From contig OZ360257.1 in NCBI GenBank assembly GCA_977017645.1, forward strand, positions 15,376,001-15,440,000: a DNA stretch of 64,000 bases. The letters run 5' to 3'. Below are positions 1 through 64,000 of this stretch, piece after piece; the first letter of the stretch is position 1; every line of letters begins with the position of its first letter. Below the pieces are notes generated by a model. It searched no databases. It saw nothing but the letters and a program-made list of their open reading frames with translations, and had not been told where the DNA came from. Source of the stretch: Torpedo marmorata. Lineage: Eukaryota. The position numbers and the translations under genes were made by a program.

Positions 1-39
1 GTGGCGTTTGCAACAAAAATTAACCCAGCATTTCAAGCG

Positions 40-240
40 GGATGGTTCACGTCACAGTTCGGCGGAATGCATTTACAGCGTCAGCGACGAGGGTTCAAAT
101 ACAGCGCTGCCCTGGAAGGAGTTTTATTGCTTTCCCTCGTGAACTGCTCGGTTTCCCCGGGTACTCTGGGTTCTTCCCACTCACGAAAAAAAGTATGGGG
201 TTGGCATGTTCAGTGGATGCCATTTGGCAGCAGGGGCGTC
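40..240 (+). mobile_element. Highly decayed V-SINE-like element at the start of every unit
   Basis: TTACAGCGTCAGCGAC.GGGTTCAAAT...GGAAGGAGTTTT...GGTTTCCCCGGGTACTCTGG...TCCCAC. Confidence 0.6.
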
Positions 241-486
241 GGTATAGTTTAAATAAAAGTTCAGTCAAGCCAGCATGGCAGTTGACGAGTGAAAACAAAT
301 CATCAGGTCAGACCGACTGATGAACTTCTGAAAACTCATGGGAACAAAGTTATTTTCAGGTGTATAATAATGAAAAGGAAAATATGTGTGATAATCAGGA
401 TCATTGGGAACAAATAACAGAGAGAATTGCGAACAGGTACCCCCAGGGACGAAGTTAAAGCGAAGCAAATGGCGATAGATGAAGGC

Positions 487-730
487 GACACTCCAGTGTC
501 ACGGTTCCACGTCAGGTGATGCAGCGAGCTCGCACCTGAACCTTGTTTATTACGATAACTGGTGTTAGTTACTCTGGGCGGAGCGATCTCAGGTCATTAA
601 CTTAGAATGAACTGATACTGTTTGTTAAATCGAGTATGTGGAGGTGTTATGTAATTTAATGTCCCAGTAGAACGGCTGCCCTATAAATTAGGCTTCACAG
701 AGAAACTCTTCGTTTTCACATATTCATATG
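487..730 (+). promoter_or_regulatory. Putative core promoter of GPCR copy 1 (dyad/E-box element, GC box, TATA)
   Basis: TATAAAT at 682-688, 90 nt before ATG 772; GGGCGGAG at 576-583; CAGGTG/CACCTG at 513-518 and 533-538. Equivalent TATA motifs at 12715, 26139 (TATATAT), 40169 and 54720. Confidence 0.55.
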
Positions 731-771
731 TGCTGTGGAGAAACCGCTCTTATCCTCAAAAGATACCACGA

Positions 772-823
772 ATGGACGCCACGGAGATCTTCTATCCCAT
801 TCTTGCAATTGTCGGCATTCCTG
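772..823 (+). CDS. GPR139-like GPCR copy 1, coding exon 1 (MDATEIFYPILAIVGIP-G)
   Basis: ATG at 772, hydrophobic start of TM1, donor CCTG|GTAAGT at 823/824; phase 1 joins exon 2 to give the TM1 G-N motif. Confidence 0.85.
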
Positions 824-1010
824 GTAAGTGATTTTGCTGCGATCTCGACCGCGTGTTTTCTGGTTGTCCGTATNNNNNNNNNNNNNNNNNNNNNNNNNNN
901 NNNNNNNNNNNNNNNNNNNNNNNNNNNNNNNNNNNNNNNNNNNNNNNNNNNNNNNNNNNNNNNNNNNNNNNNNNNNNNNNNNNNNNNNNNNNNNNNNNNN
1001 NNNNNNNNNN

Positions 1011-1635
1011 TCGTCGCTCTGCCAGGATTTAAAGAATCTATTGACCTGAAGTTGTTGAAGTTAGACAATGTCCAGTCACTAGAAAATAAAACCGAAGACC
1101 TCTGGGCAATGCTGCTATATCAGAGACAGTTGAGACAAATCTCAGTTGTTTTCTGCTGCGAGTCCTGTCCAACAGAAAACACAAAGAACGCTGCGATCCG
1201 ACCAGAGGTTTTAATCATTCACAGGCTGGACTGGGACATGGTTCTGGCAAAGTGAAAGTTCACGGTGTTTGCTTTCCTGTTAATATCGGTTGGTGCACGG
1301 ACGTTGGTGTTCTTTCGAAATCTTCCTCCAGTGGCGGAGAGCAGATATCGATCAAATGAAAACTCTTCAATGTACCCCGAGGTTTCTCATCAGTTGTTCT
1401 CACCCGAGTTTATCTCCTTCACGACACCAATTACAAACAGGCACGTGCGGAGCTTCATGACGTGGTCAGTAAACAAGCCCACCCCGAGACACTTCCAGTC
1501 ACAGTCGTTGACTTTACCCAGGCCTGTCTTAAGAAAACCCTGCGCAAATATCACCAGCACGTAACCTGCTGTACCAGAGGCACCAGCTCATTTGATCATT
1601 GCGACAACACCATAGGGAGTGCCTACGTTCTTTCA
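1011..1635 (+). mobile_element. Decayed Rex1/Babar-like LINE AP-endonuclease fragment in intron 1 (also ~13068-13695, 26459-27078, 40488-41112; partial at 55179-55248 and 60186-60382)
   Basis: Translation L.NVQSLENK.EDL....LYQR......CESWLT ... HPE....VDFNQA.L...L..YHQHVTC.TR....DHC...I.NAY, with stops and frameshifts. Confidence 0.7.
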
Positions 1636-2581
1636 TGATAGAATATGTTGGTGTTTGCTGTCCACCCCATCTAAACCCCTCATGATGTTGTCTACCCCCA
1701 ATAATTCACCTCTTCCCCTTCATAGCTGCAGAGAAAAGCCCCAGCTCTGTCAACCTTCCTTCATATGATAGGTTCTGCAATCCAGGCAACACCTTTGCAC
1801 ACTCTCTAGAGCATCCAGATATTTCCTTTAAGGAGGCAACAATAACTGAACGCAACGATTTGAACTGTTTATCGTCACGTGTACGGGAAAAGGTGAAAAG
1901 ACGTTATATTGCCTGCTATCCAGGCAAATCAAGCCACATAAAATACAGCAGGCAGCGCAAGGATAAAAATAGTACAGGTGATAGTGTTACAATAAAGTAC
2001 ATTATGACGTGTTAAAGACAGGAGTGCTGTTAATCTATGCAAGTCATTACCTTTTACTCATGAGAGGTCTGTTCAAGAGCCTGCCAGCAGGAATGTAAGT
2101 GCCCTTGAATATGGTTGGGTGCGTTTTTTCCAAACTCGTGCTTCTTCTGCCCGGCGGCAGGGAGAAGGAGAGACTGCGGTAGGGGTGGAACATGTATCGT
2201 GATTATTTATACCGGAGACGGCGGGAGATATGGACGAAGTCGATGGGCGGGAGATTGGATTATTGATAACGCTGATTCCGTTCATTACTCTCCGTGGTTT
2301 CTTGAATCTTTGATGCACCCGCACCGGACACTTTCTATTGTTCATCTGCACACAACTGACAGGGTCAACGGGGGCATGCCGAAGTTCCTCTTCTTCTAAG
2401 GAAGTGAAAGCGTTGCTGCTCTTTCCATTCCGTAGTGCCAATGTAATGTTGGCAACCGCATAATTTACAGGAACACACGAATGTTTCGATTAGGTTATTC
2501 CCAAAGATTCCATTGTGAAAATCACGTTAAAGATGTTGGCATGTTTTTCTGGTAGTTTCCTGGTTTTCCACCTTGTTACAG

Positions 2582-3495
2582 GTAACCTGCTCTCGATTGT
2601 GGTCCTGTCCCGGGGAATGTGCGGCCTCTCCAAAGGAGTGATTCGTTACATGGTAACCATGGCAGTTGCAGACACAATGGTCTGTGTGTTTAACGTTACA
2701 GTGACATTCGTCTTCCGCCATCATTTTCAGGGTTCATTCTGTGCACACACCACCACTTGTCGCCTAACAGACTTCATACGGAAATCCAGCGTGCAATTCT
2801 CTGTCTGGGCCACGGTATCGTTCACAGTGGACCGCTTTATTGCCATTTGTTGCCAGCAATTCAAAACAAAATATTGTACCGAAAGAAACGCCACGGTGGT
2901 TCTTACAACTGTGGTTCTGCTGAGCTTTTTGATGCACATTCCAGCTTATTTCCGGTATGAACCCCATTACATTGTGGGTGATGTCCAATGGGGCTGCCGT
3001 ACAATAACACAATATATTACTTCACCAGCATGGCAGACTTACAGATGGTTGTCTAAACTTATGGTACCACTGGTGCCGCTGCCGCGGATGTTGCTGTTGA
3101 ATTCTCTCACCGTCCGACACATTTTACTTGTCAGCAGAGCTCGGAAGGCTTTGAAGCGCCGTGGGGACGGTCAGGTATTTGATCCCGAGATGACGAACCG
3201 GAGAACGCCCATTATTTTGCTCTTCGCCATTTCTGGTACCTTCATAGCGTTGTGGACACCGGTTACGATAATTGACCAATATTTCCATCTCACCTCAAGT
3301 TTTTCGATCGACGCCCCGAACTCACTGGTTCTGGCAATTAGAATCGCGATTCTGCTGATGTATTTGAGCTGCTCTACAAACACTTGTGTTTATGCATTGA
3401 CACAGAGGAGATTCCGGGAGGAGGTGAAGAAGGTGGTAAAATATCCATTTATTGCCCTTGTACGGTTTTTAAAACCAATGACGCAGCCACAATGA
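2582..3495 (+). CDS. GPR139-like class A GPCR copy 1, exon 2 (spliced protein 321 aa)
   Basis: Pyrimidine tract plus TTACAG acceptor ending at 2581. 7TM pattern: GN (TM1), MAVAD (TM2), VDRFIAICC (TM3), KYCT, LLNSLT (TM5), FIALWTP (TM6), TNTCVY (TM7), RRFREE (helix 8). No stops or indels. Confidence 0.93.
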
Positions 3496-4382
3496 ATCAG
3501 AGATCATGGCCCTGTTCCTTGGTTCGCTTCCAATGTCGAATCTCGTCCTTTTACGTAATAATTCCCTGTAACGTAAGCCCCGTAAACAAAGCCAACCACA
3601 CACCTCATTCCCACACCAACATTTTGGGACGTGTCCTGCTGTACTGCGAAATGGAGGCCATCCGCAAATTAGGCGACTACTGGATAACTGGCCATTGTAA
3701 ATGTCCAAACCATTTAATGAAACGTTCAACGACGTACGGCATGAATCACATTTTGCCCAGGTTAATCAATATTTCAAATTTGAGTTCAGGTTGGTTGTCG
3801 CATGTACGAAGACATCATGAGCGTGTTTTTTGATTTGATTTTTTTACAACATACCAGTTGGCATCTCATACATAGAAGAAGGAGTGAGACACAACTAAAA
3901 AGTGCAGAGTTACAGAGAAGGAGAGAAAGTGAGAGTNNNNNNNNNNNNNNNNNNNNNNNNNNNNNNNNNNNNNNNNNNNNNNNNNNNNNNNNNNNNNNNN
4001 NNNNNNNNNNNNNNNNNNNNNNNNNNNNNNNNNNNNNNNNNNNNNNNNNNNNNNNNNNNNNNNNNNNNNNNNNNNNNNNNNNNNNNNNNNNNNNNNNNNN
4101 NNNNNNNNNNNNNNNNNNNNNNNNNNNNNNNNNNNNNNNNNNNNAGTTGGTACGGAACAAAGGAGACATAATTTCACTATCTTGGGACAAATACAGAAAA
4201 CGCAAAGATTTCTCAGCAGGCCTGGTCGTCTGTGCCAGATCTTTTAAGGAAATTCCGCTGGAGAGCAGAATCGAACGTCATCGGGTCAAGCATTTGCAAA
4301 TTCATTTCTTATTCAATTTTTAAAAAGGTAGTATCCCAAACACAGGTCGTGTCATATTTAATGTTCTGAATTATAGCATAAC

Positions 4383-4393
4383 AATAAAATAAA
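4383..4393 (+). terminator. Candidate polyadenylation signal (overlapping AATAAAATAAA)
   Basis: Double AATAAA ~890 nt after the stop codon, present downstream of all five exon-2 copies; no transcript evidence. Confidence 0.35.
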
Positions 4394-4629
4394 CTTGAAT
4401 CTTCAATTTCGGCAGGATATAGATCAGGTGAAAACGTGGGCAGGGCGTTGCCAGGTGGAATTTAATACTGACAACTGCAAATAGTGCACGGCATATGCAC
4501 TAAATGTTCCATCAGGAAGGAAACGTGATGAACAGAGAGACATGGGGGTCTGAATTCATAGTTGCCTGAATTCAGCAACACGGTTTTTAGGGTGATGGTG
4601 CCTTCCTAGTTCGAGGATAATATACAAGA

Positions 4630-4970
4630 TCTCGAATTTCACAAACACTGTTCAGACTGTACTTGAAGTATTGTTTGCAGTTCTGGTCGCCACACTATTT
4701 ATGTGATTGGACCGGAGATGTTGCAGAGGAAATTCACCAGGATGTTGCCTGGAAAGGAGGACGAGCTGTGGAAGGTGTTTAATAGGGAGGGGCCTATTTT
4801 CCCTGGAGCACAGCACGTTTAGGAACGAGCTGGTAAATATAAGTAGGATGATGAGAGTCACCGATAGGGAAGATGTTCAAAATCTATTTCTAATGCCAGG
4901 GTTAACAAAAGTAAGTGGACACGAGTTTAAGGTGAGTTTTAAGGGGAATCTAGGAGATTGTCTTTTTAAA
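4630..4970 (+). mobile_element. Short, highly decayed CR1 3' fragment (also ~16670, 30110, 44175, 63340)
   Basis: CTTGAAGTATTGTTTGCAGTTCTGGTCGCCACAC, GLFSLE and GHEFKV motifs. Confidence 0.65.
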
Positions 4971-4984
4971 CAGGCATATGAAGC

Positions 4985-5072
4985 CAAGAAATATGCTGGA
5001 GGAACTCAGTAGGTCGAGCATCATTCGTGGAGATAAGATACATCGACGTTTCGGGTCAGAAACCTTCATCAC
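4985..5072 (-). mobile_element. Old Penelope-like 3'-end remnant with degenerate hammerhead (also ~17026-17112, 30459-30545, 44532-44618, 63698-63786)
   Basis: ATGCTGGAGGAACTCAG...GACGTTTCGGGTCAGAAACCTTCATCA resembles 35835-35925; the minus strand reads TGATGA-AGGTTTCTGACCC-GAAAC-GTC. Confidence 0.65.
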
Positions 5073-6624
5073 GTTTAATTTCTGATTTGCTCTTCTCGGG
5101 GATGCGGGGAAGTCAGATTTAATTCTACAAACACATCAGTAAGTAAGCCACTATTTCTGTTGGGTGCTGCATTTAACTCAATTACCTTTATGAAGTTGTC
5201 TCTCACGTATTCGGTGATTATCTATTTTATTACCCCGGACGTCTGCTCAACAGCTGAATTCCCATCAATGGGTTCCAATTTCCTTACCCGTCACTATGAA
5301 CTGTGGGAGGACGAGCAGAACTCTCCATTCCAGCATAACAGTTCCTGAATCAGCAAAAACGTAACAAGTTAATACTTGAAACTCGTGCTGCTTCCACTTG
5401 GCTCCATAATCATATGTGTGTTCAATCTTAACATGATTGAGCACATCGGCCTTTTATTGATCATCTCTGGTCCAAACGCTGTTGGTTCAGCAGATATAAT
5501 CAATGTTTACAGTCCTTTGAGTCCTAAGATCGCCTTGCCAATATCTGGAACCCTTGTTCAATTTGCTATCACCTGTGAATATCTTCCGACACTCCCATTA
5601 CATAACAATACAGAACATAAAAGAGTAGAGCCTGAAAGGGCTTCCCTTGGGTACGGTTTCTATCTTCCTCCTCTCCCGGGGTCCGAAACTCGTCGTGGCC
5701 GCTGCCGAGCCGAGGCGTCACTGTCTTGGTGACAGACCCCGAGGGTACATGATTTTACTTACAAATACAGTCGGACGCTTTATCGGCCATTTTAAAGCCT
5801 GTACGTGTCAGCCGGCATTAGGACCGGGCATTGGAACCCTTCGGAGTAGTGCTATGTCTCGTGGACAAGCGCTGTTTCTATGTCAGAAATGTCAGTCTAA
5901 GGCTTTGGGAGCCGGTCTGATGCTTGAGGTATCATGTTAAAATTAGAACTCTGCTGAATCTTGCATCACAATTAATACGCAGGGAATTCTACAGAATTCT
6001 GCCGATGCTGTGATTGTAGTGCAATGCACAAAAGTACAGAATAAACTCAGCATCTCATGCAACGTCCATTGGAAGGAAAGTTATATACATCCTGAATTAC
6101 TCCAGCACTATTGTGTATTGCACTAATATCCAGGGATGTTTTATCTAACTGCAAAACTGACACCGTTTTTTATATTAATCGAGCAAAGTCGCCATGGAGC
6201 GGTACGCCATACATTTGAACGAACCAATGGGCGCTCTGTGGAATTTTCAAATACTTTTATCAAAAATAAACATTATTACCAATAAAATAATTTACAAAAT
6301 AAAACCCTTCAGTCTTATCGCGGCATTTGTGTCATATCCATAGATAGGCATCACTCTACATTGTTAAAGTCGTTCTCTTTTAAGCACGTTTGCCACCGGG
6401 CCGATGCTCCCCCAACTGGTGATTGAGGCTTCCCCTCCGGTCTCGGCCCCTCAATGCCCGGTAACGGAAGTACTGAACACCGTGCCCCTTACACACGGCG
6501 CCATCGCGTTGGCTGCAAGCACATGCATAATGCAGGTGCTGATCAACAACACTGTGAGAACGACCGACAATAGCTAAGTAGCATGCTTTAACTTTTAAAT
6601 TTAAATTTAGATGATTATTTTTTA

Positions 6625-6868
6625 ATTTAGACGTACAGCACGATAACAACCCCTTTCGGTCCACAGGCCCATGCCACATAATCACACCCAATTGACCGAC
6701 ACACCCAGTACGTTTGAAGGGTGGGAGCAAACCGTAGTCCGTTGGGAAAACCCACGTAGACACGGGGAGAACGTAAAAACTCCTCACAGTCAGCGTGGGA
6801 TTCGATCCCCGGTCCCAATCGCAGGCGCTGTAACAGGGTTGCGCTAACCGCTACGCTAACTGTGCCGC
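6625..6868 (-). mobile_element. tRNA-derived V-SINE-like element (also ~18735-18978)
   Basis: Minus strand GGCACAGTTAGCGTAGCGGTTAGCGC (A box), GGATCGAATCCC (B box), then V-domain GGAGTTTTTACGTTCTCCCCGTGTCT.CGTGGGTTTTCC. Confidence 0.82.
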
Positions 6869-7508
6869 TCAGCGAAGAAGATTGAGTAAGTTATTGTGAA
6901 AAAGAATAAGACCCAAATTCTGATTTTCAAGATTTTCCATTCCAAAGGCAGGGTTCATAATGCTGAAAATATTATGTGCAGTAGTTCTACGTTGTTATGC
7001 AAGTTAAATCGCCAATTTATTGGCACAAACGTCGATAGCTGTTGACAAATTTAAGAAGCCCAAAGAAATAATGTGAACAATTTGTGCGAGAATTCGGAAA
7101 ATCAATTTCAATTTGCTATTTTTCATCCGAATTATTTGATCTGATTTTTGTGTCGATTTCAGAACAATTATATTTCTAACTCAAAGGCATAATGATATAG
7201 TATTTTTCAAGATTCCAACAGTGTGAATTTAAACAATACTAATGAACAGGCAAATCACCACAAGGTCTTGGGTTTGTTGGTTCCTTCACGAATCTATAAA
7301 TACACATCGTAACTATAATAATGCGATGTGGATATATTTTGTTTGGAATGATTCGTCTTCCTGATCGACATCAGCAGTTATGACTTTATTTAATCTGTTT
7401 GCTCCAATGAAAATCTGCGACTAATGACAATAATTTCGTGTTCATGTGTCATTATGTGTCAGGTTTACTTTATTTATAAGTCAGGCATTGCTGTGAATTC
7501 CATGAAGC

Positions 7509-7880
7509 CAGTGGTTTTCAAACTTTTTCTTTCCACTAACATACCACCTTAAATAATCACTGTGGCATTGGTGCTCTGTGATTAGTAAGGGTTACTTAAA
7601 TTGGTATGTGAGTGGGGAAAAAGATTGAGAACCACTGCTCCAGACCTAATTGTTACTGAAATATTTTGCTTAATAAAATTATCATTGGCCCATTTCCTTT
7701 GGAGTTATGAAGCCGTGCACATAACGAGGCAAAGAGGTATGATTAAAACAGTGGTTTTGAAACTTTTTATTTCCACTCACATACCACCTTAAATAATCCC
7801 TTACTAATCACAGAGCAACTATGGCATAGGGATAACTTAATGTGGTGTGTGAGTGTGAAGAAAAAGTTTGAAAACCTCTG
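7509..7880. mobile_element. Non-autonomous hAT (Charlie-like) element built of two ~130-bp hairpins
   Basis: TIR CAGTGGTTTTCAAACTTTTT...AAAAAGTTTGAAAACC(A/T)CTG; 8-bp TSD-like flanks CAT(G/T)AAGC and CATTAAAC. Confidence 0.75.
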
Positions 7881-9045
7881 CATTAAACTAATGGCGCAAC
7901 TGCATCTCATCTGTCCAATCATGGAGCGACCAGTAATTTTAGAGAACGAAAAAAATAACAATCCTATTCTTAGAATACTTGGTGTACATCGTAAGCCATG
8001 TAACATCTGCTAAAACTTCTTTTCATACTCGAGTTTTCAAGTCAAGTTTTTTGTCATCTGATTGTACAAGTACAACCCGAACAAACTGCGTTCTCTGGTG
8101 TAGGTGCAAAACATGCAGACATACAACCAGACATAACACACATACAGACAAATAATACATATTTACGTCATACATATAATACATTTTAAGGCACAGCTTC
8201 TCCAACCGGCGCAATGCTCTTGTCCATTGAATAAACGCGTTGCTTTTGCTGACGTAAGTTCCCAAATTTATAGAAACAACTCCCAAGTATTCGTGTTGCA
8301 TTTCGATTTTTAATATACTGCATCAAAATGTGGTGACATAAAATTGAGGGAATTAATGGAAAATAGCTAATGGTTTAGCTCTGCACGTGGCGAAATAATT
8401 TTTAATGGAAGTCAACCACTCAGAAAAGATCCCCGCATGCCGATCCAATATAAGGAAGGTATGTGCGCTACATTGCTTTATTTCAAAGAGATTTTCCGCC
8501 GCTCACGTTAAATTCAAGAAACAGTCTGGTGGCTTTTGTTTCCTCGAATTACCTCCAGCTAAAGGATTTGAGACAGCAGGATCAGAGCAGCCTGTGTGTT
8601 CCAAGTACAAGCAGCAGCTACATGGAGCTTCCCAGTTCTCCAGACAGTTGTAGATCTCGAACAAAACCAGGCTGCAATACCATCCTAGCAACGAAAATGA
8701 TCCATAATTATTTGGAGGAATTGGGCATTATTCGTCGTCTGATTTTTAACTTCCACCAAGTATAATGTGCAGCAAGATCATGAAAGAAATACTATAAATC
8801 AAAGGTAACAACAAGAACAGCATTTGCAAAGAAAATTGAAAATAATTCCGAGTTCCAGGATGAATCCGCAGTTGGAGAGAAGGGGATTGATTAAGGGGAG
8901 ATAGCATAGCTTTGTTGTTGGCAGATTATATACAACCAATTTTATGTTTGTTTCGAGGAACAGCTCAATGTATCGATGAGAGTACTGCAGTTCATGAAGT
9001 TGACACGAATTTCGGTACGACCCTGTCAAATATCCAGACAATGGG

Positions 9046-9270
9046 CTTGCACGGTTAGCGTAGCGGTTAGTGCAACACATTTACAGGGCCAGTGTCCCGG
9101 GTTCGAACCCGGCCCTGTCTGTGAGGAGTTTGTTCGTTCTCCATGTGTTTGCGTGGGTTTCCTCCGGGTGATCCGGTTTCCTCCCACCCTTTAAAACGTA
9201 TCTTTATTGGGTTATTTGAGCGGCACAGACTGTGGGCCAGAAAGGCCTGTTACAGTGCTGTATGTCTAAA
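9046..9270 (+). mobile_element. V-SINE-like element (also ~32889-33112, 46710-46932, 56486-56708; deleted in unit 2)
   Basis: GCACGGTTAGCGTAGCGGTTAG...GGGTTCGAACCC...GGAGTTTGTTCGTTCTCCATGTG. Confidence 0.82.
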
Positions 9271-9756
9271 TAATGCACTGGTCCACAGTTCAAGGGATCA
9301 AAGGCAATTTGGAAATTCGGATTCAATGTTTGCCTCGTAACAGAAGGTAATAGTTCATGATGGAATATTGAATATAGAATATAGAAATCTTCAACGTAGT
9401 ATAGGCCATTTGAGCCATAGTTTTATGCCAACCTGATAATCTCCGCTTCCAAGAATTCCGAGAATTTCCGTCCTGTATAACGCTCATTTTCTCTCTGTTC
9501 CATGCTCCAATATGCTCGTCTCTAAAGATATCCTATTGCACCTGCCTCTAAAACAGTTGCCAGCAGTGAATGCCATGCACCCATTACTCTCTGTGTGAAG
9601 ATTGTGCCTCTAACCCTCCCCATCTACTTATCCGAAGCACTTTTAAACGCCCCCCCCCCACCCAGGCTGAATGGAGGTTTTCCTTTGCGTGTGGAAACCT
9701 TTCTTCCACAGTACCAGAAAGTCAAACTATTGGGGGGACTCAGCGGATTGAACAGC

Positions 9757-9891
9757 GTGTGTGTGTGTGTGTTTCTGTATGTATGTGTTTATGTTTTGTG
9801 TGTGTTTGTGTTTGTGTTTCTGTATGTGTGTGTTTGTGTTTTGTGTGTGTTTGTGTGTTTGTGTGTGTGTGTGTGTATGTGTGTGTGTGTG
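9757..9891. repeat. (GT)n-rich microsatellite (also ~20663-20690, 33583-33670, 57191-57266; N-masked at 47397-48003)
   Basis: Direct observation. Confidence 0.9.
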
Positions 9892-10199
9892 GGGGCGGGT
9901 GGCAGCGATAGTGGAGTTTTCGGGACGATACTTTGCCTCAGGGCCATGCTTGAAGTTCAGCTCAGTAAGGTCAAGTTTGACCCTCTTTTCAGAAGAGATG
10001 GATCTGATCTCGGCTTCCATATGACATCAACGTTATTAAAGTAAATGCGCACAAGTCTAAGTAGAGCAAACATGAAGTCTCATCGCGCTTATGCCACACT
10101 CTTAAAACTACCAGAGAAACGTGGTTCAATAATAATATAATTGCAGCAAATCACGAAGTGTCTGCTGTTCTGCCTTCAGATCAGAGAACATTATTAATC

Positions 10200-11505
10200 T
10201 CAATCTCTAAAAAGGGTAATAGAGAGTATCCTGAGAATAACCGACAGGTGAGGCTTACGTCACTGGTGTGAAAACTATCGGAGAGGATTCTTTAGGACAC
10301 GATTTATGAGCATTTGGAGAAGTACAGTCGTCTGAGAGACATAAGCATGGCTTTGTGAGGGGATGGTCGTGCTTCATGAGCCTCGTTGCATTTTCTGAGG
10401 AGATAACACAATATATTGAGAAAAATGTGCTTTAGACAAGGTACATATGGATTTCAGTAAGGCGTTTGACAAGGTTCCCCATGAAAGACTCGGTCAGAAA
10501 GACATCAGGCATTCTATCCACGGAATCTCAGCTGTGTGGATAAAAAATTGGCTTGCCTGTAGAAAGCAGAGGACGGCACAGAAAGTATTCTGTCTGGAAG
10601 TCAGTGACCAGTGGAGTTCCGCAAGGATTTTTTCTAGAACCCCTGCTCTTTGTGCATTTTATTAATGACCGAGATGAAGAGCGGAAGGGTGTGTCAGTAG
10701 GTTTGCAGATGATATAATGGTTGGAGGAGCTGCAGTTAGTGTTGAGGTTTGTCGTAGATTACAATGCAGAGATGAGCGCAAAAGTGGCAGATCGACTTCA
10801 ATCCGGATAAGTTTGTGAAGCATTTTGGAAGGTCAAACCTTGATGAATACAGCATTAATGGTCGGATACTTAGGAGTGTGGAGGAACAGAGGTACCTTGA
10901 AGTTAAAATCCATAGATCTCTCAATGTTTCCGCGCAGGTTGGTAGGATAGTTAAGAAGGCCTAGGGATGCTGGGTTTCAATAATAGGGAGATTGAGTTCA
11001 ATAGTATAGATGTCATGTTGCAACTCTACACACCTCTGGTTAGACCATACTTATAGTATTGTATTCAGTTATGGCCACATCGTTATAGGAAGGATGTGGA
11101 AACTGTGGAGAGGGTGCGGAGGAGATTTACCAGTGTATTGCCTGGATTGGAAAATGTCTTCCGAGGCAAGGTTAGTAGAGCAGGGACTTTTTTGTTTAGA
11201 GTGAAGAAGGATGAGAGGTGACTTAATCAAAGTCTACAAGAATATAGACAGTAGATAGGGAAGACAGCAAGCGCCTTTTCGCAGGGAGGGAATAGCAAAC
11301 ACCAGGGGACGTTTGCACAAAGTGAAGGGAGGAAGGTTGAGGGGAGATATCAGAGGTAAATTATTCACAAATAGATGGAGGAGCCGGCAATGCTTTGCCA
11401 GGTTGGTGGTGGGGGCTGAATCACTTTGGGTATTTAAGAGACTCGTAGACAGGCACGTGGATGAACGAAAATTAGAGGATTAAAAGTTTGGAAGGTTTCA
11501 GTATT
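10200..11505 (+). mobile_element. Decayed CR1-clade LINE RT fragment
   Basis: DFSKAFDKVPHERL, WAQKWQI.FNP, RDL.V, LVRP.L and MRGDLI motifs with many stops. Confidence 0.88.
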
Positions 11506-11506
11506 T

Positions 11507-11609
11507 TCTCTGGCAGTAAAAAGTATTTAACTCATTTGCTCTTTATGTCTTTATCTTGGCGCCACATTCCCTGACCATCAGCCGCATTATACTGGCTATC
11601 CGAGCGAGG
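11507..11609 (+). pseudogene. ~100-bp remnant of the decayed paralog in unit 1
   Basis: Matches ~22620-22720 and is bounded by two deletions. Confidence 0.65.
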
Positions 11610-12794
11610 AGGCCAACCCACCATACACCCTCTTTACCAGCGCGTCAACTCGCGCAGCAACCTTGAGGGGTGTATTAACATGGACCCCAAGATCTCTCAG
11701 TTCCTCCAAACTGTAAGAAATACTGTCATTAACACGCACTCCGCCTTCGATTCGGCCTCCAAAGTGCACTACACTTTACCGTATTGAACTCAATTTGCCA
11801 CTCCTCTGCCCAACTCCGCATCCTGTCTATATCCCGTTATAACCCACGACAGCCTTCTGCACTCCCGACAACACTGTGAACCGTTGTATCATTAGCAAAT
11901 GCAAAGAAAATAGAGCACAGAAAGAAATTCTCTGATTGGACTTGATGCCTTCGAACCAACCCTCAGCGTTGATGCATTACCCCAAACACCACAGGCGATC
12001 CAAACACTCCTCGGATCTGTGTGGCGTTTGCAACAAAAATTAAATCAGGATTTCAAGGGGGACGGTTCACGTCACAGTTCAGCGCAACACATTCACAGCG
12101 TCAGCGACGCGGGTTCAAATACAGCGCTGCCCTGGAAGGAGTTTTATTGCTTTCCCTCGTGAACTGCTCGGTTTCCCAGGGTACTCTGGTTTCTTCCCAC
12201 TCACGAAAAAAAGTATGGAATTGGCATGTTCATTGGATGTAATTTGGCAGCACGGGCGTCATGCGCTAAGTGTCTGTATATTTTAAATAAATCTTCAGTC
12301 AAGCTAGCATGGCAGTCGACGTGTGAAAACAAACCATCTGGTCAGACCGACTGATGAACTTTTGAAAACTCATTGGAATAAAGTTATTTTCAGGTGTATA
12401 ATGATAAAAAGGAAAATATGTGTGATAATCAGGATCATTGGGAACAAACAAAGGAGAGAATTGCGAACACGTACCCCAGGGACGAGGTTAAAGCGAAGCA
12501 AATGGAGATAGATGAACGCGACACTCCAGTGTCACGGTTCCACGTCAGGTGATGCAGCGAGCTCGCACCTGAACCTTGTTTATTACAATAACTAGTGTTA
12601 GTTACTCTGGGCGGAGTGATCTCAGGTCATTAAGTTAGAATGAACTGATAGTCTTTGTTAAATCGAGTATGTGGAGGTGTTATGCAAGTTAGTGTCCCAG
12701 GAGAACGGCTGTCCTATAAATTAGGCTTCACAGTGAAACTCTTCGTTTTCACATATTCACATGTGCTGTAGAGAAACCGCATTATCCTCAAACG

Positions 12795-12855
12795 ATGCCA
12801 CGAATGAAAGCCACGGATATCTTCTATCACATTATTGCAATTGTCGGCATTCCTG
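12795..12855 (+). CDS. GPR139-like GPCR copy 2, coding exon 1 ((MPR)MKATDIFYHIIAIVGIP-G)
   Basis: In-frame ATGs at 12795 and 12804; donor G|GTAAGT at 12855/12856. Confidence 0.83.
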
Positions 12856-12949
12856 GTAAGTGATTTTGCTGCGATCTCCGCCGAGTGTTTTCTGGTTGTC
12901 CGTATTACGGATGAGTATCCCGTTTGTGCGTGCGTGTGTATATAAAGGT

Positions 12950-12954
12950 ATACA

Positions 12955-13037
<83 letters not shown>

Positions 13038-13052
13038 ACACATACACTCACA
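12950..13052. repeat. (CA)n microsatellite in intron 1 (N-masked at 874-1010, 26329-26458, 40359-40487, 54914-55178)
   Basis: Visible directly in unit 2; homologous positions are N in other units. Confidence 0.9.
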
Positions 13053-14631
13053 GAAAGTTGTTCAGCCGTCGTCGCTCTGCCAGTATTTAAAGAATCTTTT
13101 GACCTGAGGTTGTTGAAGTTAGACAATGTCCAGTCACTAAAAAATAAAACCGAAGACCTCTGGGCAATGCTGCTATATCAGAGACAGTTGAGACAAATCT
13201 CAGTTGTTTGCTGCTGCGAATCCTGGCTAACAGAAAACACAAATAACGCTGTGATCCGACCAGAGGTTTTAACCATTCACAGGCTGGACTGGGACATGGA
13301 TTCTGGCAAAGTGACAGGGCACAGTGTTTGCTTTCCTGTTAATATCGGATGGTGCACGGACGTTGGTGTTCTATCGAAATCTTCCTCCAGTGGCGGAGAG
13401 CAGATATCGATCAAATGAAAACTCTTCAATGTTCCCCGAGGTTTCTCATCAGTTATTCTCACCCGAGTTTATCTCCTTCCCGACACCAATTACAAACAGG
13501 CACTTGCGGAGCTGCATGACCTGGTCAGTAAACAGGCCCACCCCGAGACACTTCCAGTCACAGTCGTTGACTTTCATCAGGCCTGTCTTAAGAAAGCCCT
13601 GCGCAAATATCACAAGCACGTAACCTGCTGTACCAGAGACACCAGCTCATTTGAACTTTGCGACAACAACATAAGGAATGCCTACGTTCCTTCATGATAC
13701 AGCATGTTGTTGTTTGCTGTTCACCCCATCTAAACCCCTCATGATGTTGTCTACCCCCAATAATTCACCTCTTCCCCTTCATCGCTGCAGAGAAAAGCCC
13801 CTAGCTCTGTCGACCTTCCTTCATATGATAGGTTCTGCAATCCAGGCAACACCTTTGCACACTCTCCAGAGCATCCATATATTTCCTATAAGGAGGCAAC
13901 CATAACTGAACGCATAGATTTGAACTGTTTATCGTCACGTATCCGGGGAAAAGTGAAAAGGCGTTATTTTGCCTGCTATCCAGGCAAATCAAGCCATATA
14001 AAATACAGCAGGCAGCGCAAGGATAGAAATAGTACAGATGATAGTGTTACAATAAAGTACAACATGACGTGCTAAAGACAGGAGTGCTGTTAAGCTATGC
14101 AAGTCATTACCTTTTACTCATGAGAGGTCTATTCAACAGCCTGCCAGCAGGAATGCATGTGCCCTTGAATCTGGTTGGGTGCTATTCTTCCAAACTCGTG
14201 CTTCTTCTGCCCGGCGGCAGGGATTATTTATCCGGGAGACGGCGGGAGATATGGACGAAGTCGATGGACGGGGGATTGGATTATTGATAACACTGAATTG
14301 CGTTCATTACTCTCCGTGGTTTCTTGAGACTCCGAGCTCAGCAGTTTCCACTCCAATCTGTGATGCACCCGTACCGGACACTTTCTATTGTTCATCTGCA
14401 CACAACGGACAGGGTCAACGGGGGCATGCCGAAATTCCTCAGCTTCTGAGGTAGTGAAAGCGTTGTTGCTCTTTCCATTCCGTAGTGCCAATGTAATGTT
14501 GGCAACTGCATAATTTACAGGAACAGACAAATGTTTCGATTAGGTTATTCCCAAAGATTCCATTGTAAAAATCACGTTAAAGATGTTGACTTGTTTTTCT
14601 GGTAATTTCCTGGTTTTCCATCTTGTTACAG

Positions 14632-15545
14632 GTAACCTGCTCTCGATTGTGGTCCTGTCACGGGGAATGCGCGGCCTCTCCAAAGGAGTGACTCGTTACA
14701 TGGTAACCATGGCAGTTGCAGACACAATGGTCTGTGTGTTTAACGTTACAGTGATATTCGTCTTCGGCTATCATTTTCCTCATTCATTCCTGGCACATAC
14801 CTCCACTTGTCGTCTTACAGACTTCATACAGAAATCCAGCGTGCAATTTTCTGTCTGGGCCACGGTATCGTTCACAGTGGACCGCTTCATTGCCATTTGT
14901 TGCCAGCAATTCAAAACAAAATATTGTACCGAAATAAACGCCACGGTAGTTCTTACGACTGTGTGTGTGCTGAGCTTTTTGATGCACATTCCAGCTTATT
15001 TCCGGTATCAACCCCATTACATTGCGGGTGATGTCCAATGGGGCTGCCGTACTATAACACGATATATTTCTTCACCAGCATGGCAGACTTACAGATGGTT
15101 GTCTAAACTTATGGTACCACTGGTGCCGCTGCTGCTGATGTTGCTGTTGAATTCTCTCACCGTCCGACACATTTTACCTGTCAGCAGAGCTCGGAAGGCT
15201 TTGAAGAGCCGTGGGGACGGTCAGGTATTTGATCACGAGATGACGAAACGGAGAACGTCCATTATATTGCTCTTCGCCATTTCTGGTACCTTCATAGCGT
15301 TGTGGACACCGGTTACGATAATTGACCAATACTTCCATCTCACCTCAAGTTTTTCGATCGACGCCCCGAAGTCACTGCTTCTGGCAATTAGAATCGCGAT
15401 TCTGCTGATGTATTTGAGCTGCTGTACAAACACTTGTGTTTATGCAATGACACAGAGGAGATTCCGGGAGGAGGTGAAGAAGGTGGCAAAACATCCATTT
15501 ATTGCCCTTGTACGGTTTTTAAAACCAATGACGCAGCCACAATGA
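14632..15545 (+). CDS. GPR139-like GPCR copy 2, exon 2
   Basis: TTACAG acceptor ends at 14631; open 914-nt exon with the same 7TM motifs. Confidence 0.92.
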
Positions 15546-18500
15546 ATCAGAGATCATGGCCCTGTTCCTCAGTTCGCTTCCAATGTCGAATCTCGTCCTT
15601 TTTATTAATAATTCCCTGTAACATAAGCCCCGTAAAAAAAGCCAACCACACACACCATTCCCACAGCAACATTTCGGGACGTGTCCTCCTGTACTGCTAA
15701 ATGGAGGCCATCCGCAAATTAGGCGACTACTGGATATCTGGCCATTGTAAATGTCCAAACAATTGAATGAAACGTTCAACGACGTACTGCATGAATCACA
15801 TTTTGCCCAGGTTAATCAATATTTCAAATTTGAATTCAGGTTTTTTGTTGCATGTACGAAGACCTCACGAGAGTGTTTTTTGATTTGATTTTTTTACAAC
15901 ATACCAGTTGGCATCTCATACATCGAAGAAGGAGTGAGACGCAACTAAAAAGTGCAGAGTTACAGAGAAGTAGATAAAGTGAGAGTACGAGAGAGATAAC
16001 GAAATGGAGAGAGAGAGAGAGCGAAATGGAGAGAGAGAGGGAGCGAGAGAGAGAGACAGAGAGAGTGGGAGAGTGATTCAGCGAGAGAGAGAGAGACAGA
16101 GAGAGAGAGAGTGTGTTAGAGATCGAGAGAGAGTCAGACAGACAGAGACAGAGAGAGGGGAGAGGGAGAGATAGAGAGAGAGTTCAGTTGGTACTGAACA
16201 AAGGAGACATAATTTCACTATCTTGGGACAAATACAGAAAACGCAGAGATTTCTCAGCAGGCCTGGTCGTCTGTGCCAGATCTTTTAAGGGAATTCCGCT
16301 GGAGAGCAGAATCGAACGTCATCGGGTCAAGCATTTGCAAATTCTTTTCTTATTCAATTTTTAAAAAGGAAGTATCCCAAACACAGGTCGTGTCATATTT
16401 AATGTTCTGTATTATAGCATAACAATAAAATAAAATTGAATCTTCAATTTCGGCAGGATATAGATCAGGTGAAAACTTGGGCTGTGCGTTGCCAGCTGGA
16501 ATTTTATACTGACAACTGCAAATAATGCACGGCATATGCACTAAATGTTCCATCAGGAAGGAAACGTGATGAACAGAGGGACATGGGGGTCTGAATTCAT
16601 AGTTGCCTGAAAGCAGCAACACGTTTTTTAGGGTGATGGTGCCTTCCTAGTTCGAGGATAATATACAGGATCTCGAATTTCACAAACACTGTTCAGACTG
16701 TACTTGAAGTATAGTTTGCAGTTCTGGTCGCCACACTATTTATGTGATTGGACCGGCGTTGTTGCAGAAAATTCACCAGGATGTTGCCTGGAAAGGAGGA
16801 CGAGCTGTGGAAGGTGCTTAATAGGAAGGGGCCAATTTTCCCTGGAGCACAGCGGGTTTAGGAACGAGCTGGGAAATATAAGTAAGATGATGAGAGTCAC
16901 CGATAGGGAAGATGTTCAAAACCTATTTCTAATGCCAGGGTTAACAAAAGTAAGTGGACACGAGTTTAAGGTGAGTTTTAAGGGGAATCTAGGAGATTGT
17001 CTTTTTAAACAGGCATATGAAGCAAAGAAATATGCTGGAGGAACTCAGTAGGTCGAGCATCATTCGTGGAGATACGATACATCGACGTTTCGGGTCAGAA
17101 ACCTTCATCACGTTTAATATCTGATTTGCTCTTCTCGGGGATGCGGTGAAGTCAGATATAATTCTCCAAACACATCAGTAAGGAAGCCACTATTTCTGTT
17201 GGGTGCTGCACTTGACTCAATTACCTTTATGAAGTTGTCTCTCACGTATTCGGTGATGATCTATTTTATTACCCCGGACGTCTGCTCAACAGCTGAATTC
17301 CCATCAATGGGTTCTAATTTCCTTAACCGTCACTATGAACTGTGGGAGGACGAGCAGAAATCTCCATTCCAGCATAACAGTTCCTGAATCAGCAAAAACC
17401 TAACAAGTTAATACTTGAAACTTGTGCTGCTTCCACTAGGCTCCATAATCATATGTGTGTTCAATCTTAACATGATTGAGCACATCGGCCTTTTATTGAT
17501 CATCTCTGGTCCAAACGCTGTTGGTTTGAGTGGTGAGGTGAGCCGATACTTATCCCGGCCGTCAATATCGAAAAGTGAAATTATTCAGCAGATATAATCA
17601 ATGTTTACAGTCCTTTGAGTCCTAAGATCGCCTTGCCAATATCTGGAACCCTTGTTCAATTTGGTATCACCTGTGAATATCTTCCGACACTCCCATTACA
17701 TAACAATACAGAACATAGAACAGTAGAGCCTGAAAGGGCTTCCCTCGGGTACGGTTTCTAACTTCCTACTCTCCCGGGGTCCGAAACTCGTCGTGGCCGC
17801 TGCCGAGCCGAGGCGTCACTGTCTTGGTGACAGACCCCGAGGGTACATGATTTTACTTACAAATACAGTCGGACCCTTTATCGGCCATTTTAAAGCCTGT
17901 ACGTGTCAGCCGGCATTAGGACCGGGCATTGGAACCCTTCGGAGTAGTGCTATGTCTCGTGGACAAGCGCTGTTTCTATGTCAGAAATGTCAGTCTAAGG
18001 CTTTGGGAGCTGATCTGATACTTGAGGTATCATGTTAAAATTAGAACTCTGCTGAATCTTGCATAACAATTAACACGCAGGGAATTCTACAGAATTCTGC
18101 CGATGCTGTGATTGTAGTGCAATACACAAAAGTACAGAATAAACTCAGCATCCCATGAAACGTCCATTGGAAGGAAAGTTATATACATCCTGAATTACTC
18201 CAGCACTATTGTGTATTGCACTAATATCCAGGGATGTTTTCATTTATCTTTTATCTAACTGCAAAACTGACAAGGTTTTTTTTTAAATCGAGCAAAGTCG
18301 CCATGGAGCGGTACGCTATACATTTGAACGAACCAATGGGCGCTCTGTGGAATTTTCAAATACTTTTATCAAAAATAAACATTATTACCAATAACATAAT
18401 TTACAAAATAAAACCCTTCAGTCTTATCGCGGCATTTGTGTCATATCCATAGATAGGCATCACTCTACATTGTTAAAGTCGTTCTCTTTTAAGCACGTTT

Positions 18501-19617
18501 GCCACCTGGCCGATGCTCCCCCAACTGGTGATTGAGGCTTCCCCTCAGGTCTCGGCCCCTCAATGCCCGGTAACGGAAGTACTGAACACCGTGCTCCTTA
18601 CACACGGCGCCATCGCGTTGGCTGCAAGCACATGCATAATGCAGGTGCTGATCAACAACACTGTGAGAACGACCGACAATATCTAAGTAGCATGCTGTAA
18701 CTTTTAAATTTAAATTTAGATGGTTATTTTTTAATTTAGACGTACAGCACGATAACAACCCCTTTCGGTCCACAAGCCCATGCCACCTAATCACACCCAA
18801 TTGACCTACACACCCAGTACATTTGAAGGGTGGGAGCAAACCGGAGTCCGTTGGGAAAACCCACGCAGACACGGGGAGAACGTAAAAACTCCTCACAGTC
18901 AGCGTGGGATTCGATCCCCAGTCCCAATCGCTGGCGCTGTAACAGGGTTGCGCTAAACGCTACGCTAACTGTGCCGCTCAGCGAAGAAGATCGAGTAAGT
19001 TATTTTGAAAAAGAATAAGACCCAAATTCTGATTTTCAAGATTTTCCCTTCCAAAGGCAGGGTTCATAATGCTGAAAATATTATTTGCAGTAGTTCTACG
19101 TTGTTATGCAAGTTAAATCGCCAATTTATTGGCACAAACGTCGATAGCTGTTGACAAATTTAAGAAGCCCAAAGAAATAATGTGAAAAATTTGTGGGAGA
19201 ATTCGGAAAATCAATTTCAATTTGCTATTTTTCATCCGAATTATTTGATTTGATTTTTGTGTGGATTTCAGAACAATTATATTTCTAACCCAAAGGCAAA
19301 ATGATATAGTACTTTTCAAGATTCCAACAGTGTGAATTTAAACAATACTAAGGAACAGGCAAATCATCACAAGGTCTCGGGTTTGTTGGTTCCTTCACGA
19401 ATCTATAAATACACATCGTCACTATAATAATGCGATGTGGATATATTTTGTTTGGAATGATTCGTCTTCCTGATCGACGTCAGCAGTTATGACTTTATTT
19501 AATCTGTTTGCTCCAATGAAAATCTGCGACTAATGACAATCATTTCGTGTTCATGTGTCATTATGTGTCATGTTTAATTTATTTATAAGTCAGGCATTGC
19601 TGTGAATTCCATGAAGC

Positions 19618-19991
19618 CAGTGGTTTTCAAACTTTTTCTTTCCACTAACATACCACCTTAAATAATCACTGTGGCATCGGTGCTCTGTGATTAGTAAGGG
19701 TTACTTAAATTGGTATGTGAGTGGGGAAAAAAGATTGAGAACCACTGCTCCAGACCTAATTGTTACTGAAATATTTTGCTTAATAAAAATTGTCATTGGC
19801 CCATTTCCTTTGGAGTTATGAAGCCGTGCACATAACGAGTCAACGAGGTATGATTAAAACAGTGGTTTTCAAACTTTTTATTTCCACTCACATACCACCT
19901 TAAATAATCCCTTACTAATCACAGAGCAACTGTGGCATAGGGATTACTTAATGTGGTGTGTGAGTGTGAAGAAAAAGTTTGAAAACCACTG
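19618..19991. mobile_element. hAT-like MITE, unit 2
   Basis: Homolog of 7509-7880. Confidence 0.75.
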
Positions 19992-20759
19992 CATTAAACT
20001 AAATGGCGCAACTGCATCTCATCTGTCCAATCATGGAGCGACCAGTATTGTTAGAGAACGAAAAGAATAACAATCCTATTCTTAGAATAGTTCGTGTACA
20101 TCGTAAGCCATGTAACATCTGCTAAAACGTCTTTTCATACTCGAGTTTTCAAGTCAAGTTTTTTGTCACCTGATTGTACAAGTACAACCCGAAGAAACTG
20201 CGTTCTCTGGTGTAGGTGCAAAACATGCAGACATACAACCAGACATAACACACATACAGACAAATAATACATATTTACGTCATACATATAATACATTTTA
20301 AGGCACAGATTCTCCAACCGGCGCAATGCTCTTGTCCATTGAATAAACGCGTTGCTTTTCCTGACGTAAGTTCCCAAATTTCCGTCCTGTATAACGCTCA
20401 TTTTCTCTCTGTTCCATGCACCAATATACACGTCTCTAAAAATATCCTATTGTACCTGCCTCTAAAACAGTTCCCAGCAGTGAATTCCATGCACCCATTA
20501 CTCTCTGTGTGAAGATTGTGCCTCTAACCCTCCCCATGTACTTATCCGAAGCACGTTTAAACGCCCCCCGCGGCTGAATGGAGGTTTTCCTTTGCCTGTG
20601 GAAACCTTTCTTCCACAGTGCCAAAACGTCAAACTATTGGGGGGACTCAGCGGATTGAACAGCGTGTGTGTGTTTCTGTATGTGTGTGTTTTTGTAATTT
20701 CAGCAAATCACGAAGTGTCTGCTGTTCTGCCTTCAGATCAGAGAACATTATTAATCTAA

Positions 20760-22150
20760 ATCTCTAAAAAGGGTAATAGAGAGTATCCTGAGAATTACAG
20801 ACAGGTGAGGCCTACGTCAGTGGTGTGAAAACTATCGGAGAGGATTCTTAAGGACACGATGTATGAGCATTTGGAGAAGTACAGTCATCTGAGAGACATA
20901 AGCATGGCTTTGTGAGGGGATGGTCGTGCCTCATGAGCCTCATTGCATTTTCTGAGGAGATAACAAAATATATTGAGGAAAGTGTGACTTTAGACAAGGT
21001 ACATATGGATTTCAGTGAGGGGTTTGACAAGGTTCCCCATGAAAGACTCGGTCAGAAAGACATCAGGCATTCTATCCACGGAATCTCAGCTGTGTGGATA
21101 AAAAATTGGCTTGCCTGTAGAAAGCAGAGGACGGCACAGAAAGTATTCTGTCTGGAAGTCAGTGACTAGTGGAGTTCCGCAGGGATATTTTCTAGAACCC
21201 CTGCTCTTTGTGCATTTTAGAAATGACCGAGATGAAGAGCGGAAGGGTGTGTCAGTAGGTTTGCAAATGATATAATTGTTGGAGGAGCTGCAGCTAGTGT
21301 TGAAGTTTGTCGTATATTACAATGCAGAGATGGGCGCAAAAGTGGCAGATCGACTTCAATCCGGATAAGTTTGGGAAGCATTTTGGAAGGTCAAACCTTG
21401 ATGAATACAGCATTAATGGTCGGATACTTAAGAGCGTGGAGGAACAGAGGGACCTTGAAGTTCAAATCCATAGATCTCTCAATGTTTCCGCGCAGGTTGA
21501 TAGGATAGTTAAGAAGGCCTAGGGATACTGGGTTTCAATAATAGGGAGATTGAGTTCAATATTATAGAGGTCATGTTGCAACTCTACACACCTCTGGTTA
21601 GACCATACTTATAGTATTTTATTCAGTTATGGCCACATCGTTATAGGAAGGATGTGGAAACTGTGGAGAGGGTGCGGAGGAGATTTACCAGTGTATTGCC
21701 TGGATTGGACAATGTCTTCCGAGACAAAGTTAGTAGAGCAGGGACTTTTTTGTTTGGAGTGAAGAAGGATGAGAGGTGACTTAATCAAAGTCTACAAGAA
21801 TATAGACAGTAGATAGGGAAGACAGCAAGCGCCTTTTCGCAGGGAGGGAATAGCAAACACCAGGGGACGTATGCACAAAGTGAAGGGAGGAAGGTTTAGG
21901 GGAGATATCAGAGGTAAATTATTCACACAGAGATGGAGGAGCCGGCAATGCTTTGCCAGGTTGGTGGTGGGGGCTGAATCATTTTGGGTATTTAAGAGAC
22001 TCGTAGACAGGCACATGGATGAACGAAAATTAGAGGATTATATGTTTGGAAGGTTTCAGTATTTTCTTGGTAGGAATATACAGATCGGCACAACATTGAA
22101 GGCCGAATAGCCTGTACTGTGCTGTTATGTTCCATGTTCTATGTTCTATG
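20760..22150 (+). mobile_element. Decayed CR1 LINE 3' part, unit 2
   Basis: Same motifs; ends in the short tandem tail (ATGTTCT)n. Confidence 0.88.
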
Positions 22151-22199
22151 TTTTGAAACTACTTTGCTGCCATTCGTCATTCTGTTCCATGTAATTTAC

Positions 22200-22950
22200 G
22201 GCCTCTCAAAATGCATCACTCAGTGGTTGCTGCGAATGGCAGAAGCTGACTGAGTGGTTGTGAAACTCTATATGAATTGATTTTATATGAGATTGACGAT
22301 CGGTATTTTCCACATTCAGACTTCAATCAGACTTCTCTCTGTAGAGTTATTCTGACCATGTTATTTATTTCCATTGACTGTTCGATGTGACTAACTGTGG
22401 CTTTCATGTTCGATCGATTTTTTGCTATTTGTCACCAAACGCTACGAGCAACATATTGCACTGAAAATAATTCATCTGTAGCGAAATCGCGGTGGAATGT
22501 TCCTCAACATTTTGGTAAAAACACCATTTTATTTATTAACCTCGGGAAGTAATTGATAACGTTGAATTATCCTGCAATGTAATATCATGCTTTTACACCT
22601 TATGAATTTGAGCAGTTATTCTCTGGCAGTAAAAAGTATTTAACTCATTTGCTCTTTATGTCTTTATCTTGGCGCCACATTCCCTGACCATCAGCCGCAT
22701 TATACTGGCTATCCGAGCGAGGAGCAAACTCCGAAGAAAGAACACCAATGGGATCCGCAGTGTCGCAGAGATGGGGAACCGCAGGAAACCGATAATGTTG
22801 CTGCTGGTCATTTCCAGCACGTTTATTCTCTTCAGGATGGCTTTCATATGCGTGCAATTTACTGTTGCGCATATTTTGGAAGGAAGCTGCAATGATACCT
22901 TCACCATTACGGGATTGTCGGGTTATATGCTGAAGTTTTCGATTTCTTGC
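22200..22950 (+). pseudogene. Decayed second GPR139-like paralog (exon 2 remnant)
   Basis: Frame-broken translation GLSKCITQWLLRMAEAD* ... FMFDRFFAICHQTLRATYCTE ... HSLTISRIILAIRARSKLRR ... EMGNRRKPIMLLLVISSTFIL ... GYML, colinear with the intact receptor but very diverged. Confidence 0.85.
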
Positions 22951-22967
22951 CCAATCCCATTGTTAAC

Positions 22968-23197
22968 AACAGCGGTTAGAGCAACGCTATTAAAGCGCCA
23001 GCGACCCGGGTTCATTTCCGGCGCTACTGGAAGGAGCTTGTACGTTCTCCCCATGTCTACGAGTGTTTCCTCCGTGCCCTCCGGTTTCCTCCCAAATAAA
23101 AAAAACCGTAAGGAGGTTGAAAGTTAATTGTGGTATTTTGGTGGGACGGGCTCGTGGGCCGGAAGTGCCTGTTCCCGTTCCCAATGCTAGATTTAAA
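22968..23197 (+). mobile_element. V-SINE-like element at the 3' end of the pseudogene (also ~38025-38250, 50507-50735)
   Basis: GCGGTTAGAGCAACGCTATT...GACCCGGGTTC...GGAGCTTGTACGTTCTCCCCATGTCT. Confidence 0.8.
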
Positions 23198-24089
23198 ATT
23201 TCAACCACTTCCTTGTTGCACTGTCCCAGAGGAAATTCAGAGAGGGTCTGAAGAATCTGGTAAAATGTCCAGTGACTCTTCTTACCAAGGCAAACAACTG
23301 CAAGGAATGACACCAGTTTATTTTCTCACATAACAAAATGAATAACCTCGAACAAAGTAAACAAAAATCACTGTACGTGCATGACCACAAAGTAACCTTC
23401 AAATGAAAATAGGGTCTCTGGATGGTGCACAGAACGTAAAATATACAACACAGTGCAGAACCTTCAGTACACGACTTTGTGCCAATTTACCTGAACCCAT
23501 TCCACAACAATATAATTTCCCAAGCGCACACCTAAAATGCTGTATATTTCTTACACCCTGTTCCTATCTTGGAGACATTAGAATGTCCCTATTGTAGCAA
23601 TCTCCGCCACCACAGGCAATGATTTCGAGGGACCAACCACTATCTGTTTAAAAACGTAACTCCCACATTTGCCTTAAAGTTTCCTTTACTCACCTTAATA
23701 AGCTGTCCTCCGGTATTAACTATTGTCGCCCCAGGAAACAGGTGCTGAATGTCCAAACTTTCTAAGCCCCCTCATAACCTTATATACCTCTGTTTATTCA
23801 CCTGTCATCCACAGAGAAAAGCTCTATCTCTGTCAACCTTGCTCCATATGACATGGTCTCCAATGCAGGCAATAAAATATCCTGATAAATATTTGCACCC
23901 TCTCTAATGCATCTACATACTTACAGTAACAAAGCGAACAGAACTGAACGCAATATTCCAAGTGTGGTCTCACCAGAGGTTTATGGGTCTGCAACATTTC
24001 CTCTCGGCTTTTATCCGACGAATGAAGTCCAACCCACCATACACCTTCTTGACCAGCGCGTCAACTCGCGCAGCAACCTTGAGGGTGTA

Positions 24090-24739
24090 CATTCTACTTG
24101 GTTTTGTCCAAAGATTCAGGATTTTTGGTTTAAAGTTAAGGAATTTTTAGACAAAGTATTAAGAAATATACTTCCAATGAATCCGATGATATTTTTATTT
24201 GGTGATATTAAAAGAATTAGTATTATGATGAATTTAAATATGTATCAAATTGAGTTTTTGAGAATTGCTTTAGCGGTTGCTAAGAAATGTATTGCTATCA
24301 CTTGGAAATCTGATGTAGATTTAGGTTTAGAAAGGTGGCACGCAGAACTTCGTTCTTGTATACCACTTGAAAAAATTACTTATAATTTACGTAACAAATA
24401 TCATTTCTTTTCGAAAATATGGAGCCCATATATAAAATTGGTCGGCTTAAAAATAAAAATTTGAAGATCTCTGAACATTGGATCAGGCTGGTGAACCTAA
24501 TTTCCACAAAATTTTAGTTTATAGTTATTTTTATTCTAGATTGACATTCTCCTTAGTTTTTCTTTTTCTTTTCTTACTTTATTTTATTTTATTTTATAGA
24601 TGAGTATGGGGGGGGTTAGGGTGGGGAGGGTGGTTGGGAGGGAGAAAATATATCACATGTATTTTGATAATTTTGCGATTTATACAATGTATTTTGTGAT
24701 TTAAAATTTTAAATAAAATATTAAAAAAAAAAAAAAAAA
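24090..24739 (+). mobile_element. Short 3' fragment of a related L1 subfamily
   Basis: Frame HSTWFCPKIQDFW...IPLEKITYNLRNKY aligns with the C-terminus of the L1 at 51373; same G-rich 3'UTR layout, AATAAA and ~18-A tail. Confidence 0.92.
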
Positions 24740-26228
24740 AACTATTGTCGCCCCAGGAAAAAGGTGCTGAATGTCCAAACTTTATAAGCCTCCTCATAAC
24801 CTTATATACCTCTGTTTATTCACCTGTCATCCACAGAGAAAAGCTCTATCTCTGTCAACCTTGCTCCATATGACATGGTCTCCAATCAAGGCAATAAGAT
24901 ATCCTGATAAATATCTGCACCCTCTCTAATGCATCTACATACTTGCAGTAACAAAGCGAACAGAACTGAACGCAATATTCCAAGTGTGGTCTCACCAGAG
25001 TTTTATGGGTCTGCAACATTTCCTCTCGGCTTTTATCCGACGAATGAAGTCCAACCCACCATACACCTTCTTGACCAGCGCGTCAACTAGCGCAGCAACC
25101 TTAAGGGGTGTATTAACATGGACCCCAAGATCTCTCAGTTCCTCCAAACTGCTAGAAATTCTGCCATTAACACGCACTCCGCTTTCGATTCGACCTTCAA
25201 AGTGCACTACACTTAACCGTATTGAACTCAATCTGCCACTTCTCTGCCCAACTCCGCATCCTGTCTATATCCCGTGATAACCCACGATAGCCTTCTGCAC
25301 TCCCGACAACACTGTGAACCGTTGTATGATTAGCAAATGCAAAGAAAATAGAGCACAGAAAGAAATTCTCTGATTGGACATGATGCCTTCGAACCAACCC
25401 TCAGCGTTGATGCATTACCCCAAATACCACAGGCGATCCAAACACTCATCGGATCTGTGTGGCGTTTGCAACATAAATTAACCCAGCATTTCAAGCGGGA
25501 CGGTTAACGTCACAGTTCGGCGGAATGCATTTACAGCGTCAGCGACGCGGGTTCAAATACAGCGCTGCCCTGGAAGGAGTTTTATTGCTTTCCCTCGTGA
25601 ACTGCTCGGTTTCCCCGGGTACTCTGGTTTCTTCCCACTCACGAAAACAGTATGGGGTTGGCATGTTCAGTGGATGTCATGTGGCAGCACGGGCGTCTGT
25701 ATAGTTTAAATAAAAGTTCAGTCAAGCCAGCATGGCAGTTGACGAGTGAAAACAAATCATCAGGTCAGACCGACTGATGAACCTTTGAAAACTCATGGGA
25801 ACAAAGTTATTTTCAGGTGTATAATAATGAAAAGGAAAATATGTGTGATAATCAGGATCATTGGGAACAAAGAACAGAGAGAATTGCGAACAAGTACCCC
25901 CAGGGACGAAGTTAAAGCGAAGCAAATGGAGATAGATGCAGGCGACACTCCAGTGTCACGGTTCCACGTCAGGTGATGCAGCGAGCTCGCACCTGAACCT
26001 TGTTTATTACGATAACTGGTGTTAGTTACTCTGGGCGGAGCGATCTCAGGTCATAAACTTAGAATGAACTGATACTGTTTGTTAAATCGAGTATGTGGAG
26101 GTGTTATGTAATTTAATGTCCCAGTAGAACGGCTGTCCTATATATTAGGCTTCACAGTGAAACTCTTCGTTTTCACATATTCATATGTGCTGTGGAGAAA
26201 CCGCTCTTATCCTCAAAAGATACCACGA

Positions 26229-26280
26229 ATGGACACCACGGAGATCTTCTATCCCATATTTGCAATTGTCGGCATTCCTG
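26229..26280 (+). CDS. GPR139-like GPCR copy 3, coding exon 1 (MDTTEIFYPIFAIVGIP-G)
   Basis: ATG at 26229; donor GTAAGT at 26281. Confidence 0.85.
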
Positions 26281-28062
26281 GTAAGTGATTTTGCTGCGAT
26301 CTCGACCGCGTGTTTTCTGGTTGTCCGTNNNNNNNNNNNNNNNNNNNNNNNNNNNNNNNNNNNNNNNNNNNNNNNNNNNNNNNNNNNNNNNNNNNNNNNN
26401 NNNNNNNNNNNNNNNNNNNNNNNNNNNNNNNNNNNNNNNNNNNNNNNNNNNNNNNNNNGCTCTGCCAGGATTTAAAGAATCTATTGACCTGACGTTGTTG
26501 AAGTTAGACAATGTCCAGTCACTAGAAAATAAAACCGAAGACCTCTGGGCAATGCTGCTATATCAGTGACAGTTGAGACAAATCTCAGTTGTTTTCTGCT
26601 GCGAGTCCTGTCCAACAGAAAACACAAAGAAAGCTGCGATCCGACCAGGGGTTTTAACCATTCACAGGCTGGACTGGGACATGGATTCTGGCAATGTGAT
26701 AGGTCACGGTGTTTGCTTTCCTGTTAATATCGGTTGGTGCACGGACGTTGGTGTTCTTTCGAAATCTTCCTCCAGTGGCGGAGAGCAGATATCGATCAAA
26801 TTAAAACTCTTCTATGTACCCCGAAGTTTCTCATCAGTTATTCTCACCCGAGTTTATCCTCTTCCGACACCAATTACAAACAGGCACGTGCGGAGCTGCA
26901 TGACCTGGTCAGTGAACAAGCCCACCCCGAGACACTTCCAGTCACAGTCGTTGACTTTAACCAGGCCTGTCTTAAGAAAGCCCTGCGCAAATATCACCAG
27001 CACGTAACCTGCTGTACGAGAGACACCAGCACATTTGATCATTGCGACGACAACATAAGGAATGCCTACGTCCTTTCATGATAGAATAAGTTGGTGTTTG
27101 CTGTACACCCCATCTAAACCCCTCATGATGTTGTCTACCCCCAATAATTCACCTCTACCCCTTCATCGCCGTAGAGAAAAGCCCCAGCTCTGTCAACCTT
27201 CCTTCATATGATAGGTTCTGCAATCCAGGCAACACCTTTTCACACTCTCCAGAGCATCCAGATATTTCCTATATGGAGGCAACCTTAACTGAACGCAACG
27301 ATTTGAACTGTTCATCGTCACGTATCGGTAAAAAGTGAAAAGGCGTTATTTTGCCTGCTATCCAGGCAAGTCAAGCCACATAAAATACAGCAGGCAGCGC
27401 AAGGATAAAAATAGTACAGGTGATAGTCTTACAATAAAGTACAGCATGACGTGCTAAAGACAGGAGTGCTGTTAATCTATGCAAGTCATTACGTTTTACT
27501 CATGAGAGGTCTGTTCAACAGCCTGCCAGCAGGAATGTAAGTGCCCTTGAATCTGGTTGGGTGCGTTTTGTCCAATATCGTGCTTCTTGTGACCGGCGGC
27601 AGGGATAAGGAGAGACTGCGGGAGGGGTGGAACAGATTCTTGAACATGTATAGTGATTATTTATACGCGTGACGGCGGGAGATATGGACGAAGTCGATGG
27701 ACGGGGGATTGGATTATTGATAACACTGATTGCGTTCATTAGACTCCGTGGTTTCTTGAGACTCCGAGCTCAGCAGTTTCCACACCAATCTGTGATGCAC
27801 CCGCACCGGACACTTTCTATTGTTCATCTGCACACAACGGACAGGGTCAACGGGGGCATGACGAAATTCTCCGCTTCTGAGGAAGTGAAAGCGTTGCTGC
27901 GCTTTCCATTCCGTAGTGCCAATGTAATGTTGGCAACCGCATAATTTAGAGGAGCATACAAATGTTTCGATTAGGTTAATCCCAAAGATTCTATTGTGAA
28001 AATCACGTTAAAGATGTTGGCATGTTTTTCTGGTAGTTTCCTGGTTTTCCATCTTGTTACAG

Positions 28063-28976
28063 GTAACCTGCTCTCGATTGTGGTCCTGTCCCGGGGAATG
28101 TGCGGCCTCTCCAAAGGAGTGATTCGTTACATGGTAACCATGGCAGTTGCAGACACAATGGTCTGTGTGTTTAACGTTACAGTGACATTCGTCTTCCGCC
28201 ATCATTTTCAGGGTTCATTCTGGGCACACACCACCACTTGTCGCCTTACAGACTTCATACAGAAATCCAGCGTGCAATTCTCTGTCTGGGCCACGGTATC
28301 GTTCACAGTGGACCGCTTCATTGCCATTTGTTGCCAGCAATTCAAAACAAAATATTGTACCGAAAGAAACGCCACGGTGGTTCTTACAACTGTTGGTCTG
28401 ATGAGCTTTTTGATGCACATTCCAGCTTATTTCCGGTATGAACACCTTTACATTGTGGGTAATGTCCAATGGGGCTGCCGTACTATAACACGATATATTT
28501 CTTCACCAGCATGGCAGACTTACAGATGGTTGTCTAAACTTATGGTACCACTGGTGCCGCTGCCGCTGATGTTGCTACTGAATTCTCTCACCATCCGACA
28601 CATTTTACTTGTCAGCAGAGCTCGGAAGGCTTTGAAGCGCCGTGGGGACGGTCAGGTATTTGATCCCGAGATGACGAACCGGAGAACGTCCATTATATTG
28701 CTCTTCGCCATTTCTGGTACCTTCATAGCGTTGTGGACACCGATTACGATAATTGACCAATATTTCCATCTCACATTAAGCTTTGCGACCGACGCCCCGA
28801 AGTCACTGCTTCTTGCAATTAATATCGCCATTCTGCTGATGTATTTGAGCTGCTGTACAAACACTTGTGTTTATGCAATGACACAGAGGAGATTCCGGGA
28901 GGAGGTGAAGAAGGTGGCAAAATATCCATTTATTGCCCTTGTACGGTTTTTAAAACCAATGACGCAGCCACAATGA
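28063..28976 (+). CDS. GPR139-like GPCR copy 3, exon 2
   Basis: Acceptor ends at 28062; open 914-nt exon with 7TM motifs. Confidence 0.93.
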
Positions 28977-31340
28977 ATCAGAGATCATGGCCCTGTTCCT
29001 CAGTTCGCTTCCAATGTCGAATCTCGTCCTTTTTATTAATAATTCCCTGTAACGTAAGCCCCGTAAACAAAGCCAACCACACACACCATTCCCACACCAA
29101 CATTTCGGGACGTGTCCTCCTGTACTGCTAAATGGAGGCCATCCGCAAATTAGGCGACTACTGGATAACTGACCATTGTAAATGTCCAAACAATTGAATG
29201 AAACGTTCAACGACGTACTGCATGAATCACATTTTGCCCAGGTTAATCAATATTTCAAATTTGAATTCAGGTTTTTGTTGCATGTACGAAGACCTCATGA
29301 GAGTGTTTTTTGATTTGATTTTTTTTACAATATACCAGTAGGCATCTCATACATCGAAGAAGGAGAGAGACACAACAAAACAGTGCAGAGTTACAGAGAA
29401 GTAGATAAAGTGAGAGTACGAGAGAGATAACGAAATGGAGAGAGAGAGAGAGCGAAATGGAGAGAGAGAGGGAGCGAGAGAGAGAGAGACAGAGAGAGTG
29501 GGAGAGTGATTCAGCGAGAGAGAGACACAGAGAGAGAGAGAGTGTGTGGGAGATCGAGAGAGAGTCAGACAGACAGAGACAGAGAGAGGTGGAGAGGGAG
29601 AGATAGAGAGAGAGTTCAGTTGGTACGGAACAAAGGAGACATAATTTCACTATCTTGGGACAAATACAGAAAACGCAGAGATTTCTCAGCAGGCCCGGTC
29701 GTCTGTGCCAGATCTTTTAAGGAAATTCCGCTGGAGAGCAGAGTCGAACGTCATCGGGTCAAGCATTTGCATATTCTTTTCTTATTCAATTTTTAAAAGG
29801 CAGTATCCCAAACACAGGTCGTGTCATATTTAATGTTCTTTATTATAGCATAACAATAAAATAAATTTGAATCTTCAATTTCGGCAGGATATATATCAGG
29901 TGAAAACTTGGGCTGTGCGTTGCCAGCTGGAATTATATACTGACAACTGCAAATAGTGATCGGCACATGCACTAAATGTTCCATCAGGAAGGAAACGTGA
30001 TGAACAGAGGGACATGGGGGTCTGAATTCATAGTTGCCTGAAAGCAGCAACACGTTTTTTAGGGTGATGGTGCCTTCCTAGTTCGAGGATAATATACAGG
30101 ATCTCGAATTTCACAAACACTGTTCAGACTGTACTTGAAGTATTGTTTGCAGTTCTGGTCGCCACACTATTTATGTGATTGGACCGGAGTTGTTGCAGAG
30201 GAAATTCACCAGGACGAGCTGTGGAAAGGTGGACGAGCTGTGGAAGGTGCTTAATAGGAAGGGTCCTATTTTCCATGGAGCACAGCAGGTTTAGGAACGA
30301 GCTGGGAAATATAAGTAAGATGATGAGAGTCACCGATAGGGAAGATGTTCAAAATCTATTTCTAATGCCAGGGTTAACAAAAGTATGTGGACACGAGTTT
30401 AAGGTGAGTTTTAAGTTGAATCTAGGAGATTGTCTTTATAAACAGGCATATGAAGCAAAGAAATATGCTGGAGGAACTCAGTAGGTCGAACATCATTCGT
30501 GGAGATAAGATACATCGACGTTTCGGGTCAGAAACCTTCATCACGTTTAATATCTGATTTGCTCTTCTCGGGGATGCGGTGAAGTCAGATATAATTCTCC
30601 AAACACATCAGTAAGGAAGCCACTATTTCTGTTGGGTGCTGCACTTGACTCAATTACCTTTATGAAGTTGTCTCTCACGTATTCGGTGATGATCTATTTT
30701 ATTACCCCGGACGTCTGCTCAACAGCTGAATTCCCATCAATGGGTTCTAATTTCCTTAACCGTCACTATGAACAGTGGGATGACGAGCAGAACTCTCCAT
30801 TCCAGCATAACTGTTCCTGAATCAGCAAAAACGGAACAGGTTAATACTTGAAACTTGTGCTTCTTCCACGATGCTCCATAATCATATGTGGGGTCAATCT
30901 AAACATGAACAATTTGTTGGAGAATTCGGAAAATCAATTTCAATTTGTTATTTTTTATCCGAATTATTTGATCTGATATTTGTGTGGATTTCAGAACAAT
31001 TTTATTTCCAACCCAAAGGCAAAATGATTTGGTATTTTTCAAGATTCCAACAGTGTGAATTTAAACAATACTAAGGAGCAGGCAAATCATCCCAAGTTCT
31101 AGGGTTTGTTGGTTCTTTTCCGAATCTATAAATACACATCGTCACTATAATAACGCGATGTGGATATATTTTGTTTGGAATGATTCGTCTTCCTGATCGA
31201 CATCAGCAGTTATGACTTGATTTGTTCTATTTTCTCCAATGAAAATCTGCGACTAATGACAATCATTTTGTGTTCATGTGTCATTATGTGTCAGGTTTAC
31301 TTTATTTATAAGTCAGGCATTGCTGTGAATTCCATTAAGC

Positions 31341-31714
31341 CAGTGTTTTTCAAACTTTTTCTTTCCACTCACATACCACCTTAAGTAATCCCTGTGCCAT
31401 AGGTGCTCTGTGATTAGCAAGGGTTATTTAAGTTGGTATATGAGTGGGGAAAAAAGGTTGCGAACCACTGCTCTGGACCTAATTGTTACTGAAATATTTT
31501 GCTTGAGTAAAATTGTCTTTGGCCCATTTCCTTTGGAGTTATGAAACCGTGCACACAACGAGTCAAAGAGGTACGATTAAAACAGTGGTTTTCATACTTT
31601 TTCTTTCCCCTCACATACCACCTTAAGTAATCCCTTACTAATCACAGAGCAACTATGGCATAGGGATTACATAAGGTGGCATGTGAGTTTGAAGAAAAAG
31701 TTTGAAAACCACTG
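31341..31714. mobile_element. hAT-like MITE, unit 3
   Basis: Homolog of 7509-7880. Confidence 0.75.
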
Positions 31715-33631
31715 CATTTAACTAACTAGAGCAACTGCATCTCATCTGTCCAATCATAGAGCGACCAGTAATTTTAGAGAACGAAAACAATTACAATCCT
31801 ATTCTTAGAATAGTTGGTGTACATTGTAAGCCATGTAACATATGCAAAAAAACATTCTTACTCGAGTTTTCAAGTCAACTCATGTCAAGTTTATTTTCAT
31901 CTGATTGCACAAGTACAACCCGAAGAAACAGCGTTATCCGGTCCTCGGTACACAACATGCCGACATAACACCAGACATAACACACATACAGACAAATAAT
32001 ACATACTTACGTCATACATATAATACATTTTAATGCACAGATTCTTCAACCGGCGCAATGCTCTTGTCCTTTGAATAAACGCGTTGCTTTTGCTGACGTA
32101 AGTGGCCAACTTTATAGAAACAATTCCCAAGTGTTCGTGTTGCATTTCGATTTTTAATATACTGTAGAAAAATGTCGTGACATAAAGTTGACGGAATTAA
32201 TGGAAAATAGCTAATGGTTTAGCTTTGCACGTGGCGAAATAATTTTTAATGTAAGTCAACCACTCAGAAAAGATCCCCGCCTGCCGATCCAATATAAGGA
32301 AGATATGTGCGCTACGTTGCTTTATTTTAAGAGATTTTCAGCCGCTCACGTTAAATTTAAGAAACAGTCTGGTGGCTTTTGTTTCCTCGAATTACCTCCA
32401 GCTAAAGGACTTGAGACAGCAGGATCAGAGCAGCCTGTGTGTTCCAAGTACAAGCAGAAGCTACATGGAGCTTCCCAGTGCTCCAGACAGTTGTAGATCT
32501 CGATCACAACCAGGCTGCAATACCATCCTAGCAACGAAAATTATCCATAATTATTTGGAGGAATTGGGCATGTTTCGTCGTCTGATTCGTAACTTCCACA
32601 AAGTATATTGTGCAGCAAGATCATGAAAGAAATACCTTAAATCAAAGGCAAAAACAGGAACAGAATTTGGAAAGAAAATTGAAAATAATTCCGAGGTCCA
32701 GGATGAATCCGCAGTTGGAGAGAAGGGGATTGATTAAGGAGAGTTAGCATAGCTTTGTTGTTGGCAGATTATATACAACCAAGTTTGTGTTTGTTTCGAG
32801 GAACAGCGCAATGTATCGATGAGAGTACTGCAGTGGATGAAGTTGACACGAATTTCGGTACGACCCTGTCAAATATCCAGACAATGGGCTTGCACGGTTA
32901 GCGTAGCGGTTAGTGCAACACATTTACAGGGCCAGTGTCCCGGGTTCGCACCCGGCCCTGTCTGTGAGGAGTTTGTCCGTTCTCCATGTGTTTGCGTGGG
33001 TTTCCCTCCGGGTGCTGCGGTTTCCTGCCACGCGTTAAAACGTAGTTTATTGGGTTATTTGAGCGGCACAGACTGTGGGCCAGAAAGGCCTGTTACGGTG
33101 CTGTATGTCTAAATAAGCACTGGTCCACAGATCAAGGGATCAAAGGCAATTTGGAAATTCGGATTCAATGTTTGCCTCGTAATAGAAGATTCATGATGGA
33201 AAATTGAATATAGAATATAGAAATCTTCAACGTAGTATAGGCCACTTAGCCCACAGGGTTATGCCAACCTAATAATCTCCGCTTCCAATGGCCGAGAATT
33301 TCCGTCCTGTATAACGCTCATTATCTCTATGTTCCAAGTACCAATATACTAGTCTCTTAAAATATCCTATTGTACCTGCCTCCAAAACATTTGTTAGCAA
33401 TGAATTCCATGCACCCACTACTCACTGTGTGAAGATCGTGCCTCTCACCCTCCCCATGTACTTACTACGAAGGACTTTTAAACGCATCCCGCCTGAATAG
33501 AGGTTTTCCTTTGCGTCTGGAAACCTATCTTCCACAGTGCCAAAACGTCAAACTATTGGGGGGACTCAGCGGAATGAACAGCGTGTGAGTGTGTGTGTGT
33601 GTGTGTGTGTTACTGTGTGTGTGTATGTGTG

Positions 33632-33668
<37 letters not shown>

Positions 33669-33979
33669 TGGGCGGGTGGAAGCGATAGTGGAGTCTTCGG
33701 GACGATACTTTGCCTCAGGGCCATGCTTGAAATTCAGCTCAGCAAGGTCACGTTTGAACCTCTTTTCAGAAGAGATGGATCTGATCTCGGCTTCCATATG
33801 ACATCAACGTTATTAAAGTAAATGCGCACGTCTAAGTAGAGCAAACATGCAGTCTCATCGCGCTTATGCCACACACTTAAAACTACCAGAGAAACTTGGT
33901 TCAATAATAATATAATTGCAGCAAATCACGAAGTGTCTGCTGTTCTGCCTTCAGATCAGAGAACATTATTAATCTAAAT

Positions 33980-35368
33980 CTCTAAAAAGGGTAATAGAGA
34001 GTATCCTGAGAATTACAGACAGGTGAGTCTGACGTCAGTGGTGTGAAAACTATCGGAGAGGATTCTTAAGGACACGATTTATGAGCATTTGGAGAAGTAC
34101 AGTCGTCTGAGAGACATAAGCATGGTTTTGTGAGGGGATGGTCGTGCCTCATGAGCCTCATTGCATTTTCTGAGGAGAGAACAAAATATATTGAGGAAAG
34201 TGTGACTTTAGACAAGGTACATATGGATTTCAGTGAGGCGTTTGACAAGGTTCCCCATGAAAGACTCGGTCAGAAAGACATCAGGCATTCTATCCACGGA
34301 ATCTCATCTGTGTGGATAAAAAATTGGCTTGCCTGTAGAAAGCAGAGGACGGCACAGAAAGTCTTCTGTCTGGAAGTCAGTGACTAGTGGAGTTCCGCAG
34401 GGATATATTCTAGAACCCCTGCTCTTTGTGCATTTTATTAATGACCGAGATGAAGAGCGGAAGGGTGTGTCAGTAGGTTTGCAGATGATATAATGGTTGG
34501 AGGAGCTGCAGTTAGTGTTGAGGTTTGTCGTAGATTACAATGCAGAGATGGGCGCAAAAGTGGCAGATCGACTTCAATCCCGATAATTTTGTGAAGCATT
34601 TTGGAAGGTCAAACCTTGATGAATACAGCATTAATGGTCGGATACTTAAGAGTGTGGAGGAACAGAGGGACCTTGAAGTTCAAATCCATACATCTCTCAA
34701 TGTTTCCGCGCAGGATGATAGGATAGTTAAGAAGGCGTAGGGATGCTGTGTTTCAATAATAGGGAGATTGAGTTCAATAGTATAGAGGTCATGTTGCAAC
34801 TCTACACACCTCTGGTTAGACCATACTTATAGTATTTTATTCAGTTATGGCCACATCGTTATAGGAAGGATGTGGAAACTGTGGAGAGGGTGCGGAGGAG
34901 ATTTACCAGTGTATTTCCTGGATTGGAAAATGTCTTCCGAGGCAAGGTTAGTAGAGCAGGGACTTTTTTGTTTGGAGTGAAGAAGGATGAGAGGTGACTT
35001 AATCAAAGTCTACAAGAATATAGACAGTAGATAGGGAAGACAGCAAGCGCCTTTTCGCAGGGAGGGAATAGCAAACACCAGGGGACGTATGCACAAAGTG
35101 AAGGGAGGAAGGTTGAGGGGAGATATCAGGGGTAAATTATTCACACAGAGATGGAGGAGCCGGCAATGCTTTGCCAGGTTGGTGGTGGGGGCTGAATCAT
35201 TTTGGGTATTTAAGAGACTCGTAGACAGGCACATGGATGAACGAAAATTAGAGGATTATATGTTTGGAAGGCTTCAGTATTTTCGTGGTAGGAATATACA
35301 GATCGGCACAACATTGAAGGCCGAATAGCCTGTACTGTACTGTCATGTTCCATGTTCTATGTTCTATG
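33980..35368 (+). mobile_element. Decayed CR1 LINE 3' part, unit 3
   Basis: Homolog of 20760-22150. Confidence 0.88.
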
Positions 35369-35890
35369 TTTTGAAACTACTTTGATGCCATTCGTCATTC
35401 TGTTCCATGTAATTTACGGCCTCTCAAAATGCATCACTCAGTGGTTGCTGGGAATGGCAGAAGCTGACTGAGTGGTTGTGAAACTGTATATGAATTGATT
35501 TTATATGAGATTGACGATCGGTATTTTCCACATTCAGACTTCAATCAGACTTCTCTCTGTAGAGTTATTCTGACCATGTTATTTATTTCCATTGACTGTT
35601 CGATCGATCGATTTTTTGCTTTTTGTCACCAAACGCTACGATCAAAATATTGCACTGAAAATAATTCATCTGTAGCGAAATCGCGGTGGAATTTTCCTCA
35701 ACATTTGGGAAAAAACACCATTTTATTTATTAACCTCGGGAAGTAATTGATAACGTTGAATTATCCTGCAATGTAATATTAAGAAGTAAACACGAAAATC
35801 TGTAGACACCGTAATAATGTAGTAAAAAACACAAATGCTGGAGAACTCAGCAGGTCAAACAGTGTCTTTTATGTAGCAAAGGTAGAAATA

Positions 35891-35931
35891 CATAACTGAC
35901 GTTTCAGGCTTGAGCCCTTCTTCAAAGTATG
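35891..35931 (-). ncRNA. Mirror copy of the hammerhead-like motif in the inverted arm
   Basis: Reverse complement of 37517-37557. Confidence 0.55.
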
Positions 35932-37516
35932 AGAAAATGCCGGCAGACGTCCGAACAAAGGAGTGAGGGGGGAAGGGTGGGTGGGAAAGGCAGAAGATAA
36001 TAGGTGGAGACAGGAGGGAGGGGACAGTAGCAAAGAGGGGGAGGAGGGATGGCTGGGTAGCTGGAGAAACACAGGAAGGACAGGTGAGGGGGGAGGGGAA
36101 GGGAACAACAAGCAGGTTTAGTGGAAAGCAGAAAAGTCAATGTTAATTCCATCTGGCTGGAGAGTGCCGAGACGGAATATGAGATGTTGTTCCTCCAGTT
36201 TGCGGGTAGTCTTGGTGGGATAGTACATGAGGCCATGGACAGACATGTGAGTGTGGGAGTGTGACCCAGAATTGAAATGGTTGGCCACTGGGAGGTCGCT
36301 GTTGTTGCGAACCGAGCGGAGGTGCTGAGCGAAGCGATCTCCCAATCTACGACCGGTCTCTCCAATGTATAGAAAGCCACAAAGGGAGCACCGGATGCAG
36401 TAAATAAGTCCTCTGGATGTACAAGTGAAGTGTTGCTTCACTTGGAAGGCCTGTTTGGGGCCCTGGACCGTGGTGAGGGGGGACGTGTGGGCGCAGGTGT
36501 TGCACCTCCTGCGGGCACAGGGGAAGGTTCCGGGGGTGCGATGGGTGGGGAGGGACGAGTGTTCCCAAGATAAGGTGTTCCACTCCAGATCTTCTGAAAT
36601 GTCTGCCTTTTTCCACAAACGTGGCTTCCCCTCCACCACCATCAACTCAGCCCTCACCCGCATCTCCTCCATTTCCCGCTCATCTGCCCTGGCCCCCTCT
36701 GCCCCCAGACACAACAAACATAGAATACCCCTCATCCTCACCTACCACCCCACCAGCCTCCGCATCCAACACATTATCCGTCGGAATTTCCGGCACTTGC
36801 TGCAGGATCCCACCACCAGACACATTTTTCCTTCTCCTCCCCTCTCGGCCTTCCGTAGGGACCGCTCCCTCCGTGATTCACTCGTGCACTCGTCCCTCCC
36901 CACCCATCGCACCCCCGGAACCTTCCCCTGTGCCCGCAGGAGGTGCAACACCTGCGCCCACACGTCCCCCCTCACCACGGTCCAGGGCCCCAAACAGGCC
37001 TTCCAAGTGAAGCAACACTTCACTTGTACATCCAGAGGACTTATTTACTGCATCCGGTGCTCCCTTTGTGGCTTTCTATACATTGGAGAGACCGGTCGTA
37101 GATTGGGAGATCGCTTCGCTCAGCACCTCCGCTCGGTTCGCAACAACAGCGACCTCCCAGTGGCCAACCATTTCAATTCTGGGTCACACTCCCACACTCA
37201 CATGTCTGTCCATGGCCTCATGTACTATCCCACCAAGACTACCCGCAAACTGGAGGAACAACATCTCATATTCCGTCTCGGCACTCTCCAGCCAGATGGA
37301 ATTAACATTGACTTTTCTGCTTTCCACTAAACCTGCTTGTTGTTCCCTTCCCCTCCCCCCTCACCTGTCCTTCCTGTGTTTCTCCAGCTACCCAGCCATC
37401 CCTCCTCCCCCTCTTTGCTACTGTCCCCTCCCTCCTGTCTCCACCTATTATCTTCTGCCTTTCCCACCCACCCTTCCCCCCTCACTCCTTTGTTCGGACG
37501 TCTGCCGGCATTTTCT

Positions 37517-37557
37517 CATACTTTGAAGAAGGGCTCAAGCCTGAAACGTCAGTTATG
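37517..37557 (+). ncRNA. Minimal hammerhead ribozyme-like motif in the Penelope 3' region
   Basis: CATACT-TTGAAGA-AGGGCTCAAGCCT-GAAAC-GTC-AGTTATG: core with a C3U variant, stem II, GAAAC/GUC and stem I. Confidence 0.6.
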
Positions 37558-38479
37558 TATTTCTACCTTTGCTACATAAAAGACACTGTTTGACCTGCTG
37601 AGTTCTCCAGCATTTGTGTTTTTTACTGCAATGTAATATCATGCTTTTACACCTTATGAATTTGAGCAGTTATTCTCTGGCAGTAAAAAGTCTTTAACTC
37701 ATTTGCTCTTTATGTCTTTATCTTGTCGCCACATTCCCTGACCATCAGCCGCATTATACTGGCTATCCGAGCGAGGAGCAAACTCCGAAGAAAGAACACC
37801 AATGGGAACCGCAGTGTCGCAGAGATGGGGAACCGCAGGAAACCGATAATGTTGCGGCTGGTCATTTCCAGCACGTTTATTCTCTTCAGGATGGCTATCA
37901 TATGCGTGCAATTTACTGTTGCGCATAATTTGGAAGGAAGCTGCAATGATACCTTCACCATTGCGGGATTGTCGGGTTATATGCTGAAGTTTTTGATTTC
38001 TTGCCCAATCCCATTGTTAACAACAGCGGTTAGAGCAACGCTATTACAGCGCCAGCGACCCGGGTTCATTTCCGGCGCTACTGGAAGGAGCTTGTACGTT
38101 CTCCCCATGTCTACGAGTGTTTCCTCCGTGCCCTCCGGTTTCCTCCCCAATAAAAAAAACGTAAGGAGGTTGAAAGTTAATTGTGGTATTTTGGTGGGAC
38201 GGGCTCGTGGGCCGGAAGTGCCTGTCCCGTTCCCAATGCTAGATTTAAAATTTAAACCACTTCCTTGTTGCACTGTCCCAGAGAAAATTCAGAGAGGGTC
38301 TGAAGAATCTGGTAAAATGTCCAGTGACTCTTCTTACCAAGGCAAACAACTGCAAGGAATGACACTAGTTTATTTTCTCACATAACAAAATGAATAACCT
38401 CGAACAAAGTAAACAAAAATCACTGTACGTGCATGACCACAAAGTAACCTTCAAATGAAAATTGGGTCTCTGGATGGTG

Positions 38480-39370
38480 CACAGAACGTAAAATATAGAA
38501 CACACTGCAGAACCTTCAGTACACGACGTTGTGCCAATTTACCTGAACCCATTCCACAACAATATAATTTCCCAAGCGCACACCTATAACGCTTTATATT
38601 TCTTACACCCTGTTCCTATCTTGGAGACATTAGAATGTCCCTCTTGCAGCAATCTCCGCCACCACAGGCAATGATTTCGAGAGCCCAACCACTATCTGTT
38701 TAAAAACGTACCTTCCACATTTGCCTTAAAGTTCCTTTACTCACCTTAATAAGCTGTCCTCCGGTATTAACTATTGTCGCCCCAGGAAACAGGTGCTGAA
38801 TGTCCAAACTTTATAAGCCTCTTCATAACCTTATATACCTCTGTTTATTCACCTGTCATCCACAGAGAAAAGCTCTATCTCTGTCAACCTTGCTCCATAT
38901 GACATGGTCTCCAATCCAGGCAATAAGATATCCTGATAAATATCTGCACCCTCTCTAATGCATCTACATACTTGCAGTAACAAAGCGAACAGAACTGAAC
39001 GCAATATTCCAAGTGTGGTCTCACCAGAGGTTTATGGGTCTGCAACAATTCCTCTCGGCTTTTATCCGACGAATGAAGGCCAACCCACCATACACCTTCT
39101 TGACCAGCGCGTCAACTAGCGCAGCAACCTTAAGGGGTGTACTAACATGGACCCCAAGATCTCTCAATTCCTCCAAACTGTTAGAAAGTCTGCCATTAAC
39201 ACGCACTCCGCCTTCGATTCGACCTCCAAAGTGCACTATACTTAACCGTATAGAACTCAATCTGCCACTTCTCTGCCCAACTCAGCATCGTGTCTATATC
39301 CCGTTATAACCCACGACAGCCTTCTGCACTCCAGACAACACTGTGAACCGTTGGATGATTAGCAAATGCA
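38480..39370 (-). mobile_element. Decayed minus-strand CR1 fragment at unit end (also 11610-11900, 23430-25340 split by L1, 50970-53900 split by L1, 59541-59835)
   Basis: Minus-strand WAEKWQIEFNTVKC.V.HFGG, RDLGVHV..PLKVA, VKK.YG and LVRPHLEYCV. Confidence 0.82.
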
Positions 39371-40258
39371 AAGAAAATAGAGCACAGAAAGAAACTCTCT
39401 GATTGGACTTGATGCCTTCGAACCAACCCTCAGCGTTGATGCATTACCCCAAATACCACAGGCGATCCAAACACTCCTCGGATCTGTGTGGCGTTTGCAA
39501 CAAGAATTAACCCAGCATTTCAAGCGGGACGGTTCACGTCACAGTTCGGCGGAATGCATTTACAGCGTCAGCGACGCGGGTTCAAATACAGCGCTGCCCT
39601 GGAAGGAGTTTTATTGCTTTCCCTCGTGAACTGCTCGGTTTCCCCGGGTACTCTGGTTCCTTCCCACTCACGAAAAAAAGTGTGGGGTTGGCATGTTCAG
39701 TGGATGTCATTTGGCAGCACGGTCGTGTGTATAGTTTAAATAAAAGTTCAGTCAAGCCAGCATGGCAGTTGACGAGTGAAAACAAATCATCAGTTCAGAC
39801 CGACTGATGAACCTGTGAAAGCTCATGGCAACAAAGTTATTTTCAGGTATATAATAATGAAAAGGAAAATATGTGTGATAATGAGGATCATTGGGAACAA
39901 AGAACAGAGAGAATTGCGAACAAGTCACCCCAGGGACGAGGTTAAAGCGAAGCAAATGGAGATAGATGAAGGCGACACTCCAGTGTCACGGTTCCACGTC
40001 AGGTGATGCGGCGAGCTCGCACCTGAACCTTGTTTATTACGATAACACGTGTTAATTACTCTGGGCGGAGCGATCACAGGACATTAACTTAGAACGAACA
40101 GATAAGGTTTGTTAAATCGAGTATGTGAAGGTGTTATGTAATTTAATGTCCCAGTAGAACGGCTGTCCTATAAATTAGGCTTCACAGTGAAACTCTTCAT
40201 TTTCACATATTCACATGTGCTGTAGAGAAACCGCTCTTATCCTCAAAAGATACCACGA

Positions 40259-40310
40259 ATGGACGCCACAGAGATCTTCTATCCCATTCTTGCAATTGTC
40301 GGCATTCCTG
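40259..40310 (+). CDS. GPR139-like GPCR copy 4, coding exon 1 (MDATEIFYPILAIVGIP-G)
   Basis: ATG at 40259; donor GTAAGT at 40311. Confidence 0.85.
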
Positions 40311-42099
40311 GTAAGTGATTTTCCTGCGATCTCGACCGCGTGTTTTCTGGTTGTCCGTNNNNNNNNNNNNNNNNNNNNNNNNNNNNNNNNNNNNNNNNNN
40401 NNNNNNNNNNNNNNNNNNNNNNNNNNNNNNNNNNNNNNNNNNNNNNNNNNNNNNNNNNNNNNNNNNNNNNNNNNNNNNNNNNNNNNNTCGTCGCTCTGCC
40501 AGGATTTAAAGAATCTATTGACCTGACGTTGTTGAAGTTAGACAATGTCCAGTCGCTAGAAAATAAAACCGAAGACCTCTGAGCAATGCTGCTATATCAG
40601 AGACAGTTGAGACAAATCTCAGTTATTTGCTGCTGCGAGTCCTGTCCAACAGAAAACACAAAGAACGCTGCGATCCGACCAGGGGTTTTAACCATTCACA
40701 GGCTGGACTGGGACATGGATTCTGGCAAAGTGATAGGTCACAGTGTTTGCTTTCCTGTTAATATCGGTTGGTGCACGGACGTTGGTGTTCTATCGAAATC
40801 GTCCTCCAGTGGCGGAGAGCAGATATCGATCAAATGAAAACTCTTCAATGTACCCCGAGGTTTCTCATCAGTTATTCTCACCCGAGTTTATCCTCTTCCG
40901 ACACCAATTACAAACAGGCACGTGCGGAGCTGCATGACGTGGTCAGTAAACAAGCCCACCCCGAGACACTTCCAGTCACAGTCGTTGAGTTTAACCAGGC
41001 CTGTCTTAAGAAAGCCCTGCGCATATATCACCAGCACGTAACCTGCTGTACCAGAGACACCAGCTCATTTGATCATTGCGACGACAACATAAGGAATGCC
41101 TACGTTCTTTCATGATACAGCATGTAGGTGTTTGCTGTCCACCCCATCTAAACCCCTCATGATGTTGTCTACCCCCAATAATTCACCTCTTCCCCTTCAT
41201 CGCAGTAGAGAAAAGCCACAGCTCTGTAAACCTTCCTTCATATGATAGGTTATGCAATCCAGGCAACACCTTTTCACACTCTCCAGAGCATCCAGATATT
41301 TCCTATAAGGAGGCAACCTTAACTGAACGCAACGATTTGAACTGTTTATCGTCACGTATCCGGGTAAAGGTGAAAAGGCGTTATTTTGCCTGCTATCCAG
41401 GCAAGTCAAGCCACATAAAATACAGCAGGCAGCGCAAGGATAAAAAATAGTACAGGTGATAGTGTTACAATAAAGTACAGAATGACGTTTTAAAGACAGG
41501 AGTGCTGTTAATCTATGCAAGTCATTACGTTTTACTCATGAGAGTTCTATTCAAAAGCCTGCCAGCAGGAATGCAAGTGCCCTTGAACCTGGTTGGGTGC
41601 GTTTTGTCCAATCTCGTTCTTCTTGTGCCCGGCGGCAGGGAGAAGGAGAGACTGCGGGAGGGGTGGAACAGATTCTTGAGCATGTACAGTGATTATTTAT
41701 CCGGGTGACGGCGGGAGATATGGACGAAGTCGATGGACGGGGGATTGGATTATTGATAACACTGATTGCGTTCATTACACTCCGTGGTTTCTTGAGACTC
41801 CGAGGTCAGCAGTTTCCACACCAATCTGTGATGCACCCGCACCGGACACTTTCTATTGTTCATCTGCACACAACGGACAGGGTCAACGGGGGCATGCCGA
41901 AATTCCTCCGCTTCTGAGGAAGTGAAAGCGTTGCTGCGCTTTCCATTCCGTAGTGCCAATGTAATGTTGGCAACCGCATAATTTAGAGGAGCATACAAAT
42001 GTTTCGATTACGTTAATCCCAAAGATTCCATTGTAAAAATTACGTTAAAGATGTTGGCTTGTTTTTCTGGTAGTTTCCTGGTTTTCCATCTTGTTACAG

Positions 42100-43013
42100 G
42101 TAACCTGCTCTCGATTGTGGTCCTGTCCCGGGGAATGTGCGGCCTCTCCAAAGGAGTGATTCGTTACATGGTAACCATGGCAGTTGCAGACACAATGGTC
42201 TGTGTGTTTAACGTTACAGTGTCATTCGTCTTCCGCCATTATTTTCAGGGTTCATTCTGGGCCCACACCACCACTTGTCGCCTTACAGACTTCATACAGA
42301 AATCCAGCGTGCAATTCACTGTCTGGGCCACGGTATCGTTCACAGTGGACCGCTTCATTGCCATTTGTTGCCAGCAATTCAAAACAAAATATTGTACCGA
42401 AAGAAACGCCACGGTGGTTCTTACAACTGTGGGTCTGCTGACCTTTGTGATGCACATTCCAGCTTATTTCCGGTATGAACCCCATTACATTGCGGGTGAT
42501 GTCCAATGGGGCTGCCGAACTATAACACAATACATTTCTTCACCAGCATGGCAGACTTACAGATGGTTGTCTAAACTTATGGTACCACTCGTGCCGCTGC
42601 CGCTGATGTTGCTGTTGAATTCTCTCACCATCCGACACATTTTACTTGTCAGCAGAGCTCGGAAGGCTTTGAAGCGCCGTGGGGACGGTCAGGTATTTGA
42701 TCCCGAGATGACGAACCGGAGAACGTCCATTATATTGCTCTTCGCCATTTCTGGTACCTTCATAGCGTTGTGGACACCGGTTACGATAATTGACCAATAT
42801 TTCCATCTCACCGCAAGTTTTTTGATCGACGCCCCGAAGTCACTGCTTCTGGCAATTAGAATCGCGATTCTGCTGATGTATTTGAGCTGCTGCACAAACA
42901 CTTGTGTTTATGCGTTGACACAGAGTAGATTCCGGGATGAGGTGAAGAAGGTGGCAAAATATCCATTTATTGCCCTTGTACGGTTTTTAAAACCTATGAC
43001 GCAGCCACAATGA
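42100..43013 (+). CDS. GPR139-like GPCR copy 4, exon 2
   Basis: Acceptor ends at 42099; open 914-nt exon with 7TM motifs. Confidence 0.93.
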
Positions 43014-43468
43014 ATCAGAGATCATGGCCCTGTTCCTCCGTCCGCTTCCAATGTCGAATCTCGTCCTTTTTCTTTATAATTCCCTGTAACGTAAGCTCCG
43101 TAAACAAAGCCAACCACACACACCATTCCCACACCAGCAATTCGGGACGTGTCCTCCTGTACTGCTAAATGGAGGCCATCCGCAAATTAGGCGACTACTG
43201 GATAACTGGATATTGTAAATGTCCAAACAATTAAATGAAACGTTCAACGACGTACTGTATGAATCACATTTTTCCCAGGTTAATCAATATTTCAAATTTG
43301 AGTTCAGGTTGGTTGTCGCATGTACGATGACCTCATGAGAGTGTTTTTTGATTTGATTTTTTTACAACATACCAGTTGGCATCTCATCATCGAAGAAGGA
43401 GTGAGACGCAACTAAAAAGTGCAGAGTTACAGAGAAGGAGAGAAAGTGAGAGTACGAGAGAGATAACG

Positions 43469-43469
<1 letters not shown>

Positions 43470-43507
<38 letters not shown>

Positions 43508-43697
43508 AATGGAGAGAGAGAGGGAGAGAGAGAGAGAGAGAGAGAAATGGAGAGAGAGAGGGAGCGAGACAGAGAGACAGAGAGAGTGAGAGAGTGATTG
43601 AGCGAGAGACAGAGACACACACATAGAGAGAGAGAGAGAGAGAGAGAGTCAGACAGACAGAGACAGAGAGATGGGAGAGGGAGAAATAGAGAGAGAG
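43470..43697. repeat. (GA)n-rich tract ~450 nt downstream of the stop codon (also ~16005-16182, 29437-29613, 62743-62853; N-masked at 3937-4144)
   Basis: Direct observation. Confidence 0.9.
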
Positions 43698-45411
43698 TTC
43701 AGTTGGTACGGAACAAAGGAGACATTATTTCACTATCTTGGGACAAATACAGAAAACGCAGAGATTTCTCATCAGTCCTGGTCGTCTGTGCCAGATCTTT
43801 TAAGGAAATTCCGCTGGAGAGCAGAATCGAACGTCATCGGGTCAAGCAATTGCAAATTCGTTTCTTATTCAATTTTTAAAAAGGCAGTATCCCAAACACA
43901 GGCCGTGTCATATTTAATGTTCTGTAATATAACATAACAATAAAATAAACTTGAATCATCAATTTCGGGAGGATACAGATCAGGTGAAAACTTGGACAGG
44001 GCGTTGCCAGCAGGACTTTAATACTGACAACTCCAAATAGTGCACTGCATATGCACTAAATGTTCCAGCAGGAAGGAAACGTGATGAACAGAGAGACATG
44101 GGGGTCTGAATTCATAGTTGCCTGAAAGCAGCAACACGGTTTTTAGGGTGATGGTCCCTTCCTAGTTCATACGATCTCGAATTTCACAAACACTGTTCAG
44201 ACTGTACTTGAAGTATTGTTTGCAGTTCTGGTCGCCACACTATTTATGTGATTGGACCGGAGATGTTGCAGAGGAAATTCACCAGGATGTTGCCTGGAAA
44301 GGAGGACGAGCTGTGGAAGGTGCTTAATAGGAAGGGGCCTATTTTCCCTGGAGCACAGCAGGTTTATGAGCGAGCTGGGAAATATAAGTAAGATGATGAG
44401 AGTCACCGATAGGGAAGATGTTCAAAACCTATTTCTAATGGCAGGGTTAACAAAAGTAAGTGGACACGAGTTTAAGGTTAATTTTAAGAGGGATCTGAGA
44501 GATTGTATTTTTAAACAGGCATATGAAGCAAAGAAATATGCTGGAGGAACTCAGTAGGTCGAGCATCATTCGTGGAGAAAGGAAACATCGACGTTTCGGG
44601 TCAGAACCCTTCATCACGTTTAATATTTGATTTGCTCTTCTCGGGGATGCGGTGAAGTCAGATATAATTCTCCAAACACATCAGTAAGGAAGCCACTGTT
44701 TCTTTGGGTGCTGCTCTTGACTCAATTACCTTCATGACGTTGTCTCTCTCGTATTCGGTGATGATCTATTTTATTACCCCGGACGTCTGCTCAACAGCAG
44801 AATTCCAGACAATGGGTTCTAATTTCCTTAACCATCACTATGAACAGTGGGATGACGAGCAGAACTCTCTTATCCAGCAGAACTGTTCCTGAATCAGCAA
44901 AAACGTAACAGGTTAATACTTGAAACTTGTGCTGCTTCCACTCGGCTCCATAATCATATGTGGGTTAATCTAAACATGAACAATTTGTTGGAGAATTCGG
45001 AAAATCAATTTCAATTTGCTATTTTTCATCCGAATTATTTGATCTGATTTTTGTGTGGATTTCAGAACAATTATGTTTCCAACCCAAAGGCAAAATGATA
45101 TAGTACTTTTCAAGATTCCAACCGCGTGAATTTAAACAATACTAAGTAACAGGCAAATCATCACAAGTTCTAGGGTTTGTTGGTTGTTTCACGAATCTAT
45201 AAATACACATCGCCACTATAATAATGCGATGTGGATATATTTTCTTTGGAATTATACGTTTTCCTGATCGACATCAGCAGTTATGACTTGATTTAATCTA
45301 TTTGCTCCAATGAAAATCTGCGAATAATGACAATCATTTTGTGTTCATGTGTCATTATGTGTCAGGCTTACTTTATTGATAAGTCAGGCATTGCTGTGAA
45401 TTCCATTAAGC

Positions 45412-45543
45412 CAGTGGTTTTCACACTTATTATTTCCACTCACATACCACCTTATATAATCCCTCACTAATCACAGAGCAACTATGATATACGGATTACT
45501 TAATGTGGTGTGTGAGTTTGAAGAAAAAGTTTGAAAACCACTG
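45412..45543. mobile_element. hAT-like MITE, single-hairpin form, unit 4
   Basis: Same TIRs and flanks (CATTAAGC/CATTAAAC) but only 132 bp. Confidence 0.72.
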
Positions 45544-48299
45544 CATTAAACTAAATGGCGCAACTGCATCTCATCTGTCCAATCATGGAGTGACCAGTAA
45601 TTTTAGAGAACGAAAAAAATAACAATCCTATTCTTAGAATAGTTCGTGTACATCGTAAGCCATGTAACATCTGCTAAATCTTTTTTTCTTACTCGAGTTT
45701 TCAAGTCAAGTTTTTTGTCATCTGATTGTACAAGTACAACCCGACGAAACAGCGTTCCCTGGTGTAGGTGCAAAGCATGCAGACATACAACCAGACATAA
45801 CACACATACAGACAAATAATACATATTTACGTCATACATATAATACATTTTAATGCACAGCTTCTCCAACCGGCGCAATGCTCTTGTCCATTGAATAAAC
45901 GCGTTGCTTTTGCTGACGTCAGTTCCCAAATTTATAGAAACAATTCCCAAGTGTTCGTGTTGCATTTCGATTTTTAATATACTGCAGCAAAATGTGGTGA
46001 CATAAAATTGAGGGAATTAATGGAAAATTGCTAATGGTTTAGCTTTGCACGTGGCGAAATAATTTGTAATGGTAGTCAACCACTCAGAAAAGATCCCCGC
46101 ATGCCGATCCAATATAAGGAAGTTATGTGCGCTACATTGCTTTATTTCAAAGAGATTTTCCGCCGCTCACGTTCAATTCAAGAAACAGTCTGGTGGCTTT
46201 TGTTTCCTCGAATTACCTCCAGCTAAAGGATTTGAGACAGCAGGATCAGAGCAGCCTGTGTGTTCCAAGTACAAGCAGCAGCTACATGGACCTTCCCAGT
46301 TCTCCAGACAGTTGTAGATCTCGATCAAAACAAGGCTGCAATACCATCCTAGCAACGAAAATTATCCATAATTATTTGGAGGATTTGGGCATGATTCGTC
46401 GTCTGATTTTTGACTTCCACCAATTATAATGTGCAGCAAGATCATGAAAGAAATGCCTTAAATCAAAGACAACAACAGGAATAGCATTTGGAAAGAAAAT
46501 TGAAAATACTTCCGAAGTCCAGGATGAATCCGCAGTTGGGGAGAAGGGGATTGATTAAGGAGAGTTAGCATAGCTTTGTTGTTGGCAGATTATATACAAC
46601 CAAGTTTGTGTTTGTTTCGATGAACAGCTCAATGTATCGATGAGAGTACTGCAGTTGATGAAGTTGACACGAATTTCGGTACGACTCTGTCAAATATCCA
46701 GATAATGGGCTTGCACAGTTCGCGTAGCGGTTAGTGCAACACATTTACAGGGCCAGTGTCCCGGGTTCGAACCCGGCCCTGTCTGTGAGGAGTTTGTCCG
46801 TTCTCCATGCGTCTGCGTTGGTTTCCTCCGGGTGATCCGGTTTCCTCCCACCCTTTAAAACGTAGTTTATTGGGGTATTTGAGCGGCACAGACTGTGGGC
46901 CAGAAAGGCCTGTTACGGTGCTGTATGTCTAAATAATGCACTGGTCCACAGATCAAGGAATCAAAGGCAATTTGGAAATTCGGATTCAATGTTTGCCTCG
47001 TAACAGAAGGTAATAGTTCATGATGGAAAACTGAATATAGATATAGAAATCTTCAACGTAGTAGAGGCCATTTAGCCCACAGTGTTATGCCAACCTAATA
47101 ATCTCCGCTTCCAATGGCCGAGAATTTCCGTCCTGTATAACGCTCATTAATTATCTCTCTGTTCCATGTACTAATATACTAGTTCTCTTAAAATATCCTA
47201 TTGTACCTGCCTCCAAAACATTTGTTAGCAGTGAATTGCATGCACCCACACCTCACTGTGTGAAGATCGTGCCTCTAACCTTCCCCATGTACTTAATCCG
47301 AAGCACTTTTAAATGCCCCCCCCCCCTGAATGGAGGTTTTCATTTGCGTCTGGAAACCTTTCTTGCACAGTGCCAAAACGTCAAACTATTGGGGAANNNN
47401 NNNNNNNNNNNNNNNNNNNNNNNNNNNNNNNNNNNNNNNNNNNNNNNNNNNNNNNNNNNNNNNNNNNNNNNNNNNNNNNNNNNNNNNNNNNNNNNNNNNN
47501 NNNNNNNNNNNNNNNNNNNNNNNNNNNNNNNNNNNNNNNNNNNNNNNNNNNNNNNNNNNNNNNNNNNNNNNNNNNNNNNNNNNNNNNNNNNNNNNNNTGT
47601 GNNNNNNNNNNNNNNNNNNNNNNNNNNNNNNNNNNNNNNNNNNNNNNNNNNNNNNNNNNNNNNNNNNNNNNNNNNNNNNNNNNNNNNNNNNNNNNNNNNN
47701 NNNNNNNNNNNNNNNNNNNNNNNNNNNNNNNNNNNNNNNNNNNNNNNNNNNNNNNNNNNNNNNNNNNNNNNNNNNNNNNNNNNNNNNNNNNNNNNNNNNN
47801 NNNNNNNNNNNNNNNNNNNNNNNNNNNNNNNNNNNNNNNNNNNNNNNNNNNNNNNNNNNNNNNNNNNNNNNNNNNNNNNNNNNNNNNNNNNNNNNNNNNN
47901 NNNNNNNNNNNNNNNNNNNNNNNNNNNNNNNNNNNNNNNNNNNNNNNNNNNNNNNNNNNNNNNNNNNNNNNNNNNNNNNNNNNNNNNNNNNNNNNNNNNN
48001 NNNATAGTGGAGTTTTCGGGTCGATACTTTTCCTCAGGGCCATGCTTGAAGTTCAGCTCAGCAAGGTGAGGTTTGACTCTCTTTTCAGGAGCGATGGATC
48101 TGATCTCGGCTCCCATATGACATCAACGTTATTAAAGTAAATGCGCACAAGTCTAAGGAGAGCAAACATGCAGTCTCATCGCGCTTATGCCACTCTCTTA
48201 AAACTACCAGAGCAACGTGGTTCAATAATAATATAATTGCAGCAGATCACGAAGTGTCTGCTGTTCTACCCTTCAGATCAGAGAACATTATTAATCTAA

Positions 48300-49690
48300 A
48301 TCTCTAAAAAGGGTAATAGAGAGTATCCTGAGAATTACAGACAGGTGAGGCTTACGTCAGTGGTGTGCAAACTATTGGAGAGGATTCTTAAGGACGGGAT
48401 TTATGAGTATTTGGAGAATTACAGTCGTCTGAGGGACATAAGCATGGTTTTGTGAGGGGATGGTCGTGCCTCATGAGCCTCATTGCATTTTCTGAGGAGA
48501 TAACAAAATATAAATAGGAAAGTGTGACGGTAGACCAGGTACATATGGATTTCAGTGAGGCGTTTAACAAGGTTCCCCATGAAAGACTCGATCAGAAAGA
48601 CATCAGGCATTCTTACCACGGAATCATGGCTGTGTGAATAAAAAATTGGCTTGCCTGTTGGAAGAAGAGGACGGAACAGAAATTATTCTGTCTGAACGTC
48701 AGTGACTAGTGGAGTTCCGCAGGTATATTTTCTTGAACCCTTGCTCTTTGTGATTTTTGGAAATGACCTCGATGAAAAGCGGAAGGGTGTGTCAGTAGGT
48801 TTGCAGACGATATAATGGTTGGAGGAGCAGCAGTTAGTGTTGAGGTTTGTAGTAGATTACAATGCAGAGATGGGCGCAAAAGTGGAAAATCGAGTTCAAT
48901 CCGGTTAAGTTTGTGAAGCATTTTGGAAGGTCAAACCTTTATGAATACTGCATTAATGGTCGGATACTTAAGAGTGTGGAGGAAGAGAGGGACCTTGAAG
49001 TTAAAATCCATAGATCTCTCAATGTTTCCGCGCAGGTTGATAGGATAGTTAAGAAGGCCTAGGGATGCTGGGTTTCAATAATAGGGGGATTGAGTTCAAT
49101 AGTATAGAGGTTATGTTGCAACTCGACACACCTCTGGTTAGACCATACTTATAGTATTTTATTCAGTTATGGCCACATCGTTATAGGAAGGCTGTGGAAT
49201 CTGTGGAGAGGGTGCGGAGGAGATTTACCAGGATATTGTCTGGATTGGAAAATGTCTTCCGAGGCAAGGTTAGTAGAGCAAGGACTTTTTTGTTTGGAGC
49301 GAATAAGGATGAGAGGTGACTTAATCAAAGTATATAAGAATATATACAATAGATAGGGTAGGCAGCAAGCGCCTTTTCGCAGGGAGGGAATGGCAAACAC
49401 CAGGGGACGTATGCACAAAGTGAAGGGAGGTAGGTTGAGGGGAGATATCAGAGGTAAATTATTCACACAGAGATGGAGGTGCCGGCAATGCCTTGCCAGG
49501 TTGGTGGTGAGGGCTTAAACATTCCGGGTATTAAGAGACTCGTAGACAGGCACATGGATGAACGAAAATTAGAGGATTCAGAGGTTGGAAGGTTTCAGTA
49601 TTTTCTTGGTAGGAATATAAAGGTCGGCACAACATTGAAGGCCGAACAGCCTGTACTGCGCTGTCATGTTCCATGTTCTATGTTCTATGT
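48300..49690 (+). mobile_element. Decayed CR1 LINE 3' part, unit 4
   Basis: Homolog of 20760-22150. Confidence 0.88.
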
Positions 49691-49738
49691 TTTGAAACAA
49701 CTTTGCTGCCAATCGTTATTCTGTTCCATGTAATTTAC

Positions 49739-50490
49739 GGCCTCTCAAAATGCATCTCTCAGTGGTTGCTGGGAAAGGCAGAAGCTGACTGAGAAGTTGT
49801 GAAACTGTATATGAATTGATTTTATATGAGATTAACGATCGGTATTTTCCACATTCAGACTTCAATCAGACTTCTCTCTGTAGAGTTATTCTGACCATGT
49901 TATTTATTTCCATTGACGATTCAATGTGACTAACTGTGGCTTTCATGTTCGATCGATTTTTTGCTATTTGTCACCAAAATCTACGAGCAAAATATTGCAC
50001 TGAAAATAATTCATCTCTAGCGAAAGCGCGGTGGAATTTTCCTCAACATTTGGAGAAAGCACCATTTTATTCACTAACCTCGGGAAGTAATTGATAACGT
50101 TGAATTATCCTGCAATGTAATATCATGCTTTTACACCTTATGAATTTGAGCAGTTATTCTCTGGCAGGAAAAAGTCTTTAACTCATTTGCTCTTTATGTC
50201 TTTATCTTGACGCCACATTCCCTGACCATCAGCCGCATTATACTGGCTAACCGAGCGAGGAGCAAACTCCGAAGAAGGAACAACAATGGGAACCGCAGTG
50301 TCACAGAGATGCGGAACCGCAGGAAACCGATAATGTTGCTGCTGGTCATTTCCAGCACGTTTATTCTCTTCAGGATGGCTTTCATATGCGTGCAATTTAC
50401 TGATAAGCAGTTTTTGGAAGGAAGCTGCAATGATACCTTCACCATTGCGGGATTGTCGGGTTATATGCTGATGTTTTCGAATTTTTGCCC
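49739..50490 (+). pseudogene. Decayed GPR139-like paralog, unit 4
   Basis: Same motifs (FDRFFAICH, KYCTE, EMRNRRKPIMLLL) with stops and frameshifts. Confidence 0.83.
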
Positions 50491-51372
50491 AATCCCATTG
50501 TTAACAATAGCGGTTAGAGCAACGCTATTTCAGCGCCAGCGACCCGGGTTCATTTCCGGCGCTACTGACAGGAGCTTATACGTTCTCCCCATGTCTACGT
50601 GTGTTTCCTCCGTGCCCTCCGGTTTCCTCCCAAATAAAAAAAAAAGTAAGGAGGTTGAAAGTTAATTGTGGCATTTTGGTGGCACGGGCTCGTGGGTCGG
50701 AAGTGCCTGTTCCCGTTCCGTATGCTACATTTAAAATTTAAACCACTTCATTGTTGCACTGTCCCCGAGAAAATTCAGAGAGGGTCTGAAGAATCTGTTG
50801 AAATTTCCAGTGACTCTTCTTACCAAGGCAAACAACAGCAAGGAATGACAGCAGTTTATTTTCTCAAATAACAAAATGAATAACCTCGAACAAAGTAAAC
50901 AAAAATCACTGCACGTGCATGATCACAAAGGGACCTTCAAATGAAAATTGGGTCTCTGGAAGGTGCAAAGAACATAAAATATACAACACACTGCAGACCC
51001 TTCTGTACACGATGTTGTGCCAATTTACCTAAACTCATTCCACAATAATATAATTTCCCAAGCGCACGCCTGTAACGCGAAATCTTTCTTACACCCTGTT
51101 CCTATCTTGGAGACATTGGAATGTCCCTATTGTTGCAACCTCCACCACCACCACAGGCAATGATTTCGAGGGACCAACCACTATCTGTATAAAAACGTAC
51201 CTCCCACATTTGCCTTAAAGTTTCCTTTACGCATCCGGTATTAACTATTGTCGTCTCAGGAAACAGGTGCTGAATGTCCAAACATCCTAAGCCCCCTCAT
51301 AATATTATATACCTTTGTTTATTCACCTGTCATCCACAGAGAAAAGCTCTATATTTGTCAACCTTGCTCCAT

Positions 51373-53424
51373 TAATATAAATGGGATTAAAGTAGGTGCA
51401 GAAGAGCATAAAATTAGTCTGTTTGCAGATGATGTATTAATATATATGACAAAATCTATTAAATCACTTCAACAATTAGATAAGATATTGAGGGATTATG
51501 GTGAGATATCTGGATATAAAATAAATTCGGATAAAAGTGAGATAATGGCTCTATCTCAAGGAGACTATACTAAATGTAAAGAAGTTACAAAATTTAAATG
51601 GGCTAAAGAAGCAATTAAATATTTGGGAGTTAAAGTAGATACAAAATTAGAAAATTTATATAAATTAAATTATATACCTTTATTTCAGAAAATAAAGAAA
51701 GATTTGGATAATTGGAAAGATTTACCTATAACTTTAATGGGAAGAGTGAATTGTATTAAAATGAATATTTTTCCAAGAGTTCAATATCTTTTTCAATCTA
51801 TACCTTATGGTATTCCTCAAAAATTTTTTAAAGATTTACAAATTATTATTAGAAAGTTTTTATGGAAAGGAAAATTGGCAAGGGTAAGTATAGATAAATT
51901 AACTTGGGAATATGAAATGGGTGGATTACAACTTCCTAATTTTCAATATTATTATAAGGCAGCACAATTAAAATTTATAAATGAATTTTTTGATTTAACT
52001 AAAAATACGGCTTGGATTAATATAGAATTGAGTAATATAGGGGAAAGATATAAGGAAGATATTATTTATAAATGGAATTCCAAATTATTATTGATTAAAA
52101 AGAAAAAGTCACCGATTATTAAACACTTATTGGAAATTTGGAATCATCTAGATAATGAAATAGGACGAAAAGGATCAATATCTTTAAATATGCCATTATA
52201 TCAGAACCTATTGTTACCTTTTTCTATTGATAATCAATTTTTAAAATTATGGTATCAAAAAGGAATTAAGAAGATTAAAGATTGTTTTGAGGCAGGAAGA
52301 TTTGTTACTTTTTCTAGATTGAAGGAAAAATTTGGAATAATGGACAATACAATTTTGGCTTATTATCAGGTTAAAGGATTTTTAGTTGAGAAATTAGGGA
52401 ATCAATTAATATCTCCTAGACAAGATGGGTTAGAGTTACTAATTACTAATGGAAATGTTAATAAATTTATATCACAAATGTATAAATTACTTCAGAGAAA
52501 GATGCCTAAAGTAGGACTACATAAATCTAGATTAAATTGGGAGTCAGATTTAAATATTAGTATAGACGAACAACATTGGAAAGAACTATGTAAATTGAGT
52601 ATGACTAAAATTATTAATGTTAGATATAGATTAGTACAATATAACTTTTTTCATCAATTATATATAACACCTAAAAAATTAAAGAAATTTAATCCGGCAT
52701 TATCAGATATGTGTTTTAGGTGTAAAGATGAAATAGGTTCTTTTGTACACTGTACATGGTCATGTTTAAAAATTCAAAATTTTTGCTCTAAAGTTAAGGA
52801 TTTTTTAGATAGAATTTTTAATATTACGATTCCAATGGACCCTATGATATTTCTATTTGGAGATATTAAAAAAATTAATATTAGAAATAGATTGAATATG
52901 TATCAAATAGAATTTTTACGATTTGTGTTAGCGATTTCAAAAAAATGTATCGCTATTACTTGGAAATCAGATTTAGATTTGAATTTGGATAGATTACATG
53001 CAGAGTTACGCACGTGTATACCATTGGAAAAAATTACCTATAATCTCCGAGATAAATACCATTTCTTTTTGAAAATGTGGAGCCCATATATGAGAATTAT
53101 GGGTATGAATTAATTCTCTAAAAGTTAGTAACGCTGACAAAAGTAACCTCCAATATATAAGTAGAGTTAGCTTGTAATGGTTTTCTCCTCATACTAACTC
53201 TCATAACTTTATTATTCATTCTATTCTTTTTTTTCTTTTAACTAATACTTTTTTTTCATATTTTTCTTTTTCTTTTATTAGAATAGTGAGGGAGGGTTGG
53301 GGAGGGGAGGGTGGGAGGGGGGGGAGGTAATATATCACATGTATTTTGAATAATATACTATTTTTGATCTATGTATTTTGTGATTTTAAAAATTAAATAA
53401 AATTATAAAAAAAAAATAAAAAAA
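51373..53424 (+). mobile_element. 5'-truncated L1-clade LINE (ORF2 RT C-terminal part, CCHC domain, 3'UTR, polyA)
   Basis: Uninterrupted frame to 53113 with KISLFADD, IKYLG and CFRC-x8-H-x4-C. AT-rich, G-rich 3'UTR tract, A tail. TSD AACCTTGCTCCAT at 51360-51372 and 53425-53437. Absent from other units. Confidence 0.95.
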
Positions 53425-54800
53425 AACCTTGCTCCATATGACATGGTCTCCAATCCAGGCAATAGAATATCTTGATAAATATCTGCACCCTCTCTAATGC
53501 ATCTACATAATTGCAGTAACAAAGCGACCAGAACTGGACGCAATATTCCAAGTGTGGTCTCACCAGAGGTTTATGGGTCTGCAAAATTTCCTCCTGGCTT
53601 TTATCCGACGAACGAAGGCCAACCCATCATACACCTTCTTGACCAGCGCGTCAACTAGCGCAGCAATCTTGAGGGTGTATTAACATGGACCCCAAGATCT
53701 CCTAGTTCCTCCAAACTGTTAGAATCCTGCCATTAACACGCACTGCACCTTCGATTCGACATCCAAAATGCACTACACTTAACCGTAATGAACTCAATCT
53801 GCCACTTCTCTGTCCAACTCCGCATCCTGTCTACATCCCGTTATAACCCGCGAGAGCCTTCTGCACTCCCGACAACACTGTGAACCGTTGTATCATTAGC
53901 AAATGCAAAGAAAATAGAGCATAGAAAGAAACTCTCTGATTGGACTTGATGCCTTCGAACCAACCCTCAGCGTTGATGCATTACCGCAAATACCACAGGC
54001 GATCCAAACACTCCTCGGATCTGTGTGGCGTTTGCAACAAAAATTAACTCAGCATTTCAAGCGGGACGGTTCACGTCACAGTTCATCGCCACACATTCAC
54101 AGCGTCAGCGACGGGGGTTCAAATACAGCGCTGCCCTGGAAGGAGTTTTGTTTCTTTCCCTCGTGAACTGCTCTAATTCCCCGGGTACCCTGGTTTCTTC
54201 CCACTCACGAAAAAATGTATGGGATTGACATGTTCATTGGATGTAATTTGGCAGCACGGGCTTCATGAGCTAAGGGTCTGTATATTTTAAATAAAAGTTC
54301 AGTCAAGCCATCATGGCAGATGACGAGTGAAAACAAATCCTCAGGTCAGACCGACTGATGAACGTTTGAAAACTCATGGGAACAAAGTTATTTTCAGGTG
54401 TATAATAATGAAAAGGAAAATATATGTGATAATCAGGATCATTGGGAACAAACAACGGAGAGAATCGCGAACAAGTCACCCCAGGGACGAGGTTAAAGCG
54501 AAGCAAATGGAGATAGATGAACGCGACACTCCAGTGTCACGGTTCCACGTCAGGTGATGCAGCGAGCTCGCACCTGAACCTTGTTTATTACGATAACTCG
54601 TGTTAGTTACTCTGGGCGGAGCGATCTCAGGTCATTAAGTGAGAATGAACTGATAGTGTTTGTTAAATCGAGTATGTGGAGGTGTTATGTAATTTAGTGT
54701 CCCAGGAGAACAGCTGTCCTATAAATTAGGCTTCACAGTGAAACTCTTCGTTTTCACATATTCACATGTGCTGTAGAGAAACCGCTCTTATCCTCAAAAG

Positions 54801-54861
54801 ATGCCACGAATGGAAGCCACGGAGATCTTCTATCCCATTCTTGCAATTGTCGGCATTCCTG
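54801..54861 (+). CDS. GPR139-like coding exon 1 of unit 5 ((MPR)MEATEIFYPILAIVGIP-G); its own exon 2 is deleted
   Basis: ATGs at 54801 and 54810, intact donor GTAAGT at 54862, TATA at 54720. Confidence 0.72.
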
Positions 54862-57229
54862 GTAAGTGATTTTGCTGCGATCTCCGCCGAGTGTTTTCTG
54901 GTTGTCCGTATTCNNNNNNNNNNNNNNNNNNNNNNNNNNNNNNNNNNNNNNNNNNNNNNNNNNNNNNNNNNNNNNNNNNNNNNNNNNNNNNNNNNNNNNN
55001 NNNNNNNNNNNNNNNNNNNNNNNNNNNNNNNNNNNNNNNNNNNNNNNNNNNNNNNNNNNNNNNNNNNNNNNNNNNNNNNNNNNNNNNNNNNNNNNNNNNN
55101 NNNNNNNNNNNNNNNNNNNNNNNNNNNNNNNNNNNNNNNNNNNNNNNNNNNNNNNNNNNNNNNNNNNNNNNNNNNNNNTCGTCGCTCAGCCAGGATTTAA
55201 ATAATCTTTTGACCTGAAGTTGTAGAAGTTAGACAATGTCCAGTCACTTCGATCATATGATAGATTCTGCAATCCAGGCAACACCTTTGCACACTCTCCA
55301 CAGCATCCAGATATTTCCTATAAGGAGGCAACCATAACTGAACGCCATGATTTGAACTGTATATCTTCACGTGTCCGGGGAAAAGTGAAAAGGCGTTATT
55401 TTGCCTGCTATCCAGGCAAATCAAGCCACATAAAATACAGCAGGCAGCGCAAGGATAAAAATAGAACAGGTGATAGTGTTACAATAAAGTACAGCATGAC
55501 GTGTTAAAGACAGGAGTGCTGTTAGTCTATGCAAGTCTTTACCTTTTCCTCGTGAGAGGGCTATTCAAGAGCCTGCCATCAGGAATGTAAGTGCCCTTGA
55601 ATCTGGTTGGGTGCGTTTTTTTCGAAACTCGTGCTTCTTCTGCCCGGCGGCAGGGAGACGGAGAGACTGCGGTAGGGGTGGAACAGATTCGTGAACATGT
55701 ACAGTGATTATTTATCCCGGAGATGGCGGGAGATATGAACGCAGTTTATGGTCGGGGGATTGACTTATTGATAACACTGAATTGCGTTAATTTCTCTTCT
55801 TAGTTTCTTGTGACCCCGACCGTAGCAGTTTCCACACCAATCTGTGATGCACCCGCACCGGACACTTTCTATTGTTCATCTGCACACAACGGACAGGATC
55901 AACGGGGGCATGCCGAAATTCCTCAGCTTCTGAGGAAGTGAAAGCGTTGTTGCTCTTTCCATTCCGTAGTGCCAATGTAATGTTGGCAACTGCATAATTT
56001 ACAGGAACATACAAATGTTTCGATTAGTTTATTCCCAAAGATTCCATTGATACAATTATGTTAAATGTGTTGGCTTGTTTTTCTGGTGTTTCCTGGTTTT
56101 TCAAAACCAGGCTGCAATACCATCCTAGGAACGAAAATTATCCATATTTATTTGGAGGAATTGGGCATGTTTCGTCGTCTGATTTGTAACTTCCACCAAG
56201 TATAATGTGCAGCAAGATCATGAAGAAAATACCTTAAATCAAAGACAACGACAGGAACAGCATTTGGAAAGGAAATTGAAAATAATTCCGAGGTCCAGGA
56301 TGAATCCGCAGTTGGAGAGAAGGGGATTGATTAACGGGAGTTAGCATCGCTTTTTTGTTGGCAGATTATATACAACCAATTTTGTGTTTGTTTCGAGGAA
56401 CAGCTCAATGTATCGATGAGAGTACTGCAGTTGATGAAGTTGACAGGAATTTCGGTACGACCCTGTCAAATATCCAGATAATGGGCTTGCACGGTTAGCG
56501 TAGCGGTTAGTGCAACACATTTACAGGGCCAGTGTCACGGGTTCGAACCCGGCCCTGTCTGTGAGGAGTTTGTCCGTTCTCCATGTGTCTGCGTGGGTTT
56601 CCTCCGGGTGATCCTGTTTCCTCCCACCCTTTAAAACGTAGTTTATTGGGTTATCTGAGCGGCACATGCTGTGGGCCAGAAAGGCCTGTTACGGTGCTGT
56701 ATGTCTAAATAATGCACTGGTCCACAGTTCAAGGGATCAAAGGCAATTTTGAAATTCGGATTCAATGTTTGCCTCGTAACAGAAGGTAATAGTTCATGGT
56801 GGAAAATTGAATATAGAATATAAGAATCTTCAACGTAGTATAGGCAATTTGGGTCTCAGTGTTATGCCAACCTGATAATCTCCGCTTCCAAGAATTCCGA
56901 GAATTTCCGTCCTTTATATCGATCATTTTCTCTCTGTTCCATGCACCAATATACTAGACTCTTAAAATATCCTAATGTACCTGCCTGTAAAACAGTTGCC
57001 AGCAGTGAATCCCATGCACCCATTACTCTCTGTGTGAAGATTGTGCCTCTAACCCTCCCCATGTACTTACTCCGAAGCACTTTTAAACGCCCCCCCCCGC
57101 CTGAATGGAGGTTTTCCTTTGCGTGTGGAAACCTTTCTTCCACAGTGCCAAAACGTCAAACTATTGGGGGGACTCATCGGATTGAACAGCGTGTGTGTGT
57201 GTGTTTCTGTATGTGTGTGTGTGTGTGTG

Positions 57230-57274
<45 letters not shown>

Positions 57275-57579
57275 GCAGCGATAGTGGAGTTTTCGGGACG
57301 ATACATTTCCTCAGGGCCATGCTTAAAGTTCAGCTCAGCAAGGTCAGGTTTGACCCTCTTTTCAGGAGCGCTGGATCTGATCTTGGCTCCCATATGACAT
57401 CAACGTTATTAAAGTAAATGCGCACAAGTCTAAGTAGAGCAAACATGCAGTCTCATCGCGCTTATGCCACTCTCTTAAACCTTCCAGAGAAACGTGGTTC
57501 AATAATAATATAATTGCAGCAAATCACGAAGTGTCTGCTGTTCTGCCCTTCAGATCAGAGAACATTATTAATCTAAATC

Positions 57580-58970
57580 TCTAAAAAGGGTAATAGAGAG
57601 AATCCTGAGAATTACAGACAGGTGAGGCTGACGTCAGTGGTGTGAAAACAATTGGAGAGGATTCTTAAGGACAGGATTTATGAGCATTAGGAGAGGTACA
57701 GTCGTCTGCGGGACATAAGCATGGTTTTGTGAGGGGATGGTCGTGCCTCATGAGCCTCATTGCATTTTCTGAGGAGAAAACAAAACATAATGAGGAAAGT
57801 GTGACGGTAGACCAGGTACATATGGATTTGAGTGAGGCGTTTGACAAGGTTCCCCATGAAATACTGGATCAGAAAGGCATCAGGCATTCTATCCACGGAA
57901 TCTTGGCTGTGTGAATAAAAAATTGGCTTGCCTGTAGAAAGAAGAGGACGGAACAGAAAGTATCCTGTCGGAACATCAGTGGCTAGTGGAGTTCCGCAGG
58001 GATATTTTCTTCAACCCTTGCTCTTTGTGATTTTTGTAAATGACCTAGATGAAGAGCGGAAGCGTGGGTCAGTAGGTTTGCAGATGATATAATGGTTGGA
58101 GGAGCTGCAGTTAGTGTTGAAATCTGTCGTAGATTGCAATGCAGAGATGGGCGCAAAAGTGGCAGATCGAGTTCAATCCGGATAAGTTTGTGAAGCATTT
58201 TGGAAGGTCAAACCTTGCTGAATACAGCATTAATGGTCGGATACTTAAGAGTGTGGAGGAAGAGAGGGACCTTGAAGTTAAAATCCATAGATCTCTCAAT
58301 GTTTCCGCGCAGGTTAATAGGATAGTTAAGAAGGCCTATGGGATGCTGGGTGTCAATAATAGGGGGATTGCGTTCAATAGTATAGAGGTCATGTTGCAAA
58401 TCAACACACCTCTGGTGAGACCATACTTATAGTATTTTATTCAGTTATGGCCACATCGTTATGGGAAGGATGTGGAAACTGTGGAGAGGGTGCGGAGGAG
58501 ATTTACCAGGGTATTGCCTGGATTGGAAAATGTCTTATGAGGCAAGGTTAGTAGAGCAAGGACTTTTCTATTTGGAGCGAAGAAGGATGAGAGGTGACTT
58601 CATAAAAGTCTACAAGAATATATACAATAGATAGGGTAGACAGCAAGCGCCTTTTTCGCAGGGAGGGAATAGCAAACACCAGGGGACGTATGCACAAAGT
58701 GAAGGGAGGAAGGTTGAGGGGAGGTATCAGAGGTAAATTATTCACACAGAGATGGAGGTGCCGGCAATGCCTTGCCAGGTTGGTGGTGGGGGCTGAAGCA
58801 TTTTGGGTATTTAAGAGACTCGTAGACAGGCACATGGATGAACGAAAATTAGAGGATTAAGTGGTTGAAAGGTTTCAGTATTTTCTTGGTAGGAATATAC
58901 AGGTCGGCACAACATTGAAGGCCGAATAGCCTGTAATGTGCTGTCGTGTTCCATGTTCTATGTTCTATGT
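57580..58970 (+). mobile_element. Decayed CR1 LINE 3' part, unit 5
   Basis: Homolog of 20760-22150. Confidence 0.88.
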
Positions 58971-59018
58971 TTTGAAACTACTTTACTGCCAATCGTCATT
59001 CTGTTCCATGTAATTTAC

Positions 59019-59540
59019 TGCCTCTCAAAATGCATCACTCAGTGGTTGCTGGGAATGGCAGAAGCTGACTGAGAAGTTGAGAAACTGCACATGAATTGAT
59101 TGTACATGAGATTAAAGATTGGTATTTTCCACATTCAGACTTCAATCCGACTTCTCTCTGTAGAGTTATTCTGACGATTTTATTTATTTCCATTGACTGT
59201 TCAATGTGACTAACTGTGTCTTTCATGTTCGATCGATTTTTTGCTATTTGTCACCAAACGCTCCGAGCAAAATATTGCACTGAAAATAATTCATCTGTAG
59301 CGAAAGCGCGGTGGAATTTTCCTCAACATTTGGGAAAAAACACCATTTTATTTATTAACCTCGGGAAGTAATTGATAACGTTGAATTATCCTGCAATGTA
59401 ATATCATGCTTTTACACCTTATGAATTTGAGCAGTTATTCTCTCGCAGGAAACAGTCTTTAACTCATTTGCTCTTTATGTCTTTATCTTGGCGCCACATT
59501 CCCTGACCATCAGCCGCATTATACTGGCTAACCGAGCGAG
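59019..59540 (+). pseudogene. Decayed GPR139-like paralog, unit 5, 3'-truncated
   Basis: Homologous to ~22200-22720; ends at the deletion junction GCGAGGAGGCCAACCC. Confidence 0.78.
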
Positions 59541-61368
59541 GAGGCCAACCCACCACACACCTTCTTGACCAGCGCGTACACTAGCGCAGCAACCTTGAGG
59601 GGTGTATTAACATGGACCCCAAGATCTCTCAGTTCCTCCAAACTGTTAGAACTTCTGCCATTAACACGCACTCCGCCTTCGATTCGACCTCCAAAGTGCA
59701 CTACACTTAACCGTATAGAACTCAATCTGCCAATTCTCTGCCCAACTCCGCATCCTGTCTATATCCCGTTATAACCCACGACAGCCTTCTGCACTCCAGA
59801 CAACACTGTGAACCGTTGTATCATTAGCAAATGCAAAGAAAATAGAGCACAGAAAGAAATTCTCTGATTGGACTTGATGCCTTCGAACCAACCCTCAGCG
59901 TTGATGCATTACCCCAAATACCACAGGCGATCCAAATACTCCTCGGATCTGTGTGGCGTTTGCAACAAAAATTAACTCAGCATTTCAAGCGGGACGGTTC
60001 ACGTCACAGTTCAGCGCAACACATTCACAGCGTCAGCGACGCGGGTTCAAATACAGCTCTGCCCTGGAAGGAGTTTTATTGCTCTCCCTCGTGAACTGCT
60101 CGGTTTCCCCGGGTACTCTGGTTTCTTCCCACTCACGAAAAAAGTATGGGTTTGGCATGTTCATTGGATGTAATTTGGCAGCACGGGCACTTGCGGAGCT
60201 GCATGACGTGGTCAGTAAACAGGCCCACCCCGAGACAATTCCAGTCACAGTCGTTGACTTTAATCAGGCCTGTCTTAAGAGAGCCCTGCGCAATTATCAC
60301 CAGCACGTAACCTGCTGTACCAGAGGCACCAGCTCATTTGAACATTGCGACAACAACATAAGGAATGCCTACGTTCTTTCATGATAGAGCAGGTTGGTGT
60401 TTGCTGTCCACCCCATCTAAACCCCTCATGATGTTGTCTACCCCCAATAATTCACCTCTTCCCCTTCATCGCTGCAGAGAAAAGCCCCAGCTCTGTCAAC
60501 CTTCCTTCATATGATAGGTTCTGCAATCCAGGCAACACCTTTGCACACTCTCCAGAGCATCCATATACTTCCTATAATGAGGCAACCATAACTGAACGCA
60601 ACGATTTGAACTGTTTATCGTCACGTATCCGGGGAAAAGTGAAAAGGCGTTATTTTGCCTGCTATCCAGGTAAATCAAGCCACATAAAATACAGCAGGCA
60701 GTGCAAGGATAAAAATAGTACAGATGATAGTGTTACAATAAAGTACAGCATGACGTGTTAAAGACAGGAGTGCTGTTAAGCTATGCAAGTCATTACCTTT
60801 TACTCTTGAGAGGTCTATTCAACAGCCTGCCAGCAGGAATGTAAGTGACCTTGAATCTGGTTGGGTGCGTTTCTTCCAAACTCGTGCTTCTTCTGCCCGG
60901 CGGCTGGGAGAAGGAGAGACTGCGGGAGGAGTGGAACAGATTCTTTAACATGTATAGTGATTATTTATCTGGGAGACGGCGGGAGATATGAACGAAGTCG
61001 ATGGACGGGGGATTGGATTATTGATAACACTGAATTGCGTTCATTACTCTCCGTGGTTTCGTAAGACTCCGAGCTCAGCAGTTTCCACACCAATCTGTGA
61101 TGCACCCGTACCGGACACTTTCTATTGTTCATCTGCACACAACGGACAGGGTCAACGGGGGCATGCCGAAATTCCTCAGCTTCTGAGGAAGTGAAAGCGT
61201 TGCTGCGCTTCCCATTCAGTAGTGCCCATGTAATGTTGGCAACTATATAATTTACAGGAACATACAAATGTTTCGATTAGGTTATTCCCAAAGATTCCAT
61301 TGTAACAATTATGTTAAAGGTGTTGGCTTGATTTTCTGGTAGTTTCCTGGTTTTCCATCTTGTTACAG

Positions 61369-62282
61369 GTAACCTGCTCTCGATTGTGGTCCTGTCCCGG
61401 GGAATGTACGGCCTCTCCAAAGGAGAGATTCGTTACATGGTAACCATGGCAGTTGCAGACACAATGGTCTGTGTGTTTAACGTTACAGTGATATTCGTCT
61501 TCGGCTATCATTTTCCTCATTCATTCCTGGCACATACCTCCACTTGTCGTCTTACAGACTTCATACAGAAATCCAGCGTGCAATTCTCTGTCTGGGCCAC
61601 GGTATCGTTCACAGTCGACCGCTTCATTGCCATTTGTTGCCAGCAATTCAAAACAAAATATTGTACCGAAAGAAACGCCACGGTAGTTCTTACGACTGTG
61701 TGTGTGCTGAGCTTTTTGATGAACATTCCAGTTTATTTCCGGTATGAACCCCATTACATTGCGGGTGATGTCAAATGGGGCTGCAGTACTATAACACGAT
61801 ATATTTCTTCACCAGCATGGCAGACTTACAGATGGTTGTCTAAACTTATGGTACCACTGGTGCCCCTGCCGCTGATGTTGCTGTTGAATTCTCTCACCGT
61901 CCGACACATTTTACTTGTCAGCAGAGCTCGGAGGGCTTTGAAGAGCCGTGGGGACGGTCAAGTATTTGATCCCGAGATGACGAACCGGAGAACGTCCATT
62001 ATATTGCTCTTCGCCATTTCTTGTACCTTCATAGCGTTGTGGACACCGGTTACGATAATTGACCAATACTTCCATCTCACATTAAGCTTTTCGATCGACG
62101 CCCCGAAGTCACTGCTTCTGGCAATTAGAATCACGATTCTGCTGATGTATTTGAGCTGCTGTACAAACACTTGTGTTTATGCAATGACACAGAGGAGATT
62201 CCGGGATGAGGTGAAGAAGGTGGCAAAATATCCATTTATTGCCCTTGTACGGTTTTTAAAACCTATGACGCAGCAACAATGA
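61369..62282 (+). CDS. GPR139-like exon 2 of unit 6 (own exon 1 deleted; probable partner of the exon at 54801-54861)
   Basis: Acceptor TTACAG ends at 61368; open 914-nt exon with 7TM motifs. Confidence 0.88.
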
Positions 62283-62738
62283 ATCAGAGATCATGGCCCT
62301 GTTCCTCCGTCCGCTTCCAATGTCGAATCTCGTCCTTTTTATTAATAATTCCCTGTAACGTAAGCCCCGTAAACCAAGCCAACCACACACACCATTCCCA
62401 CACCAGCAATTCGGGACGTGTCCTCCTGTACTGCTAAATGGAGGCCATCCGCAAATTAGGCGACTACTGGATAACTGGATATTGTAAATGTCCAAACAAT
62501 TAAATGAAACGTTCAACGACGTACTGCATGAATCACATTTTTCCCAGGTTAATCAATATTTCAAATTTGAGTTCAGGTTGGTTGTCGCATGTACGATGAC
62601 CTCATGAGAGTGTTTTTTGATTTGTTATTTTTACAACATACCAGTTGGCATCTCATACATAGAAGAAGGAGTGAGACACAACTAAAAAGTGCAGAGTTAC
62701 AGAGAAGGAGAGAAAGTGAGAGTACGAGAGAGATAACG

Positions 62739-62774
<36 letters not shown>

Positions 62775-64000
62775 AAATGGAGAGAGCGAGTGAGAGAGAG
62801 AGAGAGAGAGTCAGACAGAAAGAGAGAGGGGGAGAGGGAGAGATAGAGAGAGAGTTCAGTCGGTACGGAACAAAGGAGACATAATTTCACTATCTTGGGA
62901 CAAATACATAAAACCCATAGATTTCTCAGCAGGCCTGGTCCTCTGTGCCAGATCTTTTAAGGAAATTCCGCTGGAGAGCAGAATCGAACGTCATCGGGTC
63001 AAGCATTTGCAAATTCTTTTCTTATTCAATTTTTAAAACGGCAGTATCCCAAACACAGGTCGTGTCATATTTAATGTTCTGTAATATAGCATAACAATAA
63101 AATAAACATGAATCTTCAATTTCTGCAGGATATAGATCAGGTGAATACTTGGGTAGGGCGTTTCCAGCTGGAATTTACTACCGAAAACTGCAAATAGTGC
63201 ACGGCACATGCACTAAATGTTCCATCAGGAAGGAAACGTGATGAACAGAGAGACATGGGAGTCTGAATTCATAGTTGCCTGAATTCAGCAACACGGTTTT
63301 TAGGGTGATGGTGCCTTCCTAGTTCGAGGATAATATATAGGATCTCGAATTTCACAAACACTGTTCAGACTGTACTTGAAGTATTGTTTGCAGTTCTGGT
63401 CGCCACACTATTTATGTGATTGGACCGGAGTTGTTGCAGTGGAAATTCACCAGGATGTTGCCTGGAAAGGAGGACGAGCTGTGGAAGGTGCTTAATAGGA
63501 AGGGGCCTATTTTCCCTGGAGCACAGCAGGTTTAGGAACGAGCTGTGAAATATAAGTAAGATGATGAGAGTCACCGATAGGGAAGATGTTCAAAATCTAT
63601 TTCTAATGCCAGGGTTAACAAAAGTAAGTGGACACGAGTTTAAGGTGAGTTTTAAGGGGAATCTAGGAGATTGTCTTTTTAAACAGGCATATGAAGCAAA
63701 GAAATATGCTGGAGGAACTCAGTAGGTCGAGCATCATTCGTGGAGATAAGATACATCGACGTTTCGGGTCAGAAACCTTCATCACGTTTAATATCTGATT
63801 TGCTCTTCTCGGGGATGCGGTGAAGTCAGATATAATTCTCCAAACACATCAGTAAGGAAGCCACTATTTCTGTTGGGTGCTGCACTTGACTCAATTACCT
63901 TTATGAAGTTATCTCTCACGTATTCGGTGATGATCTATTTTATTACCCCGGACGTCTGCTCAACAGCTGAATTCCCATCAATGGGTTCTAATTTCCTTAA

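Follow-up and report, generated by a model that had tools for sequence, protein, structure and literature searches.

The window analysed here, a 64-kb stretch of the Torpedo marmorata genome, contains six repeat units, all on the + strand; four of them are ordinary genes of two exons, and the other two are half deleted. Exon 1 of gene 1 is located at 772..823 and provides 17 codons plus 1 nt, up to the start of TM1; the corresponding exons of genes 2, 3 and 4 are located at 12804..12855, 26229..26280 and 40259..40310, and a fifth copy, in unit 5, at 54810..54861. All five are 52 nt long with a GTAAGT donor, and all five have a TATA-like hexamer 89 to 90 nt upstream of the ATG (682..687 in unit 1; at 12715, 26139, 40169 and 54720 in the other units), which may act as a promoter element. 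Exon 2 is likewise present five times, at 2582..3495, 14632..15545, 28063..28976, 42100..43013 and, in unit 6, at 61369..62282. The original prediction of five 914-nt copies of this exon, open and free of stops and indels, was borne out, and their AG acceptors are intact. The units, however, number six instead of five, and a fifth gene requires splicing of exon 1 at 54810 over 6,507 nt to 61369. Unit 5 has lost its own acceptor and exon 2, and the deletion junction (near 56102; 56099..56110) holds a cryptic AG behind a pyrimidine tract; this AG, ending at 56110 and thus inside the 54810-61369 span, would lead to a stop after 31 codons if used. In unit 6, whose exon 2 is without an exon 1 of its own, a deletion (junction near 60185; 60178..60188) has removed the promoter and exon 1. 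The same junction recurs in two further array copies (L062 and L091) and is therefore inherited, and we rejected an assembly glitch as its origin.

The flanks of these exons had been described as rich in indels and kb-scale deletions; from the adjacent flanks, ~4.8 frameshift-size indels are expected per 914 nt. Because the probability of finding none is ~0.008 for such indels and ~0.03 for stops (3.5 expected from the 93 variable columns), the openness of the exon 2 copies in the window is beyond chance. The spliced products are 321 aa long, share 89-94% pairwise identity and carry the anticipated motifs, namely DRF, FIALWTP (FxxLWxP) and NTCVY. Sequons are confined to TM2 and the start of TM4, leaving the N-terminus without any, also as anticipated. 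Radical transmembrane changes were noticed in copies 1, 2 and 6; exon 2 of gene 1, for instance, has Leu replaced by Arg in TM5 and Ser by Pro at the start of TM6. A second paralog of the same family, absent from the original prediction, travels inside the units as a dead passenger, as detected by tblastn at 22161..23277 in unit 2, at 35379..38329 in unit 3 (interrupted by a GIY-YIG-like insertion at ~35818-37630), at 49700..50836 in unit 4 and, truncated, at 58962..59544 in unit 5, always on the + strand and with stops and frameshifts common to its copies.

The products belong to the class A (rhodopsin-like) GPCRs (Pfam 7tm_1, E=3e-23; 1.5e-18 for exon 2 of gene 1 and 3.1e-23 for that of gene 2). 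Exon 2 of gene 3 served as the query for searches and as the source of an AlphaFold model, which has a pLDDT of 90.4 and shows seven long helices followed by helix 8. The top Foldseek matches of this model were class A GPCRs with GPR139 in first place, and a sequence comparison with the PDB likewise ranked GPR139 best (E=6.6e-14). R3.50 and W6.48/P6.50 are each found in 120/120 open copies of the surrounding array, and the NPxxY position reads NTCVY, without Pro.

GPR139 and GPR142 are vertebrate orphan class A GPCRs, the former responding to Trp/Phe and to some peptides. The copies had been taken for GPR139-like orphans, which is right in that GPR139 is the closest solved structure but does not extend to descent from GPR139/142. 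In the phylogeny that the original prediction had called for, GPR139 and GPR142 form a separate clade (support 100/100), and the window family is placed elsewhere, grouping with amphibian, B and C clades at 99/98; a clade exclusive to the family and GPR139/142 was rejected (AU p=0.0053, in a test of 23 rows performed when a first tree was already known). Since that clade is rejected and GPR139 and GPR142 are each found once in the T. marmorata genome, the former 87% identical to its human counterpart over exon 2, the family is not derived from them. GPR139/142 and the window genes have in common the missing Pro in the NPxxY position and a phase-1 intron just ahead of the TM1 Asn codon, with the same acceptor position, but this intron marks the wider superfamily only. 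In the alignment, GPR139 lacks the TM3 Cys and the ECL2 Cys that the family retains.

The two groups differ also in the pocket. The GPR139 (6/6) and GPR142 (6/6) rows all carry E3.32, F3.33, the ECL2 Trp, R6.51 and N7.38, and roles in the GPR139/142 pocket have been described for E3.32, the ECL2 Trp, R6.51 and N7.38 (PMC12775434). In 5/5 window copies the five positions are occupied by Q/R, K, R, V/I and I, respectively, and among 120 shark and ray homologs they are variable. Orthology to GPR139/GPR142 was rejected on the grounds of the separate clade, the AU test and these replacements. The first place of GPR139 in both the PDB sequence and fold comparisons and the common intron favour amplified aromatic amino-acid sensors that would act like GPR139/GPR142; given the five replaced residues and the rejected exclusive clade, we regard this as very improbable. 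Aromatic amino-acid sensing by the family as such is unlikely because the pocket residues of GPR139/142 are replaced.

Relatives of the family are present across sharks and rays, with XP_038654761.1 and XP_038636253-6.1 as members in the catshark, and also in the chimaera Callorhinchus, so that the predicted lineage specificity applies to the latest amplification of the array but not to the family itself. Its sister is an amphibian clade, and its lineage is probably that of the GPR210 orphans, to judge from its grouping at 99/98 with clades of coelacanth, fish, amphibians, reptiles and sharks. GPR210A/B are orphan clades of coelacanth and fishes; a passage of Rinne et al. (PMC6504862) puts three non-mammalian clades beside GPR139/142 and, unlike the situation here, describes no expansion, and sharks receive no mention in the main text of that paper. 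Databases label most family members ‘probable GPR139’ and others melatonin, opioid, C5a or vasopressin receptor-like, and the matches in the ESM Atlas consisted only of ‘probable GPR139’ clusters and invertebrate peptide-receptor-like clusters. Some members match the Srw Pfam model, and one of two scanned members beside the array passed the cut-off. Among the literature matches listed, we found no description of the family in cartilaginous fishes, and PMC11979771, PMC8455134, 10.1101/2025.06.08.657570 and 10.1101/2022.10.17.512540 do not mention GPR139 in their main texts.

The window belongs to an array that spans 2.6 Mb and holds at least 130 copies. Among 125 copies examined, 120 are open, encoding 98 distinct proteins, and 5 are broken; 17 of the 120 open copies exactly duplicate another one. 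For 30/120 open copies no exon 1 was found within 4.3 kb. A single-exon gene starting at the intron end was rejected as a general model, an in-frame ATG being available in only 26/120 open copies. The genome-wide copy count that had been suggested as a check was performed with two family-specific DNA motifs, which gave 1,917 and 3,042 exact matches (reversed controls, 0). Within the first 10.4 Mb of the 203-Mb scaffold C39 they matched 55 and 91 times, 45 loci having both, and extrapolation from this overlap suggests a genome-wide total of ~3,700-3,900 loci, compared with which the scale of the original prediction was ~600-fold too low. In motif-based samples 28/40 and 23/30 loci were open (27/30 by length alone), that is, about 70% or more. 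The family has spread by both tandem and dispersed duplication and has lost members by stop, frameshift and deletion, and with many paralogs, intact and dead ones mixed, it is the expanded birth-and-death family that had been proposed.

Although the family would be real in either case, uncollapsed haplotypes or duplicates created by mis-assembly might have raised its genome-wide count by a factor of two or more, which concerns its size and not the mechanism. Many matches are located on short scaffolds, near-identical genes occur on C121, C173, C180, C377, C387 and C393, and the assembly consists of 4,566 contigs and comes without a completeness figure. We consider such inflation rather unlikely, as C39 alone has 101 family loci in its first 10.4 Mb and 28/28 sampled open proteins differ from each other, forming 25 groups at 95% identity; even if halved, the count would leave ~1,500 loci.

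The array to which the window belongs is under purifying selection, with an overall omega of 0.52 that splits into 0.42 for the inner half (p=3e-23) and 0.62 for the outer half (inner versus outer, Fisher p=7e-5), and with 0.51 on terminal branches. Positive selection was not seen in this array (loops, pN/pS 1.05), and we rejected it also at the level of sites, the top ones (ECL3, ECL1, TM3) being suggestive only. In the 24 closest array copies the inner half gave 0.63 and the outer half 0.78, the intervals including zero in both cases. This lack of significant constraint in the youngest clade, the co-amplified dead paralog and the exact duplicates would fit a mostly neutral amplification in repeat-rich parts of the 6.2-Gb genome, in which only a minority of copies would be of consequence and the others would be too young to have decayed; according to a passage of 10.1101/2025.06.08.657570, tandem duplicates tend to be more numerous in elasmobranchs with larger genomes. 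We nevertheless hold this explanation to be improbable: the inner half is constrained, omega stays the same on the terminal branches, and neutrality would predict ~71 stop gains on the array tree against the 5 broken copies observed, a rough yardstick because broken copies were excluded from that tree. Moreover, drift cannot yield a loop omega above 1 together with an inner omega of 0.3, the combination that we found in another part of the family.

In this subfamily, characterized by an APYC motif (25 sampled sequences), omega was 1.73 for the outer and 0.32 for the inner half, and reached 2.6 by parsimony counts and 2.62 by maximum likelihood (2dlnL 20.9 versus omega=1) for ECL1 and ECL2, whose borders were drawn after the sequences had been inspected. 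Gene conversion may bias tree-based counts of this kind; the tree-free pairwise loop ratio was ~3 in both APYC subgroups, with intervals above zero, and 1.35, not significant, when these were pooled. Hence a pattern of purifying selection inside and diversifying selection outside is clear in the APYC subfamily, and in the window array it is a skew with omega values not exceeding 1.

The hypervariable loops are rich in Asp (11%), Ser (10%), Tyr (10%) and Trp (7%), a composition that we take to resemble that of antibody loops. Together with a loop omega of ~3, which exceeds that of most chemoreceptor families, this composition argues for immune or barrier surveillance, in which leukocyte, skin or gill receptors would detect microbial or parasite peptides in the manner of formyl-peptide or Mas-related receptors. 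Positive selection was described for 1/19 nematode chemoreceptor families in a passage of PMC2576165, and MAS1 relatives are stated to be absent from cartilaginous fishes in part of PMC8455134. Besides transposons and further members of the family, the ~200 kb inspected showed one RING/B-box gene, at a distance of ~60 kb from the array, which points in the same direction; yet it is a single such neighbour, and in 100 kb of C39 only transposons lie between family genes among the matches listed. We judge immune surveillance unlikely overall, albeit with a substantial chance of being correct.

Our tentative preference, at somewhat below an even chance, is for a large birth-and-death repertoire of class A GPCRs that would serve chemosensation, detecting outside (non-self) ligands, likely peptides. 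Genes are born by tandem and dispersed duplication and die by stop, frameshift or deletion; the cytoplasmic half (DRF, helix 8) is kept, the pocket positions vary across the family, and ECL1 and ECL2 of one subfamily are under positive selection. Each receptor may bind its own set of ligands through the outer loops and pocket, and all may signal through a common G protein; breadth would therefore come from copy number, as in odorant receptors or nematode srw. Against the chemosensory reading stand the open copies without an exon 1 nearby, the radical changes in copies 1, 2 and 6, the lack of demonstrable positive selection in the window's array and the non-significant loop ratio of the pooled APYC subgroups. 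The top-50 list for the catshark nose in PMC11979771 is without any GPCR, a weak negative for multigene families.

GPR139/142 have a common origin with FMRFamide and myosuppressin receptors according to a passage of PMC8514136, and srw, related to the same receptors and turning over fast, was speculated to sense environmental peptides (passage of PMC2576165). The family resembles srw in its peptide-receptor descent, rapid birth and death and the Srw matches of some members; it differs in that C. elegans has ~150 srw genes and no clear positive selection was reported for them, and its expansion was probably independent. It shares clustering, birth-and-death and one long coding exon with vertebrate odorant receptors, V1R, TAAR and V2R, but belongs to another GPCR branch. 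Its size is comparable to or above that of the 1,948 OR genes given for the elephant in PMC11979771, parts of which describe shark and ray olfactory repertoires as small and list only 2 OR, 6 OR-like and ~35 V2R-type genes for the catshark. We consider it an evenly balanced proposition that cartilaginous fishes possess, in addition to four others, a large and so far undescribed repertoire of receptors for outside molecules that arose from the peptide-receptor branch related to GPR139, and which with more than 2,000 intact genes in this ray would rival the largest vertebrate odorant-receptor families and whose extracellular loops would be diversifying under positive selection.

Sharks and rays have also been described as relatively poor in GPCRs (passage of PMC8455134). 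A family that has thousands of loci in a single ray, and numerous members in further shark and ray species, contradicts this picture. The family has been hidden by the automatic ‘probable GPR139’ label and wrong receptor names. If sensory, it would be a candidate answer to how fishes with few known receptors sense chemicals; if immune, it would provide an early branch of the jawed vertebrates with a large recognition system encoded in the germline.

Self-comparison resolved the window into tandem units of 12-14 kb each on the + strand, containing five 914-nt exons with AG acceptors, all open and with zero indels as the original prediction had claimed, and five 52-nt first exons, each with GTAAGT at its end. 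Phase 1 splicing of the two exons gives 321-aa proteins with a mutual identity of 89-94%, in which only a few residues precede TM1 and carry no sequon, as the original prediction had also stated. The proteins match Pfam 7tm_1, a seven-helix bundle was predicted confidently (pLDDT 90.4, model of exon 2 only), and GPR139 was the top PDB match both by sequence and by fold. Given the indel rates of the flanks, five open exons are unlikely to be a matter of chance (P ~0.008 for frameshifts and 0.03 for stops). Four of the five gene units proposed earlier are ordinary genes, but the fifth exon 1 and the fifth exon 2 sit in different units: unit 5 has kept exon 1, with its acceptor and exon 2 deleted, and unit 6 has kept exon 2, with its promoter and exon 1 deleted. 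As a cryptic AG at 56110 also competes for the unit 5 donor, a fifth gene is uncertain. The unit 6 junction was found again in two further array copies, L062 and L091.

A long-dead paralog of the family is also present in units 2-5. In unit 3, this passenger pseudogene is split by an insertion at 35818-37630 with a 744-bp inverted repeat (99.9% identical) and a GIY-YIG-like frame (36404-37330, score under the Pfam cut-off), which is likely a young Penelope-type element. LINE-type reverse-transcriptase fragments lie between units at 51245-53113, with an RVT_1 match, and at 23889-24464. The intron end before exon 2 of genes 1-4 is open (2536-2581 and equivalents), and an in-frame ATG there gives a hydrophobic 16-residue alternative start; the public Narcine model P0002 also makes use of this stretch, and the ATG occurs in only 26 of 120 open copies of the surrounding array. 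Copies 2 and 6 (exon 2 at 14632 and at 61369) have 18 of 27 informative sites in common, and 12 of the 18 fall within exon positions 124-182 (TM2 to ECL1), defining a second loop type; the remaining sites sort the window copies otherwise, a hint of gene conversion in these sequences.

All 130 matches scored in a genome search, out of 8,313 first-look candidates, lay on contig C80 at 14.14-16.72 Mb (identity 74-100%); the array has at least 130 copies. Our array set comprised 125 copies, 120 fetched and the 5 of the window, with 5 partial matches left out; 120 of the 125 are open over at least 293 codons, and over 288 codons there are 103 different DNA sequences and 98 different proteins. An exon 1 with a GT donor lies at most 4.3 kb away in 90 of the 120 open copies, and in 11 first exons that read ATA an ATG in the same frame lies three codons before it. 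Two more divergent family members are located directly left of the array. About 60 kb to its left (C80 near 14.079 Mb), locus L229 holds a RING and B-box (TRIM-like) exon (9312-9929, - strand) and a long frame resembling a retrotransposon, in which SCAN and integrase domains were recognised (4188-6947, + strand).

Queries from other rays yielded 123 and 122 additional loci, nearly all distinct and spread over many contigs. In the genome-wide count suggested with the original prediction, the exact TM3 motif was found at 1,917 places and the exact TM7 motif at 3,042, with 0 for both reversed-pattern controls. Scaling from the overlap of the two lists on the first 10.4 Mb of contig C39 (55 TM3 loci, 91 TM7 loci, 45 in both) gives some 3,700-3,900 loci, a rough total because motif recall differs among subfamilies, the TM7 motif being carried by just 37 of the 120 array loci. 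Of the first 100 TM3-motif loci listed, roughly every other one was sampled (40 in all); 28 of these 40 are open from TM1 through helix 8, with mutual protein identities of 39-99%, and 23 of the first 30 TM7-motif loci pass a strict openness test (27 by length); six loci are common to these samples, which are non-random, both coming from first-listed large contigs. We infer at least 2,000 intact main exons in the genome, a figure that haplotype duplication could halve. Family loci are dense at the starts of two large scaffolds (C39 0.2-13.8 Mb, about one per 100 kb; C45 from 0.85 Mb), in both orientations and among transposons. Near-identical pairs of family genes ~56 kb apart on six short scaffolds (C121, C173, C180, C377, C387 and C393) reflect either an amplification of this segment in recent times or its duplication in the assembly.

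With E-values up to 1e-20 accepted, 343 protein clusters match; the named sources among the 120 listed are sharks and rays, the closest being Narcine bancroftii (79%). A Callorhinchus protein falls on the family side of the branch (FastTree support 93). In the suggested phylogeny, built as a 71-row quick and a 23-row careful tree (midpoint rooting for drawing only), the family is a single group (support 93; 99/99), and its sister is an amphibian clade (95; 95/93) with one gene per species among the matches listed. Together they join two clades whose genes come from coelacanth, fishes, sharks, amphibians and reptiles (99; 99/98), but GPR139/142, with which the copies had been linked, are placed apart in both trees. 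Forcing the family and GPR139/142 into one group was rejected (AU p=0.005). Of 148 scored candidates in this genome just two matched, GPR139 (C56) and GPR142 (C53), and both have their intron at the same position as the family. Coelacanth and fish clades beside GPR139/142 were named GPR210A/B by Rinne et al. (PMC6504862), to which the clades joining the family likely correspond. Two loci fall outside the big family: L238 (C45:108.06 Mb), the clade-B ortholog, which is 71% identical to catshark over a match interrupted by a single stop that may reflect an intron, and L239 (C25:87.69 Mb), a 34% relative.

Over the array, parsimony counted 722 nonsynonymous against 502 synonymous changes, an omega of 0.52 (0.51 on terminal branches, the same as the whole), with relatively more amino-acid change in the outer than in the inner half (0.62 vs 0.42, p=7e-5). 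Tree-free ratios were concordant (0.80 and 0.45; loops 1.05), and for the 24 copies nearest the window they gave no significant selection signal. In a subfamily from C39 and C45 whose ECL1 is longer, picked, like its loop borders, after variation had been seen, 25 distinct open sequences gave an omega of 0.32 for the inner and 1.73 for the outer half, 4.8 for ECL1 alone and 2.6 for ECL1 plus ECL2 (2.62 by ML, 2dlnL 20.9). Pairwise loop pN/pS reached 3.0 and 3.1 within its two subgroups (n=14 and n=11, intervals above zero) and a non-significant 1.35 when both were pooled. A mostly neutral amplification of the copies fits poorly and appears unlikely.

GPR139 agonists contact E3.32, R6.51, N7.38 and an ECL2 Trp (PMC12775434), which are invariant in 12 of 12 GPR139/142 rows. 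In the window copies, by contrast, these pocket residues are replaced, and they are variable across 120 homologs, which speaks against Trp/Phe sensing and in favour of many ligands; amino-acid sensing, likewise a poor fit, is highly improbable. From an ancestry among FMRFamide/MIP-type receptors (PMC8514136), the outer-loop selection and the precedent of the srw receptors (PMC2576165), we infer that the ligands would be peptides. Our best reading, held tentatively, is that the family would serve as a chemosensory repertoire that detects ligands from outside. A role in immune or barrier surveillance matches the same sequence evidence and is conceivable, if doubtful; non-self recognition, covering both, is probable.

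Many members already stand in databases with a name borrowed from another receptor, so the expansion may be familiar to specialists; the literature searched, including targeted term look-ups limited to main texts, yielded no description of the family. Public members (P0008, P0014, P0017, P0018, P0023, P0026, P0087 and P0159) are misnamed as melatonin, mu-opioid, C5a, neuromedin-U, vasotocin, cephalotocin, P2Y6 or vasopressin V2 receptor-like, labels that can misdirect work on endocrine and immune biology in sharks. The observation of an expanded receptor family is real, and its counts stand against the small olfactory repertoires and GPCR paucity published for cartilaginous fishes (PMC11979771, PMC8455134).

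Follow-up and report, generated by a model that had tools for sequence, protein, structure and literature searches.

Fusion of neighbouring genes has been described in several systems. The Lepore and anti-Lepore fusions of the HBD and HBB globin genes are reported to result from unequal homologous crossing-over or from conversion, with gene length kept normal (PMC4041002). In Drosophila, neighbours were fused through several deletions and then amplified to give Sdic, which is described as joining the unrelated genes sw and AnxB10 and as having a shown role in sperm competition (PMC7475035). Read-through or transcription-induced chimeras arise with both genes intact (PMC4136775, PMC3041646); PMC4136775 gives a read-through range of 5-170 kb and records no poly(A)-signal deletions in 81 upstream partners. 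Chimeric duplicates are common according to a review (PMC3449122).

Here we analysed a 64-kb window (C80:15,376,001-15,440,000 of a 6.2-Gb genome; coordinates are window positions unless prefixed with C80) in which two adjacent receptor units, 5 and 6, form one fused unit. As in Lepore, the 5' part and promoter of one paralog stand on the 3' part of its neighbour, with a net loss of one gene; unlike Lepore, two non-homologous deletions are involved and spacer is left in the intron (PMC4041002). Lepore expression has been shown (PMC4041002); that of the fused unit here is putative. As in Sdic, adjacent genes were fused by several deletions and then amplified (PMC7475035). Unlike in Sdic, the partners are paralogs about 90% alike and not unrelated genes giving a new protein, and the product is an ordinary family member on which no selection was seen (PMC7475035). 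The locus shares with read-through chimeras the predicted joining of an upstream exon to a downstream neighbour over former intergenic DNA (PMC4136775, PMC3041646), and its predicted 6.5-kb span is close to the lower limit of the 5-170 kb given for them (PMC4136775). Unlike those chimeras (PMC4136775, PMC3041646), it carries DNA deletions that would leave the chimera as the sole possible full product. Paralog fusion genes are well known; this locus differs from them in its geometry, because intergenic spacer has become part of the intron. No report of this two-deletion geometry with spacer as intron was found in the literature searched (most subscription papers lay outside the search).

The receptor array and the fused unit

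The array consists of tandem, two-exon class A GPCR genes (Pfam 7tm_1), of which 53 were modelled in four blocks totalling 864 kb between 14.2 and 16.15 Mb of C80; more may lie outside. Frames of at least 310 aa were present in 48/53 genes, or 45/50 when the fused copies were left out. The protein search returned 561 relatives; 119 of the 120 listed bear cartilaginous-fish names. Among the matches listed, 'probable G-protein coupled receptor 139' was the usual label and Narcine bancroftii was closest, at 77-80% identity; these matches point to a ray as the likely source organism. The best solved-structure match was human GPR139, at a distance (E 7.6e-11). A one-to-one relationship with human GPR139 is made unlikely by this weak match and by the number of copies, and at such a distance the family would be a related expanded group and not the human GPR139 orthologue. 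GPR139-like orphan receptors are greatly expanded in sharks and rays, and this expansion may outweigh the fusion in importance. The literature search found nothing on this cartilaginous-fish GPR139-like family, and the available text of PMC6504862 contains no shark data.

The fused unit lies on the plus strand. As the initial annotation had proposed, unit 5 keeps a TATA-like box (TATAAAT, 54720-54726; TATAAA is equally placed in 49/53 array genes), the coding part of exon 1 (54801-54861; 20 codons plus 1 nt, phase 1) and the donor GTAAGT at 54862. Exon 1 encodes the N-terminus and most of TM1, and the N-termini of the shark homologues P0015 and P0019 resemble it. The intron remnant of unit 5 (54862-56100) belongs to a lineage with short, 1.2-kb introns (tree clade 99/99); it still ends in the pyrimidine tract, but its final 14 nt, with the AG, are gone. 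A captured intergenic spacer of 4.08 kb follows (56101-60188), now within the predicted intron; remnants of repeats and candidate pseudo-exons lie in this spacer, together with three hexamers of poly(A) type. It also holds a fragment of a decayed older GPR139-like pseudogene with stops and frameshifts (58962-59544, tblastn). The unit 6 remnant (60189-61368) comes from a lineage with long, 1.77-kb introns and retains an intact acceptor, followed by an open exon 2 of 914 nt (61369-62282) that encodes the remainder of the 7TM receptor. A candidate poly(A) signal, AATAAA, is at 63096-63101, and another, ATTAAA, at 62499.

Removal of the predicted 6,507-bp intron between 54861 and 61369 would join the two exons into 975 nt, or 324 aa plus a stop, and the computed join agrees with the earlier proposal that this splice would give a full receptor. 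The claim that the phases match was true and uninformative: the exon 1 coding part is 61 nt in 52/53 genes, and one intron phase is common to all copies, so a match carries no information. Pfam 7tm_1 was matched (E 1e-20 for exon 2; 74.8 bits vs gathering cutoff 30.5), and a simple hydropathy profile gave six peaks above 1.6, compared with the seven helices of the class. Three diagnostic 9-mers each occur once in the window: ATGGAAGCC in exon 1, ATGTACGGC, which is common to all three fused copies in the genome, and GGAGAGATT, found in the window copy only.

Several other features of the array were observed. In the lineages of units 1, 3 and 4 (window 763, 26220 and 40250), ATA replaces the first ATG and the start lies three codons later, giving 321 aa; unit 3 also has TATATA in place of TATAAA. 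Genes at C80:14270539, 14813037, 15461854 and 16108949 have their promoter/intron type and exon 2 in different clades and are ordinary recombinant chimeras, so chimerism as such is ordinary here; the first of them is cut short by a stop after 120 aa. Additional copies resembling exon 1 (84-85% identity) precede a gene by ~2 kb or 370 bp (C80:14698588, 15232322, 16003132; 14829464, 15477299, 16124373, 16144913), possibly as alternative first exons or as remnants of other deleted units. Same-strand decayed GPR139-like pseudogenes, copied with the units, were also seen at 22104-23298, 35322-38350 and 49643-50842, and the recurrence of this second, long-decayed pseudogene in the spacers implies that each repeat originally comprised two genes. 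The spacer of unit 3 contains an insertion (35818-37630) with a very young 744-bp inverted repeat (99.9% identity) and open frames between and across its arms, which we take to resemble a Penelope-like element. A LINE insertion with a 622-aa open frame and a partial Pfam RVT_1 match occupies 51245-53113 in the spacer before unit 5.

Deletion junctions, parental lineages and genomic copies

Junction 1 (56100/56101) cuts 14 nt upstream of the expected start of exon 2 and resumes in the downstream spacer; unit 5 has thereby lost its acceptor and its exon 2 together with the 3' flank (~4.45 kb vs the parent-type pair described below). The site given in the initial annotation therefore held, at ~56101; the jump of ~6 kb given with it did not, since a size of ~6.1 kb is obtained only against spacers of the type of units 1/2. 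Junction 1 is either blunt or joined through no more than 2 nt of homology. At junction 2, the previously noted jump with GGC microhomology was recovered at 60186-60188; here unit 6 lost its promoter and first exon along with the 5' part of its intron (~1.22 kb), and kept an intact acceptor and exon 2. Both breakpoints are non-homologous (0-3 nt of homology), and neither has the form of a Lepore-type single homologous crossover. Two DNA contigs of a related organism (about 8% differences) match from exactly 56101 and have undeleted-type letters before it, which fits deletion 1 as the derived state; none of that organism's contigs bridged junction 1, a result that carries no weight either way.

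Two parental lineages were resolved. In a sliding comparison, the 5' intron fell among genes whose introns are 1.2 kb long (95-97%); the 3' intron, like exon 2, fell in the unit 2 lineage, with introns of 1.77 kb; the trees agreed (99/99 and 100/98, respectively). A single clade for both intron ends was rejected (p-AU 3e-150, AU test on 48 of 53 rows, 5 being dropped for insertions). Among 42 adjacent undeleted pairs, the best alignment was obtained with C80:14,726,765 + 14,737,092, a parent-type pair in which a unit-2-type gene lies downstream of one with a short intron. Against this pair, the fused unit aligned in three collinear blocks (92-94%) separated by gaps of ~4,446 and ~1,216 bp. The fused product and its exon-2 lineage were 92.6-92.9% identical, 4 of the differing residues lying in exon 1. 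These results indicate that the fused halves descend from two different paralog lineages; the trees, the AU test and the parent-type pair together bear out the original suggestion of two half-deleted units with complementary losses.

Each junction has three exact matches in the 6.2-Gb genome, and the two are always paired. Single-junction forms were absent among genome pattern matches with at most one mismatch and from the 864 kb read; the pattern search could miss diverged forms elsewhere in the genome. The three fused copies have exon 1 at C80:15,358,153, 15,430,801 (the window copy) and 16,077,930. In all three, the promoter, donor, acceptor and frame are intact and the joined frame is open at 324 aa, with no disabling stop, frameshift or lost splice site. 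Exon 1 is identical across the copies, which differ outside it by about 3-8 substitutions/kb (~0.5-1%). Two copies lie in a tandem block of ~33 kb with an offset of 72.7 kb, and the third lies within a block of >150 kb that matches at 98-99.6%, so the unit was copied with its neighbours and was not singled out. The copy at 16.08 Mb could be a segmental duplicate or an uncollapsed haplotype. On the larger scale, C80:15206001-15482186 and 15976798-16129262 are near-identical blocks (98-99.6%), with two fused copies in the first and one in the second; they reflect either a segmental duplication or two haplotypes that differ in copy number.

Splicing, selection and competing explanations

We tentatively favour, at somewhat less than an even chance, the view that two deletions fused adjacent paralogs into a spliceable but drifting, likely redundant two-exon unit that probably still produces some full-length mRNA. 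In this model, one deletion stripped unit 5 of its acceptor, exon 2 and 3' flank and another stripped unit 6 of its promoter and exon 1, both losses being seen in the sequence, and the 4.08-kb spacer between them came to be enclosed in the predicted 6,507-bp intron. Transcription from the unit 5 promoter would no longer meet its own 3' end and would run on, and in part of the transcripts the donor at 54862 would pair with the acceptor at 61368. Correct splicing would compete with an acceptor newly formed at 56110 and with pseudo-exons in the spacer. The deletion that removed the unit 5 acceptor was probably the earlier one, because unit 5 exon 1 could then already have served unit 6 exon 2, making the second deletion cheap; a single two-jump event would fit equally well, since no single-junction form was found. 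Later duplication of the fused block inside larger blocks gave the three copies now seen. With ~45 open sister genes, a fused copy is probably dispensable.

Another explanation, which we regard as unlikely though a serious contender, is that the fusion gene is normally expressed and selected as a working receptor with the unit 5 promoter and the unit 6 coding body. All signals being intact in 3/3 copies speaks for it, as does the lack of single-junction forms among the genome pattern matches (at most one mismatch). To look for selection, we compared exon 2 with non-coding sites. Exon 2 carried 10/890 private substitutions vs 22/2,254 at non-coding sites within the fused unit itself (p = 0.70, Fisher test), that is, no slowdown relative to its flanks. 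Nine sister genes (a set excluding a tenth, deep-branching gene) had 63/8,020 vs 255/20,438 in non-coding sites, a ratio of 0.63 (p = 0.0007). The difference between the fused unit and this sister ratio of 0.63 was only suggestive, at low power (one-sided p = 0.09). Exon 2 changes absent from 38 other genes comprised 7 replacement and 2 silent ones, with a neutral expectation of 2.7:1, and the strictly post-deletion changes among the three copies comprised 4 and 1, respectively. Substitutions after duplication numbered 5/914 in exon 2 vs 67/12,106 in non-coding sequence (p = 1.0). Pairwise dN/dS was 0.5-1.0 in most pairs across the whole array, which makes selection difficult to discern in ordinary copies as well.

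Individual residues gave a mixed picture. Two changes shared by the fused copies alter conserved residues, which weighs against a selected receptor: C34Y (residue kept in 92/110 homologues) and G239C (kept in 45/45 other array genes and 102/110 homologues). So does V40E of the window copy, where a charge occurs in 0/45 array genes and 0/110 homologues. On the other side, H139N restores the family consensus, and the two hits to 74 family-conserved columns that are specific to the fused copies are within the sister-gene range, sister genes carrying as many. The probability that a neutral frame escapes stops and frameshifts, with indel ratios of 0.035-0.1 assumed, was 0.56-0.73 at 5 changes and 0.18-0.38 at 15; over the whole 26-change history it is perhaps only 0.05-0.19, a point in favour of selection, with the exon 2 stem branch including time preceding the deletions. 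The amplification of the copies together with their neighbours, and not singly, tells against it. Overall there is no sign of selection keeping the fused gene, exon 2 rates being neutral-like at low power, and it is plausible that exon 2 is intact without selection. The initial annotation had taken function as the explanation of the intact exons; this was not upheld, given that 45/50 other genes are open as well, that neutral survival is 0.18-0.38 and that exon 2 shows no slowdown. The strongest version, in which crippling losses cancel to rebuild a working receptor, 4 kb of spacer with its old receptor pseudogene and its new decoy acceptor becomes intron in one step and the promoter swap is selected in three copies, is doubtful, slightly more so than selected expression as such.

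Equally unlikely, in our view, is that units 5 and 6 are two adjacent dead halves that give no full receptor through mis-splicing or termination in the spacer, with an exon 2 too young to have decayed; the neutral look of exon 2 would fit this. Splice sites were predicted with an approximate scoring matrix. The true acceptor (ending at 61368) scored 9.1 bits and ranked only 7 of 417 AGs, which favours mis-splicing; the true acceptor type ranked first in two normal introns, and the sites scoring at least as high here all lie in the captured spacer. Junction 1 creates a candidate cryptic acceptor (AAACCAG|G, 56104-56110), overlooked in the initial annotation, that places CAG|G ten bases past the retained pyrimidine tract with no upstream AG for ~40 nt; its predicted use leads to a 51-aa product. 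Against this, the 56110 acceptor has just 5.8 bits (rank 24 of 417) and no strong donor within 400 nt. A cassette exon starting at 56111 was discarded, as only three weak donors, all beyond a stop, occur within 400 nt.

The strongest candidate pseudo-exon (68 nt, 57554-57621) has a predicted acceptor of 9.2 bits and donor of 11.3 bits, and its inclusion would truncate the protein at 27 aa; all four spacer pseudo-exons tested truncate, at 21-30 aa. These pseudo-exons, and the three poly(A)-type hexamers that came in with the spacer, would favour loss of the receptor. The pseudo-exon density, 1.85/kb, is nevertheless inside the range of three normal introns (0-2.9/kb), and vertebrate introns routinely skip such pseudo-exon and cryptic sites. 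Moreover, six other array genes have open frames of 321-336 aa across introns of 4,988-10,384 bp, and open frames across such 5-10 kb sister introns would favour splicing of the fused unit. Two further candidates were set aside: the spacer pseudogene as a splice target (no AG near 58960-58980 is in the top 25 acceptors), and translation of exon 2 alone from Met33, which would be without TM1 and was considered unlikely. Separately, genes at C80:14369513, 15245413, 15299897 and 16016216 were seen to have 7.3-7.6 kb introns containing a sense-strand retrotransposon (SCAN and integrase domains, Pfam) with the receptor frame open.

An assembly artefact, with the junctions as mis-joins, is very improbable. 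The array is highly repetitive and the third copy may be an uncollapsed haplotype, but both junctions recur to the exact base in three mutually divergent copies, which makes a mis-join unlikely; the breakpoints are non-homologous, unlike repeat mis-joins, and the block has its own private substitutions throughout. More improbable still is a never-broken gene in which the intron end was duplicated and spacer DNA inserted from a template: the intron copies 55247-56103 and 60501-61357 are 91.6% alike, but each is nearer to other array members (95-97%), monophyly of the intron ends is rejected, and the sequence from 60189 onward includes intron sequence absent from the short-intron lineage.

Significance of the fused unit

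The reading we prefer, a spliceable but drifting fusion of two paralogs, has its limits: the receptor it would encode is ordinary for the family, the array already contains ordinary recombinants of exon 1 and exon 2, and no selection is detectable. If a fused mRNA is made, the locus would be a natural test of how the spliceosome handles never-purged intergenic DNA that was suddenly turned into intron, with the undeleted parent-type genes of the same genome as controls. It would also reveal that paralog chimeras can form with no homologous crossover, and would be a case in which a single gene is annotated as two pseudogenes.
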